Assembly: GCA_038087875.1 (NCBI GenBank)
Contig: CM075987.1
Coordinates: 16,494,001 to 16,558,000 of the forward strand
Source of the DNA: Malacoraja senta
Taxonomy: Eukaryota
Length of the DNA: 64,000 bases
Direction of reading: 5' to 3'
The translations under genes and the position numbers were made by a program. The notes under the pieces are model-generated. The model ran no database searches. It saw nothing but the letters and a program-made list of their open reading frames with translations, and was not told the origin of the DNA. Positions 1 through 64,000 of this stretch are shown here, piece after piece (position 1 is the first letter of the stretch; the number at the start of each line of letters is the position of its first letter).

Positions 1-1160
1 TCAGTTGAAGGTCAAATGTCCTGTGAACAAGTTCAAGTCACACATGAATAATGGCCAGCAATTGATGCAAGTAGTCATTGCTTCAGCAGGAATAACAAGC
101 ATGATCTGGGTAGAATTAAAGAGGAAACTAAATAAAAATAAAATTCTGCATAAAATATTTGAGACAAACCTATTGTTTTATGGAAGAGGTTGTACAACTC
201 AAACCTATGCACTTGCAGAAACATAGAAAAAAGCTATTTAGTCTCTCCTCACTGTTCAAATATTCATTGAGATCAATGGATGATCAGTGACCTTATAACC
301 AGACTTTCCTCATGTCTCTTTACACATCTGATTAATAAAAATCTGTTAAACTCAGATGCTAAACTTACAAATTATGTCGAGCATGAATTGACATTTGTGG
401 AACAGCGATTGAAATTTCTATTGTAAGTGTTTTCTAAAGTCACTTAGAATTTTAAACATTGACTCCAGGTCCTAATCAATATCTGGTGAAAGTATTTTTT
501 TCTCTATCAATACAATCTGCTTTGCTGAATATCCTGCTAAACTTTATCAAGTCACCACTTCTAAAATTCCAGAGAATATAACTCCTAGGTTCAGTCCCTG
601 TAATTTAATCACTGGAAGCAAGCAAGACTCTGAGAAATCTACACTCTCTCCGAGACCAATTCCTTAATAGGTTTGTAGAAACAACAAACTGTAGATGCTG
701 GTTAAGACAGAGAGCTGGAGTAGCTCAGCAAGTCAGGCAGCATCTCAGCTGAACATGGACAGGTGAAGTTTTGGGTTGGGATTCTTCATCTTCAGACTGA
801 TTGTGTGGGGGTTGGGAGGAGACAGATGGATATGAGGAGGGGCAGGACAAAGCCTGGCAGGTAAACGTCGCCTGTCCATGTTCTCGTGAGATGCTGCTAG
901 ACCTGCTGATCCAGTAGTCTGCCACTACTCTGTGCCTGTCAGTAGTCTGTTAGTACTCTGCATCTTCTTCTCCTTAATAAGCTTGGTGCCATAAGTTACT
1001 CACAATACTCCAGGCCTATTCTGACCACTGGAGCCCAAAAATAATTTCTATCTCTACCTTAGAAGACCACAATTCCATTTGCTTTTTTGATTTTGTTTCC
1101 TTATTCCTATCATGGCATTATTTCCTATAGCCACATGTCACTCCTCCCAATGGACCTACT

Positions 1161-1183
1161 CCCCCCCCCCCCCCCCCCCCCCC
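1161..1183. repeat. Poly-C tract (23 nt) within a decayed PLE-like segment
   Basis: Directly visible homopolymer. Confidence 0.9.
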
Positions 1184-1750
1184 AATGTGCCACATCCCAA
1201 CCTACTTCTCGCCCCTCCCTTCCTTCTGTATTCCCATCTGACATCATCCCTCCTTATTTGGTTCCACTCTCCACCTACCTTTCCTGTTAGATTCCAGAAT
1301 CTGCAGCCTTCATTACCTGTTCTGTTAGCATCTGTTGCCATCATCATCTGTCCATCCTCAACCCAAATCTTATCTGCCAATCAACCCCTCCACCTATTGC
1401 TTGCTAGCTGTTGTCTGACCCCTAGGGCTCTTCCACATATTTACACTGGCCATTTCCTCTCTACTTTTCAAGTCCAGGTGGAGCATCAAATCTCCATTTC
1501 CCTCCATAGGTACTGCCTGACTCACCGAGTTTCTCCAGCAGCTCACTTTTTAAAAAAAATGTAAAAAGATTTTCCACCTGAAATTATTCGACATAAGGGT
1601 GGGAAATTTTTGAATTTTAAAAGTTACACAGAAAATATTAAGAGCCTCTAAGAAGTAAAATCCCTTCTCAACAGGGGACAGAATGTTATGAATTGTGTCC
1701 CCCATTAAAACTTCATCCTTAAAAGTAAGAATCCACTTGCATCATCCTAC

Positions 1751-1807
1751 CTCCAGTTCTTTAGGGCTGACGGCACAAACTCCACTTTCACCATTCACAT
1801 AAGTTGT
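1751..1807 (-). CDS. GOLGA2: GOLGA2 exon 7
   Basis: ttctccattctccag|ACA...GAG|gtagga, 57 nt. TTYVNGESGVCAVSPKELE vs human SATCVNGEGPASSANLKDLE. Later exons lie outside the window. Confidence 0.92.
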
Positions 1808-2922
1808 CTGGAGAATGGAGAAGGAAAAAGTAATTGTACTCTATTTGACAAGTTATAAAGCTCAATGCCATCACCCAAAACAATATCAAATTGGCCACAT
1901 ACATTGCAATACTGTTTATATGACCTAACCTTGACCAGAAAGATTTTAAAATACGACTTAAGTTCACCTGATTTCCTTTAAAACTTGGGTAGGGAGAAGT
2001 AGATCGAGTGACCATCCAGTTGAGAAATTCAGGTGGTGTATTTAAGTGAAGCTCAAATTCAACTGAACATCCTAATGGATTACTGTTTTATGATCTGTTC
2101 AGATTTGTTTGCTGAAAAATGATTAGTTTATATAAAGGTCTACAAATGCTGAAATGAAAATAGAAAATTCTGAAGTAATTGGATATAATCAATTGACCAT
2201 TTTGAAAACATTAAGCTTTTTAAACAGTTGTTGAATGGCATGCTGCATAGGTTCTTTTTTTTAAAATTCCGAGAGCACAATACAAACTTCATGAGCTTTG
2301 ACTGAAAAATACACGACCAAACTGATGCCTACTAACATAGTTCAATGCATCATTAACCATTAACCAATTTTCTCACACTAAGTCAATACCTATGTGACTG
2401 GAGGGGGAGTAGTTCTCTGCCCACTCAAGTTATATTTAACAATTGATCAACACAATTTCATAGACCCACCAGTAATAATTTACCAAGCAAGGTTTCGACT
2501 GAGCAATATCAATAAGAAAGATAATTAATTCCATATTTCAAGGCACTGGATTTTCCTAATTTCAGAATGGAAAAGCAGTGCAAGAAACACATGAAGGGAT
2601 GTTTACCAGAAGTTAGAGGATACAAGAGAGCATTCAAAATAGCACCAATAACCGGAGCATTTGATGGTGTTGGGATGGAAAAGGTTGTTGCAATAAATAC
2701 AAAAACATTAAAATGTGGAAAAGTTAGAATCTAGTGGAAGGCCATAAGATAATCCAGCAGCCAATCTCTTTTTCTTCAGTTAACAAAGTGTGACTGCATT
2801 ACAGACAAGACTCAAATTTGCACAGGATAATAAAAAGAGGAAAGGTGGGATTTCATGTGTAATGCAACAATTAGATTTAATTTAAAAAAAATTAAAATTT
2901 GGCCCAATGGAATCAGCCTCAC

Positions 2923-2986
2923 CTGAGTCACCAAGCCATTTAATTGAGCAGACAGTTGCCGAAGGCTTTCTGTAGAGGAGACACCC
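2923..2986 (-). CDS. GOLGA2: GOLGA2 exon 6
   Basis: ctttatag|G GGT...CAG|gtgagg, 64 nt. GVSSTESLRQLSAQLNGLVTQ vs human FSSTESLRQLSQQLNGLVCE. Confidence 0.95.
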
Positions 2987-3923
2987 CTATAAAGCGATAA
3001 AACAAAAATGTCTGTAAAATTGAACCTCAGATTCTCGACAGTTCAGCAAATTTATTGCGAGAGCCTAGGGTGCAAAGGCTACAGGACGGACATGCAGTTA
3101 GCTGTTCCAGACTGCTAATCAATCTCAATACCCTGCATTAGAAATGGTTTATATGCAAAACCAGTTCTCATTCCGAATTTCAAGTTCTGCTGTAAGTGAG
3201 ATATGTTTGTATGAAGAGAACGATTGGCTGATTTGATATAGCTGCTAGAATGTATATCCACGGACCCAAGAAGCTCCAACCTCTCATGTTGTCTGTGTGG
3301 AGTTTGCACATTCTCCCTGGTCCCTGCGGGTACTCTGGCTTCCACCCACTTCCCCGAGACACTTGTGTCAGTGGGTCAATTGGCTGCTGAAAGTTATCCC
3401 AGGTACAGAGGGGAATAGAAGAATCTGGGAAGAGTTGAAGGGCATGTGGGGAGAATAAATACAGATTAGTGTAAGTGGGTGGTGGAAGGCCGGCACAGAC
3501 TTGTTGGGCCAGAGAACCTGTTTCCGTGTTGTTTGACACTATGACTAGACGAATGAAAATGTTCCTTTGATCTAAGCGTCAATGGCAAGCAGCTTCCATA
3601 AATCGCACAAAAAGGAGGGAAGCTTTGTTATTCAATGAGGAGATGAGGGGAGGGGATTAAGTTGCTTCTGCACTTATCAAAGGAAAATTTTAATTCTAAC
3701 TTCCAGTGATCAACATCACTACCCTTATTCTTCTATCTTTAACTTAACTAGTGCTTTATAATTCAAAATTGCTTCAGAAAAAATGTCGTCTTATTTCTGA
3801 ATGTTGTTCCCCAGGTAAGACATTTTCATTTCCTTTATTTACTGCTTTTTACTGCAAGATGAGTGCAAGAAAAACTATCTAGTTGTGAGAAATTGGTTAG
3901 TGAAACATCAAGGATGCTCCTAC

Positions 3924-3964
3924 CTGCCTTCTTCACTTTGGTCTTGTCCAGTTGGATGCAACAT
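3924..3964 (-). CDS. GOLGA2: GOLGA2 exon 5
   Basis: ttttacttgtgtag|ATG...GGC AG|gtagga, 41 nt, MLHPTGQDQSEEG(R). The phase-2 end matches the start of the next exon. Confidence 0.8.
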
Positions 3965-4816
3965 CTACACAAGTAAAAATTAAAATGTAAGTGTGTAAAG
4001 AAAAGCCACCTTTTCCCAAAAATTTATCCAAAAGGATTTTCCCCAACCAGAGGGAGACACAAGAAACCGCAGATGCTGGAAGCTTAATTTTTTTTTAAAA
4101 AAGCTGCTGGAGGAGCTCAATGAGTCAGGTAGTGCCTGTGGAGGAAAGTGTACAGACAACGTTTCAGTTCAGGACACTTCTTCAGACTGTGTCCCAACCC
4201 GAAATGTAATTTGTCCATTTCCCTTCACAGATGTTACCTGGCATGCTGAGCTTCTCCAAGAGTTTGGTTTTATTTCCCAACTAGATAACTAGCGCCGAGA
4301 CCCGGGTTTGATTCCGACTACGGGTGCTGTCTGTACTGAGTTTGTACGTTCTCCCCGTGACCTGCGTGGGTTTTCTCCGAGATCTTCGGTTTCTCCCATA
4401 CTCCAAGGACGTACAGGTTTGCAGGTTAATTGGCTTGGTAAATGTAAAAATTGTCCCTAGTGGGTGTAGGATAGTGTTAATGTGCGGGGGTGGCTGGTCA
4501 GTGGGCCGAAGGGCCCGTTTCCGCGCTGTATCTCTAAACTAATTAACTGGTGCTAGCAAGGAAGAATTTCTATTCTTCCACTGAGCTAACCAAATCTGCA
4601 TCGGAGAACACAATGAGCAGGTTTCATTCCTCATCTGCCCCTGCCTGCCAAAAGCAGGTATATGGTGTAAACAAGATTATGATGTTGTGGCTTGACTATT
4701 ATTCCCATAGCAATGAAACATCTATCTAGACATACCTAACTAGAGAAAAATAAGCTGCAAGGATTTAGTTGAACAAATTGTTCTATCATATAGGCTCTCA
4801 AGAATCAGTCTTATTA

Positions 4817-5135
4817 CATAGAAACATAGAAAATAGGTGCAGGAGTACTCCATTCGGCCCTTCGAGCCTGCACCGCCATTCAATATGATCATGGCTGATC
4901 ATCCAACTCAGTATCCTGTACCTGCCTTCTCTCCATACCCCCTCATCCCTTTAGCCACAAGGGCCACATCTAACTCCCTGTTAAATAATGCCAATGAACT
5001 GGCCTCAACTACCTTCTGTGGCAGAGAATTCCAGAGATTCACCACTCTCTGTGTGAAAAATGTTTTTCTCATCTCGGTCCTAAAAGATTTCCCCCTTATC
5101 CTTAAACTGTGACCCATTGTTCTGGACTTCCCCAT
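4817..5135 (-). mobile_element. CR1 3' fragment
   Basis: Reverse complement of the young CR1 3' end, with its tail (ACATAGAA)n. Confidence 0.9.
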
Positions 5136-5328
5136 GGCCTTCCCCATTCCCCCATTCCCCATTAAACACCATGGCCTTCTTGCACTTGCAGGATTAATTT
5201 AACAAAATCATTACATAGGTTGCATTGGAAAGATTAATCACTGAGATCAATTAACATACTTTTAAAATGTAAAGTCACACATCACAAATCCAAATGGGAA
5301 CTAAAGGAAAAGTGTACATGTTTATATA

Positions 5329-6965
5329 CAGTGCCCTCCATGTTTGGGCCAAAGACACATCATATATTTATTTGCCTCTGTACTCCACAGTTTGAGATAT
5401 GTAATAGAATAAATCACATGTGGTTAAAGTGCACATTGTCAGATTTTATTAAAGGGTATTTTTATACATGTTGGCTTCACCATGTAGAAATTACAACTGT
5501 GTTTATACATAGTCCCCTTTTTTCAGGGCACCATAATGTTTGGGACACATGGCTTCACAGGTGTTTTAATTGTTCAGGTGTGTGTAATTGCCTCCTTAAG
5601 GCAGGTATAAGAGAGCTCTCAGCACCCAGTCTTTCCATCACATTTGGAAACCTTTATTGCTGTTTATCAACATGAGGACCAAAGTTGTGCCAATGAAAGA
5701 TAAAGAAGCCATTATGAGACTGCGAAACAAGAATAAAACTGTTAGAGACATCAGCCAAACCTTAGGCTTACCAAAATCAACTGTTTGGAACATCATTATG
5801 AAGAAAAAGAGCACTTGGTGAGCTTACTAACCGCAAAGGGACTGGCAGACCAAGGAAGACCTCCACAGCTGATGACAGAAGAATTCTCTCTATAATAAAG
5901 AAAAAAAACCAAACACCTGTCCGACAGATCAGAAACACCCTTCAGGAGTCAGGTGTGGATATGTCAATGACCACTGTCTGCAGAAGACTTCATGAACAGA
6001 AATACAGAGGTAACACTGCACGATGCAAACCACTGGTTAGCCGCAAAAATAGGATGGCCAGGTTAGAGTGTGCCAAGAAGTACTTAAAAGAGTAACCACA
6101 GTCTGAAAAAAGGTCTTGTAGACAAATGAGACGAAGATTAACTTATATCAGTGATGGCAAGAGCAAAGTATGGAGGAGAGAAGGAACTGCCCAAGATCCA
6201 AAGCATAACGTTTCATCTGTGAAACATGGTGGTGGGGGTGTTATGGCCTGGACATGTATGGCTGCTGAAGGCACTGGCTCACTTATCGTCATTCATGATA
6301 CAACTAACTGCTGATGGTAGTAGCATAATGAATTCTGAAGTGTATAGATACATCCTATTCTGCTCAAGTTCAAACAAATGCCTCAAAACTCATTGGCCGG
6401 CGGTTCATTCTTCAGCAAGACAATGATCCCAAACATACTGCTAAAGTAACAAAGGAGTTTATCAAAGCTAAAAAATAGTCAATTCTTGAGTGGCCAAGTC
6501 AATCACCTGATCTGAACCCAATTGAGCATGCCTTTTATATGCTGAAGAGAAAACTGAAGGGGACTAGCTCCCAAAACAAGTATAAGCTAAAGATGGCTGC
6601 AATACAGGCCTGGCAAAGCATCACCAGAGAAGACACCCAGCAACTGGTGATGTCCACGAATCGCAGACTTCAAGCAGTCATCGCATGCAAAGGATATTCA
6701 ACAAAATACTAAACATGACTACTTTCATTTACATGACATTGCTGTGTCCCAAACATTATGGTACCTTGAAATGAGGGAACTACATATAAACACTGCTGTA
6801 ATTTCTACATGGTGAAACCAAATGTATAAAAATGGCCTTTATTAAAATCTGACAATGTGTACTTTAACCACATGTGATTTTATCTATTACAAATCTCAAA
6901 TTGTGGAGTACAGAGGCAAATATATAAATGATGGGTCTTTGCCCCAAACATTATGCAGGGCACTG
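5329..6965 (+). mobile_element. Tc1-family DNA transposon, decayed transposase (~5672-6712)
   Basis: TA|CAGTGCCC...GGGCACTG, ~200-bp terminal inverted repeats (TIRs), VKHGGG, QDNDPKH and [12 protein letters not shown] motifs, with stops and frameshifts. Confidence 0.92.
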
Positions 6966-7017
6966 TTAAGAATAATCACAAAAAACAGACCTGGGAGAGG
7001 GTTTCATTCTGTCTCAC

Positions 7018-7137
7018 ATGCGGTGTTACAATTGTTGTATTTGGCAAGCTACTCTTGGAGGCATTGATAAGAGCAATCGTAGCTTCGTTGTCCTTCTGTT
7101 TACTGCCAAGTTTATCAATGTCATTTTCCAAACAGGC
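7018..7137 (-). CDS. GOLGA2: GOLGA2 exon 4 (low-conservation linker)
   Basis: ttttatttcatcag|GCC...CAT|gtgaga, 120 nt, open, phase 0/0. Encodes ACLENDIDKLGSKQKDNEATIALINASKSSLPNTTIVTPH. Position and phase fit the mammalian exon order, but sequence similarity is weak. Confidence 0.75.
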
Positions 7138-10100
7138 CTGATGAAATAAAACAAACAGTTATTAAAATCATAAAGCCATGTACCCAATCTCTCAAAGCTG
7201 ATCTAACATGTGGGGGATGGACAAAGTGAAGAATCTTGAATTCATATTTTTCAAAGTTATTGTTTCTCAGCCAACAGTTAAGACAGCCAAGTTAGGCTTT
7301 AATAACTACATTCTTGACTGAACTAGTGATGATTGGCACACACAATTACATGATTCAATGAACATTGACCAGTTAATTAAAATAGGTAGGATTGCATGTG
7401 AATTGCCAATTAAAGCTATTTAAGCTCCTCTACAGAATGCCAAAATTGGCATTCTGGTTTCCATGCTGTATGGCTCCAGGAGTTTAGTATTTTGTTTTGA
7501 ATGAGAGTATTTGACCTGCAATTCAATTCCTGTAGGGATGGTGGAAATTGAGTTAATTGGGCAAATGAAATGGGGTACCAAACTATCTTGAAGCCCATTT
7601 GGTTGACCAATGACCTTCAGATATGGAAATGTGCTATCTTCTATTTGTCTGGCTTCCATGTGTCACTTGATCTCGAGCAAAGTGGGGAACTCTCCACTAC
7701 CTCCTCAATTCAGGACCAATTATTCTTGGACAATATATGTTGGCATTGCCAGCAGCATGCCGATCCTGTTGATGAATTAAAAAAATATTCACAGAACTTT
7801 TTGCTGCTTCATTCACTTACTTATTTTCAATATTTCTAGTGAAGAAAAAGGTTCATTTTGGCCATGTGGAATCAAACATATCAATTATCATTAACATGGA
7901 TTCTGTGCATTTGGTTGATTCCCAGGTGGAGGAGAGAAGTCTCCTGGGTTATAAATGACAGGGAAATCATTGTCCTACTACTGAACACAGAACATAGAAC
8001 AGTACAGCATACGAACAGGCCTTTTGGCAGAGAGTCTTCACGAAACATGATGCCAAGTTAAATTAATCTCCCTGCATATCCATATGCCCATCTAAAAGCC
8101 TCTTAAATGCCACTATCATATCTGTCTCCAGTCCTGGCAGTGCGTTCCAGGCACCCGTCACTCTCCAAAAAAAACCTCCATTGCACTTTGCCCCTTTCAC
8201 CTTAAACCTATGCTCTCTAATCTGACATTTTCACCCTAGAGAGAAGATTTTGACTGATAGAACTGCTTGCAATATTATTTCAAAATTTTAACATGCTGAA
8301 TAATCTTTTGAATATTGTTTAAGGGTTTAGTGAGGTCTTGACAACTTCATAAAACTAACATAAACCGAGGAACTGATGCACTTACTGGACGTTCATAGAG
8401 ATTTTCAGTTTAACTATCATGATTGTTTCACTAATAGCCTACATTTTTAGGCAATTGAGGCAAAAGAATTCGGACAGAATTTAATAACAAATGGGTATCC
8501 ATTACACTACATCACACTAATGGGTGCAGAGTACAAGTGGGACTTTATGCTCAAGGCAAGTAACATAGTAGGACCATTCAACTTTCAAATAAATTCAGGT
8601 CATTCACTTTTTGCATTGGTAACTCGAGCTAACAACGGAAAGACACAAATAAAAAAGTTATACAATTTAAAACCGGTATCAAATTATTATTTCAGGAGCA
8701 GGAAGAAAATGTTAGATCTTAGGGTGTTACCTGCTGTGGCCAGGTAGCATTCTATTAATTGACTGCTCTTTCTGAAAATCCTTTAAGGTTAGTTGCATTT
8801 CTACTTCCTTCATGATGATCCTTTTACTTGCATTCCCACTTTCATAATGAGACTTCAAAACACTAAAAAATCAGGCGATTTTTTTTCAGTGGCCATGAAA
8901 GAGAATAGTCAGTCACATGCATGTGTGTTCCATCATAATTTCTTATTGTTATTTCAGTATTTTGAGTCTATGCTGACTCACGGAGTAATCCCATTCCCCA
9001 ATAGTTTTTCCCCTCCAACTGTCCCTCTAACATTCCTATCAACTCCTCCAGATTTTACCTACTCACCCACATGCTAGGGGCAATTAACAATGACCAATTT
9101 TGCGATGTGGCAGGAAGCCGGAACACCAAGGGGAAACCCCTACTTGCAAACACCACACAGACACCACTCGAGATCAAGATCGTATGAAGGTTGCTGAATT
9201 TGGGTGACGGCACAAAGAAAACTGCTGAAATATGTTAATTCCAGTAAATATAGGTTACTCACCAGAGAAAATGTAACTATATTTTAATGTTATTCTATCA
9301 ATACCCCATCTTTATTTCACTTTTTTTTAAAACATGTTACAGTAGCACAATATTTATGTGCAGTAATGCAGCAACAAAATATACTGCACCTAACATAGGC
9401 TACTTAATATTGCGGAAACAGGCCCTTCGGCCCACTGAGTCCGCACTGACCAGTGATCCCTGCAGGTTAACACCATCCTGCACACACTAGGTACGGTTTA
9501 CACTTATACCAAGCCAATTAACCAACAAACATATCTTTGAGTGTGGGAGGAAATCAAAGATCTCAGTGAAAAAAGCACAAGGTCAAGGGGGGAACATACT
9601 AACTCCGTACAGATAGCACCCATAGTCGGGATCAAACCCGGGTCTCCAACGCTGCAAACACTGTAAGGCAGCAACTCTATGGCTGCGCCACCGTGCCGCC
9701 CATATCCCCGTAAGCCAGATACCAGATTATCCGAATTTTACTCGGATCCACCAACATTCAGATATGTTGGTGATTTGTCATCGTTCCTAATACTGCACAT
9801 CATTAATAGAATCAAGGAACTGCAGATGCAGGTTTACAAAAAAGGACAAGGTGCTGGAGTAACTCAGCCGGTCAGGACATCTGGAGAACATGGATCGGGG
9901 TGACGTTTCAAGTCGGGACACTTCTTCAGTTGGTTTTATACTAAGCTTTTGATAAGCTAAGTGCAGGAGTAAAACAGATTTTAGGCTCGTAAAACATTAG
10001 GAATTGGCCTGAGCTGTTTACTGATCAATTCCTGGTACATGGGCTTCAAATAATATCATGGAAAATTAATTGTTGAGTCAAAAATTCTGATCACACCTAG

Positions 10101-11849
10101 TTTGCATGCAAGAACGGTGAATAGAAGATTCAATAGAAATATGCATGATGGAAATTGATATCAACTTAAAAATAAAACAAGGATTTGTGGGCCATGGAAA
10201 AAGAATCAGGAAGTAGGAAGAACTGGATAATTCATTCAGAGAATCAAGGAAGTTGCAATGGGCTGAATATCCTTTTATATATAATGACACAGGTCTCATC
10301 TCATCCTTCCTCATTCACCTATTAAAATTGAACTCTGCTCCCCATCATCTTCTTTCGTTCATTTAACTAACCATTAAATGCCCTTTTAGATTTTGTTTCA
10401 ACTACTGATGAAGGTGAGGCAATCCATGTACCTCCCATTTTCTGCCGAAATAAGTTTCTACAGAATTACCCATTTGATTTCTCAATGACAATTTTAGGTT
10501 AATTGCCTTTGGTATTGCTCTTCCCACAAGCAAAACTCTTCAAAATGATAAACACGTCAACAAGGAAACATTTTTACCTTTGTTTTCAAAAAACAAAGAC
10601 CCAGTCTGTTCACTTGTTCCCAGCAGAATCAAACAGCAAAGCCTTAATTTATTTTTAAAGCAAATTACCTGCATCAACTCAACAGTTTGGGCCCATTATC
10701 ACAAACATTTATTACACGTCGCTTCCTCGGAGGTTTAACAAAACCACATGGAGCCTAGTGTTCTGCTCATCTGTGCACTTTCGATTCCATTACCAGAGGA
10801 ACTTATTTCTATCTTTTCAACGAGCTTAGCTTTCTCCACACATTTTCTACACTTCTAGGCATCTCTCCTAAAGTCTGCCCTGTCACTAATAATGTATTTT
10901 AAATCTTCAACTGCATATCATTCTTAGCTCTGCTCCAACTTAGTAATGCAACTTCTTCATAATCAAGTGGTTCCCGACTCGAGCCTTCTATTCTGCTCAA
11001 AACCTATGATGCAGCTCTGAGTCACTGCTGCTTTGCAGTGAAACTCTTTCTCCAGCCCTCCCTACCATGCTTACCAACTATACTCCTTTGAAAACTTCAA
11101 GGTTACTATTTTCTTCCTTCTACATAATCATAGTCTTACAGCGTGGAAACAGGCCCTAAAGCCCAACTTGCCCACATTGGTCAATATGTCCCATCTACAC
11201 TTGTCCCACCTGCCTGCATTTGGTCCATATCCCTCTAAACATGTCCTATCATTTCCTAACATTTTCCTCAACTATTCCCCTGTCCCCCACGGAACTCTCC
11301 AAGCCCAGATCTTTGAGTGATCCAACAAGAAGTCTAAGGATGAAGACAGATATAAAAAGCTTGAATAACTCAGCGGGTCAGGCAGCATCTCTGAATTAGT
11401 TTAGTTTAGTTTATTACCACATGTTCCGGGTACAGTGAAAAGCTTTTGGAGAAAAGGAATAGGTGATATTTCGGGTCGAGACCCTTCTTCAGACTGAGAG
11501 ATGGGAAAGGGGAACGAGAGATATAGACAGTATTTAGGACAAATGAATGTGAGATATACAAAAAGCAACAACAATCAAGGAACTGTAGAAACCACAATGG
11601 TCAATTATTGGCAGGAGGGATAGGCGATAACAGGTTACACAGACAGTGGAACTCACCAGGACGACAGTAAAACTAGTTCAACTACGGTGGGGGAGGGATG
11701 GAGAGAGAGGGGATGCAAGGGCCACTTGATGATGAGGATATTGAAAATGTATCATAAACACAACTGGAGTTGGGAGTTCTACTCACAATATAACTGTATT
11801 CCACAATTTTGATACGTTTGATAACAGTGAACTTAACAACACCTATAAA

Positions 11850-11987
11850 CAACACCAGTCTGAAGAAGGATCTCGACCCGAAACGTCACCCATTCCTTCT
11901 CTCCATAGATGCTGACTCACCCACTGAGTTACCCCAGCATTTTACGTCTACCTTCGATTTTATCCAGGGTCTGCAATTCTTTCTCAC
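11850..11987 (+). mobile_element. Short PLE terminal unit with hammerhead core
   Basis: TSD ACAACACCTATAAA (11836-11849 / 11988-12001); CTGAAGA...GAAACGTC at 11860-11887. Confidence 0.88.
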
Positions 11988-13757
11988 ACAACACCTATAA
12001 ATTCCCTGGATCTTAATGCAACCTATGTTATTTAATTCAGATTGCCTCTCTATAAATGTTTTTAGCTGTATGCCAGCACAGATTCTCTGGAAAGTACATT
12101 CTGTTCAATCGCAGCCTTGATTTTATTGACTCAGTGTTTCAGGTAATTAGCTACCATTCACAAACAGTGCCTCTTTATGCCAATATGGGCAAGATGAAAT
12201 ATAAATCAGCTTGCAGATTCAATGCCATTGCTTGGACTGTTCTAATTTCTGCACCAAGGCACGGTCTGTTCACTTAAATGTATCAACTGAAATGTTATTA
12301 CTTCAATATATTCCTAACGATAAAAATGAAAATGGACTCGGAACGAAGAAAGTGAGCAGCTGTGCATTTCAATTATTAATCAATATGTCACAAAGAAAAA
12401 TATATTATTTGTGTCCCTATTCAGTTAATCAACACTTCAAAATCAAGTAAATGTTCCCTTTCTTATTTAGTCATTCCAATTCACTATTCCTTGGTCTGCC
12501 TTATCAAACTTTAAAACAAACTGCAAGATTAAAAACTGTCAATGCTTGGTATTATTCTGTATGCTGATTGCATTAACCAAATCTCTTATTTTTCTTAGTT
12601 CTAATGGATCGCTTCCAAACTGTCTTGCTTCACAACTGAATATCCGTATGCTTTGATATAATTTTAGTAAACAAACAATATTTTCTTCTTTGGACTGCTG
12701 CCAAATTAGATTATGTTTCTGTGCAGCACTTCAGAAAAATCTCTTCATTAAATTAAACTTGTTATTCCACTGTTAGAATTTTTAAAACACACGCTGAAAG
12801 TTATTGCATTTGTAAATAATTGAAATCAGCTGAGCAAAAAGCATGAAAGAAAACCACTTAATTGGAATTAAACATTGAAACAGATAAAAGCCAACTAAAT
12901 AGTTTTAACTCCGAAAGATAACAGCACGCTGGATTCAATTATTCCATTGACAAAATTTAGACAAGGAACTAAGAGAAATATTTGGAATCCAAATGATGAA
13001 ATTACTTATACACTATGAAGCCTCTTAACTCTAAATACAAGGTGCTGCAAACGGAACATTTATATTGACACAGCGAAGATTTAAAACAATTTTCCATAGC
13101 TAACAAAAAGATAATCGGTTTAAAATCCCATGCTGCCTATTTCCCCAATCAGGAATACTTTGGGAAGCAGTTAAGCTGCTAAACTCTGAATCAGAAGGAA
13201 ACAAAGGAGGGATATTCACAGTTGACACTTAATTATGAGAAAGCCAGAAAATGGGACAATCAACCATCTTTTCGGCTGTAGGTGCCTGGATAGACACACA
13301 AAAGATTGGAGCTAAACCAAACAAAGGACAAGGAAACTGTTCTGAATGCATGCAAATCAACTTTATTATTAATTCAGTGACTCTTTGAAAGAACACACAC
13401 AAGCATGACATGCTGAATAATGACTATACCATTTGACTCTATGGATCATCCATGGCTACTTAAATCTACACTTTGAATTCAGAGTGATTTCACATATACA
13501 GAACACATCCATAGAGCAAATCAGAGAGAATTCAAGCAAGAGCAAAATCAGCTTGTAAACAAATTGTTAAAGTAACAGAACTTAGGATCGTGTTTAATAC
13601 GGCATAGAGGTAAAAGCCACAGTCATGCAAAGTAAACAGCATCATGAAAGTCGTCTCCTTCCCACATCCACTCCATCAATTCTCTACGCTTACCAAACAT
13701 TTGCATGCATCAAAGACAGCCAGGCAAAGAAATAGGTTACATCCAAAGCTACCTCAC

Positions 13758-13844
13758 CTTTAGCCTTTCCAATGAAGGCAGAGATACCCCATTGGACTTA
13801 CTGCAGTCTGCAACCAGCACCTTCAGAATGTTCTGCAGGGGCAT
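13758..13844 (-). CDS. GOLGA2: GOLGA2 exon 3 (frame-preserving cassette exon)
   Basis: Pyrimidine tract + ttcag|ATG...AAG|gtgagg, 87 nt. Encodes MPLQNILKVLVADCSKSNGVSLPSLERLK, resembling the mammalian alternative exon IQDILKVLVSDLNRSNGVALPPLDKWK. Confidence 0.88.
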
Positions 13845-16429
13845 CTGAACAGTGGTAAAGAGACAGGATAACTCAGAGAAAGAGAGGAAGAAATGACAGA
13901 AGGTACAGCAAACAAAACCAATCTTACTTCCTTGGAATCCCATGAAAAGAACCATCATTTTGTGTGAAAACATCCATAATTTATATTTATTTTATGCAGC
14001 CCCCATTTGCAATACCCCTCACTGCATTTGCTGTGTGATCTGGAACTGATGTTCAAGGTCATCAGCAATCTTCTGAAATAAGTCCATATTTAGCAAACAT
14101 GTTATAACTTTTTTTTTAAACTGAAAAGTTAGCATCATACTTCAGTTGTCCATAGTTTTTATTTTAGAACAGCACTTGTATTCTACAGCTTTATAGTCAC
14201 ATTAACGGCATTGAAACGTTTTCTCCCCTTGTTTAAAGTAAATAAAATTAGATGCCACAAGTTCTATAAAAGCTAATTAACTTTCCCTTTAAATGAAAAG
14301 TCAACAATCTAAAAATGGCTTGGTCTTGCTGACCAATTTCTTCACATCGCTTTTCATTTACAGACTGTCCACAAATTAGAACTATTCAGCACACTTCCAG
14401 AATCTTCAGAATCCTATGCATATGCAGTGTTTAATTCAGAACAAACATAAGCCTAAAGAAAATATTCTGAAGTATAAGAAGTACAAAGTTATTAGAGGAT
14501 GTTATGAGGAGCCAGCAGATGTGGTGCAGGCTTTTGAGTAAAATCTGCACCGATGGTTTAGAGGAGGAAGGGCGGTAAATATATTGGCATATATTGAGAA
14601 TTGATTAACAGATAGAAAGCAAGAAGTTCAAATAAATGGACCCTTTTTCAGTTTGGCTGGCTCTAACCAATTTTAGGGGGTTTAGGGGGATTGGTATTTG
14701 GGCCCCACCCAGTTACAAACTAAACCATCACTTTGGATGAGTGGACCAGTCACCTTTCCAAAGTTGCCAGATGAGATGGAGAGTCGGTAGAAGAAATAGA
14801 GAGGCTTCAGGGGGATATAGACTAACTCCATTATTGGTTGGAAATAAAGCATATATCAAATAAGGAAAATTATGAAGTTATCTACTTTGGGGCACAAAAC
14901 AGATATATTTCATGATGGTGACAAACTTGGAAACTTCAATGTTCGAGAAACCCAAGTGTCCTTGTATGCAAGTGATTAAGTATCCGAATACAGCTCCTCC
15001 TTAATGTTACCTTGCTGGAGCTGTGCATGGATGGGAAGCAAGGGTTCAACCACATATCTCAAAGAAATACATGCTTCCATCACAATCCATGAGCAATATT
15101 TTTGTCCTGTTCAAACCTCTGGTACGGTTAGATTTCATTTAGACATTCATATGATTATTTTCTAACACTAAGTAGTGGAATAAATGTTGAATGCTCAGCT
15201 GACAGCCAAGGGCATCACGAGCATCTAGCATCAGGCAAATTTTAATGAACATCCTTGCTCATAACTATTGACTATTGCATTTCAAAGAGCAGAAAATCAA
15301 ATGCTGGGGAATAGGCAGAAGTTACTTACTAAACTGCCAGTTAAAAAAAAGATACATATTGCTGGAGTAACTCAGTGAGTCAAGCTGCCAGTTAACCTGT
15401 TTTTAAATTTGGTTGCTATTGCCTTTAACTAAGTTTAAAGGCATTCAATTATCCAATCAAATGTCTTACATCTTGCATGCAAATAGCAGATTGTGGTATT
15501 TAATGCAAGTAAGTTGGAGGTAATATTCTGAGACATAAATTTTACAGTTGGAGGAAAAGTAACTAGTTATATTTTGGCTCCTGATATAAAGAACAAGGCA
15601 TACACCATCAGCCAGGGTTCATTCATTAAAATTACAGCATCGATGGTTTATTTATCAAAATCCATACTGCTAATGCACACCTCCTTAATAATTGATAGAA
15701 TGTGCACACAACCTTAACTAGATAAGGTGCGTGTAAAATTGAGCCAAAATTTTAATTCCCACGGCAAATTAGTTGTCTCACCCAAAGCTGGAACAGGAAT
15801 AAAATTATTAGCCTCAGCATCTCCAGGCTTCAAGAAAAAGATAGTTAAGCATATCACATTAAGTAGTCTGCTGAATTTACTGTAAAAGTGTACACATGAA
15901 TAACGGCGAAAAAGACTCACAAGCGGCAAGATTTAATATCTTAGAAGAGAGAACAATCAAGAATTGAAAATAACATTCTCAGAAAATCATAGATGAAGGC
16001 ATTACGTGATGATTTCAGAAATAATTATCTGGTGCTGTGAGGATGCAGTTCTACTAATATGTATATGTGGAACAATAGCTGGGAGCCAATTAAATTCAAC
16101 CAAATAATTAAAATTAATATAAAAACAAACCAGTTGCTCACAATTCTTCCAACAAAATACTAACTGCATCAGAAACAAAAATCCTCAAATAGGAATGTAA
16201 CCATTTTCACATCCAGTTCTAAAAAGTTTTGAGAAATAAAGGACTATCTCACAAAAGAACAGAAGGTGAACCAAGGTAAATTCTTCAAATAATTCACATT
16301 CCTTCCATCAGGAATGCACAGGGGAGAAAGATACTTGCCAGTGATATCCATATACCACAAGTGAAAATAAAATTCACAAATCTAAAATCGGCTTTATACT
16401 TTGATGCAAATAGCCCGAGTAAAACATGC

Positions 16430-19400
16430 AATTGGCGGGTAGCAAACGTAACCGCACTTTTTAAGAAGGGAGGGAGAGAGAAAACGGGGAATTACAGACC
16501 AGTTAGTCTAACATCGGTAGTGGGGAAACTGCTAGAGTCAGTTATTAAAGATGGGATAGCAGCACATTTGGAAAGTGGTGAAATCATTGGACAAAGTCAG
16601 CATGGATTTACGAAAGGTAAATCATGTCTGACGAATCTTATAGAATTTTTCGAGGATGTAACTAGTAGCGTGGATAGGGGAGAACCAGTGGATGTGGTGT
16701 ATCTGGACTTCCAGAAGGCTTTCGACAAGGTCCCACATAAGAGATTAGTATACAAACTTAAAGCACATGGCATTGGGGGTTCAGTATTGATGTGGATAGA
16801 GAACTGGCTGGCAAACAGGAAGCAAAGAGTAGGAGTAAACGGGTCCTTTTCACAATGGCAGGCAGTGACTAGTGGGGTACCACAAGGCTCAGTGCTGGGA
16901 CCCCAGCTATTTACAATATATATTAATGACCTGGATGAGGGAATTGAAGACAATATCTCCAAGTTTGCGGATGACACTAAGCTGGGGGGCAGTGTTAGCT
17001 GTGAGGAGGATGCTAGGAGACTGCAAGGTGACTTGGATAGGCTAGGTGAGTGGGCAAATGTTTGGCAGATGCAGTATAATGTGGATAAATGTGAGGTTAT
17101 CCATTTTGGTGGCAAAAACAGGAAAGCAGACTATTATCTAAATGGTGGCCGACTAGGAAAAGGGGAGATGCAGCGAGACCTGGGTGTCATGGTACACCAG
17201 TCATTGAAAGTAGGCATGCAGGTGCAGCAGGCAGTGAAGAAAGCGAATGGTATGTTAGCTTTCATAGCAAAAGGATTTGAGTATAGGAGCAGGGAGGTTC
17301 TACAGCAGTTGTGCAGGGTCTTGGTGAGACCACACCTGGAGTATTGCGTACAGTTTTGGTCTCCAAATCTGAGGAAGGACATTATTGCCATAGAGGGAGT
17401 GCAGAGAAGGTTCACCAGACTGATTCCTGGGATGTCAGGACTGTCTTATGAAGAAAGACTGGATAGACTTGGTTTATACTCTCTAGAATTTAGGAGATTG
17501 AGAGGGGATCTTATAGAAACTTACAAAATTCTTAAGTTCACCCCGTCGCCTCACCGGACTGGTCGAACCGCGCCGCCCCACCGACCATCCGCCTACCGGG
17601 ACCTCCCACGCATCGCCCGTGGACCCCGACTCTACTGCCCACCTACCCCGACCATCGGGTCCGCCGACCCTCGCCACTGCAACGCCCTCCAGCCCCACCG
17701 ACCCCGACTACACTGCCCACGGACCCCGACCGTCGGGTCCGCTGACCCTCGCCACTGCACCTCCCTCCAGCAGCCCGCAGCCGTCGCCTTACCTGCAAAC
17801 TGGACTCTGTACTGGGCCTGAAGCCTCCACGCTGTTCACTCCCACTCTCCTGGGTTTGACTCCACTGGGTCCTAGCGCTAGTCTGCCTAGCCCTTGTTAC
17901 CTCAGTGGCTGTTCCACTGATTCTTCCCCATCCCTCTCCAACTATGGGACCACTTCTCTTCCACACCCACACCACTGCCCTCTCACCCCCCCACCCCCTG
18001 ACCACCCACCACCCCACCACCACACATCGCCTCGTCCCCATTACACCCACCTGCCTTCCTCCGGCCCCAACCCCCATCCCTGCCGGGTGTTCACCATCCC
18101 CCCCGACCTCCCCCTCTCCGACATCGAACGGTCTGTCCTCAGCAGAGGTCTTACCTTTGTCCCCCTCCGTCCCCATCTCAATGAGTTCCGTGCCCTCCAT
18201 GACTTGGAACGCTTCTACCGTCGCCTCCGCCTCACAGCTCACTTCCATGGGAAGCAGTCCTCGCTCCCCACTGATGACCCCTTTTCCCGTCTCCAACGCA
18301 CCCCATCCTCATGGAACCCCCCTCGCAGCCTTCCGGCTTTAGAACTCTTTATTAAAAACTGCCGCCGTGACATCAGCCGCCTCAACTTCTCCACTCCCCT
18401 GTCTCACTCCAATCTCTCCCCCCTTGAACGCACTGCCATCGACTCACTCCGCAACAACCTAGATTGGGTTATCAAACCCGCCGACAAGGGAGGTGCCGTG
18501 GTAGTCTGGCGCGTCGACCTCTACAAAGCTGAGGCCACGCGCCAACTCTCGGACACCTCTTCCTACTTACCCCTGGACCATGACCCCACTGACGAGCACC
18601 AGGCCACCATCTCCAGCACCATCACCAACTTCATCCACTCCCACGCCCTGCCCGAACGAGCCTCCAACCTCATCGTTCCCCAGCCCCGCACAGCCCGCTT
18701 TTACCTTCTCCCCAAAATCCACAAACCTGACTGTCCCGGTAGACCCATTGTCTCTGCCTGTTCTTGCCCCACCGAACTCATCTCCACCTACCTCGACTCC
18801 ATACTATCCCCCTTGGTTAAATCCCTCCCCACCTATGTTCAAGACACCTCAGACACTCTCCGTCATCTCCGCGCATTCCACTCTCTAGGCCCTCACCCCC
18901 TCATCTTCACCATGGACGTCCAGTCACTGTACACCTCCATCCCCCACCAGGATGGTCTCAAAGCCCTCCGTTTTTTCCTCGACCGTAGAAGCAATCTATA
19001 CCCGGCCACTGACACCCTCCTCCGCCTAGCGGAGCTGGTACTTACACTTAATAACTTTTCATTTGACTCCTCCCATTTCCTCCAAATACAAGGCGTAGCT
19101 ATGGGCACACGCATGGGCCCCAGCTACGCCTGCCTCTTTGTCGGGTACGTAGAACAATCCCTGTTCAATGCGTACCAGGGCCCCATCCCCGACCTCTACC
19201 TCCGCTACATCGATGATTGTTTTGGTGCCACATCCTGCACCCACACACAACTGACTGACTTCATCCGCTTCACCACCAACTTCCATCCGGCACTCAAATA
19301 CACCTGGACCATTTCCGACACTTCCTTACCATTCCTTGACCTCACTATCTCCATCGCAGGTGATAGACTCCTTACCGACATCCACTACAAACCTACCGAC

Positions 19401-20894
19401 TCCCATGGCTATCTGGACTACACTTCTTCCCACCCTGCTTCCTGTAAAGACTCCATCCCCCACTCCCAATTCCTCCGTCTACGCCGCATCTGCTCCCAGG
19501 ATGAGGCGTTCCACACCAGGGCATCTGAAATGTCCTCATTCTTCAGGGAACGGGGGTTCCCCTCCTCCACCATAGATGAGGCTCGCACCAGGGTCTCTGC
19601 CATACCCCGCAACACTGCTCTCTCTCCCCATCCCCCCACTCACAACAAAGGCAGAGTCCCCCTAGTCCTCACCTTTCACCCCACCAGCCGTCACATACAA
19701 CAAGTGATCCTCCGTCAGTTCCGCCACCTCCAACGTGACCCCACCACTCGCCACATCTTCCCATCTCCCCCTATGTCTGCCTTCCGCAAAGACCGCTCCC
19801 TCCGTAACTCCCTTATCAATTCTTCCCTTCCCTCCCATACCACCCCCTCCCCTGGTACTTTCCCTTGCAACCGCAAGAGATGCAACACTTGTCCCTTCAC
19901 TTCCCCCCTCCACTCCATTCCAGGACCCAAGCAGTCGTTCCAGGTGCGACAGAGGTTCACCTGCATCTCCTCCAACCTCATCTATTGCATTCGCTGCTCT
20001 AGATGCCAGCTGATCTACATCGGTGAGACCAAGCGGAGGCTTGGCGATCGTTTCGCCGAACACCTCCGGTCGGTCCGCAATAACCAACCTGAACTCCCGG
20101 TGGCTCAGCACTTCAACTCCCCCTCCCATTCCGTATCTGACCTCTCTGTCCTGGGTCTCCTCCATGGCCACAGCGAGCAACACCGTAAATTGGAGGAAAT
20201 GCACCTCATATTCCGCTTGGGCAGTCTACATCCTGGTGGCCTGAACGTTGAATTCTCCCAATTCTGCTAGCCCTGGCTGTCCCCTCCCCTTCATCAGCCA
20301 TCTGGTTGTCTCCGCCCCTCCCCCAGCCCTCGGGCTCCTCCTCCTCCTTTTCCTTTTTTCCTTTCTTCTCCCCACCCCCTATCAGTCTGAAGAAGGGTTT
20401 CGGCCCGAAACGTTACCTATTTCCTTCGCTCCATAGATGCTGCTGCACCCGCTGAGTTTCTCCAGCATTTTTGTGTACCTTCGATTTTCCAGCATCTGCA
20501 GTTCCTTCTTTAACAAAATTCTTAAGGGGTTGGACAGGCTAGATGCAGGAAGATTGCTCCCGATGTTGGGGAAGTCCAGGACAAGGGGTCACAGCTTAAG
20601 GATAAGGGGGAAATCCTTTAAAACCGAGATGAGAAGAACTTTTTTCACACAGAGAGTGGTGAATCTCTGGAACTCTCTGCCACAGAGGGTAGTCGAGGCC
20701 AGTTCATTGGCTATATTTAAGAGGGAGTTAGATGTGGCCCTTGTGGCTAAAGGGATCAGAGGGTATGGAGAGAAGGCAGGTACGGGATACTGAGTTGGAT
20801 GATCAGCCATGATCATATTGAATGGCGGTGCAGGCTCGAAGGGCCGAATGGCCTACTCCTGCACCTAATTTCTATGTTTCTATGTTTCTATGTT
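16430..20894 (+). mobile_element. CR1 LINE, 5'-truncated, split by the PLE at 17537-20512
   Basis: RT motifs NYRPVSLTS, YLDFQKAFDKV, GVPQGSVLGP, FADD. Sequence resumes at 20513; (TATGTTTC)n tail. Confidence 0.93.
17537..20512 (+). mobile_element. Penelope-like retroelement (Neptune-type), 5'-truncated, uninterrupted RT + GIY-YIG ORF to 20270
   Basis: RT motifs IKPADKG, MDVQSLYTSI, GVAMGTRMGPSYA, YLRYIDD; CNRKRCNTC linker; GIY-YIG NLIYCIRCSRCQLIYIGET. Hammerhead-like core in the 3' region (20386-20415). 14-bp TSD ACAAAATTCTTAAG. Confidence 0.93.
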
Positions 20895-21034
20895 AATTAT
20901 CGTGAGTCTTTCATAGAGTGGGTATGGGAATATTTATTAAGCCGGATAAAGGTGCACTGCAGAAAACTTGTATGTTGGAAAACAATTACATCAACTAGAC
21001 TCTCGACCATAACTTTAAATCTGCAGTGATTTAC

Positions 21035-21154
21035 CTCACAATTTTCTTGGTCATTATTGTCGGGAGCTCTTGCTGCTTCTGTTCCATCGTCTGTTCTTCT
21101 CTTCTTTCTGGCACCTGGAGTCGGCGGAGTTTTCTTCTGCTGGAATTCCTTCAA
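21035..21154 (-). CDS. GOLGA2: GOLGA2 coding exon 2 (p115-binding/basic NLS region)
   Basis: tttctcctttcaaaag|TTG...GAG|gtaaat, 120 nt. Encodes LKEFQQKKTPPTPGARKKRRTDDGTEAARAPDNNDQENCE, aligning with mammalian LREYQQRNSPGVPTGAKKKKK. Confidence 0.93.
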
Positions 21155-21279
21155 CTTTTGAAAGGAGAAACATCATGTAATGTATTGAAATCACTCAGCT
21201 TTCAAAAAATTTGTTCTACATGGGAGCATATTTTCACCACACAACTTGGAAAAGAACCATTTTTAAATAAGGGTGCTAA

Positions 21280-23970
21280 AACCCACTGACTCCCATATCT
21301 ATCTAGACGACGCTTCATCCCACCCTGCTTCCTGTAAAGACTCTATTCCCTACTCCCAATTCCTCCGTCTACATCGCATCTGCACCCAGGATGAGGTTTT
21401 CCATACAAGGGCATCAGAGATGTCCTCATTCTTTAGGAAACAGGGGTTCCCCCCTTCCATTATAGATAAGGCTCTCACTAGGGTCTCCTCCATATCCCGC
21501 AGCTCCGCTCTTGCTCCCCCTCCCCCCATTCGCAACAAGGACAGAGTCCCCCTTGTCCTCACCTTCCACCCCATCAGCTGTCGCATACAGCATATAATCC
21601 TCCAACATTTTCACCACCTCCAACGGGATCCCACTACTGCCCACATCTTCCCATCTCCACCCCTTTCTGCTTTCCAGAGACTGTTCTCTCCGCAATTTCC
21701 TGGTCAACTCGTCCCTTCCCACCCAAACCACCCCCTCTCCAGGTACTTTCTCCTGCAAACGCAACAGATGCAACACCTATCCCTTTACCTCCCCCCTCGA
21801 CTCCATCCAAGGACCCCGGCAGTCTTTTCAGGTGAGGCAGAGGTTCATTTGCACCTCCTCCAACCTCATCTATAGTATCCGCTGTTCCAGGTGTCAACTC
21901 CTGTATATCGGCGAGACCAAGCGCAGGCTCGGCAATCGTTTCGCTGAACAGCTCCGCCTAGTCCACCTTATTCACATTAGGCAGGAAATTGTGTTGGATA
22001 GACTGATTGGACTGAAGGCTGATACATCCCCAGGGCCTGATAGTCAGCATACCAGGGTACTTAAGGAGGTGGCTCTGGAAATCATGGACGCATTGGCGAT
22101 CATTTTCCAATGTTCTATAGATTCAGGATCAGTTCCTGTAGATTGGAAGTTGGCTAACGTTATCCCACTTTTTAAGAAAGGCGGGAGAGATAACAGGGAA
22201 TTATAGACCAGTTAGCCTGACACGGTGGTGGGGAAGATGCTGGAGTCAATTATAAAATATGAAATAGCGGCACATTTGGATAGCAGTAACAGGATCGGTC
22301 CGAGTCAGCATAGATTTACGAAGGGGAAATCATGCTTGACTAATCTTCTGGAATTTTTTGAGGATGAAACTAGGAAAATGAACAAGGGAGAGCCAGTGGA
22401 TGTAGTGTACCTGGACTTTCAGAAATAATTCGATGAGGTCCCACATCGGAGATTAGTGGGCAAAATTAGAGCACATGATATTGGTGGTAGGGTACTGACA
22501 TGGATAGAAAATTGGTTGGCAGACAGGAAACAAATAGTAGGGATGTAAGGGAATAACTGGTCCCTTTCAGAATGGCAGGCAGTGACTAGTGGGGTACCGC
22601 AAGGCTCAGTGCTAGGACCGCAGCTATTTACAATATACATTAACGATTTAGATGAAGGGATTAAAAGTAACATTAACAAATTTGCAGATGACACAAAGCT
22701 GGGTGGCAGTATGAACTGTGAGGAGGATGCTATGAGGATGCAGGGTGACTTGGACAGGTTGGGTGAGTGGGCAGATGTATGGCAGATGCAGTTTAATGTG
22801 GATAAATGTGAGGTTATCCACTTTGGTGGCAAAAACAGGAAGGCAGATTATTATCTGAATGGTGTCGTGTTGGGAAAAGGGGAAGTACAACGAGATCTGG
22901 GTGTCCTTGTTCATCAGTCACTGAAAATAAGTAATCAGGTACAGCAGGCAGTGAAGAAAGCTAATGGCATTTTGGCCTTCATAACAAGAGGAGTTGAGTA
23001 CAGGAGCAAAGAGGTCCTTCTGCAATTGTACAGAGCCCAAGTGAGACCACACCTGGAGTATTGTGTGCAGTTTTGGTCTCCAAATTTGAGGAGGGACATT
23101 CTTGCTATTGAGGGAGTGCAGCGTAGGTTCACAAGGTTAATTCCCGGGATGGCGGGACTGTCATATGTTGTTAGAATTGAGCGTCTGGGCTTGTCTGCAC
23201 TGAAATTTAGAAGGATGAGAGGGAATCTTATTGAAACATAAGATTATTAAGGGATTGGACATGCTAGAGGCAGGATACATGTTCCCAATGTTGGTGGAGT
23301 CCAGAACCAGGGGCCACAGTTTAAGAATAAGGGGTAGGCCATTTAGAATGGAGATGAGGAACAACTTTTTCACCCAGAGAGTTGTGAATCTGTGGAATTC
23401 TCTGCCTCAGAAGGCAGTGGAGGCCAATTCTCTGGATGCTTTCAAGAGAGAGTTAGATAGAGCTCTTAAAGATAGTGGCGTCAAGGGATATGGGGAGAAG
23501 GCAGGGACGGGTACTGATTGTGGATGATCAGCCATGATCACAGTGAATGGCAGTGCTGGCTCGAAGGGCCGAATGGCCTACTCCTGCACCTATTGTCTAT
23601 TAACCCACCTACTCTCCCGGTTGCTCAGCACTTTAACTCCCCCTCCCAATCTGACCTTTCTGTCCTGGTCCTCCTCCATTGTCAGAGTGAGGCCCAGTGC
23701 AAATTGAAGGAACAGCACTTCATATATTGCTTGGGTAGCTTACACCCCAGCGGTATGACCAATGACTTATCTAACTTCAAATAGCCCTTGCTTTCCCTCT
23801 CTCTCCATCCCCTCCCCCTTCCCAATTCTCCAACCAGTCTTACTGTCTCCGACTACATTCTATCTCTGTCCCGCCCACTCCCCTGACATCAGTCTGAAGA
23901 AGGGTCTCGACCCGAAACATCCAGAGATGCTGCCTGTCCCACCGAGTTACTCCAGCATTTTGTATCTACC
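21280..23970 (+). mobile_element. Decayed PLE 3' half, interrupted by a CR1 (21971-23600)
   Basis: KPTDSH..., PYSQFLRL and GIY-YIG segments similar to the element at 17537. Resumes at ~23601; hammerhead core at 23893-23921. Confidence 0.88.
21971..23600 (+). mobile_element. CR1 LINE fragment (stops and frameshifts)
   Basis: SPGPD, YLDFQK, GVPQGSVLGP, FADD motifs and CR1 3'UTR ending in a TATTGTC-type tail. Confidence 0.9.
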
Positions 23971-26059
23971 ATGCTAAAACAAATATTAATTTGCGCAGGG
24001 GTTAAGTCCACTTTTAGAAAAGTATATTTGAAAATGTATATAATAATAAATTCTGCATTTTCATCTTAATTATATTTCAGCATATGCTTTTTTATACGAG
24101 CAATTACAGAAGCAGAAATAAATACTGAATCAAAAACATAAATGCTAAAAATGTTCAGATGAAGCAGCAATGGGAAGAAAAACCATAGTCAACATTTTAG
24201 AACTGATAATGACCTTGTTATTCATCTGTGCTGCCATCCGACCCGCTGAGTGCTTCTAGCATTTGCTATTTTTGTAAAGTGTGGCACAGTGACGCAGCTG
24301 ATAGAGCTGCTGCCTCACAGCCTCAGAGACACCGGTTCTTTCCTGACTTCTGGTCCTTTGTGTGTGGAGTTCATACATTCTCCCTGTGACCGTGCGTGTT
24401 TCCTCTGGGTGTTAGTTCCTCCCTCATCTATGTACGGGTTTGTAAGTTAATTGGCCTCTGTAAAATTGCCGATGGTGTGTAGGGAGTGGATGAGATAGTG
24501 GGATAACATAGAACTAGTGTGAACGGGTCGGCATGGACTCGATGGGCTGATGGGCCCATTTCTCTTCCACATCATTAAACAAAACTAAATGGAGCTTTCC
24601 CACGATTAACACGAATTGTTGAATACATGTGCCAGAGGAAATTATTTAAATTACCTGAAGGACTAATCACAATATCATTTAAATACAGCAGATAACAAAT
24701 TGGCCATTTTAATCCTACCACTTGGATCTCCCTGCCAATGCCAGAATAGGTCTGCCACCACCTCCTCTTCCTGAACTCTATTACTGCAGCTTCTGCCAAT
24801 TAAGCCTTGTCTTGGTAGCTATCAGGCAAAGCAGTGATCCAGGCTGGGGGATCTCCAGAACAAATGTTGACTTCAACAAACATTTTAGTTTGAGCAATAC
24901 TTATTTTCAGTATACAAGCACAGAATTCTGCATAACTACAACCTCTGATTAAAACATGGAGGTTATTCTACAGAAAGGAATAACTTAAAATTTTAGATAT
25001 ATAAATGGTCCAATTTTACCAATGTCCTAGCAGAGTCCTGATACATATATGATCATTAATAGCTGCTATTTCCATGATGACCAGTCCAATGTCACTTACG
25101 TGCCTTTCAAAGTACTCTTATACCAGTAATCACAGCCCTGATCTCCCTCTATAAACATTCCTAAATACTTCCTGAAAGTATAGAATTTCAATTATTAGTT
25201 TCCCATTCTACGGCACATGGACAGAAAATACAAGGTGCTACTGGCGGACACTTTAGAGGTAGCACCACCGCTATTGTTGACAGTGTACTTATTAGTCAGC
25301 TGTTCAAAGGAAATCCAATTTCTTGCTTAAGCAGACAATTCATACACCAACTTGCAAAATCTTCTTGATAAAAATGGCCAAAGTACTACAATAATTACTG
25401 TGAAAGTAATTGCTGTTAAACAGAATGGACAACAATTAACTGTCTGGGTACAGCACTTCTGGCAATGTATCTGCCATTGCAATAATTCAATAACAGAGGC
25501 TAGGACCTAGGAACTAAATCAAAGAACAGGTGCACTTCCTGGCACAAACACGGCTGACAATGAGTATCTGAGAACTGTTTTTTGCATAGAACATAACAGC
25601 ACAAAAGAAGGGCCTTCGACCCACAATGTCCGTACCAAACATGATGCCAGGTTATGATGCCATTCCCTGCATATCCTTTTGCAGAAGTGATTGTATTTCC
25701 TTAAGTCATCCGGTGAAACAAAAGCTTATCAATCACATTCCCAACCAAATGATGTGTACACAAGATCGAGGAACTTTTTAAATTATTGATTATTATACAT
25801 AACAAAAATAGCAAACCAAACACTGAAAAGGACAGGTACCTCCTTTAGTATAAACTAAATGCATTTATAATTGTATATCCCATTACAAGCTTTTTTTCTC
25901 CCTCTTTTCAACTAATCAATCATTTTAGAAATGTTCTAACTACTGCACTGTACATTGAAGCAGTATCAAAACAGATAATGACCAATTAATCATCAATCAT
26001 TCTTTGATGTTGGTTGGCGGATCCACATTGCACATGACGATGGGAGAAGCCATGTGTCC

Positions 26060-26292
26060 CATGTTCTTAATTAGAGTGTCCCATGTTCTTAATTAGAATC
26101 TTTCATGTCCACCTGCAAGAGCAGATAGACATTTTTTCACAGAAAAATATTGGTCAAGTGAAAGAACCTTTGACTATCCAGCATTCTTTCTGCTGTGCTT
26201 TGAAGCATCAAGCAAGATTATGTGTTGAACATTAGTGGAATGGGACTTGAACCCATGACCCTTAGTCTCAGAGGACAAAGTGTTATTACCAA
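26060..26292 (-). mobile_element. Old DeuSINE/SacSINE1-like SINE; possible relatives at ~52100-52240 and 62170-62285
   Basis: Recalled similarity to the shark SINE motif GGGACTTGAACCCA...CTCAGAGG; heavily diverged. Confidence 0.45.
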
Positions 26293-27639
26293 ACGAAGGT
26301 TAACATTCAATGTTGCAAACTCTGCTTCTATACCAGGGAGTATAATCATTAGAAAAAAGCAAAAGATGGCAACTGTGGGAAAAACATCATAGCTGCACTG
26401 CAGTTTAGCTTCCACTGAAATGTGCACTTCTGTAATTCAACAGCTAAAGCTGGAAATAAACAAGACGAAAACAATATCCATACACACTTGCTCAATCACT
26501 CTTACTAGACGCTGCTCACCGTGACATCCAAATATCAAGTTACATATCATTGGTAATATGTATTCTGATTGATTACTTGTAACTAATTGGAAGTAATAAG
26601 GTGGAGGAGATATTCATGGAATGTACATGGAATAGCTTGCTATATCAATGTGTTGAGGAATCAGCTAGGAAAAGGCCCTTAGATTTTGTTACAAGCAATT
26701 AAAAGAGTTAAGTAATAGTCGGGAAGAGGCCTACTTCTGAAAGCTGCGGCAGTGGACATGGAATGGATAACAGTTTAAAAAATAAATAAAGTGTGCCGTA
26801 AAACAAAAGTCTTTAAAAGCATTAAAAAAACAACAGGAAAAGTGTTTTATCTTCAGGTGACAGGAAAAATTACAGATAATATTAAATCTAAGAAATATGC
26901 TAATAAAGTATAAAGTTGCAATAAAAACAGTAGGCCTATGGATTGGAAGCATTTCAGAACCCAGCAGAGGACAACAAAGTTGATACGGTAAGATAAAATA
27001 TGATAATAAACCAGCAAAAGATAAAAATGAACTTCAAGAGCTTCTATAAAAACATAAAAAGGAAAAGACTGGTGAGTGCAAAAATCGGTGCTTTAAAGAG
27101 ATTGGATAATTTATAATAGAGAATAAAGAATTAGAAGACAAAGTTAAAAAAATATTTTATGACTGCCTTCTGTTCTTATATTCAACAAGTTGTCCAGAAA
27201 CTCAAGATAACCCAGTAATGAACAGAATTTGAAATTATTAGGAATGGATTAGTTCCAATACTAATCCACTTGTGTCATTGCATGTAGGAAGAATTGTTAT
27301 GTTTATCTTGAAGTGATAGTATTTTTCAACGGGTCCAGTATTTATACCAGCCTATTAACTGGGATATTTAGTAGGCAGGATATTTAAAGCAACAGCAAAC
27401 ATTAGAATCACTGATGGAAATGTTTAAGCAGAGAATGATCTGGGATGGATGCAAATGTGGCAACTATTCCTTTTGGAAGCAGCACAAGTTTAACTCTCAT
27501 GTTAAAGGGAGCAACTGTGCATTTTTAAGATGCATAACAATCCTCGACAGTTAAAAAATACGTCCATACTTTACTAGCCTAACACCCACGTTTTAAATTT
27601 ATACAAGCTGCTTGTAGAGTTCATCCCTACAGCAGCTTC

Positions 27640-28135
27640 AGGTTTCTCCATGGAACCATCCCCAACAATCTAATTGATGTTATAGCCAAGAAAGCACACC
27701 TATGCCTCTACCTCCTCAGAAGGTTAAGGAAATTCAGCGTGTTTTCATCAGACTCCATCTATACTTTATGCTGCCTCGGGAAAGTAGTCAACATAATCAA
27801 GGACCAGTCACAGCCCAGTCATTTCCTCTTCTCTCCTCACCCATGAAAGAAAAGATACCAAAGCTCAAAACCAAAGACTACAAGATTCAAGAACAGCTTA
27901 TTTCTCGCTGTTATCAGACTTTTAAACAGTCTCTCATAATTCCTGATATTCCAATCTATCTCATTGCAACTCTTGCACTGTTTTCTACCTGCACTCTCTC
28001 TGCACCGTAATATTATATCCTGCACTCAAATTATTTTTTTGCATTACCTAAGGTATTAATACATTATATAATTTATCTGAATAGCAAGCAAAACAATGTT
28101 TTTCATTTTATCTTGGTACACGTGGCAGAATATAA
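27640..28135 (+). mobile_element. Decayed Rex1/Babar-type LINE 3' end
   Basis: KKAH..LYLLRRLRKF and TTRFKNS-like remnants, and the typical 3'UTR. Confidence 0.6.
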
Positions 28136-30609
28136 CCAATGCCAGTAATAAATATCCATCTCATCACTATATTCAAAACAGTCACAGTGGCCACGTAGGT
28201 AAAAGATCTGACGTTGAATGAAGTGTTAAATGAAGGTCTGAAGAAGGGTCTCAACCCAAAATGTCACCCATTCCTTCTCTCCAGAGATGTTGCCTGTCCC
28301 GCTGAGTTCCTCCAGCATTTTGTGTCTACAGTGGCCACGTAGTTATAGGATCAAGTTTCAGGAAGTCAAAGTGTCTATCCCTGATTTTACACAAGAATTG
28401 ATAAAAAGTTTGGACAACTGATAAAAAGTAAACCAGCAGGTCCTCCAGCATGTAAGATCATACATGGCAGTAGTATTCAATGCTTGTTTGATGCAATTAC
28501 ATCAATTAGTTCATTCTTTTTTAATCATATCCAAATGATGTGCCACAAAAAGGCATAAATTAGGCAATGCATTTTCTGAATATGAGCATACAATTAATCC
28601 ATAAATTCTTTAGTTACACAAGTAACAAATAAATAACCTCAAGCCCACACATCAAAACCGTTCAAGTCAATAAGCTTACACAGAAACATAAGAAAATAAG
28701 AGCAGGTTACTACAGTCTTCAAGCCTGCTCTCCCATTCAATATGATTGTGGCTGATCTATGCTGGCCTCAACTCGTCCAAACCAGCTTTCCATAACAAAT
28801 CCTCAATCTTTCAACTATGTATCTCATCGCCATCTTAAATATATCTTAAATTGCTCCACCACTACTATCAGAGAGAAATTACTCTGCACCCTTGTTTTAA
28901 ATGATAGGCCCATTATTACACTCCCTTGTTTGTGACTCCAACAAGTAAGAATAGCTCAATGTCTACCCTGTTGGGCTGTCTTAGGATCTTATATGTTTAA
29001 ATAAGGTCACTTATTATTTTTGGATTAGAGGATCAAAACTGGGTGCAGTGCTTCAGGTGTTGCCTCACCAACACCTTGTGCAACTGTAACAAAATCCCTC
29101 TCTTCTTAAACTCCAACCCCTTGGCAATAAAGGCCAAAATCCTGTTACCTTCTTGAATGTTGTTTCGTTCCTCCAATATCTTGCTCTGATGAAATGTTAT
29201 TGGCCCAAAATGTTATTTCTGTTTCTTCCTCCATGTCTGACATGTTGTTTCTAGCAATCACTCCCTGTTTTTCAGATTTCCAGCATCCCTGTTTTTTTTA
29301 CTTTTCTGAGATGTAATTGTTTGCCTTTAGATTGATATACAAGAGCTACACAAATAGCTCCATTTACCAATGACCATAAACAGTAAACAGGGTCTTAAAA
29401 GCCAAAATACTGCTGTGGTTCATTTAGTTCAAACCTAGTTGCATAATTGCAAAAAGCACCAGCAATTTCATTCAATTCTACTGTTTGCCCAGATTAAAAT
29501 ATTTCGGCATTGCCTTATGTACAACAAGCAGTTAGGTCAACTCAATTAAATTGATAGATATAACATGCAGTGATGCACTTAGCATCATAGAATTACATAG
29601 CATGGAAACAGGCCCTTCAGTCCAACTCATTCATACAACAAGGTGTCCGTCTGAACTAGTCCATTTCCTATATTTGGCCATATCCCTCTAATCCTTTTCT
29701 TTCCATGTACCTGTCCTGACAGCTAACTACCAATAAACAAATTTCATTCCCCTACTTGGCTGTCAGGCTGTCACATATAATTCCCTCTCTCTTCACCCGA
29801 TCATCACTCAAATTGTCACTGAATAATTGAGGGGCCCAGATCTTTGAACAAATCTATAGGATGAATCAACAGATCAAGTATGTGTACTTTGCAATCAATT
29901 GATCTTATACACAAAATTTGCCTTCAGTACAAGTTTTACACTCAAAAATATTCAATATCTTCACCGATCGGCCTTTCACATTTCATTTTAATACTCAGAC
30001 AATAGTACAACGTTTGACATTAGATAAAAACTGTAAATAAAAATACGTGCGGAAATCTAAATCCCATTAATATTAACGTTCAGAATTTAACCTGCATCAT
30101 CCTCAAGTCGACCCCTCATCCTCAAGTATGAACCGAGGACAGGGCACAATTAAGCTCGACATTAATTGTGCCCCGACCTCGGTTCGTGTTTGAGTTTGAG
30201 GAGTCGACTCGAGGATCATGGTGGGGCCAGTTTCTCTCCTCTTAATGCTAAAGGATGTTTAACAAGGCCTTGCTTCCCTTTAGACCGGTTGCTATTGCTT
30301 CCTCTCTCCAGGGAAAGTCAAGGAATGGTAGCTCCCCGCTTCACGTCGCCAGCTGACGGACGCGGTCTCAGCAGGCCTGCGGATGCCGCGGACTCGCCTG
30401 ATCCCTTCCCTTGAGATCCGACGCCATGAGCCAGCCGATGGGGACGTGGGAGTCGGACAGTTGGGGGAGGGGAGGGGATGGGTGGTGGTGGCACCGGGGA
30501 AAAGGTGGGGTTGAAAGGATGTGACTCGACCGCCGACACCGCCTCGGGGTGCCTCCCTTTGCCACCGAGGGGACGGCGACGTTGGCAATGGTGACCCCCA
30601 CTCTCTCAC

Positions 30610-30657
30610 CTTCTTCTTGGCGGCCGCCAGCTTGGCCTGTCGGCTGCCGTCAGCCAT
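30610..30657 (-). CDS. GOLGA2: Golgin A2 (GM130) coding exon 1
   Basis: ATG at 30657 (context ACCATGG) encodes MADGSRQAKLAAAKKK, matching the GM130 N-terminus (MSEETRQSKLAAAKKK). Ends AAG|GTGAGA, phase 0. Lies in a CpG-rich island. Confidence 0.95.
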
Positions 30658-30659
30658 GG

Positions 30660-30810
30660 TGTCAATGCCGCACACGTCACCAGTCCGCCAGCTGACCGCT
30701 CCTCCTCTATCCCGGCCTGCACCGCGCCCGCCGCCCTGACGTCACGGGGAGGGGGGCGGGGGCTTGGCAACGTGGGAGAGGAATCCGAAACCACCATAGC
30801 AACAGGTACT
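30660..30810 (-). promoter_or_regulatory. GOLGA2 5'UTR/proximal promoter (CpG island)
   Basis: GC-rich. Perfect CRE TGACGTCA at 30737-30744, GC box at 30753-30761, TGACGTG (minus) at 30673-30679, RFX-like half sites CTTGGCAAC 30763-30771 and CCATAGCAAC 30794-30803. Confidence 0.75.
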
Positions 30811-30981
30811 GACCTCAACACACCGACCACACAGTCTATAATAAACTCGCAAAGGTTCAGTCTCTTCCTCTATTTCTCTCTCAATCTCCATCATAAGGGA
30901 CCTTGATTAGTACTGGTGTCAGAGGTTATGTAGAGAAGGCAGGAGAATGGGGTTAGGAGGGAGAGATAGATCAGCCATGAT

Positions 30982-31363
30982 CTTATAGAAACTTACAAAA
31001 TTCTTAAGGGGTTGGACAGGCTAGATGCAGGAAGATTATTCCCGATGTTGGGTAAATCCAGAACAAGGGGTCACAGTTTAAGGATAAGGGGGAAATCTTT
31101 TAGGACCGAGATGAGAAAAACATTTTTTACACAGAGAGTGGTGAATCTGTGGAATTCTCTGCCACAGAAGGTAGTTGACGCCAGTTCATTGGCTATATTT
31201 AAGAGGGAGTTAGATGTGGCCCTTGTGGCTAAAGGGATCAGGGGGTATGGAGAGAAGGCAGGTACAGGATACTGAGTTGGATGATCAGCCATGATCATAT
31301 TGAATGGCGGTGCAGGCTCGAAGGGCTGAATGGCCTACTCCTGTACCTATTTTCTATGTTTCT
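30982..31363 (+). mobile_element. CR1 3' fragment inserted in an older CR1 3' end (30906-31575)
   Basis: Same family as 20513-20894. ATGAT on both sides (30977-30981, 31364-31368). Confidence 0.88.
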
Positions 31364-31413
31364 ATGATTGAATAGCAGAGTTGACTTGATGGGCTAAATG
31401 GCCTAATTCTACT

Positions 31414-31543
31414 TTTAAAGAAGGAACTGCAGATGCTGGAAAATCGAAGGTACACAAAAAGGCTGGAGAAACTCAGCGGGTGCAGCAGCATCTATGGAGC
31501 GAAGGCAATAGGCAATGTTTCGGGCCGAAACCCTTCTTCAGAC
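31414..31543 (-). mobile_element. 130-bp PLE terminal unit beginning at the hammerhead core
   Basis: 14-bp TSD GGCCTAATTCTACT (31400-31413 / 31544-31557). 5' end reads GTCTGAAGAAGGGTTTCGGCCCGAAAC. Confidence 0.9.
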
Positions 31544-33959
31544 GGCCTAATTCTACTCCTATCACATGGCCTTATGACCTCTCTATCGATTGATGTTTAC
31601 TATAAACTCAAGATAGACACAAAATGCTGGAGTAATGCGGGACAGGCAACAGGTGTTGGAAAGAACTGCAGATACTGGTTTAAATCAAAGTTGGACACAA
31701 AATTCTGGCGTAACTCAACGGGATAGGCAACATCTCTGGTTTACATCTTCGGTGTAAGAAGCCAGCATCTGCAGTTCCTTCCTACACATTCCTACTATTT
31801 ACCCTTTGACTCTCAGGGGCACCTTGAGTACACCTCCCAACCCTGCCTCTTGCAAAGACTCCAACCCCTGCACTCAATTTCTGAGACGCATCTGCTCACA
31901 AGATGAGGCTTTCCATTGTAGGACATCTGAGATGGTTTCGTTCTTTAATAGATGTGTTTTTTCATCGGCTGTCATAGATGGATCCCTCATCCATGTCTCC
32001 TCTGTGTCCCGTAGTTACGTTCTCGCTCCCCCTTCTCAAGAAGGTACAACGATAGAGTTTCCTTGGTCTTCGCCTTTCACCCCATCAGCCTCCAAATCGA
32101 ACCCATAATTCCTCAACCTTTTCACCACCTCCAACGTGACCCCGCCCCTTTCTGCACTCCCTCCTCAATTCCTTGGTTTACTCATCCCTTCCAACCCAAA
32201 CCACCCCCTCCCCAGGTTCTTTCCCCTGCACCGACAGGAGAGTAACACCTGTTCCTGCACTCCCTACGTCAATCACATCCATCCAGGGATTCTAGCAGCC
32301 CTTCCACCTATATCCATCACTTTGGCTTTAAATTACACTCCTTGTCTCTCCTTATCTGACACCCTTTTGTCTCCTTTTTAACCTCTTGCATTTGTCACTT
32401 AGTCCACTCAACTGCCAATCACCCCCTCACCTGTATCCACCTATCACTTGTCAGTCTTTGTTCTGCCCCTTCCTCTTTTCCAGCTTTCTGCCCCCCACTA
32501 CAATCAATCTAACGAAGTGTCCCAACGATTAGCCATGATCACAATGAATGGCGGTGCTGGCTCGAAGGGCCAAATGGCCTCCTCCTGCACCTATTTTCTA
32601 TGTAACTCAAAACATCACCTATCCATGTCCTTTAAAGATGCTCCCTGACCTGCTGAGTTGCTCCAGTACTCAGTGTTTTACTCAAGATTCTAGTATCTGC
32701 AGTTCTTTGTGTTGCATCTGTAGAGGGAATGGATAGTCAATGTTTCTGGTTGGGTCCCGTCTTCAGACTGATGGAGTAGGGGTGAGAAAGTCGGTAAAGA
32801 GAGATGGGGGTGGGACAAAGCCTGACAAGTGATATAGTGGATATAGGTTTGTTTAGCAGATGGATGGAGTAAGTGACAAAGGCTAGAGGTGTAAAGGAGA
32901 CAAAAGGGTGTCAGATAGGAAGAGAAGCGGAGGAGTGAAATGCAAAGCCGAAGGGAAGGATACAGATAGATGTTTTAATATCCCAAAAGGGTTAGGTTAA
33001 GAAAGATGGCAGAGAAGAATGTGAAGCATGGAGCAAGTTCAGCGAGGCCCATTTAGTGATCTTTATTTCCATTCCAAACTATCTGAGTCGTCAATTACTG
33101 GCATCCCATAAGAAGGCAGTGCATGTTTAACTCATTTGGCATATGCTCCCTGACCTTGCTGAGATTTTCTTTTTGCTTTGGATTGTTGATAGCATTATAT
33201 TTTCTCTTTATAATTTTAAGAGGAAGGAATTTACAGCGGATAAGTGGAAGCTGTTGATCACATGAGTATTAAGGTGGGGGCAGTTTTATAGTTCATCTTT
33301 CCAGGAACATCACCCTATCCAAGCAAACCCACTTTATTTTGTTAAATTATTCCATGGAATTTGCCTTCATTACTGTACCTGGCAGTGCAATCCAAGTACA
33401 TAAAGGGTTTGTTGCATGAAGAAGCAGCTGTTATCATTTCTAATTTTACCCTTGTTGGTTTAACCTATTCCCTTTGTAGTTTTTGATGCCTGCTGAGTTA
33501 CTCCAGTACTTTGCGTCTTTTTTGGTAAACCAGCGTCTGGAGTTCTTTGTGTCTACATTCCCTTCTACTTTCTTAGTTTAATTTCAACTAACCTTCTAAA
33601 TTTACCTTTTTCATTCCCTTACATTTTTCTACTGGTTTCCATCCTAAAAACACTCTCTTAACTTGTACCTTTTCTCTGCTGTTTCTTGAAACCTTTTTGT
33701 TTTTCACATGTCTCTGTGACCAAAAGTGGCTTTCTCGATTGTGATGTATGCTGACCTACATCTGCTTCATTGGCTCCGTAGCTTTGTATTTATCTTGGAG
33801 TTTTGATTGCTGCTCCAATCTTTTGGATGTGTTGCCTGTCTAATTGATCAGACACATATACCTTTTATTTTCATTATTTGCCATTCACATTATATTGTTT
33901 TTCAATGGTTTAGTTATACCAAAGTATTTTGTTTCTGGGCACATTATGTCACCCAAACA

Positions 33960-34312
33960 GGGGCGGCACAGTGGAACGGCGATAGAGTTGCTGCCTTACA
34001 GTGCCAGAGAACCGGATTCAATCCTGACTACGCATGTGTCTGTATGTTCTCTCAATACAATACAATTTATTTATTGTCATTTGAACCTCAAATGAAGTTC
34101 AAACGAACTGTGACCATGTGGGTTTTCTCCTGGTGCTCCGGTTTCCTCCCACATTCCAAAGATTTGCAGGTTTGTAGGTTAATTGTCTTTGGTAAAATTG
34201 TCCCTATGTGTGCAGGATAGAACTAGTGTACAGGGTGATCGCTGGTCGGTGCAGACCTGGTGGGCCGAAGGGCCTGTTTCCAAGCTGTATCTCTAAACTA
34301 AACTAAACTAAA
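33960..34312 (+). mobile_element. HE1-like tRNA-derived SINE; related copies at ~3285-3548, 4290-4545, 24280-24570 (+) and 9410-9700, 36905-37418, 58240-58538, 60888-61145 (-)
   Basis: tRNA-like head GGGCGGCACAGTGG...GGATTCAATCC, central GGTGCTCCGGTTTCCTCCCACA block, CR1-like 3' end with (CTAAA)n tail. Boundaries approximate. Confidence 0.75.
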
Positions 34313-37300
34313 CAAAAATAAAGACATGAATTCGTATTGTGCCATTAATGTCCTTTTAAGACGTCCCAGACCACACCAAAGTCAGGTGACTTTTTTAAAA
34401 TGCAGATACAGAAATCTGAAACATTTTTTTATTAAGTAGTATAATATTTAAATTACTTAATAGAAAGGAACACGACATCATGTCATCAGGACGGCATGAC
34501 ATCTTATTAGCATGATATCTTGAAATTTTTCCTCTAATATAAGGAAGAAAGTAAAATGAACTGAGAAAGACCTTAAGCCTGATTGTTTTTTCAATGCAAT
34601 AGTAGTTAATTTGCATCTGAACTCCATTTATTTACCATGGCTTCATATTCATTAATATTCTAAGCAAGTAAAAAGCTGTCACCCAGACTTTTAAAAAATC
34701 TACTGAATCAGAACTTTTTTTCCGGATGGGGAAAATGTCACACTTCTAACACCCTTTGCAAGAAGTGTTCTTATCTTCTTTCATGAGTGTTGTATCTGTT
34801 GTGCTGCTGCAAGAAATAATTTCATTGTTCTATTTCGGGACATATGACCATAAAACATTCTTGACGCTTCTTTCTTGAGTAGCTTGACTTCGTTTCTAGA
34901 CTTAGATCCTCTTGACCAACGCCTGTCGGAGCAGGATTGCACTGGATACAGATTGGAAAGTTAGGCAGGTGGTAAGACTTCTGTTGGAACAGACTGAGAG
35001 GAATTTAGCCAATCAATATGTAAATGTATATGTTGCTTATAACAATGCCAACCATTTAAAACACAAGATCTAAGATTACATTATGAGTACTTAGGTTAAA
35101 ATAATCAAATGTCTCTGTATCAAATCCAAGTGCACATAGTAAGAGCTAATACTAAACAGATTTATGATGTTGGATTATCAATGTCAAGGTAACATTATAA
35201 ACATTAGACAATTCAAACTTAATAGCATCTCCACAATTGCTGCCAGCAAATTATGTTTTTATTTTAAACACTGAGCACGTTTATTAAAAATATCTCAAAC
35301 AGCCAGTCATTTTTCTTTTAACAATTGCCAATGGGTGAGTAATCCATTTCCCATCATAATTTTCCATTGACTTTATTTACAGTTTATCACATTTTTATTA
35401 CACTGTCTGCCCAGTGGGGGGCTCTTCAATCTAAACATAAGGAGGGTTGTGATTCCAGTTCGACAGATATCTATCTGTTGGCAGAATCTATTTTAAATGT
35501 TCAAGATTTTGTAACACTGTACAAGGATAAAATGCACAGTGTGTAAATGGGGATTGTTTACATTGGTGTGTCCTGGTTCAGTTATCTATTTGCCTCCAAA
35601 CATACCTTATCAGAGGGACTACACTCAGTCTTAACTCCCGGGATCTAAAGCTGCCAGAAATCAACTAATGATAGATTACATGTAAAATATGAAAACGCTA
35701 ATAATTAGAAATAAATGCAGAATGTAGAAACTAATAAACTCATCAGTCAGAGAAAAGACAGGTTTATTTTAAAGGTTTTCATCAGCGGAAGCATATAGAT
35801 AGACACAACACAAATACAGTATTATCTTTTAGACGTTCTCTTCTTTAAATCCCAATCTATCTTTCCTTTGGGCCATAACGTAACCTCTTTTGCTTCATGC
35901 ATAAAAGCTAATCTCAACTTCTTTTCCAGACCTTTACTCTCCGTTTGTTAGCACCAAATGTCTTATCCTTGTACTATTTGTTTGAAATGATTGTTCAGAG
36001 TTTCATAGGAAAATATTTTGAATATATACATTTTATTAGCCAAGTATGTATATATACCAGGAATTGCCTTGCCTTAAGTAGTTTACTGACTTCCTTCACT
36101 ATTCTAGTTGGATGCTTCCTCCCACCACCTCTGATGTCCAGTCATTTTAATTTTTATGATGGAATTTTCATTCTGTGCTGTAAAAATCACTAATAAGATT
36201 CATATTTAAATCAGATTTGTCTGTATTGTGATAGAACATGTATCCAGATGATCAATATAAACTAATTAAATATTTCAGCCTTCCTCCAAGTAAGTCAAGC
36301 ATGGGATCATTTTCTTTGCCCGGACCTATCCGTTTGGCAGGCTTTCAATTCTGCACATCACCAACTAGAGCTAAGCTCCAAAGTGCTCTCAACTAAAATG
36401 TTTCCAACAGGAGTCATTAATAGTGATTAGGGCCAAGTTCTCAGTTTAACCCAGAGGGATTGGACAGAACCTAGTCTTAAGTACTTTAGTTCTTAGAAAT
36501 TGAAGAAATTCATCTAATGCCGAGGCAAGTGGAACAAAAAAAATGTTTATCGAAGATGGATGTATAAAATGTGTTATTTTGTTTTTGTTTACTGAGTATC
36601 TTGATAGTATAGGCCACACTCCAGAAAACACAACCAAGTTCAAGTAAAATATTACAGTTGCAACAGCACATCACTATCAGGGTTAAACTATTTTTTTTCC
36701 TATTTTCTAAATCAACTGACATTTTGTATTAATAAATTATTTTAAATATATAAAATTAATCTTTCTCTGGTATTTGCAGATGAATTTATTCATTGTTATT
36801 AATAATTATACAGTAAAGGTCTCATAAAACATTCATTGTGCGCTTGCACCATAATGTCGTCTAATTTGTGATTATGATGATTACGATTGATCGATTTATA
36901 AGTTGAAAGATACAGCATGGAAACAAGCCTTTTGGCCCACTGAGTCCACGCCCACCTTCGATCTCCTGTTCATACTAGTTCTGTGTTATCCCACCTTCTC
37001 ATCCACTCCATACACATTCGGGGCAATTCCTAAAGACCAATTAACATACTGTAGGAAAGAACTGCAGATGCTGGTTTAAAGCGTAGGTAGACACAAAATG
37101 CTGGCGTAACTCAGCAGGACAGGCAGCATCTCTGGAGAGAAGAAATGAGTCTGAAGAAGGGTCTCTCGACCTGAAATGTCACCCATTCCTTCTCTCCAGA
37201 CATGCTGCCTGTCCCACTGAGTTACTCCAGCATTTTGTGTCTACCTTCAACCTACAAACCCACATGTCTATGGGATGTGGGAAGAAACCAAGCTCCTATT

Positions 37301-37443
37301 GGAAACCCACACGGTCACAGGGAGAACGTGCAAACTCCTTATCGCCAACCCCCAAGGTCCTGATCGAACCCGGAGCTCTGAGTCAGCAGCTCTACCTGCA
37401 GTGCCACTGTGCTGGCACTTTTGAAGTCACATTCTTCATTTTT

Positions 37444-37652
37444 AAGAAGGAACTGCAGATGCTGGAAAATCGAAGATAGACAAAAATGCTGGAGAAACTC
37501 AGCGGGTTAGGCAGCATCTATGGAGCGAAGGAAATAGGCAACGTTTCAGGTCGAATCTGAAGAAGGGTCTTGACCCGAAACATCACATATTTCCTTCGCT
37601 CCATAGATGCTGCCTCACCCGCTGAGTTTCTCCAGCATTTTTGTCTACCTTC
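37444..37652. mobile_element. Short fold-back PLE-derived element with hammerhead core
   Basis: Inverted arms of ~90 bp; flanking repeat TTCT(T/A)CATTTTTAAG at 37432-37446 and 37650-37664. Confidence 0.88.
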
Positions 37653-38070
37653 TACATTTTTAAGTCATTTACTTGTTAAGCTACTTTAAAAATGTTATAG
37701 CACAATATACATGGGAAAAATAGACACCAAAAAAAGCTTCAATTTTTGGTATTTAGCACATGTATTACTTGATTGTAAAATTATTTTATATATTTTTAAT
37801 GGGAAGTAAAGTAAGACCATAAAGGAGAAAGCAATAGAAACTTATCTGATAAGGTGAGATAAAAAAGGGTAAGAGGAAGCATAAACCAAAGATACTAGAG
37901 GACATAAACACTGATATAGTTCACAAGGAGTAACATTATTGTAAATGATACATTATTGATGCAATTCACAACTATCTCAAGTACAGGTTTTGAGGTGCAG
38001 TACCAGTTTGACAAGCTAGCAGAGTCCCCGTTTTGTTGCAGTCACATTCCATAAACTGCAATGGGGTAAA

Positions 38071-38212
38071 TAACAGTTTAATAGAAGTATTGACTCAGCA
38101 AAAATTGTTGTTTGGTATACAATTCTTCAAATTGGTAATTGCATGTTACAATTTGAAGAATTGTATACCAAACAACAATTTTTGCTGAGTCAATACTTCT
38201 ATTAAACTGTTA
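38071..38212. repeat. Perfect inverted repeat, 64-bp arms, 14-nt spacer
   Basis: 38071-38134 is the exact reverse complement of 38149-38212. Confidence 0.97.
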
Positions 38213-38318
38213 AACAGGCAAGCTGGGACTTTGACTTACCTTATGTAGTAGCTTCCCAATGTCACATATGTATACCCATGCATGTATTACAGACTTACAG
38301 TTTCCAATAATGGAGGTA

Positions 38319-39935
38319 TAATGCATTCAGAAAGTATTCAGACCCCTTCACTTTTTCCACATTTTGTTACGTTACAGCCTTATTTTAAAATGGATTAAAA
38401 TCTTTTTTTTTTTATCATCAATCTACAAACAATACCCCAGAATTAAGAAGCGAATGCAGGTGTTTAGAAATGTTTGCAAAGTAATTAAAAATAAATAACT
38501 GAAATGTCACATTTACATATGTATTCAGACTCTCTTCTATGACACTCAAAATTGAGCTTAGGTTCATCTTGTTTCCATTGATTATCCTTGAGATGTTTCT
38601 ACAACTTGATTGGAGTCCACCAGTGGTTAATTAAATTGATTGTACATGATGTGGAAAGGCGCACACCTGTCTATATAAGGTCCCACAGTTGACAGTGCAT
38701 GTCAGAGCAAAAACCAAGCCATGAAGATGAAGGAATTGTCCGTAGACCTCCGAGACAGGATTGTGTCGAGACACAGATCTGGGGAAGGGTATAAAACAAT
38801 TTCTGCAGCATTGCAGGTCCCAAAGAGCACAGTGGCCTCCGTCATTCTTAAATGGAAGAACTTTGGAACCACCAGGACTCTTCATAGAGCTGGCTGCCCG
38901 GCCAAACTGAGCAATCGGGGGAGAAGGGCCTTGGTCAGGGAGGTGACCAAGAACCCGATGGTCACTCTGACAGAGCTCCAGAGTTCCTGTGTGGAGATGG
39001 GAGAACCTTCCAGAAGGACAACTATATCTGCAGCACTCCACCAATCAGGCCTTTATGGTAGAGTGACCAGACGGAAGCCATTCCTCTGTAAAAGGCACAT
39101 GACAGCCCGCTTGAAGTTTGCCAAAAGGCATGAGAACCAAGATTCTCTGGTCCGATGAAACCAAGATTGAACTCTTTGGCCTGATTGCCAAGCGTCACAT
39201 CCGGAGGAAACCAGGCACCGCACTTCACCTGGACAATACCATACCTACGGTGAAGCATGGTGGTGGCAGCATCATGCTGTGGGGATGTTTTTCAGCGGCA
39301 GGAACTGGGAGACTAGTCAGGATTGAGGGAAAGATGAACGGTGCAAAATACAGAGAGATCCTTGATGAAAACCTGCCCCAGAGCGTTCTGGACCTCAGAC
39401 TGGGGCAGAGGTTCACCTTCCAACAGAACAACGACCCTAAGCACACAGCCTAGACAACGCAAGAGTGGCTTTGTGACAAGTCTGTGAATGTCCTTGAGTG
39501 GCCCAGCCAGAGCCCGGACTTGAACCCGATCAAACATCTCTGGTGGACCTGAAAATAGCTGAGCATCGATGCTCCCCATCCAACCTGACAGAGCTTGAGA
39601 GGATATGCAGAGAAGAATAGGAGAAATTACTTAAATACAGGTGTGCCAAGCTTGTAGCGTCATACCCAAGAAGACTTGAGGCTGTAATCGCTGCCAAAGG
39701 GGCCTCAACAAAGTACTGAGTAAAGGGTTTGAATACTTATGTAAATGTGATATTTCAGTTATTTCTTTTTAATTACTTTGCAAAAATCTCTAAACACCTG
39801 GTTTTGCTTTTTTATTATGGGGTATTATGTGTAGATTGATGATAAAAAAATGAATTTAATCCATTTTAGAATAAGGCTGTAACGTAACAAAATGTGGAAA
39901 AAGTGAAGGGGTCTGAATACTTTCTGAATGTACTG
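38319..39935 (+). mobile_element. Tc1-family DNA transposon (second family), decayed transposase 38721-39719
   Basis: TIRs of ~200 bp or more ending ...[40 protein letters not shown] motifs. Frameshift near 39127 and TAG at 39451. Confidence 0.93.
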
Positions 39936-40605
39936 TAGTTATCCTATCAATAGAGTTAAGCTGAATGTAGATGCACTGTAATTATCCTATCAATAGAATT
40001 AAGCTGAACGTAGAATGTTGCCTGCCATTTCACTGTTGTAATATCATAAATAAAGCTGTTAACATCAAATGGAGAGGTTTGCTCATTCCAGTTTGCTTTT
40101 TATTCAACACCCATCAGTAAAGGCACACATTCCTTTCTGATTTCTCCCTTCTTGTTTGTTCTTTCATTTCTGTTCTCAAACTGAAGTGCATTTTCTTACT
40201 TTTCTAAATAAATTAACATTAATTCCAATTTCCTAAAATTTTGTGTCACCAAATTGAAAAATATCCTCACACATTTATTAGCATTGTTTTATCACAGAAG
40301 AATGATGTTCAGTTTCTCTCATATGGCCATGAACTCCCGTTTTATTCTTTGCCACTTATCTATGTTATGGATAATTTGTGGGAGCCAATTAACCTAATAG
40401 TATGTACAGTGTAGACACAAAATGCTGGACTATGGTGCATGTCAGTCATCGGGTTCAAGTCCGGGCTCTGGCTGGGCCACTCAAGGACATTCACAGACTT
40501 CTCACAAAGCCACTCCTGCGTTGTCTAGGCTGTGTGCTATGGGTCGTTGTCCTGTTGAAAGGTGAACCTCTGCCCCAGTCTGAGGCCCAGAAAATGCTGA
40601 CACAC

Positions 40606-41089
40606 ACACTGTACACACTACTCAGGCAGACTGCGGTGGCTGGGCCATGTCCACCACATGGAGGATGGCTGTATTCCAAAAGACATGCTCTATGGAGAGC
40701 TGACATCTGGGAGGAGAACCATCGGCCGCCCCCACCTACAATACAAGGATGTCTGCAAGAGACATATGAATGCGCTCGACATCGAGGTGGAGTCCTGGGA
40801 GAGCCTTGCAGCTGACCACGCGAGGTGGAGAGGTACCCTGAACCGACATCTCAAAACGGGGGAAGAGAAACTGTTGAACGCAGTGGCAGACAAGTGGGCA
40901 CGCAGAAAGGAGCGCAGCAACTTCAACAAACCAGAGACCACACATAAATGTGACCATTGCGACAGAGACTGTCACTCCCACATTGGTCTCTTCAGGCACA
41001 AGCGACGCTGCTCTAGCCGAGGTTTGGAGCAAGCAACCAACAACTAGGATGCATCACCCATGGACAGTCATGACCGAGGGGGGCCTACG
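40606..41089 (+). mobile_element. RTE-clade LINE 3' fragment
   Basis: WLGHVHHMEDGCIPKDMLYGEL...GRP and C-terminal CDHCDRDCHSHIGLFRH zinc knuckle. Enclosed by a 31-bp direct repeat (40402-40432 / 41090-41120). Confidence 0.88.
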
Positions 41090-42489
41090 ATGTACAGTGT
41101 AGACACAAAATGCTGGACTAACTCAGCGGGACAGACAGCATCTCTGGAGAGAAGGAATGGGTGACGTTTTGGGTTGAGAGCCTTCCTAACCTAATAGTAT
41201 ATCTGAATGTGGGAGGAAACTGGAATGTGGAAATTCCACATAGGCAGAACCCAAGATCAAGTTCTAACCAAATCATGTGTGGCTCCACCGTGCTGTAAAT
41301 TTGCAATTTTATAGCACACTGATTTTTTTTCAAACTGAACTTGTTTGATTGTCCATGTTTTTACCTTTAGATTATACATTGTGAAACCCCTCAGCTATTT
41401 CTAGCCAAATTAAATGGAATTGGGCTAATTCCAACCAAATTACGAAGGCTGGAATTCCGAGGTGCATTACAAGAGGCAATATCTTTTAGATTGATATTGC
41501 GGAAAATCTTGTCGCAATCTTCCATTCCTCTGTGGGAGTATACTTGATCTTTGTAAATTTACACTTCTGGGAACTAAAAAAAATCTTAAGTTAATAAAAC
41601 AATATTTGAAGGAATTTAAACTAAAACACACTATCTTTGTACATGAACAAAAGACAAAGTGCTGGAGGAAATCGGCAGGTCAGACAGCATCAGTGAAGGG
41701 AAATGTACAGGCAACGTGTCGGGTAGGGACCCTTTTTCAGACTGATGTGCCTGACTCTTGCATCTCCCTCTGTACATGGGTAGCATAATTTCCAACATTT
41801 ATTCCAATCCAAATTGAATATATGCATCGAAGCCTCCATTCATGCACAGTGAAGTCAAATCCACATTTTGGTTGGCTTAAAAGAAAATTGGACAAATGCT
41901 AAAGAAGAAACTCTTGCTGGCTTATGGGTAATAGCAGCTGAGTGAGACGAACTGGAAAGCTTGTTGGAAGTTCTGTCAATGCCACAATGTGGTGGATGGT
42001 CTCCTATGCTGTATCATTTTGCTGTCCTTTGAAATTAGATCCATGTTTCTCCCCCCCCCCCATTCATCTCCAGAAAACTTGGAGATAAGTGGTTGTCACT
42101 AATTACATCAGTCACAAATCATTGCCAATTCAAAAACAAGAGATGTTATTAGTCATCAGTCGCCCGTCCATTCCCTTCACAGATGCTACCTGACCTGCTG
42201 AATTCCTCCAGGACTTTTACTTTAGCTATTATTAGTTGCCTGTTCGTTTCTTCTGTTCTTCCTCTGAACCATTGGGAGGTTTGATCACAGGTGCTTTGAG
42301 TTCAACATGTTTAAAAGCACATGTTAATAGTGGCATACCCTAAAATTAGAACAGGTTTGCAAACCAATGACATCACTTATTCACACAAAGAGTTGCAGAC
42401 ATTTTGAGTTTCCTCTTCCAAAAAACTGTAGAGGGCACAGTCAATTGAAAATCTTAAAACTACTATTGGTGGGTTTATGTTAGATAACT

Positions 42490-43200
42490 GCTGTCTCAAT
42501 AAGGAGTGCTGAAGGACCTGCCATTAACAGAACCATCCATGCGAAAGTTAATGATGTACCCAGCCTGGCAAAGCTATGACTACTTGTTCAGGACTACGTG
42601 CTTCACAATTAGCAGAAGTATGTGATATATAGAACAAAACGATAATATAGCCATGATATCAGATAGAGGCTCTGCAGTTCCAGCACATCGTATCTAGATA
42701 ATAATAGTAGCTGATAATAGAGCATTGCTATCTTAGTGATGGCAAGGCCCACATGTGAGTTTTAAAGAAAAGGTTGAAGCATTTGCAACCAAGATCAACC
42801 AGAACTGTCAAATAGACAATCCATTTTGACTTCCTTGTCCACCATCACAGAAGCCAGCCTTATTAACTGTGCCTATAGCCAAGCATCTAGCATTGTAGAA
42901 AATTGCTCGGGTATATCCTATTCGCATGGAGCGGGACAGTTACCTCTCACATAGTCAAATTCTAATCTTCAGCAAAGTGATGGAATTTGTCAAATGAAAC
43001 ATCACTCAGTCACATATAAACTAGTTTGGGATGCACGAGTCCCACTTGGCTTCAGACCTCATCATAGCAATGGTTCAATCAAAGAGATCAAGCCAATGTT
43101 TTCTTCATCAAGATGTCCTGATGAAGTCAATGGGCACCCTCTCCAAAGCAATTTTCTCCTACTTATTGTGTGGCCATCAGAACTACACACACCAGAGAGT
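42490..43200 (+). mobile_element. Old decayed L2/CR1-type LINE fragment
   Basis: Remnant peptides KVEAFAT, KIARVYP, IFSKVME, SDLIIAMVQ with many stops. Confidence 0.5.
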
Positions 43201-43569
43201 GGTTTTCTTTTGAACAGTGTGGGGAGATTTAAAGGAGGGATATAAAATTACGAGCAGTCTGACAGGGTGCATAGAAAAGACTTATTTATCTTGGTAGAGA
43301 TTAGTATCCAGGGGAATAAATTTAAAATAATTAGTAGATTAGAGGGAAATTAAGAAAGATCATCTTCATTTAGAGTATAATTATTTGGTGTTCACTACCT
43401 GAAAGGCTCGTGGAAGAAGAAATCCTCATCACTTTGATTGATTCATTCGTAACTGTCACTGTATGTCATGTTGTTACTTGTGGGCGGAGCACCAAGGCAA
43501 ATTCCTTGTATGTGAATACTTGCTTGCTTACTTACTTACTTACCTGGGTAAGGAGTTGAACCACCATAA

Positions 43570-43907
43570 AGGGCCTGTCCCACAGGCGATTTTTCGGCGA
43601 CTGCCGGCACCCGTCATTAGTCGCAGCAGATGGCCGAAAATTTTCAACAATGTTGAAAATCCAGCGGCGACCAGAAAAAGGTACGACTCTTTGGGCCACT
43701 ACTCATGACCATACACGACACTTTGGGCCACTACTCACGACATGTCGTGGGGTGAAGCCTGTTTGGTCGTGAGTAGTGGCCCAAAGAGTCATACCTTTTT
43801 CTGGTTGCCGCTGGATTTTCAGCATTTTGAAATTTTTCGGCGACCTGCTGCAACTATGACAGGTGCCGGCAAGTCGCCGAAAAAATCGGGTAAGTGGGAC
43901 AGGCCCT
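43570..43907. mobile_element. PIF/Harbinger-type MITE with long TIRs
   Basis: TAA|AGGGCCTGTCCCAC...GTGGGACAGGCCCT|TAA. Arms of ~140 bp are inverted copies; no ORF. Confidence 0.85.
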
Positions 43908-44195
43908 TAAGCAACAAGGGTTTGGCTGTGGGTATGGCCTGAGTAACTTATTTTGTTGCCCAACATGAAGAAAATGTGCTGCATTGCCACCTTCTGTACC
44001 CTGTTTCTGTGACTTGGTCAATGATTGAATTAGAAAAGTTCATTCTCAAACTAAAGAATTTAAGCACTTACATTCTCATATATTTTATAACCTCGGAATG
44101 CCTGGGAAAATTTTAAGTCTTGTAAATACATTTTAAAAGATAGTCACTGTTGTAATATAGAAATTAGCAGGTGAAAGTATCAAGGAATAAACTGC

Positions 44196-46850
44196 ATATT
44201 TGGGTGGAACTGAGAAATGGGAAAGGTGTAGCAACACTTATAGGTGTGTATTATAGACCGCCAAATGGGGAGCGAGAATTGGAAGAGCAAATATGTAAGG
44301 AGATAGCGATATTAGTAGTAAGCACAAGGTAGTGATTGTGGGAGATTTCAATTTTCCACACATAGACTGGGAAACACATTCTGTAAAAGGGCTGGATGGT
44401 TTGGAGTTTGTAAAATGTGTGCAGGATAGTTTTTTGCAGCAATACATAGAGGTACCTACTAGAGAAGGGGCAGTGCTGGACCTCCTGTTAGGAAATGAGA
44501 CAGGGCAGGTGGCGGAGGTATGCGTCGGGGAGCACTTCGGGTCCAGTGATCACAATACCATTAGTTTCAATATAATTATGGAGAGGGTCAGAACTGGACC
44601 TAGGATTGAGATTTTTGATTGGAGAAAGGCTAACTTTGAGGAGATGCGAAAGGATTTAAAAGGAGTGAATTGGGACATGTTGTTTTATGGGAAGGATGTA
44701 GAAGAGAAATGGAGGACATTTAAGGGTGAAATTTTAAGAGTACAGAATCTTTATGTCCCTGTTCGGTTGAAAGGAAATAGTAAAAATTGGATAGAGCCAT
44801 GGTTTTCAAGGGAAATTGGACACTTGGTTCGGAAAAAGAGAGAGTTCTACAATAATTATAGGCAGCATGGAGTAAATGAGGTGCTTGAGGAGTATAAAGA
44901 ATGTAAAAAGAATATTAAGAAAGAAATTAGAAAAGCTAAAAGAAGATATGAGGTTGCTTTGGCAAGTAAGGTGAAAGTAAATCCAAAGGGTTTCTACAGC
45001 TATATTAATAGCAAAAGGATAACAAGGAATAAAATTGGTCCATTAGAGAGTCAGAGTGGACAGCTATCTGCAGAGCCAAAAGAGATGGGGGAGATATTGA
45101 ACAATTTCTTTTCTTCGGTATTCAACAAGGAGAAGGATATGGAATTATGTGAGGTAAGGGAAACAAGCAGAGTAGCAATGGAAACTATGAGATTCAAAGA
45201 AGAGGAGGTGCGGACACTTTTGAAAAATATGAAAACGGATAAGTCTCCAGGTCCTGACAGGATATTCCCTAGGACATTGAGGGAAGTTAGTGTAGAAATA
45301 GCAGGGGCTATGACAGAAATATTTCAAATGTCATTAGAAACGGGAATAGTGCCGGAGGATTGGCGTACTGCGCATGTTGTTCCGTTGTTTAAAAAGGGTT
45401 CTAAGAGTAAACCTAGCAATTATAGACCTGTTAGTTTGACGTCAGTGGTGGGCAAATTAATGGAAAGGATACTTAAAGATAATATATATAAGCATCTGGA
45501 TAAGCAGGGTTTGATTAGGAACAGTCAACATGGATTTGTGCCTGGAAGGTCATGCTTGACTAATCTTGAATTTTTCGAAGAGGTTACTAGGGAAATTGAT
45601 GAGGGTAAAGCAGTGGATGTTGTCTATATGGACTTCAGTAAGGCCTTTGACAAGGTTTGACATGGAAGGTTGGTTAAGAAGATTCAATTGTTGGGTATTA
45701 ATGGTGGAGTAGCAAGATGGATTCAACAGTGGCTGAATGGGAGATGCCAGAGAGTAATGGTGCATGGCTGTTTGTCAGGTTGGAGGCCGGTGACTAGTGG
45801 GGTGCCTCAGGGGTCTGTGTTGGGTCCACTGTTGTTTGTCATGTATATCAATGATCTGGATGATGGTGTGGAAAATTGGATTAGTAAGTATGCAGATGAT
45901 ACTAAGATAGGTGGTGTTGTGGATAATGAAGTAGATTTTCAAAGTCTACAGAGAGATTTAGGCCATTTGGAAGAGTGGGCTGAAAGATGGCAGATGGAGT
46001 TTAATGCTGACAAATGTGAGGTGCTACATCTCGGCGGGACAAATCAAAATAGGACGTACATGGTAAATGGTAGCGAATTGAGTAATGCAGTTGAACAGAG
46101 GGATCTAGGAATAACTGTGCATAGTTCCCTGAAGGTGGAATCTCATGTAGATAGGGTGGTAAAGAAAGCTTTTGGTGTGCTGGCCTTTATAAATCAGAGC
46201 ATTGAATATAGAAGTTGGGATGTAATGTTAAAATTGTACAAGGCATTGGTGAGGCCAATTCTGGAGTATGGAGTACAATTTTGGTTGCCTAATTATAGGA
46301 AGGATGTCAACAAAATAGAGAGAGTACAGAGCAGATTTACTAGAATGTTGCCTGGGTTTCAGCAACTAAGTTACAGAGAAAGGTTGAACAAGTTAGGTCT
46401 TTATTCTTTGGAGCGCAGAAGGTTAAGAGGGGACTTGATAGAGGTCTTTAAAATTATGAGCGGGTTAGACAGAGTGGACGTGGATAAGCTTTTCCCATTA
46501 AGAGTAGGGAAGATTCAAACAAGGGGACATGACTTGAGAATTAAGGGACAGAAGTTTAGGGGTAACATTAGGGGGAACTTCTTTACTCAGAGAGTGGTAG
46601 CTGTGTGGAATGAGCTTCCAGTGGAAGTGGTGGAGGCAGGTTCGATGTTATCCTTTAAAAATAGATTGGATGGGTATATGGACAGGAAAGGAATGGAGGG
46701 CTATGGTCTGAGTGCAGGTAGATGGGACTAGGGGGAAGTAAAAAAAATTAAAATGATAAATAAATAAATAAAAACAAAGTGTTCGGCACGGACTTGAAGG
46801 GCCGAGATGGCCTGTTTCCGTGCTGTTATGGTTATATGGTTATATGGTTA
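44196..46850 (+). mobile_element. CR1 LINE (second family), long ORF2 fragment with partial endonuclease + RT
   Basis: YRPP, GDFNFP, SDH endonuclease motifs and RT YADD. ORFs 44332-45660 and 45670-46731 are in one frame, separated by a single TGA. (GGTTATAT)n tail. Confidence 0.93.
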
Positions 46851-47191
46851 TTCACTATTTGCTTTGCTGTTGAATCTATTAATTATTCTTGGGAGAAATC
46901 CCATTTGTAATTTTTAAAAAAGCTTTTGAATTTGTTATTCTGTAAAAAAATATTTCATATTAATACTCTAGTTAAATCCAGAAAAGATTTATTGCATCGA
47001 TCCAATTTCAGTTCTGAACTATTTTGAACCAGATAATGCAATGGACGCCATTGAGCTTTGAGCAAACTTAGTACAGCATAGGCTCTTACAGAGAAATTGT
47101 GCTTTGGTAAACAAACAATCTCCTAACAAAATTAGGAATCAAAATGAATTTCCAACAGTCTCTAAGACATTGCTGTACTCTGCAGCGATCT

Positions 47192-47557
47192 TCATCTACA
47201 CAGCACTTTCCTGTAAAAGCTCTGAATCTTCTGCACAGAAATAAAATGCTTCCTGTTTTCAGCTTCTTTTAATCTTTCTTCAGTATATGTGTGATGATAT
47301 AGGCCAAATACAACCCTTCTGTTACATGTGTGCTCTCTTATCAAGTTGTCAATGTTTGCTTTAGTCTTCTCAATAATCTTGCTGAAGCTTGAAGCCCAAA
47401 ACTGCACAGTTATCCGTTCAACATCTTTATCATATATCATGTTACAAGCTGTAGAATATGTGTCAAACAGACATTCAACTAGCTATCTTTTTGATGATAA
47501 TTTTCTTATTAACATTTCCCACCGTTTATTTTTCCTGGCATTTTACAAAGAGTGTAT
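47192..47557 (-). pseudogene. Possible decayed exon of an unidentified IQ-motif protein
   Basis: cacacag| acceptor, then a frame with two early stops and a 96-codon open stretch ending VQKIQSFYRKVLCR*R (IQ-like). No homolog recognised. Confidence 0.3.
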
Positions 47558-48324
47558 CTGTGTGGTGTAGGTAATTGCCTCTTATACCTATGCTAAGAGA
47601 ATAACTTGAATTCGAGAGTCAACAACGTTTTATTGCCATATGTCGCGAAAAGGAATAATGAAATTCTTACTTGCCGCAGCAGAAACAGGTTAGTAGACAC
47701 AGTATTTAATAAATAATATAATAAACAAACAAAAAAAAGTTCAAAAGAACAATATAGTACAAAATCTTGTCAGTTTGTTTTTCTGATTCTGATTTACCTT
47801 TGTGTCGAAAGGAGCTGCAGATGCTGGTTTAAATCGAAGATAAACACAAAATGCTGCTGTAACAGCGGGTCAGGGCAGCATCTCTGGAGAGAAGGAATGG
47901 GTGACGTTTCGGATCGATACCCTTCTTCTGAAGATGCTACTTGTCCAGCTGAGTTACTCCAGCATTTCATGTCTATCTCTCATTTACCTTTGGACTGTTT
48001 TCATGTTAAGGCATCTTAACAAGGAAAGTCTGAGGTTTATAAGCATTTTTAATAGCCGATCACTGTGTTTCATTTCTCACAGTGACTTGAACTTTAACAT
48101 TTCCACAGGGTTTTGAAGATGAATCCAGAATTCGATGGAACCAAGTCACTACTTTCTACCTGACCCGAAACCTCACCTATGATCCACGTTCTCCAGAGAT
48201 GCTGCCTGACCTGCTGAGTTACTCCAGCTGCTGCAAGTAAGAATTGCATTGTTCTATCTGGGACATATGACAATAAAACACTCCTGACTCCTTTTATGCA
48301 AGTGCAGGCTTGGAGAAGGTGCAC

Positions 48325-49791
48325 AAAAATGCTGGAGAAACTCAGCGGGTGCAGCAGCATCTATGGAGCGAAGGAAATAGGCAACGTTTCGGGCCGAAAC
48401 CCTTCTTCAGACTGATATGGGGTGGGGAGAAGAAAGGAAAAAAGGAAAAAAAGGCGGAGGAGGAACCCGAGGGCTGGGGGATGGGAGGAGACAACCAGAG
48501 GGCTGATGAAGGGGAGGGGACAACAAGGGCTAGCAGAGTTGGTAGAATTCAATGTTCATGCCCCCAGGATGTAGACTGCCCAAGCGGAATATGAGGTGCA
48601 TTTCCTCCAATTTCCGGTGTTGCTCGCTGTGGCCATGGAGGAGACCCAGGACAGAGAGGTCAGATACGGAATGGGAGGGGGAGTTGAAGTGCTGAGCCAC
48701 CGGGAGGTCAGGTAGGTTATTGCGGACCGACCGGAGGTGTTCGGCGAAACGATCGCCAAGCCTCCGCTTGGTCTCACCGATGTAGATCAGCTGACATCTA
48801 GAGCAGCGGATGCAATAGATGAGGTTGGAGGAGATGCAGGTGAACCTCTGTCGCACCTGGAACGACTGCTTGGGTCCTTGAATGGAATCGAGGGGGGAGG
48901 TGAAGGGACAAGTGTTGCATCTCTTGCGGTTGCAAGGGAAAGTACCCGGGGAGGGGGTGGTACGGGAGGGAAGGGAAGAATTGACAAGGGAGTTACGGAG
49001 GGAGCGGTCTTTGCGGAAGGCAGACATGGGGGGAGATGGGAAGATGTGGCGAGTGGTGGGGTCACGTTGGAGGTGGCGAAACTGACGGAGGATCACTTAT
49101 TGTATGTGATGGCTGGTGAGGTGAAAGGTGAGGACTAAGGGGACTCTGCCCTTGTTGTGAGTGGGGGGGATGGGAAGAGAGAGCAGTGTTGCGGGGTATG
49201 GCATAGATCCTGGTGCAAGCCTCATCTACAGGGAACCCCCGTTCCCTGAAGAATTAGGACATTTCGGATGCCCTGGTGTGGAACGCCTCATCCTAGATGT
49301 ATACGGTTGTACATGCTAGAATTTAGAAGATTGAGGGGGGATCTTATAGAAACTTACAAAATTCTTAAGGGGTTGGACAGGCTAGATGCAGGATTATTCC
49401 CGATGTTGGGGAAGTCCAGAACTAGGGGTCACAGTTTAAGGATAAGAGGGAAGTCTTTTAGTACCGAGATGAGAAAATCATTTTTTACACAGAGAGTGAT
49501 GAATCTGTGGAATTCTCTGCCACAGAAGGTAGTTGAGGCCAGTTCATTGGCTATATTTAAGAGGGAGTTAGATGTGGCCCTTGTGGCTAAAGGGATCAGG
49601 GGGTATGGAGAGAAGGCAGGGATGGGATACTGAGTTGGATGATCAGCCATGATCATATCGAATGGCGGTGCAGGCTCGAAGGCTCGAAGGGCCGAATGGC
49701 CTACTCCTGCACCTATTTTCTATGTTTCTATGTTTCTATCCTGGGAGCAGATGCGGCGTAGACGGAGTAATTGGGATTGGGGGACGGAGTC
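48325..49791 (-). mobile_element. PLE 3' fragment of the same family as 17537-20512, interrupted by a CR1
   Basis: Near-identical GIY-YIG region (ORF 48530-49096) and hammerhead core at 48381-48410. Continues after 49738. Confidence 0.92.
49295..49737 (+). mobile_element. CR1 3' fragment nested in the PLE
   Basis: GDLIETYKILKG... plus (TATGTTTC)n tail; ATCCT repeated at 49290-49294 and 49738-49742. Confidence 0.9.
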
Positions 49792-49946
49792 CCATTGGGG
49801 AACTCCAATTCCCGAAAGCCCCAGTGGTGTGTGCGCAGTGAGGTAAAGCACGCCTCTCTACTCGTCACCGTGCTCGTCAATCAAAGGCAAACGACCAGGG
49901 GAAACAGGGTCAAATGACCCATGCAGGTCGCTTGGTGCTAGTAAGT
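49792..49946 (+). promoter_or_regulatory. Putative SLC27A4 promoter / non-coding first exon
   Basis: ZNF143/SBS-like AACTCCAATTCCCGAAAGCCC at 49801-49821, CpG-rich. Candidate donors GAG|GTAAAG (49843) and CTA|GTAAGT (~49941). The coding exon has an acceptor, so an upstream exon is implied. Confidence 0.5.
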
Positions 49947-50327
49947 ACAGTCCGACTGCTGGAGAAACCAAACATTCTCGAATATGTTTTTTTTTTTCAA
50001 TTACAAATATAGTTTTTTTAAAGCAAAATAGTGCAATATAACAGCGGGGAGAAATAGTTTAGCTTTAGCTATGGGAAATATGCTTGGGAGGTTTTTTTTT
50101 GTTGCAAACGGGTGATCTGCCGGCTTGGTGCGATTGTAGTTATTCTGGATGCAACCCTTCCTCTCTCTGATCCGCGTCCCACTTCCTTTTAACATTCCAC
50201 AGCCCTCTCTCGCAGTTGCATTTGTGATTTCCTCCTTCACTTATTCCCTCCCTTTCCCCCCGCTGCGTTTCCTCCCCTTTCGCCCTTCACCTTGTGCTTC
50301 TGTCTCTCGGCTCCGGCAGGGCTGACG

Positions 50328-50488
50328 ATGTGGAGATTAGCAACATGCACGGTTCTGCTCTTCGTGCAGCGTCTGGTGGTTGGGATGCCCTGGACGCTGG
50401 TGGCGGTCACCACCTGCGCGTTTTACCTCGCATCGGGAGGTCACAAATTCGTCGAGATCTTCATCAAGACCATACGCCGGGATGTACA
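50328..50488 (+). CDS. SLC27A4: Long-chain fatty acid transport protein 4, first coding exon
   Basis: Acceptor cag| at 50319, ATG at 50328. Encodes [53 protein letters not shown], matching human ...[23 protein letters not shown]. 161 coding nt, ends CA|gtaagt. Confidence 0.93.
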
Positions 50489-50837
50489 GTAAGTAACGCA
50501 CGTTTGCACATTTACCCCAACGCTTCCCCCCTTCTCTCCCACCGAGAGACTGACACCGGGTTCTTTGTGTAGCCGCGATCCGATTGCATTTGTCCTTGGC
50601 AAAGGAGACGGTTGCAGTTATTGCTTCTTTAATTCCAGGGGCTTATGCAGAGAGGCAGCTTAACTCGGGGCGAGATTTTGTACCATTGCAGTGCAGCCAT
50701 GTCACCTTGGGTGTCGAAGATCTGCAGACTTGTGAGAATAGACCGCCGGCGAATGACTATCAGGAGCGGCCTTGCAATGTTACTGCCTTTTTGTTAAACC
50801 GAATGGCATAGCTAGTAAAAAAAAAAAGCTGCTGTGT

Positions 50838-50988
50838 GGGAAGGAACTGCAGATGTGTGAGAAGGAACTGCAGATGCTGGTTTAAACCGAAGATAGACTC
50901 AAAAAGCTGGAGTAACTCAGCGGGACAGGCAGCATCTCTGGAGAGAAGGGATAGGTGACGTTTCGGGTCGAGACCCTTCATCAGAAAC
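50838..50988 (-). mobile_element. Short PLE terminal unit with CUGAUGA hammerhead core
   Basis: TSD AAAGCTGCTGTGT (50825-50837 / 50989-51001); minus strand CTGATGA-AGGGTCTCGACCC-GAAA-CGTC. Confidence 0.88.
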
Positions 50989-53900
50989 AAAGCTGCTGTG
51001 TTACACTGAGTGATACAAGATCTGAAAGTTACCTTATTTGAATCCAGGGCAATGCTTAATTATTTTCTTCAAGCAGGCCGTGGGTTTTTGTGGAGGGTTT
51101 TGCTGTTTGTCTTCTGGTCAAGTAGGGGAAGGAGATTTCTGTTCTTGATCACTATCTGTTGACAAAGTGAAATACGATTTTCATTCATATCAACTTTCTC
51201 TGGCAATCTCAGGAACACCCAATATTTTAAAGTATATTTGAAGTGTTCACTGTTACGGTGAGATGTAGCAAGAACTTACAAATGGCAAGAAAATGATATG
51301 AACTAGATACATTTATTTAGTCATTCGCTGAGAGATAAATGTTGGAGACGCAAAAAACGCAGATACCACAATACTGAACAATGCACAAAGTGTTGCTGGA
51401 AGATCTCAATGAGTCGGGCAGCATCTGTGGAGGGAATGCACATAACGAGACAGAATTCGGATCAGGACTCTTCTTAAGACTAAATGTGTCGGAAGGAACT
51501 GCTGATGCTGGTTTAAACTGAAGATAGACACAAAAAGCTGGAGTAACTCAGCGGGACAGGCAGCATCTCTGGAGAGAAGGAATGGTTTCGGGTCGAGACC
51601 CTTCTTCAGACTGATTGGAGTAGGAGGGAGCAAGCTGGGGAAAATAAGTACAATGCCTGGCAAGTGATAGGTGAAGGAATGAACTGCAGATGTTGATTTA
51701 CACCAAAGATAGATACAATGCTGGAGTAACTCAGTGGCTCATGCAGCATCTCTGTAAAAAAAAAAAGAATAGGTGATGTTTCGGGTCGAGACTCTTCTTC
51801 AGACTGTGAATTAGGGGAGAGGACTCTCGGGGGACTTTCCCCTGACATTCAGTCTGAAGAAGAGTCTTAACTTGAAAAGTCACATATTCCTTTTCTCCAG
51901 AGATGCTGCCTGACCCGCTGAGTTACTCCAGCATTTTGCGTGATAGGTGGATGCAGGGGAGAGGAGGAAGGGGGGACACGGTTGATTGGCAAATGGGTGG
52001 AATAAATGACAAAGCTAGAGATAGGCTTGTTCCTTCCTCTCAGAGAATGCTTTGGGATATTTTGCATTCAATTGCGAACACAGCCATAACCTCAGTTTTT
52101 TTGCTACATCTGAAGGCTGGCATTTCCAACATCACAGCAGTGCCTTGGTAACTGGATATTTTTGTGCTCGAGTCTCAGTTGTTCAAAACTTCAACCTTTT
52201 GTCTTGGAGGAGAGTGCTAAGTCCGAATCATTGTGTGAGACAGGGATTTGTAGCATTACTATCAAATCCTGAGGTTTACCAGAATGCTGCATGGGTTACT
52301 ACAATGGAATGTGTTACAAATGAGATACTTGTAACTTTGTCGGCATCCTTGATGTAGTGACTCTTTGCATACCTTGGGTGTGCAAAACAAAGAATATCAC
52401 TGTGATTTGTCAGAAGTAACAATAGATTATCATTCATTCTTTGGATGAGAGTACATTACTTAAACGGAGAGGTTGGACACACTTGGACTGTTTTCTCTGG
52501 TACTTCAGAGGATGAGGGGAGACCTGAGAGAAGTATATAAAATTATAAGGTATAGGTAGGGTAGACGGTCAGGGCATTTTTCCCCAGGGTGGAAATATCA
52601 AGGACTAGAGGGCATGGCTGTAAGGTGAGAGGGACAAAATTTAAATGAGATATATGGGGAAAATTTATTTTTAGTGGTAGGTGGCTGGAATGCATTGGTG
52701 ATGATTGAGGCAGATACAATAGTAGTATTTAAGAGTCTTTTAAATAGGTACATGGGTATGCAGTGAATAGAGGGATACTGATCATGTACAGGCAGATGAG
52801 ATTATTTTACCTTGGCATCATGATTGGTACGGGAATTGTGGATTGAAGGGCCTGCTCCCGTGCTGTACAGTTTTATGTTCTGAATAGGACCCCTTTCCCT
52901 TTGAGACTACCCCACCATTCATTACAATTATGCTTGAGCTTCTCTTCCGATTCCATTTTCCAATACTCTCCCTGTTTTCTGATTCCTTTAATATCCAGAA
53001 GTCAATCTCTGTTTTGAGTGAACTTTGCAACAGCCTCTATAACCCTCGCATAGTGAATTCCAAAGATTGACCATGCTCTGAATAATGAAGTTTCTCTGCC
53101 ATAAATGGCCCGGGCCCTGGTCTGAGACCTGAGACTCCAGTTTCTAGACATTCTAGCCAGGTGATAGAAACATCTGTTCAAGTCCTAAAATAAGTTTATA
53201 CATTTCAATGAGGTCACCTCTACTAAACTAGAGAAACCACATCACATTGCTCAATCCCACCGCTTACGGCAAACTTGCCATCCCAGAATGAGTCTGGTGA
53301 ATCTACAATGCACTCCTGCCAGGGCCAGTACCGGAATATATTTTTGGTAGGAAACCAATATTCTATTGTCCACAATACTCTAGATGTACATTTTAGTTTA
53401 TTGTCAGGTTTTGTTGCGTGCTATTTCACCAAGGCCTGCTGGTGGACTCGCAGGTCTCTGTTTCCCCCCTATAAAATGGTGAGGTCAGACTTACTACCCT
53501 CTAATCTGCACGATCCATTCTAGCATTTACAGAATTATCGAAGATGATCTGCTACCTCTCCAACCACCTCTTCCAAATCTCTGGTGTATTACGTCCTTAA
53601 CTTTTTAGTCTCAGTGAGTTTTCCAGTATTGTTTTGTTTTCCCTCAAACTAATTTATGTTAATTCCTTATTTTCTATAGTGACTTAATTTTCTGCTATTT
53701 CTAACAGGATTTTCATGCCTTCAACAATGAAGACGTGAATATATTCTACTGAAGTTAGCCTGTTAAAATATTTTAAGGATAACCTTTAGATCTCCCTCAT
53801 TGTAATAATTGAAACAAAAATATCCAGGCTTCCACACTCTACTTCTGAACTCCTAGCAGGCATTTATTTATTTTTTCAGGCAAATAGCAGGAAGCAAGTT

Positions 53901-56900
53901 TCATTACAGACTTTTATCATTTCCTGCTCTGGTTCCTTGTCCTTTGTCGTTACTCAATATTGAGATTATGTGGAGGGCAGTGACTTTTGCTGGGGCGTGG
54001 TTGCAAACAAACCAGCAATTCCTTGCTTTCCTGTGCAACTGATTATTTTTCCGTGTAAGAATCCCAGCAGAGTAGCAGGAAAGAGTTTAACAATGATGAT
54101 GGAAAGGGAACTGTAACAATGGAACTTTGCTTGATATCAGCTGATGTTGAGGTGAATAGTGGAGTTTGACAGAAATGGGGACAATAACCAAGTTGAAGAA
54201 GGGTCCTGACCAGAAATGTTCCCCGTCCATACCCTCCAAAGATGCTGCCTGACCCGTGGAGTTCCTCCAGCACGTTGTGTTTTACTGAAGAGTCCAGTCT
54301 CTGCATTTCATTGTTTGCCATTCTCTGCTATTGCCTTTCTTCGGGGCAAGGTGCTTTCTGTTAGTTATGTAACCAGGCAAAAGATAGATATGTATATCTC
54401 TAAAAGTACAGGCTTTGTCATGACTGGCGATGGCTAATGTACAAACGTTTGAATTTCTGAATCAACGTACGTAACATTGAACTTCACCAAGGGAGTTAAA
54501 TGGGCAATGACAATCAGACGACTCGTTTGCATCCAACATTGCCGACCACCTGTTTTAGAACAAATGAAGAGAGGTTGCAAAATTTAAAATGATTTGATCT
54601 TGGAATGTATTTGCCTGTTGTTGACCAGTGTGGACTCGTTACAACTTGGCTTCCCTATTTGGATACAATAACTGGTAGAGTTGCAGTCAGTCAAGAAGGC
54701 CGTCGAAGGGTACAGCTGGATATAAATCAATTACATATATGGGCAGAGGAATGGCAGATGGAGTTTAATCCAAAAAGGTGTGAGGTGTTGCATTTTGGGA
54801 GGTTGTACATAAGGGGAAAGTTAGAGTTAATGGCAAGACCCTCAACTGCATTGAGCAGAATACAAAGTGCTGGAATAACTCAGCATATGTGGAGCAAATG
54901 GACTGACATCGTTTCAGGTTGCAGCCCTTCTTCAAACTTGAAGGGACCCGACCTGAAACGTCATGCAGCCATTTCCTCCATGACTGCTGCCTGACCTGCT
55001 GAGTTACTCCAGCACTTTGTGTTCTGCTCAAGATCCCAGCACCTGTAATTCCATGTGTCTCCCCTTAACAGCATCAAGTTATATGTCACAGAGTTGTTAT
55101 TTTCCTCTCATTGAATCATTCTTGCTTGTTGCATGGTCACCAGTTTCTCTGTTACTTTTCCTGGGTGACCATTCCATATGAGTTGACCTTTCCTGTTTAC
55201 CTACTCGCAGATACTTAAGATGGACTAAACAGCTTGGCCTGATCCTGTCATTGTCCATGCGGGTTTAATTTTCAGCAGAGGTCATTAGAAAATAGAGGTG
55301 GACAAAGCCCATGCCATACCATCCCTTAAAAGACTTGTTTTTCCTTCACGTATATAAAATTATATTAATGTAAAATATGCCTGATTATGTTTGTGTTGTA
55401 TTCCGAATATTTGAATAGCTTCCAGGTTCTTTCATCGTAATGCTGGTGGACTATTTCCTCTTTTGGGCTTTGCTAAGCCAAAAGAGTGAAGAGTTTGTAC
55501 CGACTCTTACAAAGGGATTCTTACTCATTCTAACTGCAAAGGGAGGATTTCAACATATTTTCTAGTTTAAGGTCAGCGCTGAATAAACATTGTTTGGTGT
55601 GGCCAAATGCATGTGGTGTATACTTGAAAAGGAAAATAAAATTGCATGGTCAAATTGCAAGAAAGGAAAGAGACCAGGGGATGAATGAGACATTCACTGC
55701 CATCTTTTTAAGAAATATAATGGAAAAAGGGTGGGCCTCCTAGAACCTTGACATTAGGTTGGTGAACTTCAGGATGTGGATATCCTTTTTCTTTGTGTAG
55801 CTCACGTTTGTTTACGTCTAACTTTTTCGTGTATTCTATGATTTATTTTTTTGTTTATTTGATTTATAAAATATTCTTCCTTTTCAAATAATTTTGTCTA
55901 ATAAAAGAGGCCACCATTCTATATTTACAAGGGCATTTAATTGACATCCTTTTTCACCCTAAATCCCTGGGTCAAAAACTTTGCAGCGGGTAAGGTTAGT
56001 CTTGCAGGAAAATTGACTACTGTGCAATGCAACATTATTTATTTTAATAGTTAAATATTCAGTTGGCGATATTGGGAAAAATCTGGAAATTGAACTATGG
56101 TAAAAATATGACCGTTGACCAGGAAAGCAACGTTTTGTTTTGCTGCCTGAGGAGGGATTGGGATGGTTCCTGAATCACAACTGGAGTGGCAATGGCTCAT
56201 CGCTAAAATAATTTAATTTTATTGGAAAATATCCGCTAAGCACAGCTGTTTCTCCAGATAAATTACAAACATTTTTATTAAACTATATTAGTTAGTGCTA
56301 AAACAATGGTGATTAGGCAGATAAGATGTCATTAAATTCTTTAAAGTTGCATAATAAAACAAGATAAAATCCAGCCCACATCTGTGGAAAGAAACAATTA
56401 ATATTTTAGGTCCAAGATTGTTTGTTAGAATCTTGAGCACAAATGAAAGTGCTGGAGGAACTTAGCAGGTCAGGCAGAAGCTATGGAGAGAATAGACTGC
56501 TTATATTTCAGTTGAGACCATTTATAAGGAAGGAATGATAGGAAAAATTATTACTTTCTTGCAACTTAAGCAGAAGATCATGGCGAGAGTCAGTATCGTC
56601 ACCAAATAGTTAGCACAACTTAAATAAATTTGCCCTGTATTAACAACAGAAAATGGAGACGTGCATCAGACCAGGCAAAGTACACGGAGAGCAAAACAAA
56701 GTTAATGTTTCAGATCAATGCCCTGTGGTTTTGTTTAGCTTTACCTGGGGAATGGTTAAAATATGGAAGTTGTTGGCAAAAGGAGATGTTGAGGTGAATA
56801 AGGTAGAAGTATTTGAGGGGAAATTTGATTGGAAGTTCTGAGTGAAAAGTTATTATGCCATTAAAGTTAGATTATGAAGAATGTGAGGAGATTTAGAAAT

Positions 56901-59769
56901 GGCACAGATGTTTGTATCAATTCATCTCTGAATGAGCTGTATCCAGTGCTTTTTTGTTTGTAGACAAAAAGGTGCTGGCATGAATATCAATTTAAAAGAT
57001 AGTTACATTTATGAACACTTTTTCCCATTAATATACCCCCAGCCCCCCATCTGTTTTTGATTTTATGGCTAATTAACTTATAATTTAAGCTAATAACTAA
57101 AAAATAAAAAATCAATGCATATTTAAAAACGTGAAAATTTAGTTTTTAACCTTTTGGAGTTGCCAGTACGCAGTACCAGCACATACCATTACAAAAAATA
57201 AGAACTGGCTGTATCTATGCAGTTGTCAGCCTGATGAAAGGTCCCAAGCAAAAACCTAAACTATCTCCCCCCCCCCACAGATGCTGCCTGGTCTGCTGAG
57301 TTCCTCCAACACTTTGTTTTGCTCAAGATTCCGGCATCTGCAGCTCCTTATGTCGCTGTATCTATGTTGCACATTGCATGCGTTTATGTACAATTCTTTA
57401 GCACTTCTCTTTGAAAATGCAACATAAGCCACACATAAATTAAAACGCAGAGGCTGGAAAACTGAAATAAAAGACAAAATGCTGGAAACATGCCAGATAA
57501 AAAGATTTTCAATCTGACATATTTTGTGTTTCATTTTATGTTTCATTTTCTGTAGATGCTATTTGACCTGCTGAGTGTTTCCAGTGTTTTCTGTTTATAA
57601 ACCTCGTACGAGGTTCAAAATAGGACACGAGGCACTTCGCGACCAAACAGATACTATAAGGTTGGTCCAAAAGTGGAGCTGGCATCAAATGAAGGAGGGA
57701 GTAGCAAAGAGGTAGTTTAACTGATGAATTGGGAGCAAGCGGTGAAATATTTCTACTTAACAAGTAGAGATGACAACCCATCTCGGATCCCACCAAACCA
57801 AACTCATTCTTAGTTCTGGGAGACTGATCTGAGAACGACAATGTAAAAGAAGGAATTGGTGAAATCCTGAATTTTGCAGTGTAGAAGACAGTTTTTTAGT
57901 TTGTTGTGCCTGTGCGGGAGACATGTATGAAGGATTTGCCAGGACCATCTGGTGGAGGCTGGCTGGAGTGGAAGTGAGTGGTTGCAGTGATCAATCTAAT
58001 GCCAGGTTTGAAACTTGCAGGTGATAAACAGATTTTTAGTGCTCAATGACCACAGAACAAAGCAGCTTGTGGCTGGATGAGACTTGATTAAAGTACTACC
58101 ATAGAAATTGTTGGGCATACCTTCTGGTATTAAGGTTTGGGTGCATTGGGGCTAATTTATTCTGCACACAGAATAGCCCACAGCTATTTCAAATAAATTA
58201 CCATCCACCATATAGGTTTCACATATAAGAGTTTAATAGTGGGAACATATCCTTCAATCCACCGAGTCCATGCTGACCATGATCACCCGTTCACACTAGT
58301 TCTGTGTTCTCCCACTTTCACATCCGCTCCCTACACAAACTGGGGGCAATTTACAGAGGCTAACCTACATATCCGCATGACTTTGGGATACGTGAAGAAA
58401 CCGGAGCTTCCAGGGGAAACCCGTGGTCACGGAAAACGTGCAAACCCCACACCGACAGCACCCGAGGTCAGGATCAACCCTGGGTCTCTGGAGCTGTGAG
58501 GCAGCAGCTCTACCAGCTGCTCTATTGTGCCGCCCTGTGTTTACAGTGATAATTGTAGAAGAATGTTGTTGATGTGGTGCAGCCCTGTGGAGGAGATTCC
58601 CTTTGTCTGAATACTAACACATTCATAATTAGTTGGCAAGTATTATTCTTGGATACTCGCCCTATAATTACACGGGCGAGGATTCTCCTTTTTGTGATTG
58701 ACCTGGCAGGGCGAACAAAGCCCCAAAGCATTTCATTGCCGGTGGCTGGATCCAGACTTGCTTTGCTGCCATATGCCTCGAGGACCATGTAGTTGGTGAC
58801 TGAGTGAGGGTCTGTGAGCAGTGGGGTGAGAAGGCTTGGCTCAGCTGCAGTAGTGGGGACATTATGGTGTCTCCAAACAGAGCGATAAACATATTGCTGG
58901 AGTAACTCAGCGGGTCAGGCACCATCTCTGGAGAACATGGATAGGTGGCGTTTTGGATCGGGACACTTCTTCCTAGGGCTAGCAAATTGTGAAATTAAAA
59001 TCTCATTGCCTCCCCTTCTCCTTCATCCTAATGAATGCAAAACATTTCTCCAGGGTTTTTTTTAATATGGGCAGTCTGAAATGCAGTAGTGGACTGGCTG
59101 ATATCTTGGTCTCTCAGTTCATTGCAACGTCTCGCCATTTTCTTCCTTACATTTTGTTTCTTCTCTGTTGGCTCTATTTATGTCCCACCTCTTTCCTTTT
59201 TTTCCCGTTAATCCCAAATATCACTCTCCCATTATTGCATCGTGGCCCTGAGTAATCAGAAAGGAAGTAGTGTTGTGCTACAGGAAACATGATAGGAGTT
59301 TGTGTATAGCAATCTCCCACAAGCATCAAAGGAGGAAGTAACCAGACCGTCATCTATTTTAAATATCAGTGAGAGAGCAATGTAGGCCAGGGCACGAGGG
59401 GTGAGATTGCTCTTCTGTAAGCAGCCAATGCAATCAACTTGAAAATCAACAATGCAATGCCGAAATTTGAAAGTTTGCACCACCAGCCTCGGGAACATCA
59501 TCTTCCTTCAGTTATCAGGCTTCTGAACGATCCTTCCATTTGCTAGTCTATAGCACAATTCACCTCTCCACTCCTCTTTGCTCTACTTATTGTACTTGGG
59601 TATGATTTATTTGTATTTGTCAGTTTTGATAGCGTGTAAAACAAAGCTTCTCTCAGTACCTCGGTACAAGTGGTAATAACAACCCTAAATCTACACTTGC
59701 TGATGCTCACCATTTTCAAGGAAAAGAGACAGCAACTAACACTGTTTTATTTTTGTCTTTTTATCTCAG

Positions 59770-60164
59770 TGCCGCTGGTGTCCTCCTCAAAGTCAAGCTC
59801 AATGTTAAACGGAACTTGAAATTGAACAACACAGTCCCAAATATCTTCCATGAAGTTGTGCAGAGGCACCCGGATAAGACGGCGCTTATATTCGAGGCGA
59901 CGGGTGCTGCTTGGAGTTTCCGGTACCTGGACGAATACTCGAACAGAGTCGCCAACTTTTTTTATGAGCAGGGCTACCGCACTGGTGATGTGGTGGCCGT
60001 TTTCATGGAGAGCAGGAACGAGTACGTGGGACTATGGTTAGGTTTGGCCAAAGTTGGAGTGGAGTCAGCACTGATTAACTTCAACTTGCGGATGGACGCT
60101 CTAACTCACTGTATCACCATCTCCAAGGCAAAGGCCATTATATTCGGCAGCGAGCTGAACGATG
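59770..60164 (+). CDS. SLC27A4: SLC27A4 second coding exon
   Basis: ttttatctcag|T GCC...GAT G|gtaagt, 395 nt, phase-compatible with the previous exon. Contains [33 protein letters not shown], typical of FATP1/4. The N-terminus and GOLGA2 neighbourhood favour FATP4. Confidence 0.95.
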
Positions 60165-62908
60165 GTAAGTACAACATGACTGACTGCATTAAACATGCAG
60201 AACCAAAGGTGACAAGTAAGTGACTTACTTAAGACTAATTTTAAAAAGAGAGACATGTCATTTATTTGGAATGACATGCAGAGAAGATTCACAAGGATGT
60301 GGCCAGAACTCGAGTGCCTGAGCTATAGCGAGAGGTTGGACAGGCTCGGACTTCATTCCTTGGAGCAAAGCAGGCTGAAGGGGTGATCTTATAACGGTGT
60401 AGAAAATCATGAGGAGGATAGGGTGAATACATAGCCTTTTATCTAAGGTATGGGAATCAAAAACTAGAGGACATGGGTGAAAGGGGCAAGGTTTAATAGG
60501 CACCTGAGGGGCAACTTTTTCACACAAAAGGTGGTGAGTAAATGGAACAAGTTGCCAGAAAGGTAATTGATGCAGATACCAAAACAGCATTTAAAAGACA
60601 GGTACGTGGATAAAAAAGAAGGGTATGGGCCAAATGTAGGCATATGGGGTAGCTTGATGGGCCATCTTGGTCGGCATGGATGAATTTGGCCGAAGGTATC
60701 TATGATACTATGCCTATCAAACCACATTAATTTTTGTAGACCAGATCATGGTGGCCCAAAACATTTTACAGGCAATTAAGTTTAAAAAAAAAAAAAAAGA
60801 TTGTCTCCCTTGTATTGTCAAAAGCACTGCTACCACTGAGATCTATACAATAATGATCTGTTTACCGTGATATTAATTCAATTGGAACATACTACATGGA
60901 AACAAACCCTTTGACCCACCAGGTCCATGCTGACCATCGATGATAGGTTTGCACTAGTTCCCTGTTGTCCCACTTCTGAGTACAAACCCGCACGTCTTTG
61001 GGATGTGGGATGATTCCGGAGCACCTGGAGGAAACCGGCGCACCTGGAGGAAACCGGCGCAGTCACAGTAAGAGTGTGCAAACTCCATATGGACTGCACC
61101 CACTGTGAGGCAATAGCTCTACCGGCTGCACCACTATGTTGCGGCATTTGGATAAATGCTCTCCTCCAGGACACGAGGGAGTATTCTGATTGTTTTGTTT
61201 TGTGTGGATCTAAAGCATTCTCTGTTACTAAGGGAGCAAATGGTCTTGTTTTAATTTTCCCCTGAAGGACGCTGCCCACATAAGTGCGACACTCCCTCAG
61301 TTTTGTGCAGGATTGTGCGGCTGGAATTTTTTCCCGTGTCAGCAACAGGATTTGAATTTGCAATCTCTCGCCCTGGAGGCACCCGCCTGCTCTTTCACCA
61401 CAGCACTGCACATTGTACCTTAAAATTCTTTATCGAGCACACTTTAGAAAAATGTCATTACGCCTGTTTTCAATATTCTTTGAGTTCGTAAACTTGCCGA
61501 GTTTAAAAATACAGTATAGTGTATTTTTTCTTCCCCTTCCGATGCCCCTCCCTCTTTGGCCAGTCAAGCTGAATGAGCAGAGCCAAATGTGCTGTGTTCT
61601 GAAGGAAACAAGGTCAAAAAGAATACAATGTTCAGAATGCATTAATAATCACACTCAAGGCTAACTAAGGTTGAAAGAGTCCAGGTAGCTTTATTCATTT
61701 AGATTTGAGTTATTCAGTGATTTAATGGTGGGAAAAAAATACTCTTCTTCTGTTCTTTGTGACCCTCAGTGGGATTGGAAGTCATTTTACTTATTCATGT
61801 TTATGTCAGTGCAACATGACACGGCAATTTCTGCTCCTCTGCCTGGTCTCTGCCTTCGATTAGGCCAGCGTGGCTTCAGGGCATATTCTTAAAACATTTA
61901 AAAACAAGAAACAAATTACATTTATGGGGGGAAAAAAGGGTCTCCACCCGAAAAGTCACCTGTCCATAATTCTCCAGGGATGCTGCCTGACCTGCTGAGT
62001 TTCTCCAGCACTTTGTCATTTTGTTTATTAAACATCATGTAGAGTTCTACAGAAGGCTTGAACTCAAAGTGGATTCATATCCTCTCATCATTATGACATG
62101 TAAAATGTGAGCAGCAAGTGATCGAGAGCAGCAGGCGACAGGAACTCTGTCCGGTGTGGTTTGGCTAATGCCAATCTTGCTTCTCGGAGATCTACTCCAG
62201 GGACTTGAGCACAAGTTCCAGGCTGGCATTTGGAATGTGGTCTTAAGGAAACAGTGCACTATTTGAGATGCCATCTTTCAGATTGGCCATGGAACTGTAT
62301 AAACAAACTTTCTCCAGTATTTAGCCAAAATTTGTTGCTCAACCAACTCAAAGGACAAATGGTCTTTACTATAGCCTTGAGACACAAACTGCAGATGCTG
62401 CAATCCTGTGCAAAAGTGCTGGAGGAACTTATTGCGTCATGCAGCATCTGGGGAGGGAATGGACAGACGGCGTTTTGGCTCAGGACCCTTCTTTACACTG
62501 TCCATTCCTTCCTCAGGTGCCTGGTCCACTGAGTCCCTCCAGCACTTTGTGTTTTATTATAACATTGCTGTTCATGATATGTTGCCACACTGCCTATATT
62601 GAAAGTACTTCACTGGGTGCCACAACTTGCAAAAGACATTTATTGGCTAAGCAGAGACTTATCTTTTGGCAACAAAATTCTTATCTTTTGTTCATTACAT
62701 ACTAACAACACCATCTTGCCACTTTCCCCCCCCTTCCCTCAACCACGTGACCTTCCACTGGAGGATCCCAATCCAAGTCTGAAAACTATTAAAATAAACA
62801 ATCTAGAGCAGTATACTGGAGGAGCTGGAAATGTGATGTTAAAAGAGAAAATGCTGGAAATACTCGGGTCAGGCAGTATTTGTGAAGGAACTAAAACATT
62901 ACCTGTTT

Positions 62909-63112
62909 AAGAAGGAACTGCAGATGCTGGAAAATCGAAGGTAGACAAAAGTGCTGGAGAAACTCAGCGGGTGCAGCAGCATCTATGGAGCAAAGGAAAT
63001 AGGCAAAGTTTCGGTCTGAAGAAGGGTTTCGGCCTGAAACGTTACCTATTTCCTTCGCTCAATAGATGCTGCTGCACCCGCTGAGTTTCTCCAGCACTTT
63101 TGTCTACCTTTA
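62909..63112. mobile_element. Short fold-back PLE-derived element with hammerhead core
   Basis: Two inverted copies of the PLE 3' terminus; 16-bp TSD AAAACATTACCTGTTT at 62893-62908 and 63113-63128. Confidence 0.9.
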
Positions 63113-64000
63113 AAAACATTACCTGTTTTTCGTTCACCATAGAAGCTGTCTGACCTCGTGCATTTCCAGCATTTTCTGTTTTGTTTTATTGCCAGCTGCC
63201 TAGAAGTCAGATTTGTGTCTGGCATTGATGTACAGGATTTGTGCATCATTCTGGTGTAAAATTGATTGTCAGCTATACGGTGTGCAATTTGTTATCCCCC
63301 AGTAATGCACTGAGCATTAGTATAAGCAGCTGAGGAATTACGAGAATCCTCGAGCGAGGGCTTTGACCTGTGAAAACTATGGTAGAGTGGAGCAGATGAT
63401 TGAGGGTTACCAGTGGGACACATCAGTTTTTTGTGAAACTTCAACGTCAGGAAAACAACCCTCCTCTCTTCTCCTCTCACCGCTCTCAACCTTCCCCACC
63501 ATGCGACTGGCCCGAGGTGACATTTGGACAGATATAGAGACAGGAAGGGTTTCCAGGGCTATGTAGCAAATGCGGACAAATGGGACTAGCCCAGAAGACC
63601 AATTTGGTCAGCATGGACAAGGTGGGCTGAAGGGCCCGTTTCTGTTCTGTGTACTGCAAATACATTGCAAACGAGATTAGACAATATATCCTGGATTCAG
63701 GATATTGTATATGATGCATGAGGAGATGAGAGGATCTAATCCATTTGAATATGTATTTGAGGCTTCGATGCACAAAACGAGGTCATGTAATGATAGTTAC
63801 ATTTGCATGGGGCCTCCGTATATCACAACATATTGACGTTCCTGAGGAGCACCTGTGCGCTGCCAGTATGCAAAGACTCACAAGTGAAGGACACAATCTG
63901 GTAATAATCAACACCCGGAGAGGCATGCTATATTTAAACAAGGATTCCAGCATCATTGCTCCCCGTGTACACAGTGGATTTATAAATCTGCAGATACTGT

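Follow-up and report, generated by a model that had tools for sequence, protein, structure and literature searches.

The question raised by this locus is what kind of element gave rise to the short repeat with a hammerhead-like motif that recurs throughout it. The analysed stretch, hereafter the window, comprises 64,000 nucleotides of Malacoraja senta (assembly GCA_038087875.1, contig CM075987.1, positions 16,494,001 to 16,558,000). The pattern CTGAWGA-N6-18-GAAAC was found 13 times in the window, as compared with a mean of 0.36 in shuffled sequences, and 0 of 100 shuffles reached 13. A 31-nt box located further 3' in the repeat gave 26 matches when as many as 3 mismatches were allowed, where 0 would be expected. 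Using an nhmmer profile of the 126-nt module, 49 copies were detected, 24 of which extend to the CTGA box (CTGAAGA). The resulting density of one hammerhead-bearing copy per ~2.7 kb is close to the ~2.5 kb proposed in a previous sequence-only reading, and all 16 motif positions which that reading had listed as clear lie inside nhmmer module matches.

The origin of the repeat from a Penelope-like element (PLE), as suggested earlier, was supported, its sequence being identical to the 3' end of an element with reverse transcriptase (RT) and GIY-YIG domains, for which a target duplication, a tail and inverted pairs were also observed. The coding copy in the window (Table 1) is flanked by the 14-bp target duplication ACAAAATTCTTAAG at 17523-17536 and 20514-20527, and the LINE that hosts it is uninterrupted at three other places in the window (23215-23280, 30975-31030 and 49330-49400). 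Other genomic copies extend 5' beyond the equivalent of position 17537, and the start codon of the ORF was identified in such longer copies. The Pfam matches of the ORF to RVT_1 (E 4.9e-06) and GIY-YIG (E 0.001) are both below the curated cut-offs of Pfam; the CX4CX2C linker motif is present in the translation. The module was indeed found in the 3' region of this coding PLE, with the hammerhead box starting at 20387, at a distance of 117 nt from the upstream ORF stop and of 126 nt from the end of the element, and with the predicted cut after 20414. The conserved 31-nt box (20436-20466), a short-end point near 20482 and a tail of ~30 nt reaching 20513 follow. In the longer genomic copies the order is upstream partial copy, module, 5' region and start codon, and the matches to the PLE 5' region were 99-100% identical in all 40 that were scored (1,490 candidates).

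We consider it very likely (probability of about 0.85) that the repeat represents the 3'-terminal (pseudo-LTR) module of an endonuclease-bearing PLE that is young and very prolific, copied by the mechanism proposed below. A PLE with a hammerhead box is a known kind of element; the scale observed here is unusually large. The 25-nt box CTGAAGAAGGGTYTCGRCCCGAAAC has 26,290 + 25,670 exact matches in the genome (~52,000; 0 for the reversed control), whereas ~4,000 motifs were described in coelacanth and ~9,000 in Xenopus (PMC4209133), and the sequence variety within the genome is low, in contrast to the extreme variability stressed in the same work. The module itself was found 107 times in 20 random 10-kb pieces of the genome, and the total is estimated at 10^6 copies.

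The ends of the copies are not randomly distributed. Among 178 copies the 3' ends are bimodal (72 at model positions 92-109 and 73 at position 123 or beyond), and the 5' ends pile up sharply at the 5' edge of the hammerhead box, a hot spot that simple random 5' truncation does not explain. Target duplications of 10-14 bp flank 10 short copies. Head-to-head pairs were observed 26 times, 8 in the window and 18 in the random genome sample; 20 have one long and one short arm, 1 has two long arms, 0 have two short arms, and 5 include an arm that could not be classified. The ~30-nt tail is thus carried by one arm only in 20 of the 21 classifiable pairs, and many of the junctions lie inside the helix II palindrome.

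The module consists, from 5' to 3', of a minimal type-I hammerhead box lacking the helix III hairpin, a first preferred end point ~65 nt further on, and a second insertion end point ~30 nt after the first, the stretch between them corresponding to the PLE "tail". According to the proposed mechanism, since the start codon is located 42 nt after the module and tail in full units, reverse transcription would initiate internally in a longer RNA, in the manner shown in vitro for PAc of Anolis. The pattern of PAc and that of the genome suggest that the enzyme would cut both strands of AT-rich DNA and that both ends would prime cDNA; in PAc, both strands are cut and extended and initiation is internal (PMC11167929). 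Most cDNAs would halt within the first 130 nt. The products observed in the window are solo ends of 100-130 nt flanked by target duplications, together with head-to-head pairs in which only one arm bears the tail, the hammerhead box being carried along as a part of the module. On account of their 5' truncation, of the head-to-head pairs and of the tail on one arm, the window copies are most likely dead 5'-truncated end fragments, neither SINEs nor retrozymes. As they end at the start sites of reverse transcription, they lack the downstream template sequence needed by PAc (PMC11167929), and they are probably not templates themselves. Among the hallmarks of PLEs given by Craig et al. (PMC8557442) are truncation at the 5' end, the presence of a 5'-truncated copy in inverted orientation and a tail of 30-40 bp on one side.

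Table 1. Copies and parts of the Penelope-like element in the window. "Model" refers to positions of the 126-nt module profile.
Feature	Position	Strand	Remarks
Coding PLE copy, 5'-truncated, inserted in LINE	17537..20513	+	boundaries exact
PLE ORF, C-terminal ~910 aa of ~1215-aa protein	17538..20270	+	RT, CX4CX2C linker motif, GIY-YIG
Minimal hammerhead box of coding copy	20387..20414	+	CUGAAGA, extra A, GGGU-UUCG-GCCC, GAAA, CG, UU
3' module of coding copy, 126-130 nt	20384..20513	+	box, 31-nt box, short-end point, tail
Second PLE 3' part: GIY-YIG region, 3'UTR, short-end module	48297..49294	-	broken by LINE fragment 49316-49640; resumes 49738-49791 (-)
Third, older PLE 3' part	21279..23972	+	21279-21956, 23601-23797, module 23891-23972; split by LINE, about 21957-23600
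Solo short copy, model 2-126, long end	31421..31543	-	14-bp duplication AGTAGAATTAGGCC
Solo short copy, model 1-125	11857..11981	+	target duplication ACAACACCTATAAA
Solo short copy, model 3-126	50862..50985	-	box CUGAUGA..GAAACGUC; target duplication ACACAGCAGCTTT
Solo copy, older subfamily, model 1-126	57228..57349	+	target duplication GCTGTATCTATG
Solo short copy, model 2-96, short end	28236..28330	+	GAAA box decayed to AAAA
Solo copy, older subfamily, model 4-126	9814..9929	-	
Old copy, model 2-125, runs into C/T-rich 3'UTR	684..797	-	box degenerate
Solo copy, model 1-96, short end	41647..41743	-	
Copy with 3'UTR and box, model 1-51	11445..11495	-	3' part at 11341-11394 (model 47-100), set apart by insertion
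Copy truncated inside box, model 7-95	41099..41187	-	
Old copy, model 5-125	54194..54311	+	
Copy truncated inside box, model 6-104	58874..58972	-	
Copy truncated inside box, model 7-120	61933..62044	+	
Old copy, model 7-91	56442..56525	-	
Copy truncated in helix II, model 17-84	48160..48230	+	
Fragment without 5' half of box, model 25-88	863..921	+	
Fragment without box, model 40-86	1497..1543	+	
Fragment without box, model 55-98	15345..15388	-	
Two fragments without box	31601..31739	-	31661-31739 (model 47-125), 31601-31651 (model 54-107)
Fragment without box, model 64-125	33489..33547	+	
Fragment beginning near predicted cut site, model 29-98	42159..42228	+	
Weak fragment, model 48-95	57551..57598	+	E 1.5e-4
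Weak fragment, model 42-121	62815..62890	-	E 1.5e-4
Weak fragment, model 24-100	63113..63188	+	E 8e-5
Head-to-head pair	4062..4276	.	minus arm model 1-125 long end; plus arm 13-98 short end
Head-to-head pair	37057..37253	.	long-ended minus arm, model 33-125; short-ended plus arm, model 1-104
Head-to-head pair, reads as ~130-nt hairpin	37448..37654	.	minus arm 15-125 long; plus arm 3-101 short
Head-to-head pair	47809..47985	.	long-ended minus arm, model 3-126; short-ended plus arm, model 23-104
Three abutting copies, direct order	51359..51805	-	51679-51805, 51493-51612 with ~65 nt of 3'UTR, 51359-51481
Short-ended arm, head-to-head with 51679-51805 copy	51851..51942	+	gap 46 nt
Head-to-head pair, older subfamily	54853..55052	.	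short-ended minus arm, model 1-98; long-ended plus arm, model 9-124
Head-to-head pair	62386..62557	.	long-ended minus arm, model 2-123; short-ended plus arm, model 34-96
Head-to-head pair	62913..63112	.	long-ended minus arm, model 18-125; short-ended plus arm, model 2-100
Tail-to-tail arrangement, older subfamily	32605..32769	.	plus copy model 20-125; minus copy model 1-56

In the box, the core is formed by CUGANGA and GAAA, A9 is followed by an extra A, and a G10.1-C11.1 pair is present; the palindrome ACGU takes the place of helix III, and the cleavage site is GUC or GUU. Its identification as a minimal type-I PLE hammerhead, already proposed from the sequence, holds feature by feature when compared with the minimal hammerheads of metazoan PLE pseudo-LTRs (Cervera and De la Pena 2014, PMC4209133), including all four emergent features listed there. 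Shared with them are the type-I architecture without a helix III hairpin, the unpaired base between A9 and 10.1, the G10.1-C11.1 pair, the palindromic positions 15.2-16.2, the short helix I and the location in a repeat flanking the ORF, as well as the occurrence of some motifs close together on opposite strands and of mostly single copies, which were attributed to probable truncated PLEs. Helix I, rightly described before as weak, comprises just 2 bp, a length shared with the D. virilis variant, while helix II has 4 bp, as opposed to 6-8 bp in the flatworm and fly examples (PMC4209133). Rfam gave no hammerhead match at the module, neither at the gathering score nor with the E limit relaxed to 10.

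It is important to mention that the box may be a non-working ribozyme, the bases of which are kept for another role, namely as a core promoter or initiator at the 5' edge, as an RNA fold bound by the enzyme, or as a palindrome joining the two cDNAs of a head-to-head insertion. We regard this as unlikely, though worth serious consideration. The analysis of stem II covariation that the sequence-only reading had called for showed no double compensatory change among 86 gap-free copies; helix II is nearly invariant (20 copies of one haplotype and 12 of the other), and the sole structure-keeping change is U-A to U-G. The folding energies of the two hammerhead helices (-4.2 and -1.3 kcal/mol) compare poorly with those of competing folds (-11.4 and -20.0 kcal/mol). 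Conservation of the hammerhead core is high (0.94-1.00), but three further blocks of the module reach the same level, so that the test of excess conservation set in the sequence-only reading gives a mixed result. The clustering of 5' ends at the 5' edge of the box and the frequent head-to-head junctions within the helix II palindrome also fit such other roles, as does the sequence TCAGTCT at this edge, which resembles the initiator consensus. Furthermore, ribozyme mutants of PAc left insertion in vitro unchanged, and none of the reads had its end at the cut site (PMC11167929); PLE clades without hammerheads proliferate well, according to Craig et al. (PMC8557442).

On the other hand, all eleven hammerhead core positions and the H17 rule are preserved in both main haplotypes, and the units of two arrays elsewhere in the genome start at the base directly after the predicted cut. 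The same architecture is found across animal PLEs, with compensatory changes between families (PMC4209133), and the PAc box cleaves with the help of protein, its C3 and G8 mutants behaving in a hammerhead-like manner (PMC11167929). From published work on other PLEs, a lone monomeric box is predicted to be inactive, and it could cut only with two boxes on one RNA or with protein help; full tandem units or ORF-less arrays would provide such two-box RNAs, and cleavage could take place there. Poly(A) reads of a related species, which report embedded copies, revealed no RNA ends at the cut site and no site where many molecules start or stop. These reads derive from embedded copies rather than from PLE transcripts, since both strands are equally represented and 95% continue into unrelated sequence; the copy boundaries in them are at the same three places, adjoining AT-rich flanks.

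It is quite improbable that the short copies form a self-standing, non-coding, retrozyme-like family, whose RNA would be cut by the hammerhead, perhaps circularised, and copied in trans by the PLE enzyme, with the short module as the replicating unit. At other loci, ORF-less derivatives of the family are indeed arranged in tandem, with a hammerhead box in each unit of 254-961 nt (254, 260, 275, 384 and 961 nt, with up to 13 units among those listed); no 5' half of the box occurs in two further arrays (138 and 165 nt). Three copies also abut in direct order at 51359-51805, the sole tandem arrangement in the window, but they are unequal in length and subfamily, and none of the 49 window copies lies in an array of equal units. 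Moreover, the solo copies have a single box, and the two boxes of a head-to-head pair are on opposite strands. All box-bearing array units retain at least ~105 nt 3' of the tail, a region absent from the dispersed copies, and the short copies of both main haplotypes match coding parents. The earlier term "retrozyme-like module" is therefore not appropriate for the window, where the copies are single truncated ends or head-to-head pairs, but it partly suits the family at genome level, given its ORF-less arrays elsewhere. Animal non-LTR retrozymes were reportedly treated by Cervera and de la Pena in 2020. One cartilaginous fish is reported, in a preprint (10.64898/2026.07.22.740005), to contain non-LTR retrozymes related to PLE pLTRs. 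With the animal non-LTR retrozymes described in the preprint of Li, Clavereau and Pollet (2026), the arrays share ORF-less tandem units with a type-I box derived from a PLE pseudo-LTR, whereas the window copies are not tandem units and the 138- and 165-nt arrays differ as well.

An ordinary SINE, in which a head derived from tRNA, 5S or 7SL RNA would be joined to a tail taken from a LINE or PLE, can hardly be entertained, as had been maintained before, for although the copies are short, very numerous, target-duplicated and present in introns and intergenic DNA, no tRNA, 5S or 7SL match was found by Rfam in the whole window, whether at the gathering score or with the E limit relaxed to 10, and the copies have no common head, their 5' ends being at or inside the box or running into the PLE 3'UTR and ORF. 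The Sm-alpha and Sj-alpha elements of schistosomes are likewise short, very numerous, non-coding and hammerhead-bearing, but they are described (PMC6765202) with their own promoter followed by a canonical hammerhead, whereas a separate head or promoter was not found here.

The 3'-terminal PLE module also recalls PAc, which belongs to Poseidon and comes from Anolis carolinensis (Frangieh et al. 2024, PMC11167929), in having a hammerhead ~100-130 nt 5' of the insertion ends, two alternative end points ~30 nt apart (the tail), AT-rich flanks and an apparent use of both DNA strands, the last deduced here from the head-to-head pairs; in PAc, however, helix II contains the beginning of the ORF, in which the start sites also lie, while here the ORF follows the tail after 42 nt. 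One motif suggests a tentative affiliation with Neptune, a clade of EN+ PLEs of fishes, as characterised by Craig et al. 2021 (PMC8557442).

The module copies of the window are located in introns and intergenic DNA. Some had been proposed to be sense to GOLGA2 or SLC27A4 pre-mRNA. The presence of GOLGA2 was not borne out, as no GOLGA2-type Pfam domain occurs among the 172 ORFs scanned in the window; for SLC27A4, a single AMP-binding exon at 59633-60223 (+) points to an SLC27A-like gene, and the box in the plus arm of the 62913-63112 pair is sense to the strand of this gene.

The recurrence of a hammerhead-like motif, noticed in the sequence-only reading, is confirmed. The window holds 13 matches to the pattern CTGAWGA-N6-18-GAAAC, as against 0.36 expected from shuffled sequences, and a 31-nt box located 3' of the hammerhead box in the same repeat was matched 26 times with at most three mismatches, where no match was expected. 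An nhmmer profile was made from the 126-nt unit running from AGTCTGAAGA to GCAGTTCCTT, here named the module, whose numbering gives the model positions used below. This profile detected 49 copies in the window, 24 of which reach the CTGA box, and all 16 positions that had been listed as clear copies fall within its matches. In the 1.94-Gb genome, the 25-nt hammerhead box has 51,960 exact matches (its reversed control, 0), and the 31-nt box occurs 140,846 times. The profile search of a random sample, composed of 20 arbitrary 10-kb pieces of other chromosomes, found 107 module copies, and the module makes up 5.0% of these 200 kb versus 7.1% of the window. The genome total is estimated to be on the order of 10^6 copies, which is an extrapolation from 200 kb and not a count. 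For the statistics of copy ends, a sample of 178 copies was used.

As had been claimed, the module is part of the 3' region of a coding Penelope-like element (PLE): the hammerhead box lies at 20387, 117 nt past the stop codon and 126 nt before the element end, and a BLAST search of this PLE against the window aligned all short copies to its last ~130 nt. The element has the single ORF of an EN+ PLE, with a reverse transcriptase (RT) domain followed by a C-terminal GIY-YIG domain. The RVT_1 match (aa 401-570, E 4.9e-06, 26.8 bits) and the GIY-YIG match (aa 821-854, E 0.001, 19.7 bits) are below the Pfam cut-offs of 29.6 and 22.6, respectively; despite these scores, the domain order and the motifs are visible in the translation of the ORF, and in a second PLE copy the GIY-YIG match reaches E 1.9e-4. 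The translation also contains a CX4CX2C motif between the two domains, which is described as a mark of Neptune-type EN+ PLEs (PMC8557442); by this linker motif, the element would be classed as Neptune-like. The exact bounds of the insertion could be deduced because the LINE that it splits runs without interruption at three further sites of the window and because a 14-bp duplication, ACAAAATTCTTAAG, is present on both sides. LINE and PLE are mutually nested, and the pieces are collected in the table. The proline/serine-rich N-terminal part of the ORF includes a direct duplication, and the number of such repeats differs among the longer PLE copies.

Coordinates of features in the window (positions of the whole stretch; empty cells, nothing reported)
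Feature	Position	Strand	Remarks
PLE ORF	17517-20270	+	RT match, then GIY-YIG near C terminus (Pfam)
PLE insertion, exact bounds	17537-20513		inserted in LINE at 17537
Direct duplication in PLE ORF	17622-17771		72 nt, 89% identical
Short ATG frame (example)	20437-20513		module 53-126, found by eye
Partial coding PLE copy	21279-23972	+	split by LINE
Partial coding PLE copy	48297-49294	-	split by LINE
LINE family	16280-17536 + 20514-20800; 22549-23525; 30979-31282; 49316-49640		RVT_1 E 1.2e-33
LINE pieces in PLE	~21957-23600; 49316-49640
Head-to-head pairs (examples)	37497-37627; 62957-63090		sub-threshold microRNA-model matches (Rfam)
Abutting copies in direct order	51359-51805		three copies
Rfam hammerhead row	43723-43790		HH9, E 9.7, unrelated to module
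LINE	44299-46731	+	endonuclease-exonuclease-phosphatase domain and RT, two frames
Tc1/mariner transposase pieces, decayed	5600-6710	+	HTH_Tnp_Tc3_2 (E 1.6e-15), DDE_3
AT-rich near-perfect hairpin	38075-38208		134 nt
Tc1/mariner transposase fragment	38679-39158		Sleeping Beauty-type

The PLE copy in the window is 5'-truncated, and other genomic copies extend further upstream; all 40 scored matches to the PLE 5' region are 99-100% identical over 364 nt. At three loci the order of the parts could be read as the end of an upstream partial ORF, a C/T-rich 3'UTR, the module, 42 nt, and the start codon of an ORF of ~1215 aa. Among 11 loci for which 1.5 kb of DNA upstream was available, 3 have the module 5' of the PLE 5' region, and 20 solitary junction loci have an upstream partial copy, differing in length, ahead of this region. 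This layout is the partial-tandem pseudo-LTR of PLEs. Since the module is followed by 42 nt and then by the start codon, insertions end inside the transcribed unit, as has also been shown in vitro for those of PAc, the Poseidon PLE of Anolis carolinensis (PMC11167929). In the TTTCGG haplotype, a short frame begins at an ATG of the conserved box and continues through the tail (see the table). In full units this frame stops ~43 codons on, just beyond the main start codon, and may represent an upstream ORF of the leader.

The short copies carry the signatures of PLE insertion. Their 3' ends are bimodal, with 72 of the 178 copies ending at model positions 92-109 (the short end) and 73 at position 123 or beyond (the long end), ~30 nt apart, the stretch between being the tail. 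Head-to-head pairs were found 8 times in the window and 18 times in the 200-kb random sample, and in 20 of the 21 pairs with two classifiable arms a long end is combined with a short one; the remaining pair is long/long and none is short/short. Exact target duplications of 10-14 bp bound 10 short copies. In RNA reads of a related species, break-offs occur at the same three module boundaries, adjoining AT-rich sequence; PAc cuts and extends both strands at AT-rich DNA (PMC11167929). Published hallmarks of PLE insertion are a high rate of 5' truncation, a truncated copy lying next to the insertion in inverted orientation, and a tail of 30-40 bp confined to one end (PMC8557442). Frequent 5' truncation with an inverted 5'-truncated neighbour, and a tail at only one end of the insertion, are both observed here. 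We conclude that the swarm in the window consists of PLE end fragments produced by the element's own insertion mechanism. In Rfam, microRNA models of plants and animals also matched the head-to-head pairs below threshold, and these matches are artefacts of the inverted repeat.

The box at the 5' end of the module is supported by its sequence as a minimal PLE hammerhead. In both main haplotypes, CUGAAGA..GAAA-CG-UC and CUGAAGA..GAAA-CG-UU, the core CUGANGA and GAAA, the pair A15.1-U16.1 and an H17 other than G are present, and the cleavage triplet is a permitted one (GUC in one, GUU in the other). A9 is followed by an unpaired A, G10.1 pairs with C11.1, the stem is either GGGU/ACCC or GGGU/GCCC, and the palindrome ACGU takes the place of the helix III hairpin; every feature listed by Cervera and De la Pena for the minimal PLE hammerhead (PMC4209133) is found here. 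In 86 gap-free copies, CTGA.GA and GAAA are intact in 50, the remainder being decayed, and the sequence at model positions 27-31 is ACGTC in 30 copies and ACGTT in 21. Rfam returned no hammerhead match at any module copy in the window, as expected for a motif without helix III; its sole hammerhead row lies elsewhere (see the table).

Apart from this likeness, little evidence speaks for a hammerhead. Helix II is GGGU-CUCG-ACCC in 20/86 and GGGU-UUCG-GCCC in 12/86 of the same copies, the others being single decayed variants, and its four pairs are intact in 72-78 of them. The only structure-keeping difference is U-A versus U-G, and the covariation analysis proposed earlier yielded no double compensatory change at the family level. 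The expectation of a core better conserved than its flanks held in part: the core reaches 0.94-1.00, but model positions 45-59, 68-82 and 108-123 are equally conserved. In the source elements the core is under constraint, but it is not alone in this. Stem I is indeed weak, helix I having 2 bp, and upon folding the hammerhead helices were much weaker than competing pairings. In other PLEs, lone minimal hammerhead motifs do not cleave and dimers do so weakly (PMC4209133), and PLE hammerheads cleave as dimers according to Lunse et al. 2017 as cited in the review PMC6765202. The motif of PAc requires the element's protein for cleavage, and insertion in vitro proceeds without it (PMC11167929). In poly(A) RNA reads of a related species, no site was found at which many molecules start or stop. 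Read depth on the module in this species is 50-100 times that of the PLE-specific flanks, the strands are equally represented, and 95% of the reads continue into unrelated sequence, so the reads stem from copies embedded in host transcripts and are hardly informative on PLE RNA.

The description of the elements as retrozyme-like rather than SINE was correct in that they are not SINEs, but the copies in the window are dead PLE ends and the retrozyme-like form is found elsewhere in the genome. A SINE was rejected, as the window has no tRNA, 5S or 7SL match in Rfam and the copies lack a common head. Arrays of equal units are absent from the window, where solo copies have one box and head-to-head boxes lie on opposite strands; the three abutting copies in direct order differ in length and subfamily. 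Genome-wide there are 392 junctions of the module end with the 5' region, and among the 100 listed many belong to short-period arrays. Examples of array units measure 254, 260, 275, 384 and 961 nt, each with a box. A unit opens with the initial ~105-600 nt of the 5' region; after a deletion that shows microhomology of a few bases, it continues with the 3'UTR, the box and the tail. By their composition, these ORF-less arrays appear to fit the definition of animal non-LTR retrozymes, in agreement with a 2026 preprint that derives such retrozymes from PLE pseudo-LTRs and reports them in one cartilaginous fish (10.64898/2026.07.22.740005). All box-bearing array units retain sequence 3' of the tail, which is absent from the stubs, the dispersed PLE ends of 100-130 nt. 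For PAc, the template must extend 3' of the start sites (PMC11167929); by analogy, the stubs presumably cannot themselves be copied.

A 66-nt tandem repeat derived from an older version of the module (GAAACGTC to CACTCTGTG) was observed at G000:C1:2862450-2863150, 2792780-2793230 and 2699050-2699280. It is satellite-like, with a unit boundary constant across several loci, and keeps the 31-nt box without the 5' half of the hammerhead. The guess that its units span from the cut site to the short end proved wrong: their start lies near model position 24-25, and they come from an older family.

In two arrays at separate loci, the 5' half of the box is missing from the units, and their first base is the base after the predicted cut (model position 32). 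Their units are 138 nt, in 11 copies at a single locus, and 165 nt, in 4 copies. Such arrays would be expected if cleaved RNA, possibly a small circle, were copied repeatedly; they may be non-independent, because the 138-nt unit equals the 165-nt unit minus 27 nt. A genome pattern requiring a base other than A at positions 25-27 gave 643 matches, and among the 100 listed, which are mostly internal deletions across the helix II palindrome and inverted junctions, position 32 does not show a clear excess of 5' ends. In the 178-copy sample ~7 copies start at model positions 29-34, no more than at neighbouring positions. Many copies among the matches listed genome-wide have lost 10-12 nt across the helix II/GAAAC palindrome, e.g. 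GGGTTTCG+GCCTATT and TTTCG+TTGCC, and the junctions show short microhomology, as if a hairpin had been removed by slippage.

The 5' ends of the copies pile up at the 5' edge of the box. Model position 5 or lower is reached by 97 of the 178 copies, and reading of the flanks indicated that ~40 of these run into the 3'UTR, ~20 meet an inverted arm and ~37 end in unrelated DNA within ~10 nt. Start points between -7 and +7 were observed in 10 of 12 informative duplication-bounded copies, the fuller arm of head-to-head pairs ends at model positions 1-5 in 8/8 pairs in the window and 10/18 in the random sample, and 3 of the 11 upstream partial copies with a determinable start begin at position 0-1. 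Simple truncation explains neither this pile-up nor the two arrays with units beginning after the predicted cut. The 5' edge of the box carries the sequence TCAGTCT, just preceded by a polypyrimidine tract and CAG. TCAGTCT resembles an initiator, and the tract with CAG resembles a splice acceptor. In D. virilis, transcription of Penelope starts in the pseudo-LTR, inside an internal Inr/DPE promoter (PMC2377424), and the Penelope intron ends at hammerhead helix I (PMC4209133), a position comparable to that of the tract and CAG here. Pattern searches of the whole genome for two spliced forms, in which the box would be joined either to the donor-like AAG|GTATGC after the tail or to a 3'UTR site that resembles a donor, gave 0 matches each, and RNA reads of a related species contained no splice joints.

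As the cause of the pile-up we prefer, by inference from these ends, a run-off model, in which reverse transcription begins in the start region present in the leader and runs off the 5' end of the mRNA. Transcription of PLE mRNAs would begin at TCAGTCT, the initiator-like sequence abutting the hammerhead, each 5' leader would then hold a complete reverse-transcription start region, and the enzyme would often start in the leader and come to the capped end within 100 or 130 nt. Run-off, if true, would explain why ~55% of the box-reaching cDNAs stop within 10 nt of the box 5' edge, why the fuller head-to-head arm ends there, and the estimated 10^6 stubs. The combined proposal, that the stub swarm is a by-product of internal initiation and that the hammerhead may also cut in vivo, is a tentative one, to which we assign a probability of roughly 0.3.

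The family is of a known kind, and it appears to be an undescribed member present at very large scale. Our literature search found no paper on PLE hammerheads of cartilaginous fishes besides the one species of the preprint. Published suggestions for the role of PLE hammerheads are transcript processing, a protein-assisted switch and mere hitch-hiking, and this genome would be good ground for the question: the family is young, as the near-identity of its 5' region copies indicates, and huge, with coding units, dead stubs and ORF-less arrays all together, and its sharp insertion boundaries let the copying mechanism be read from footprints. For annotation, the dominant short repeat of the genome should be entered under PLE ends rather than SINEs, and head-to-head pairs mimic microRNA-like hairpins in RNA-family scans.

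Of the genes with which copies had been associated, GOLGA2 gave no Pfam match in 172 ORFs, although its short coiled-coil exons could easily escape. A further LINE and decayed Tc1/mariner pieces were also identified (see the table). The AT-rich hairpin, located ~470 nt before the Sleeping Beauty-type transposase fragment, matched a plant microRNA model with 75.5 bits (E 9e-13), below the gathering score, and is probably a MITE or a terminal inverted repeat rather than a microRNA.
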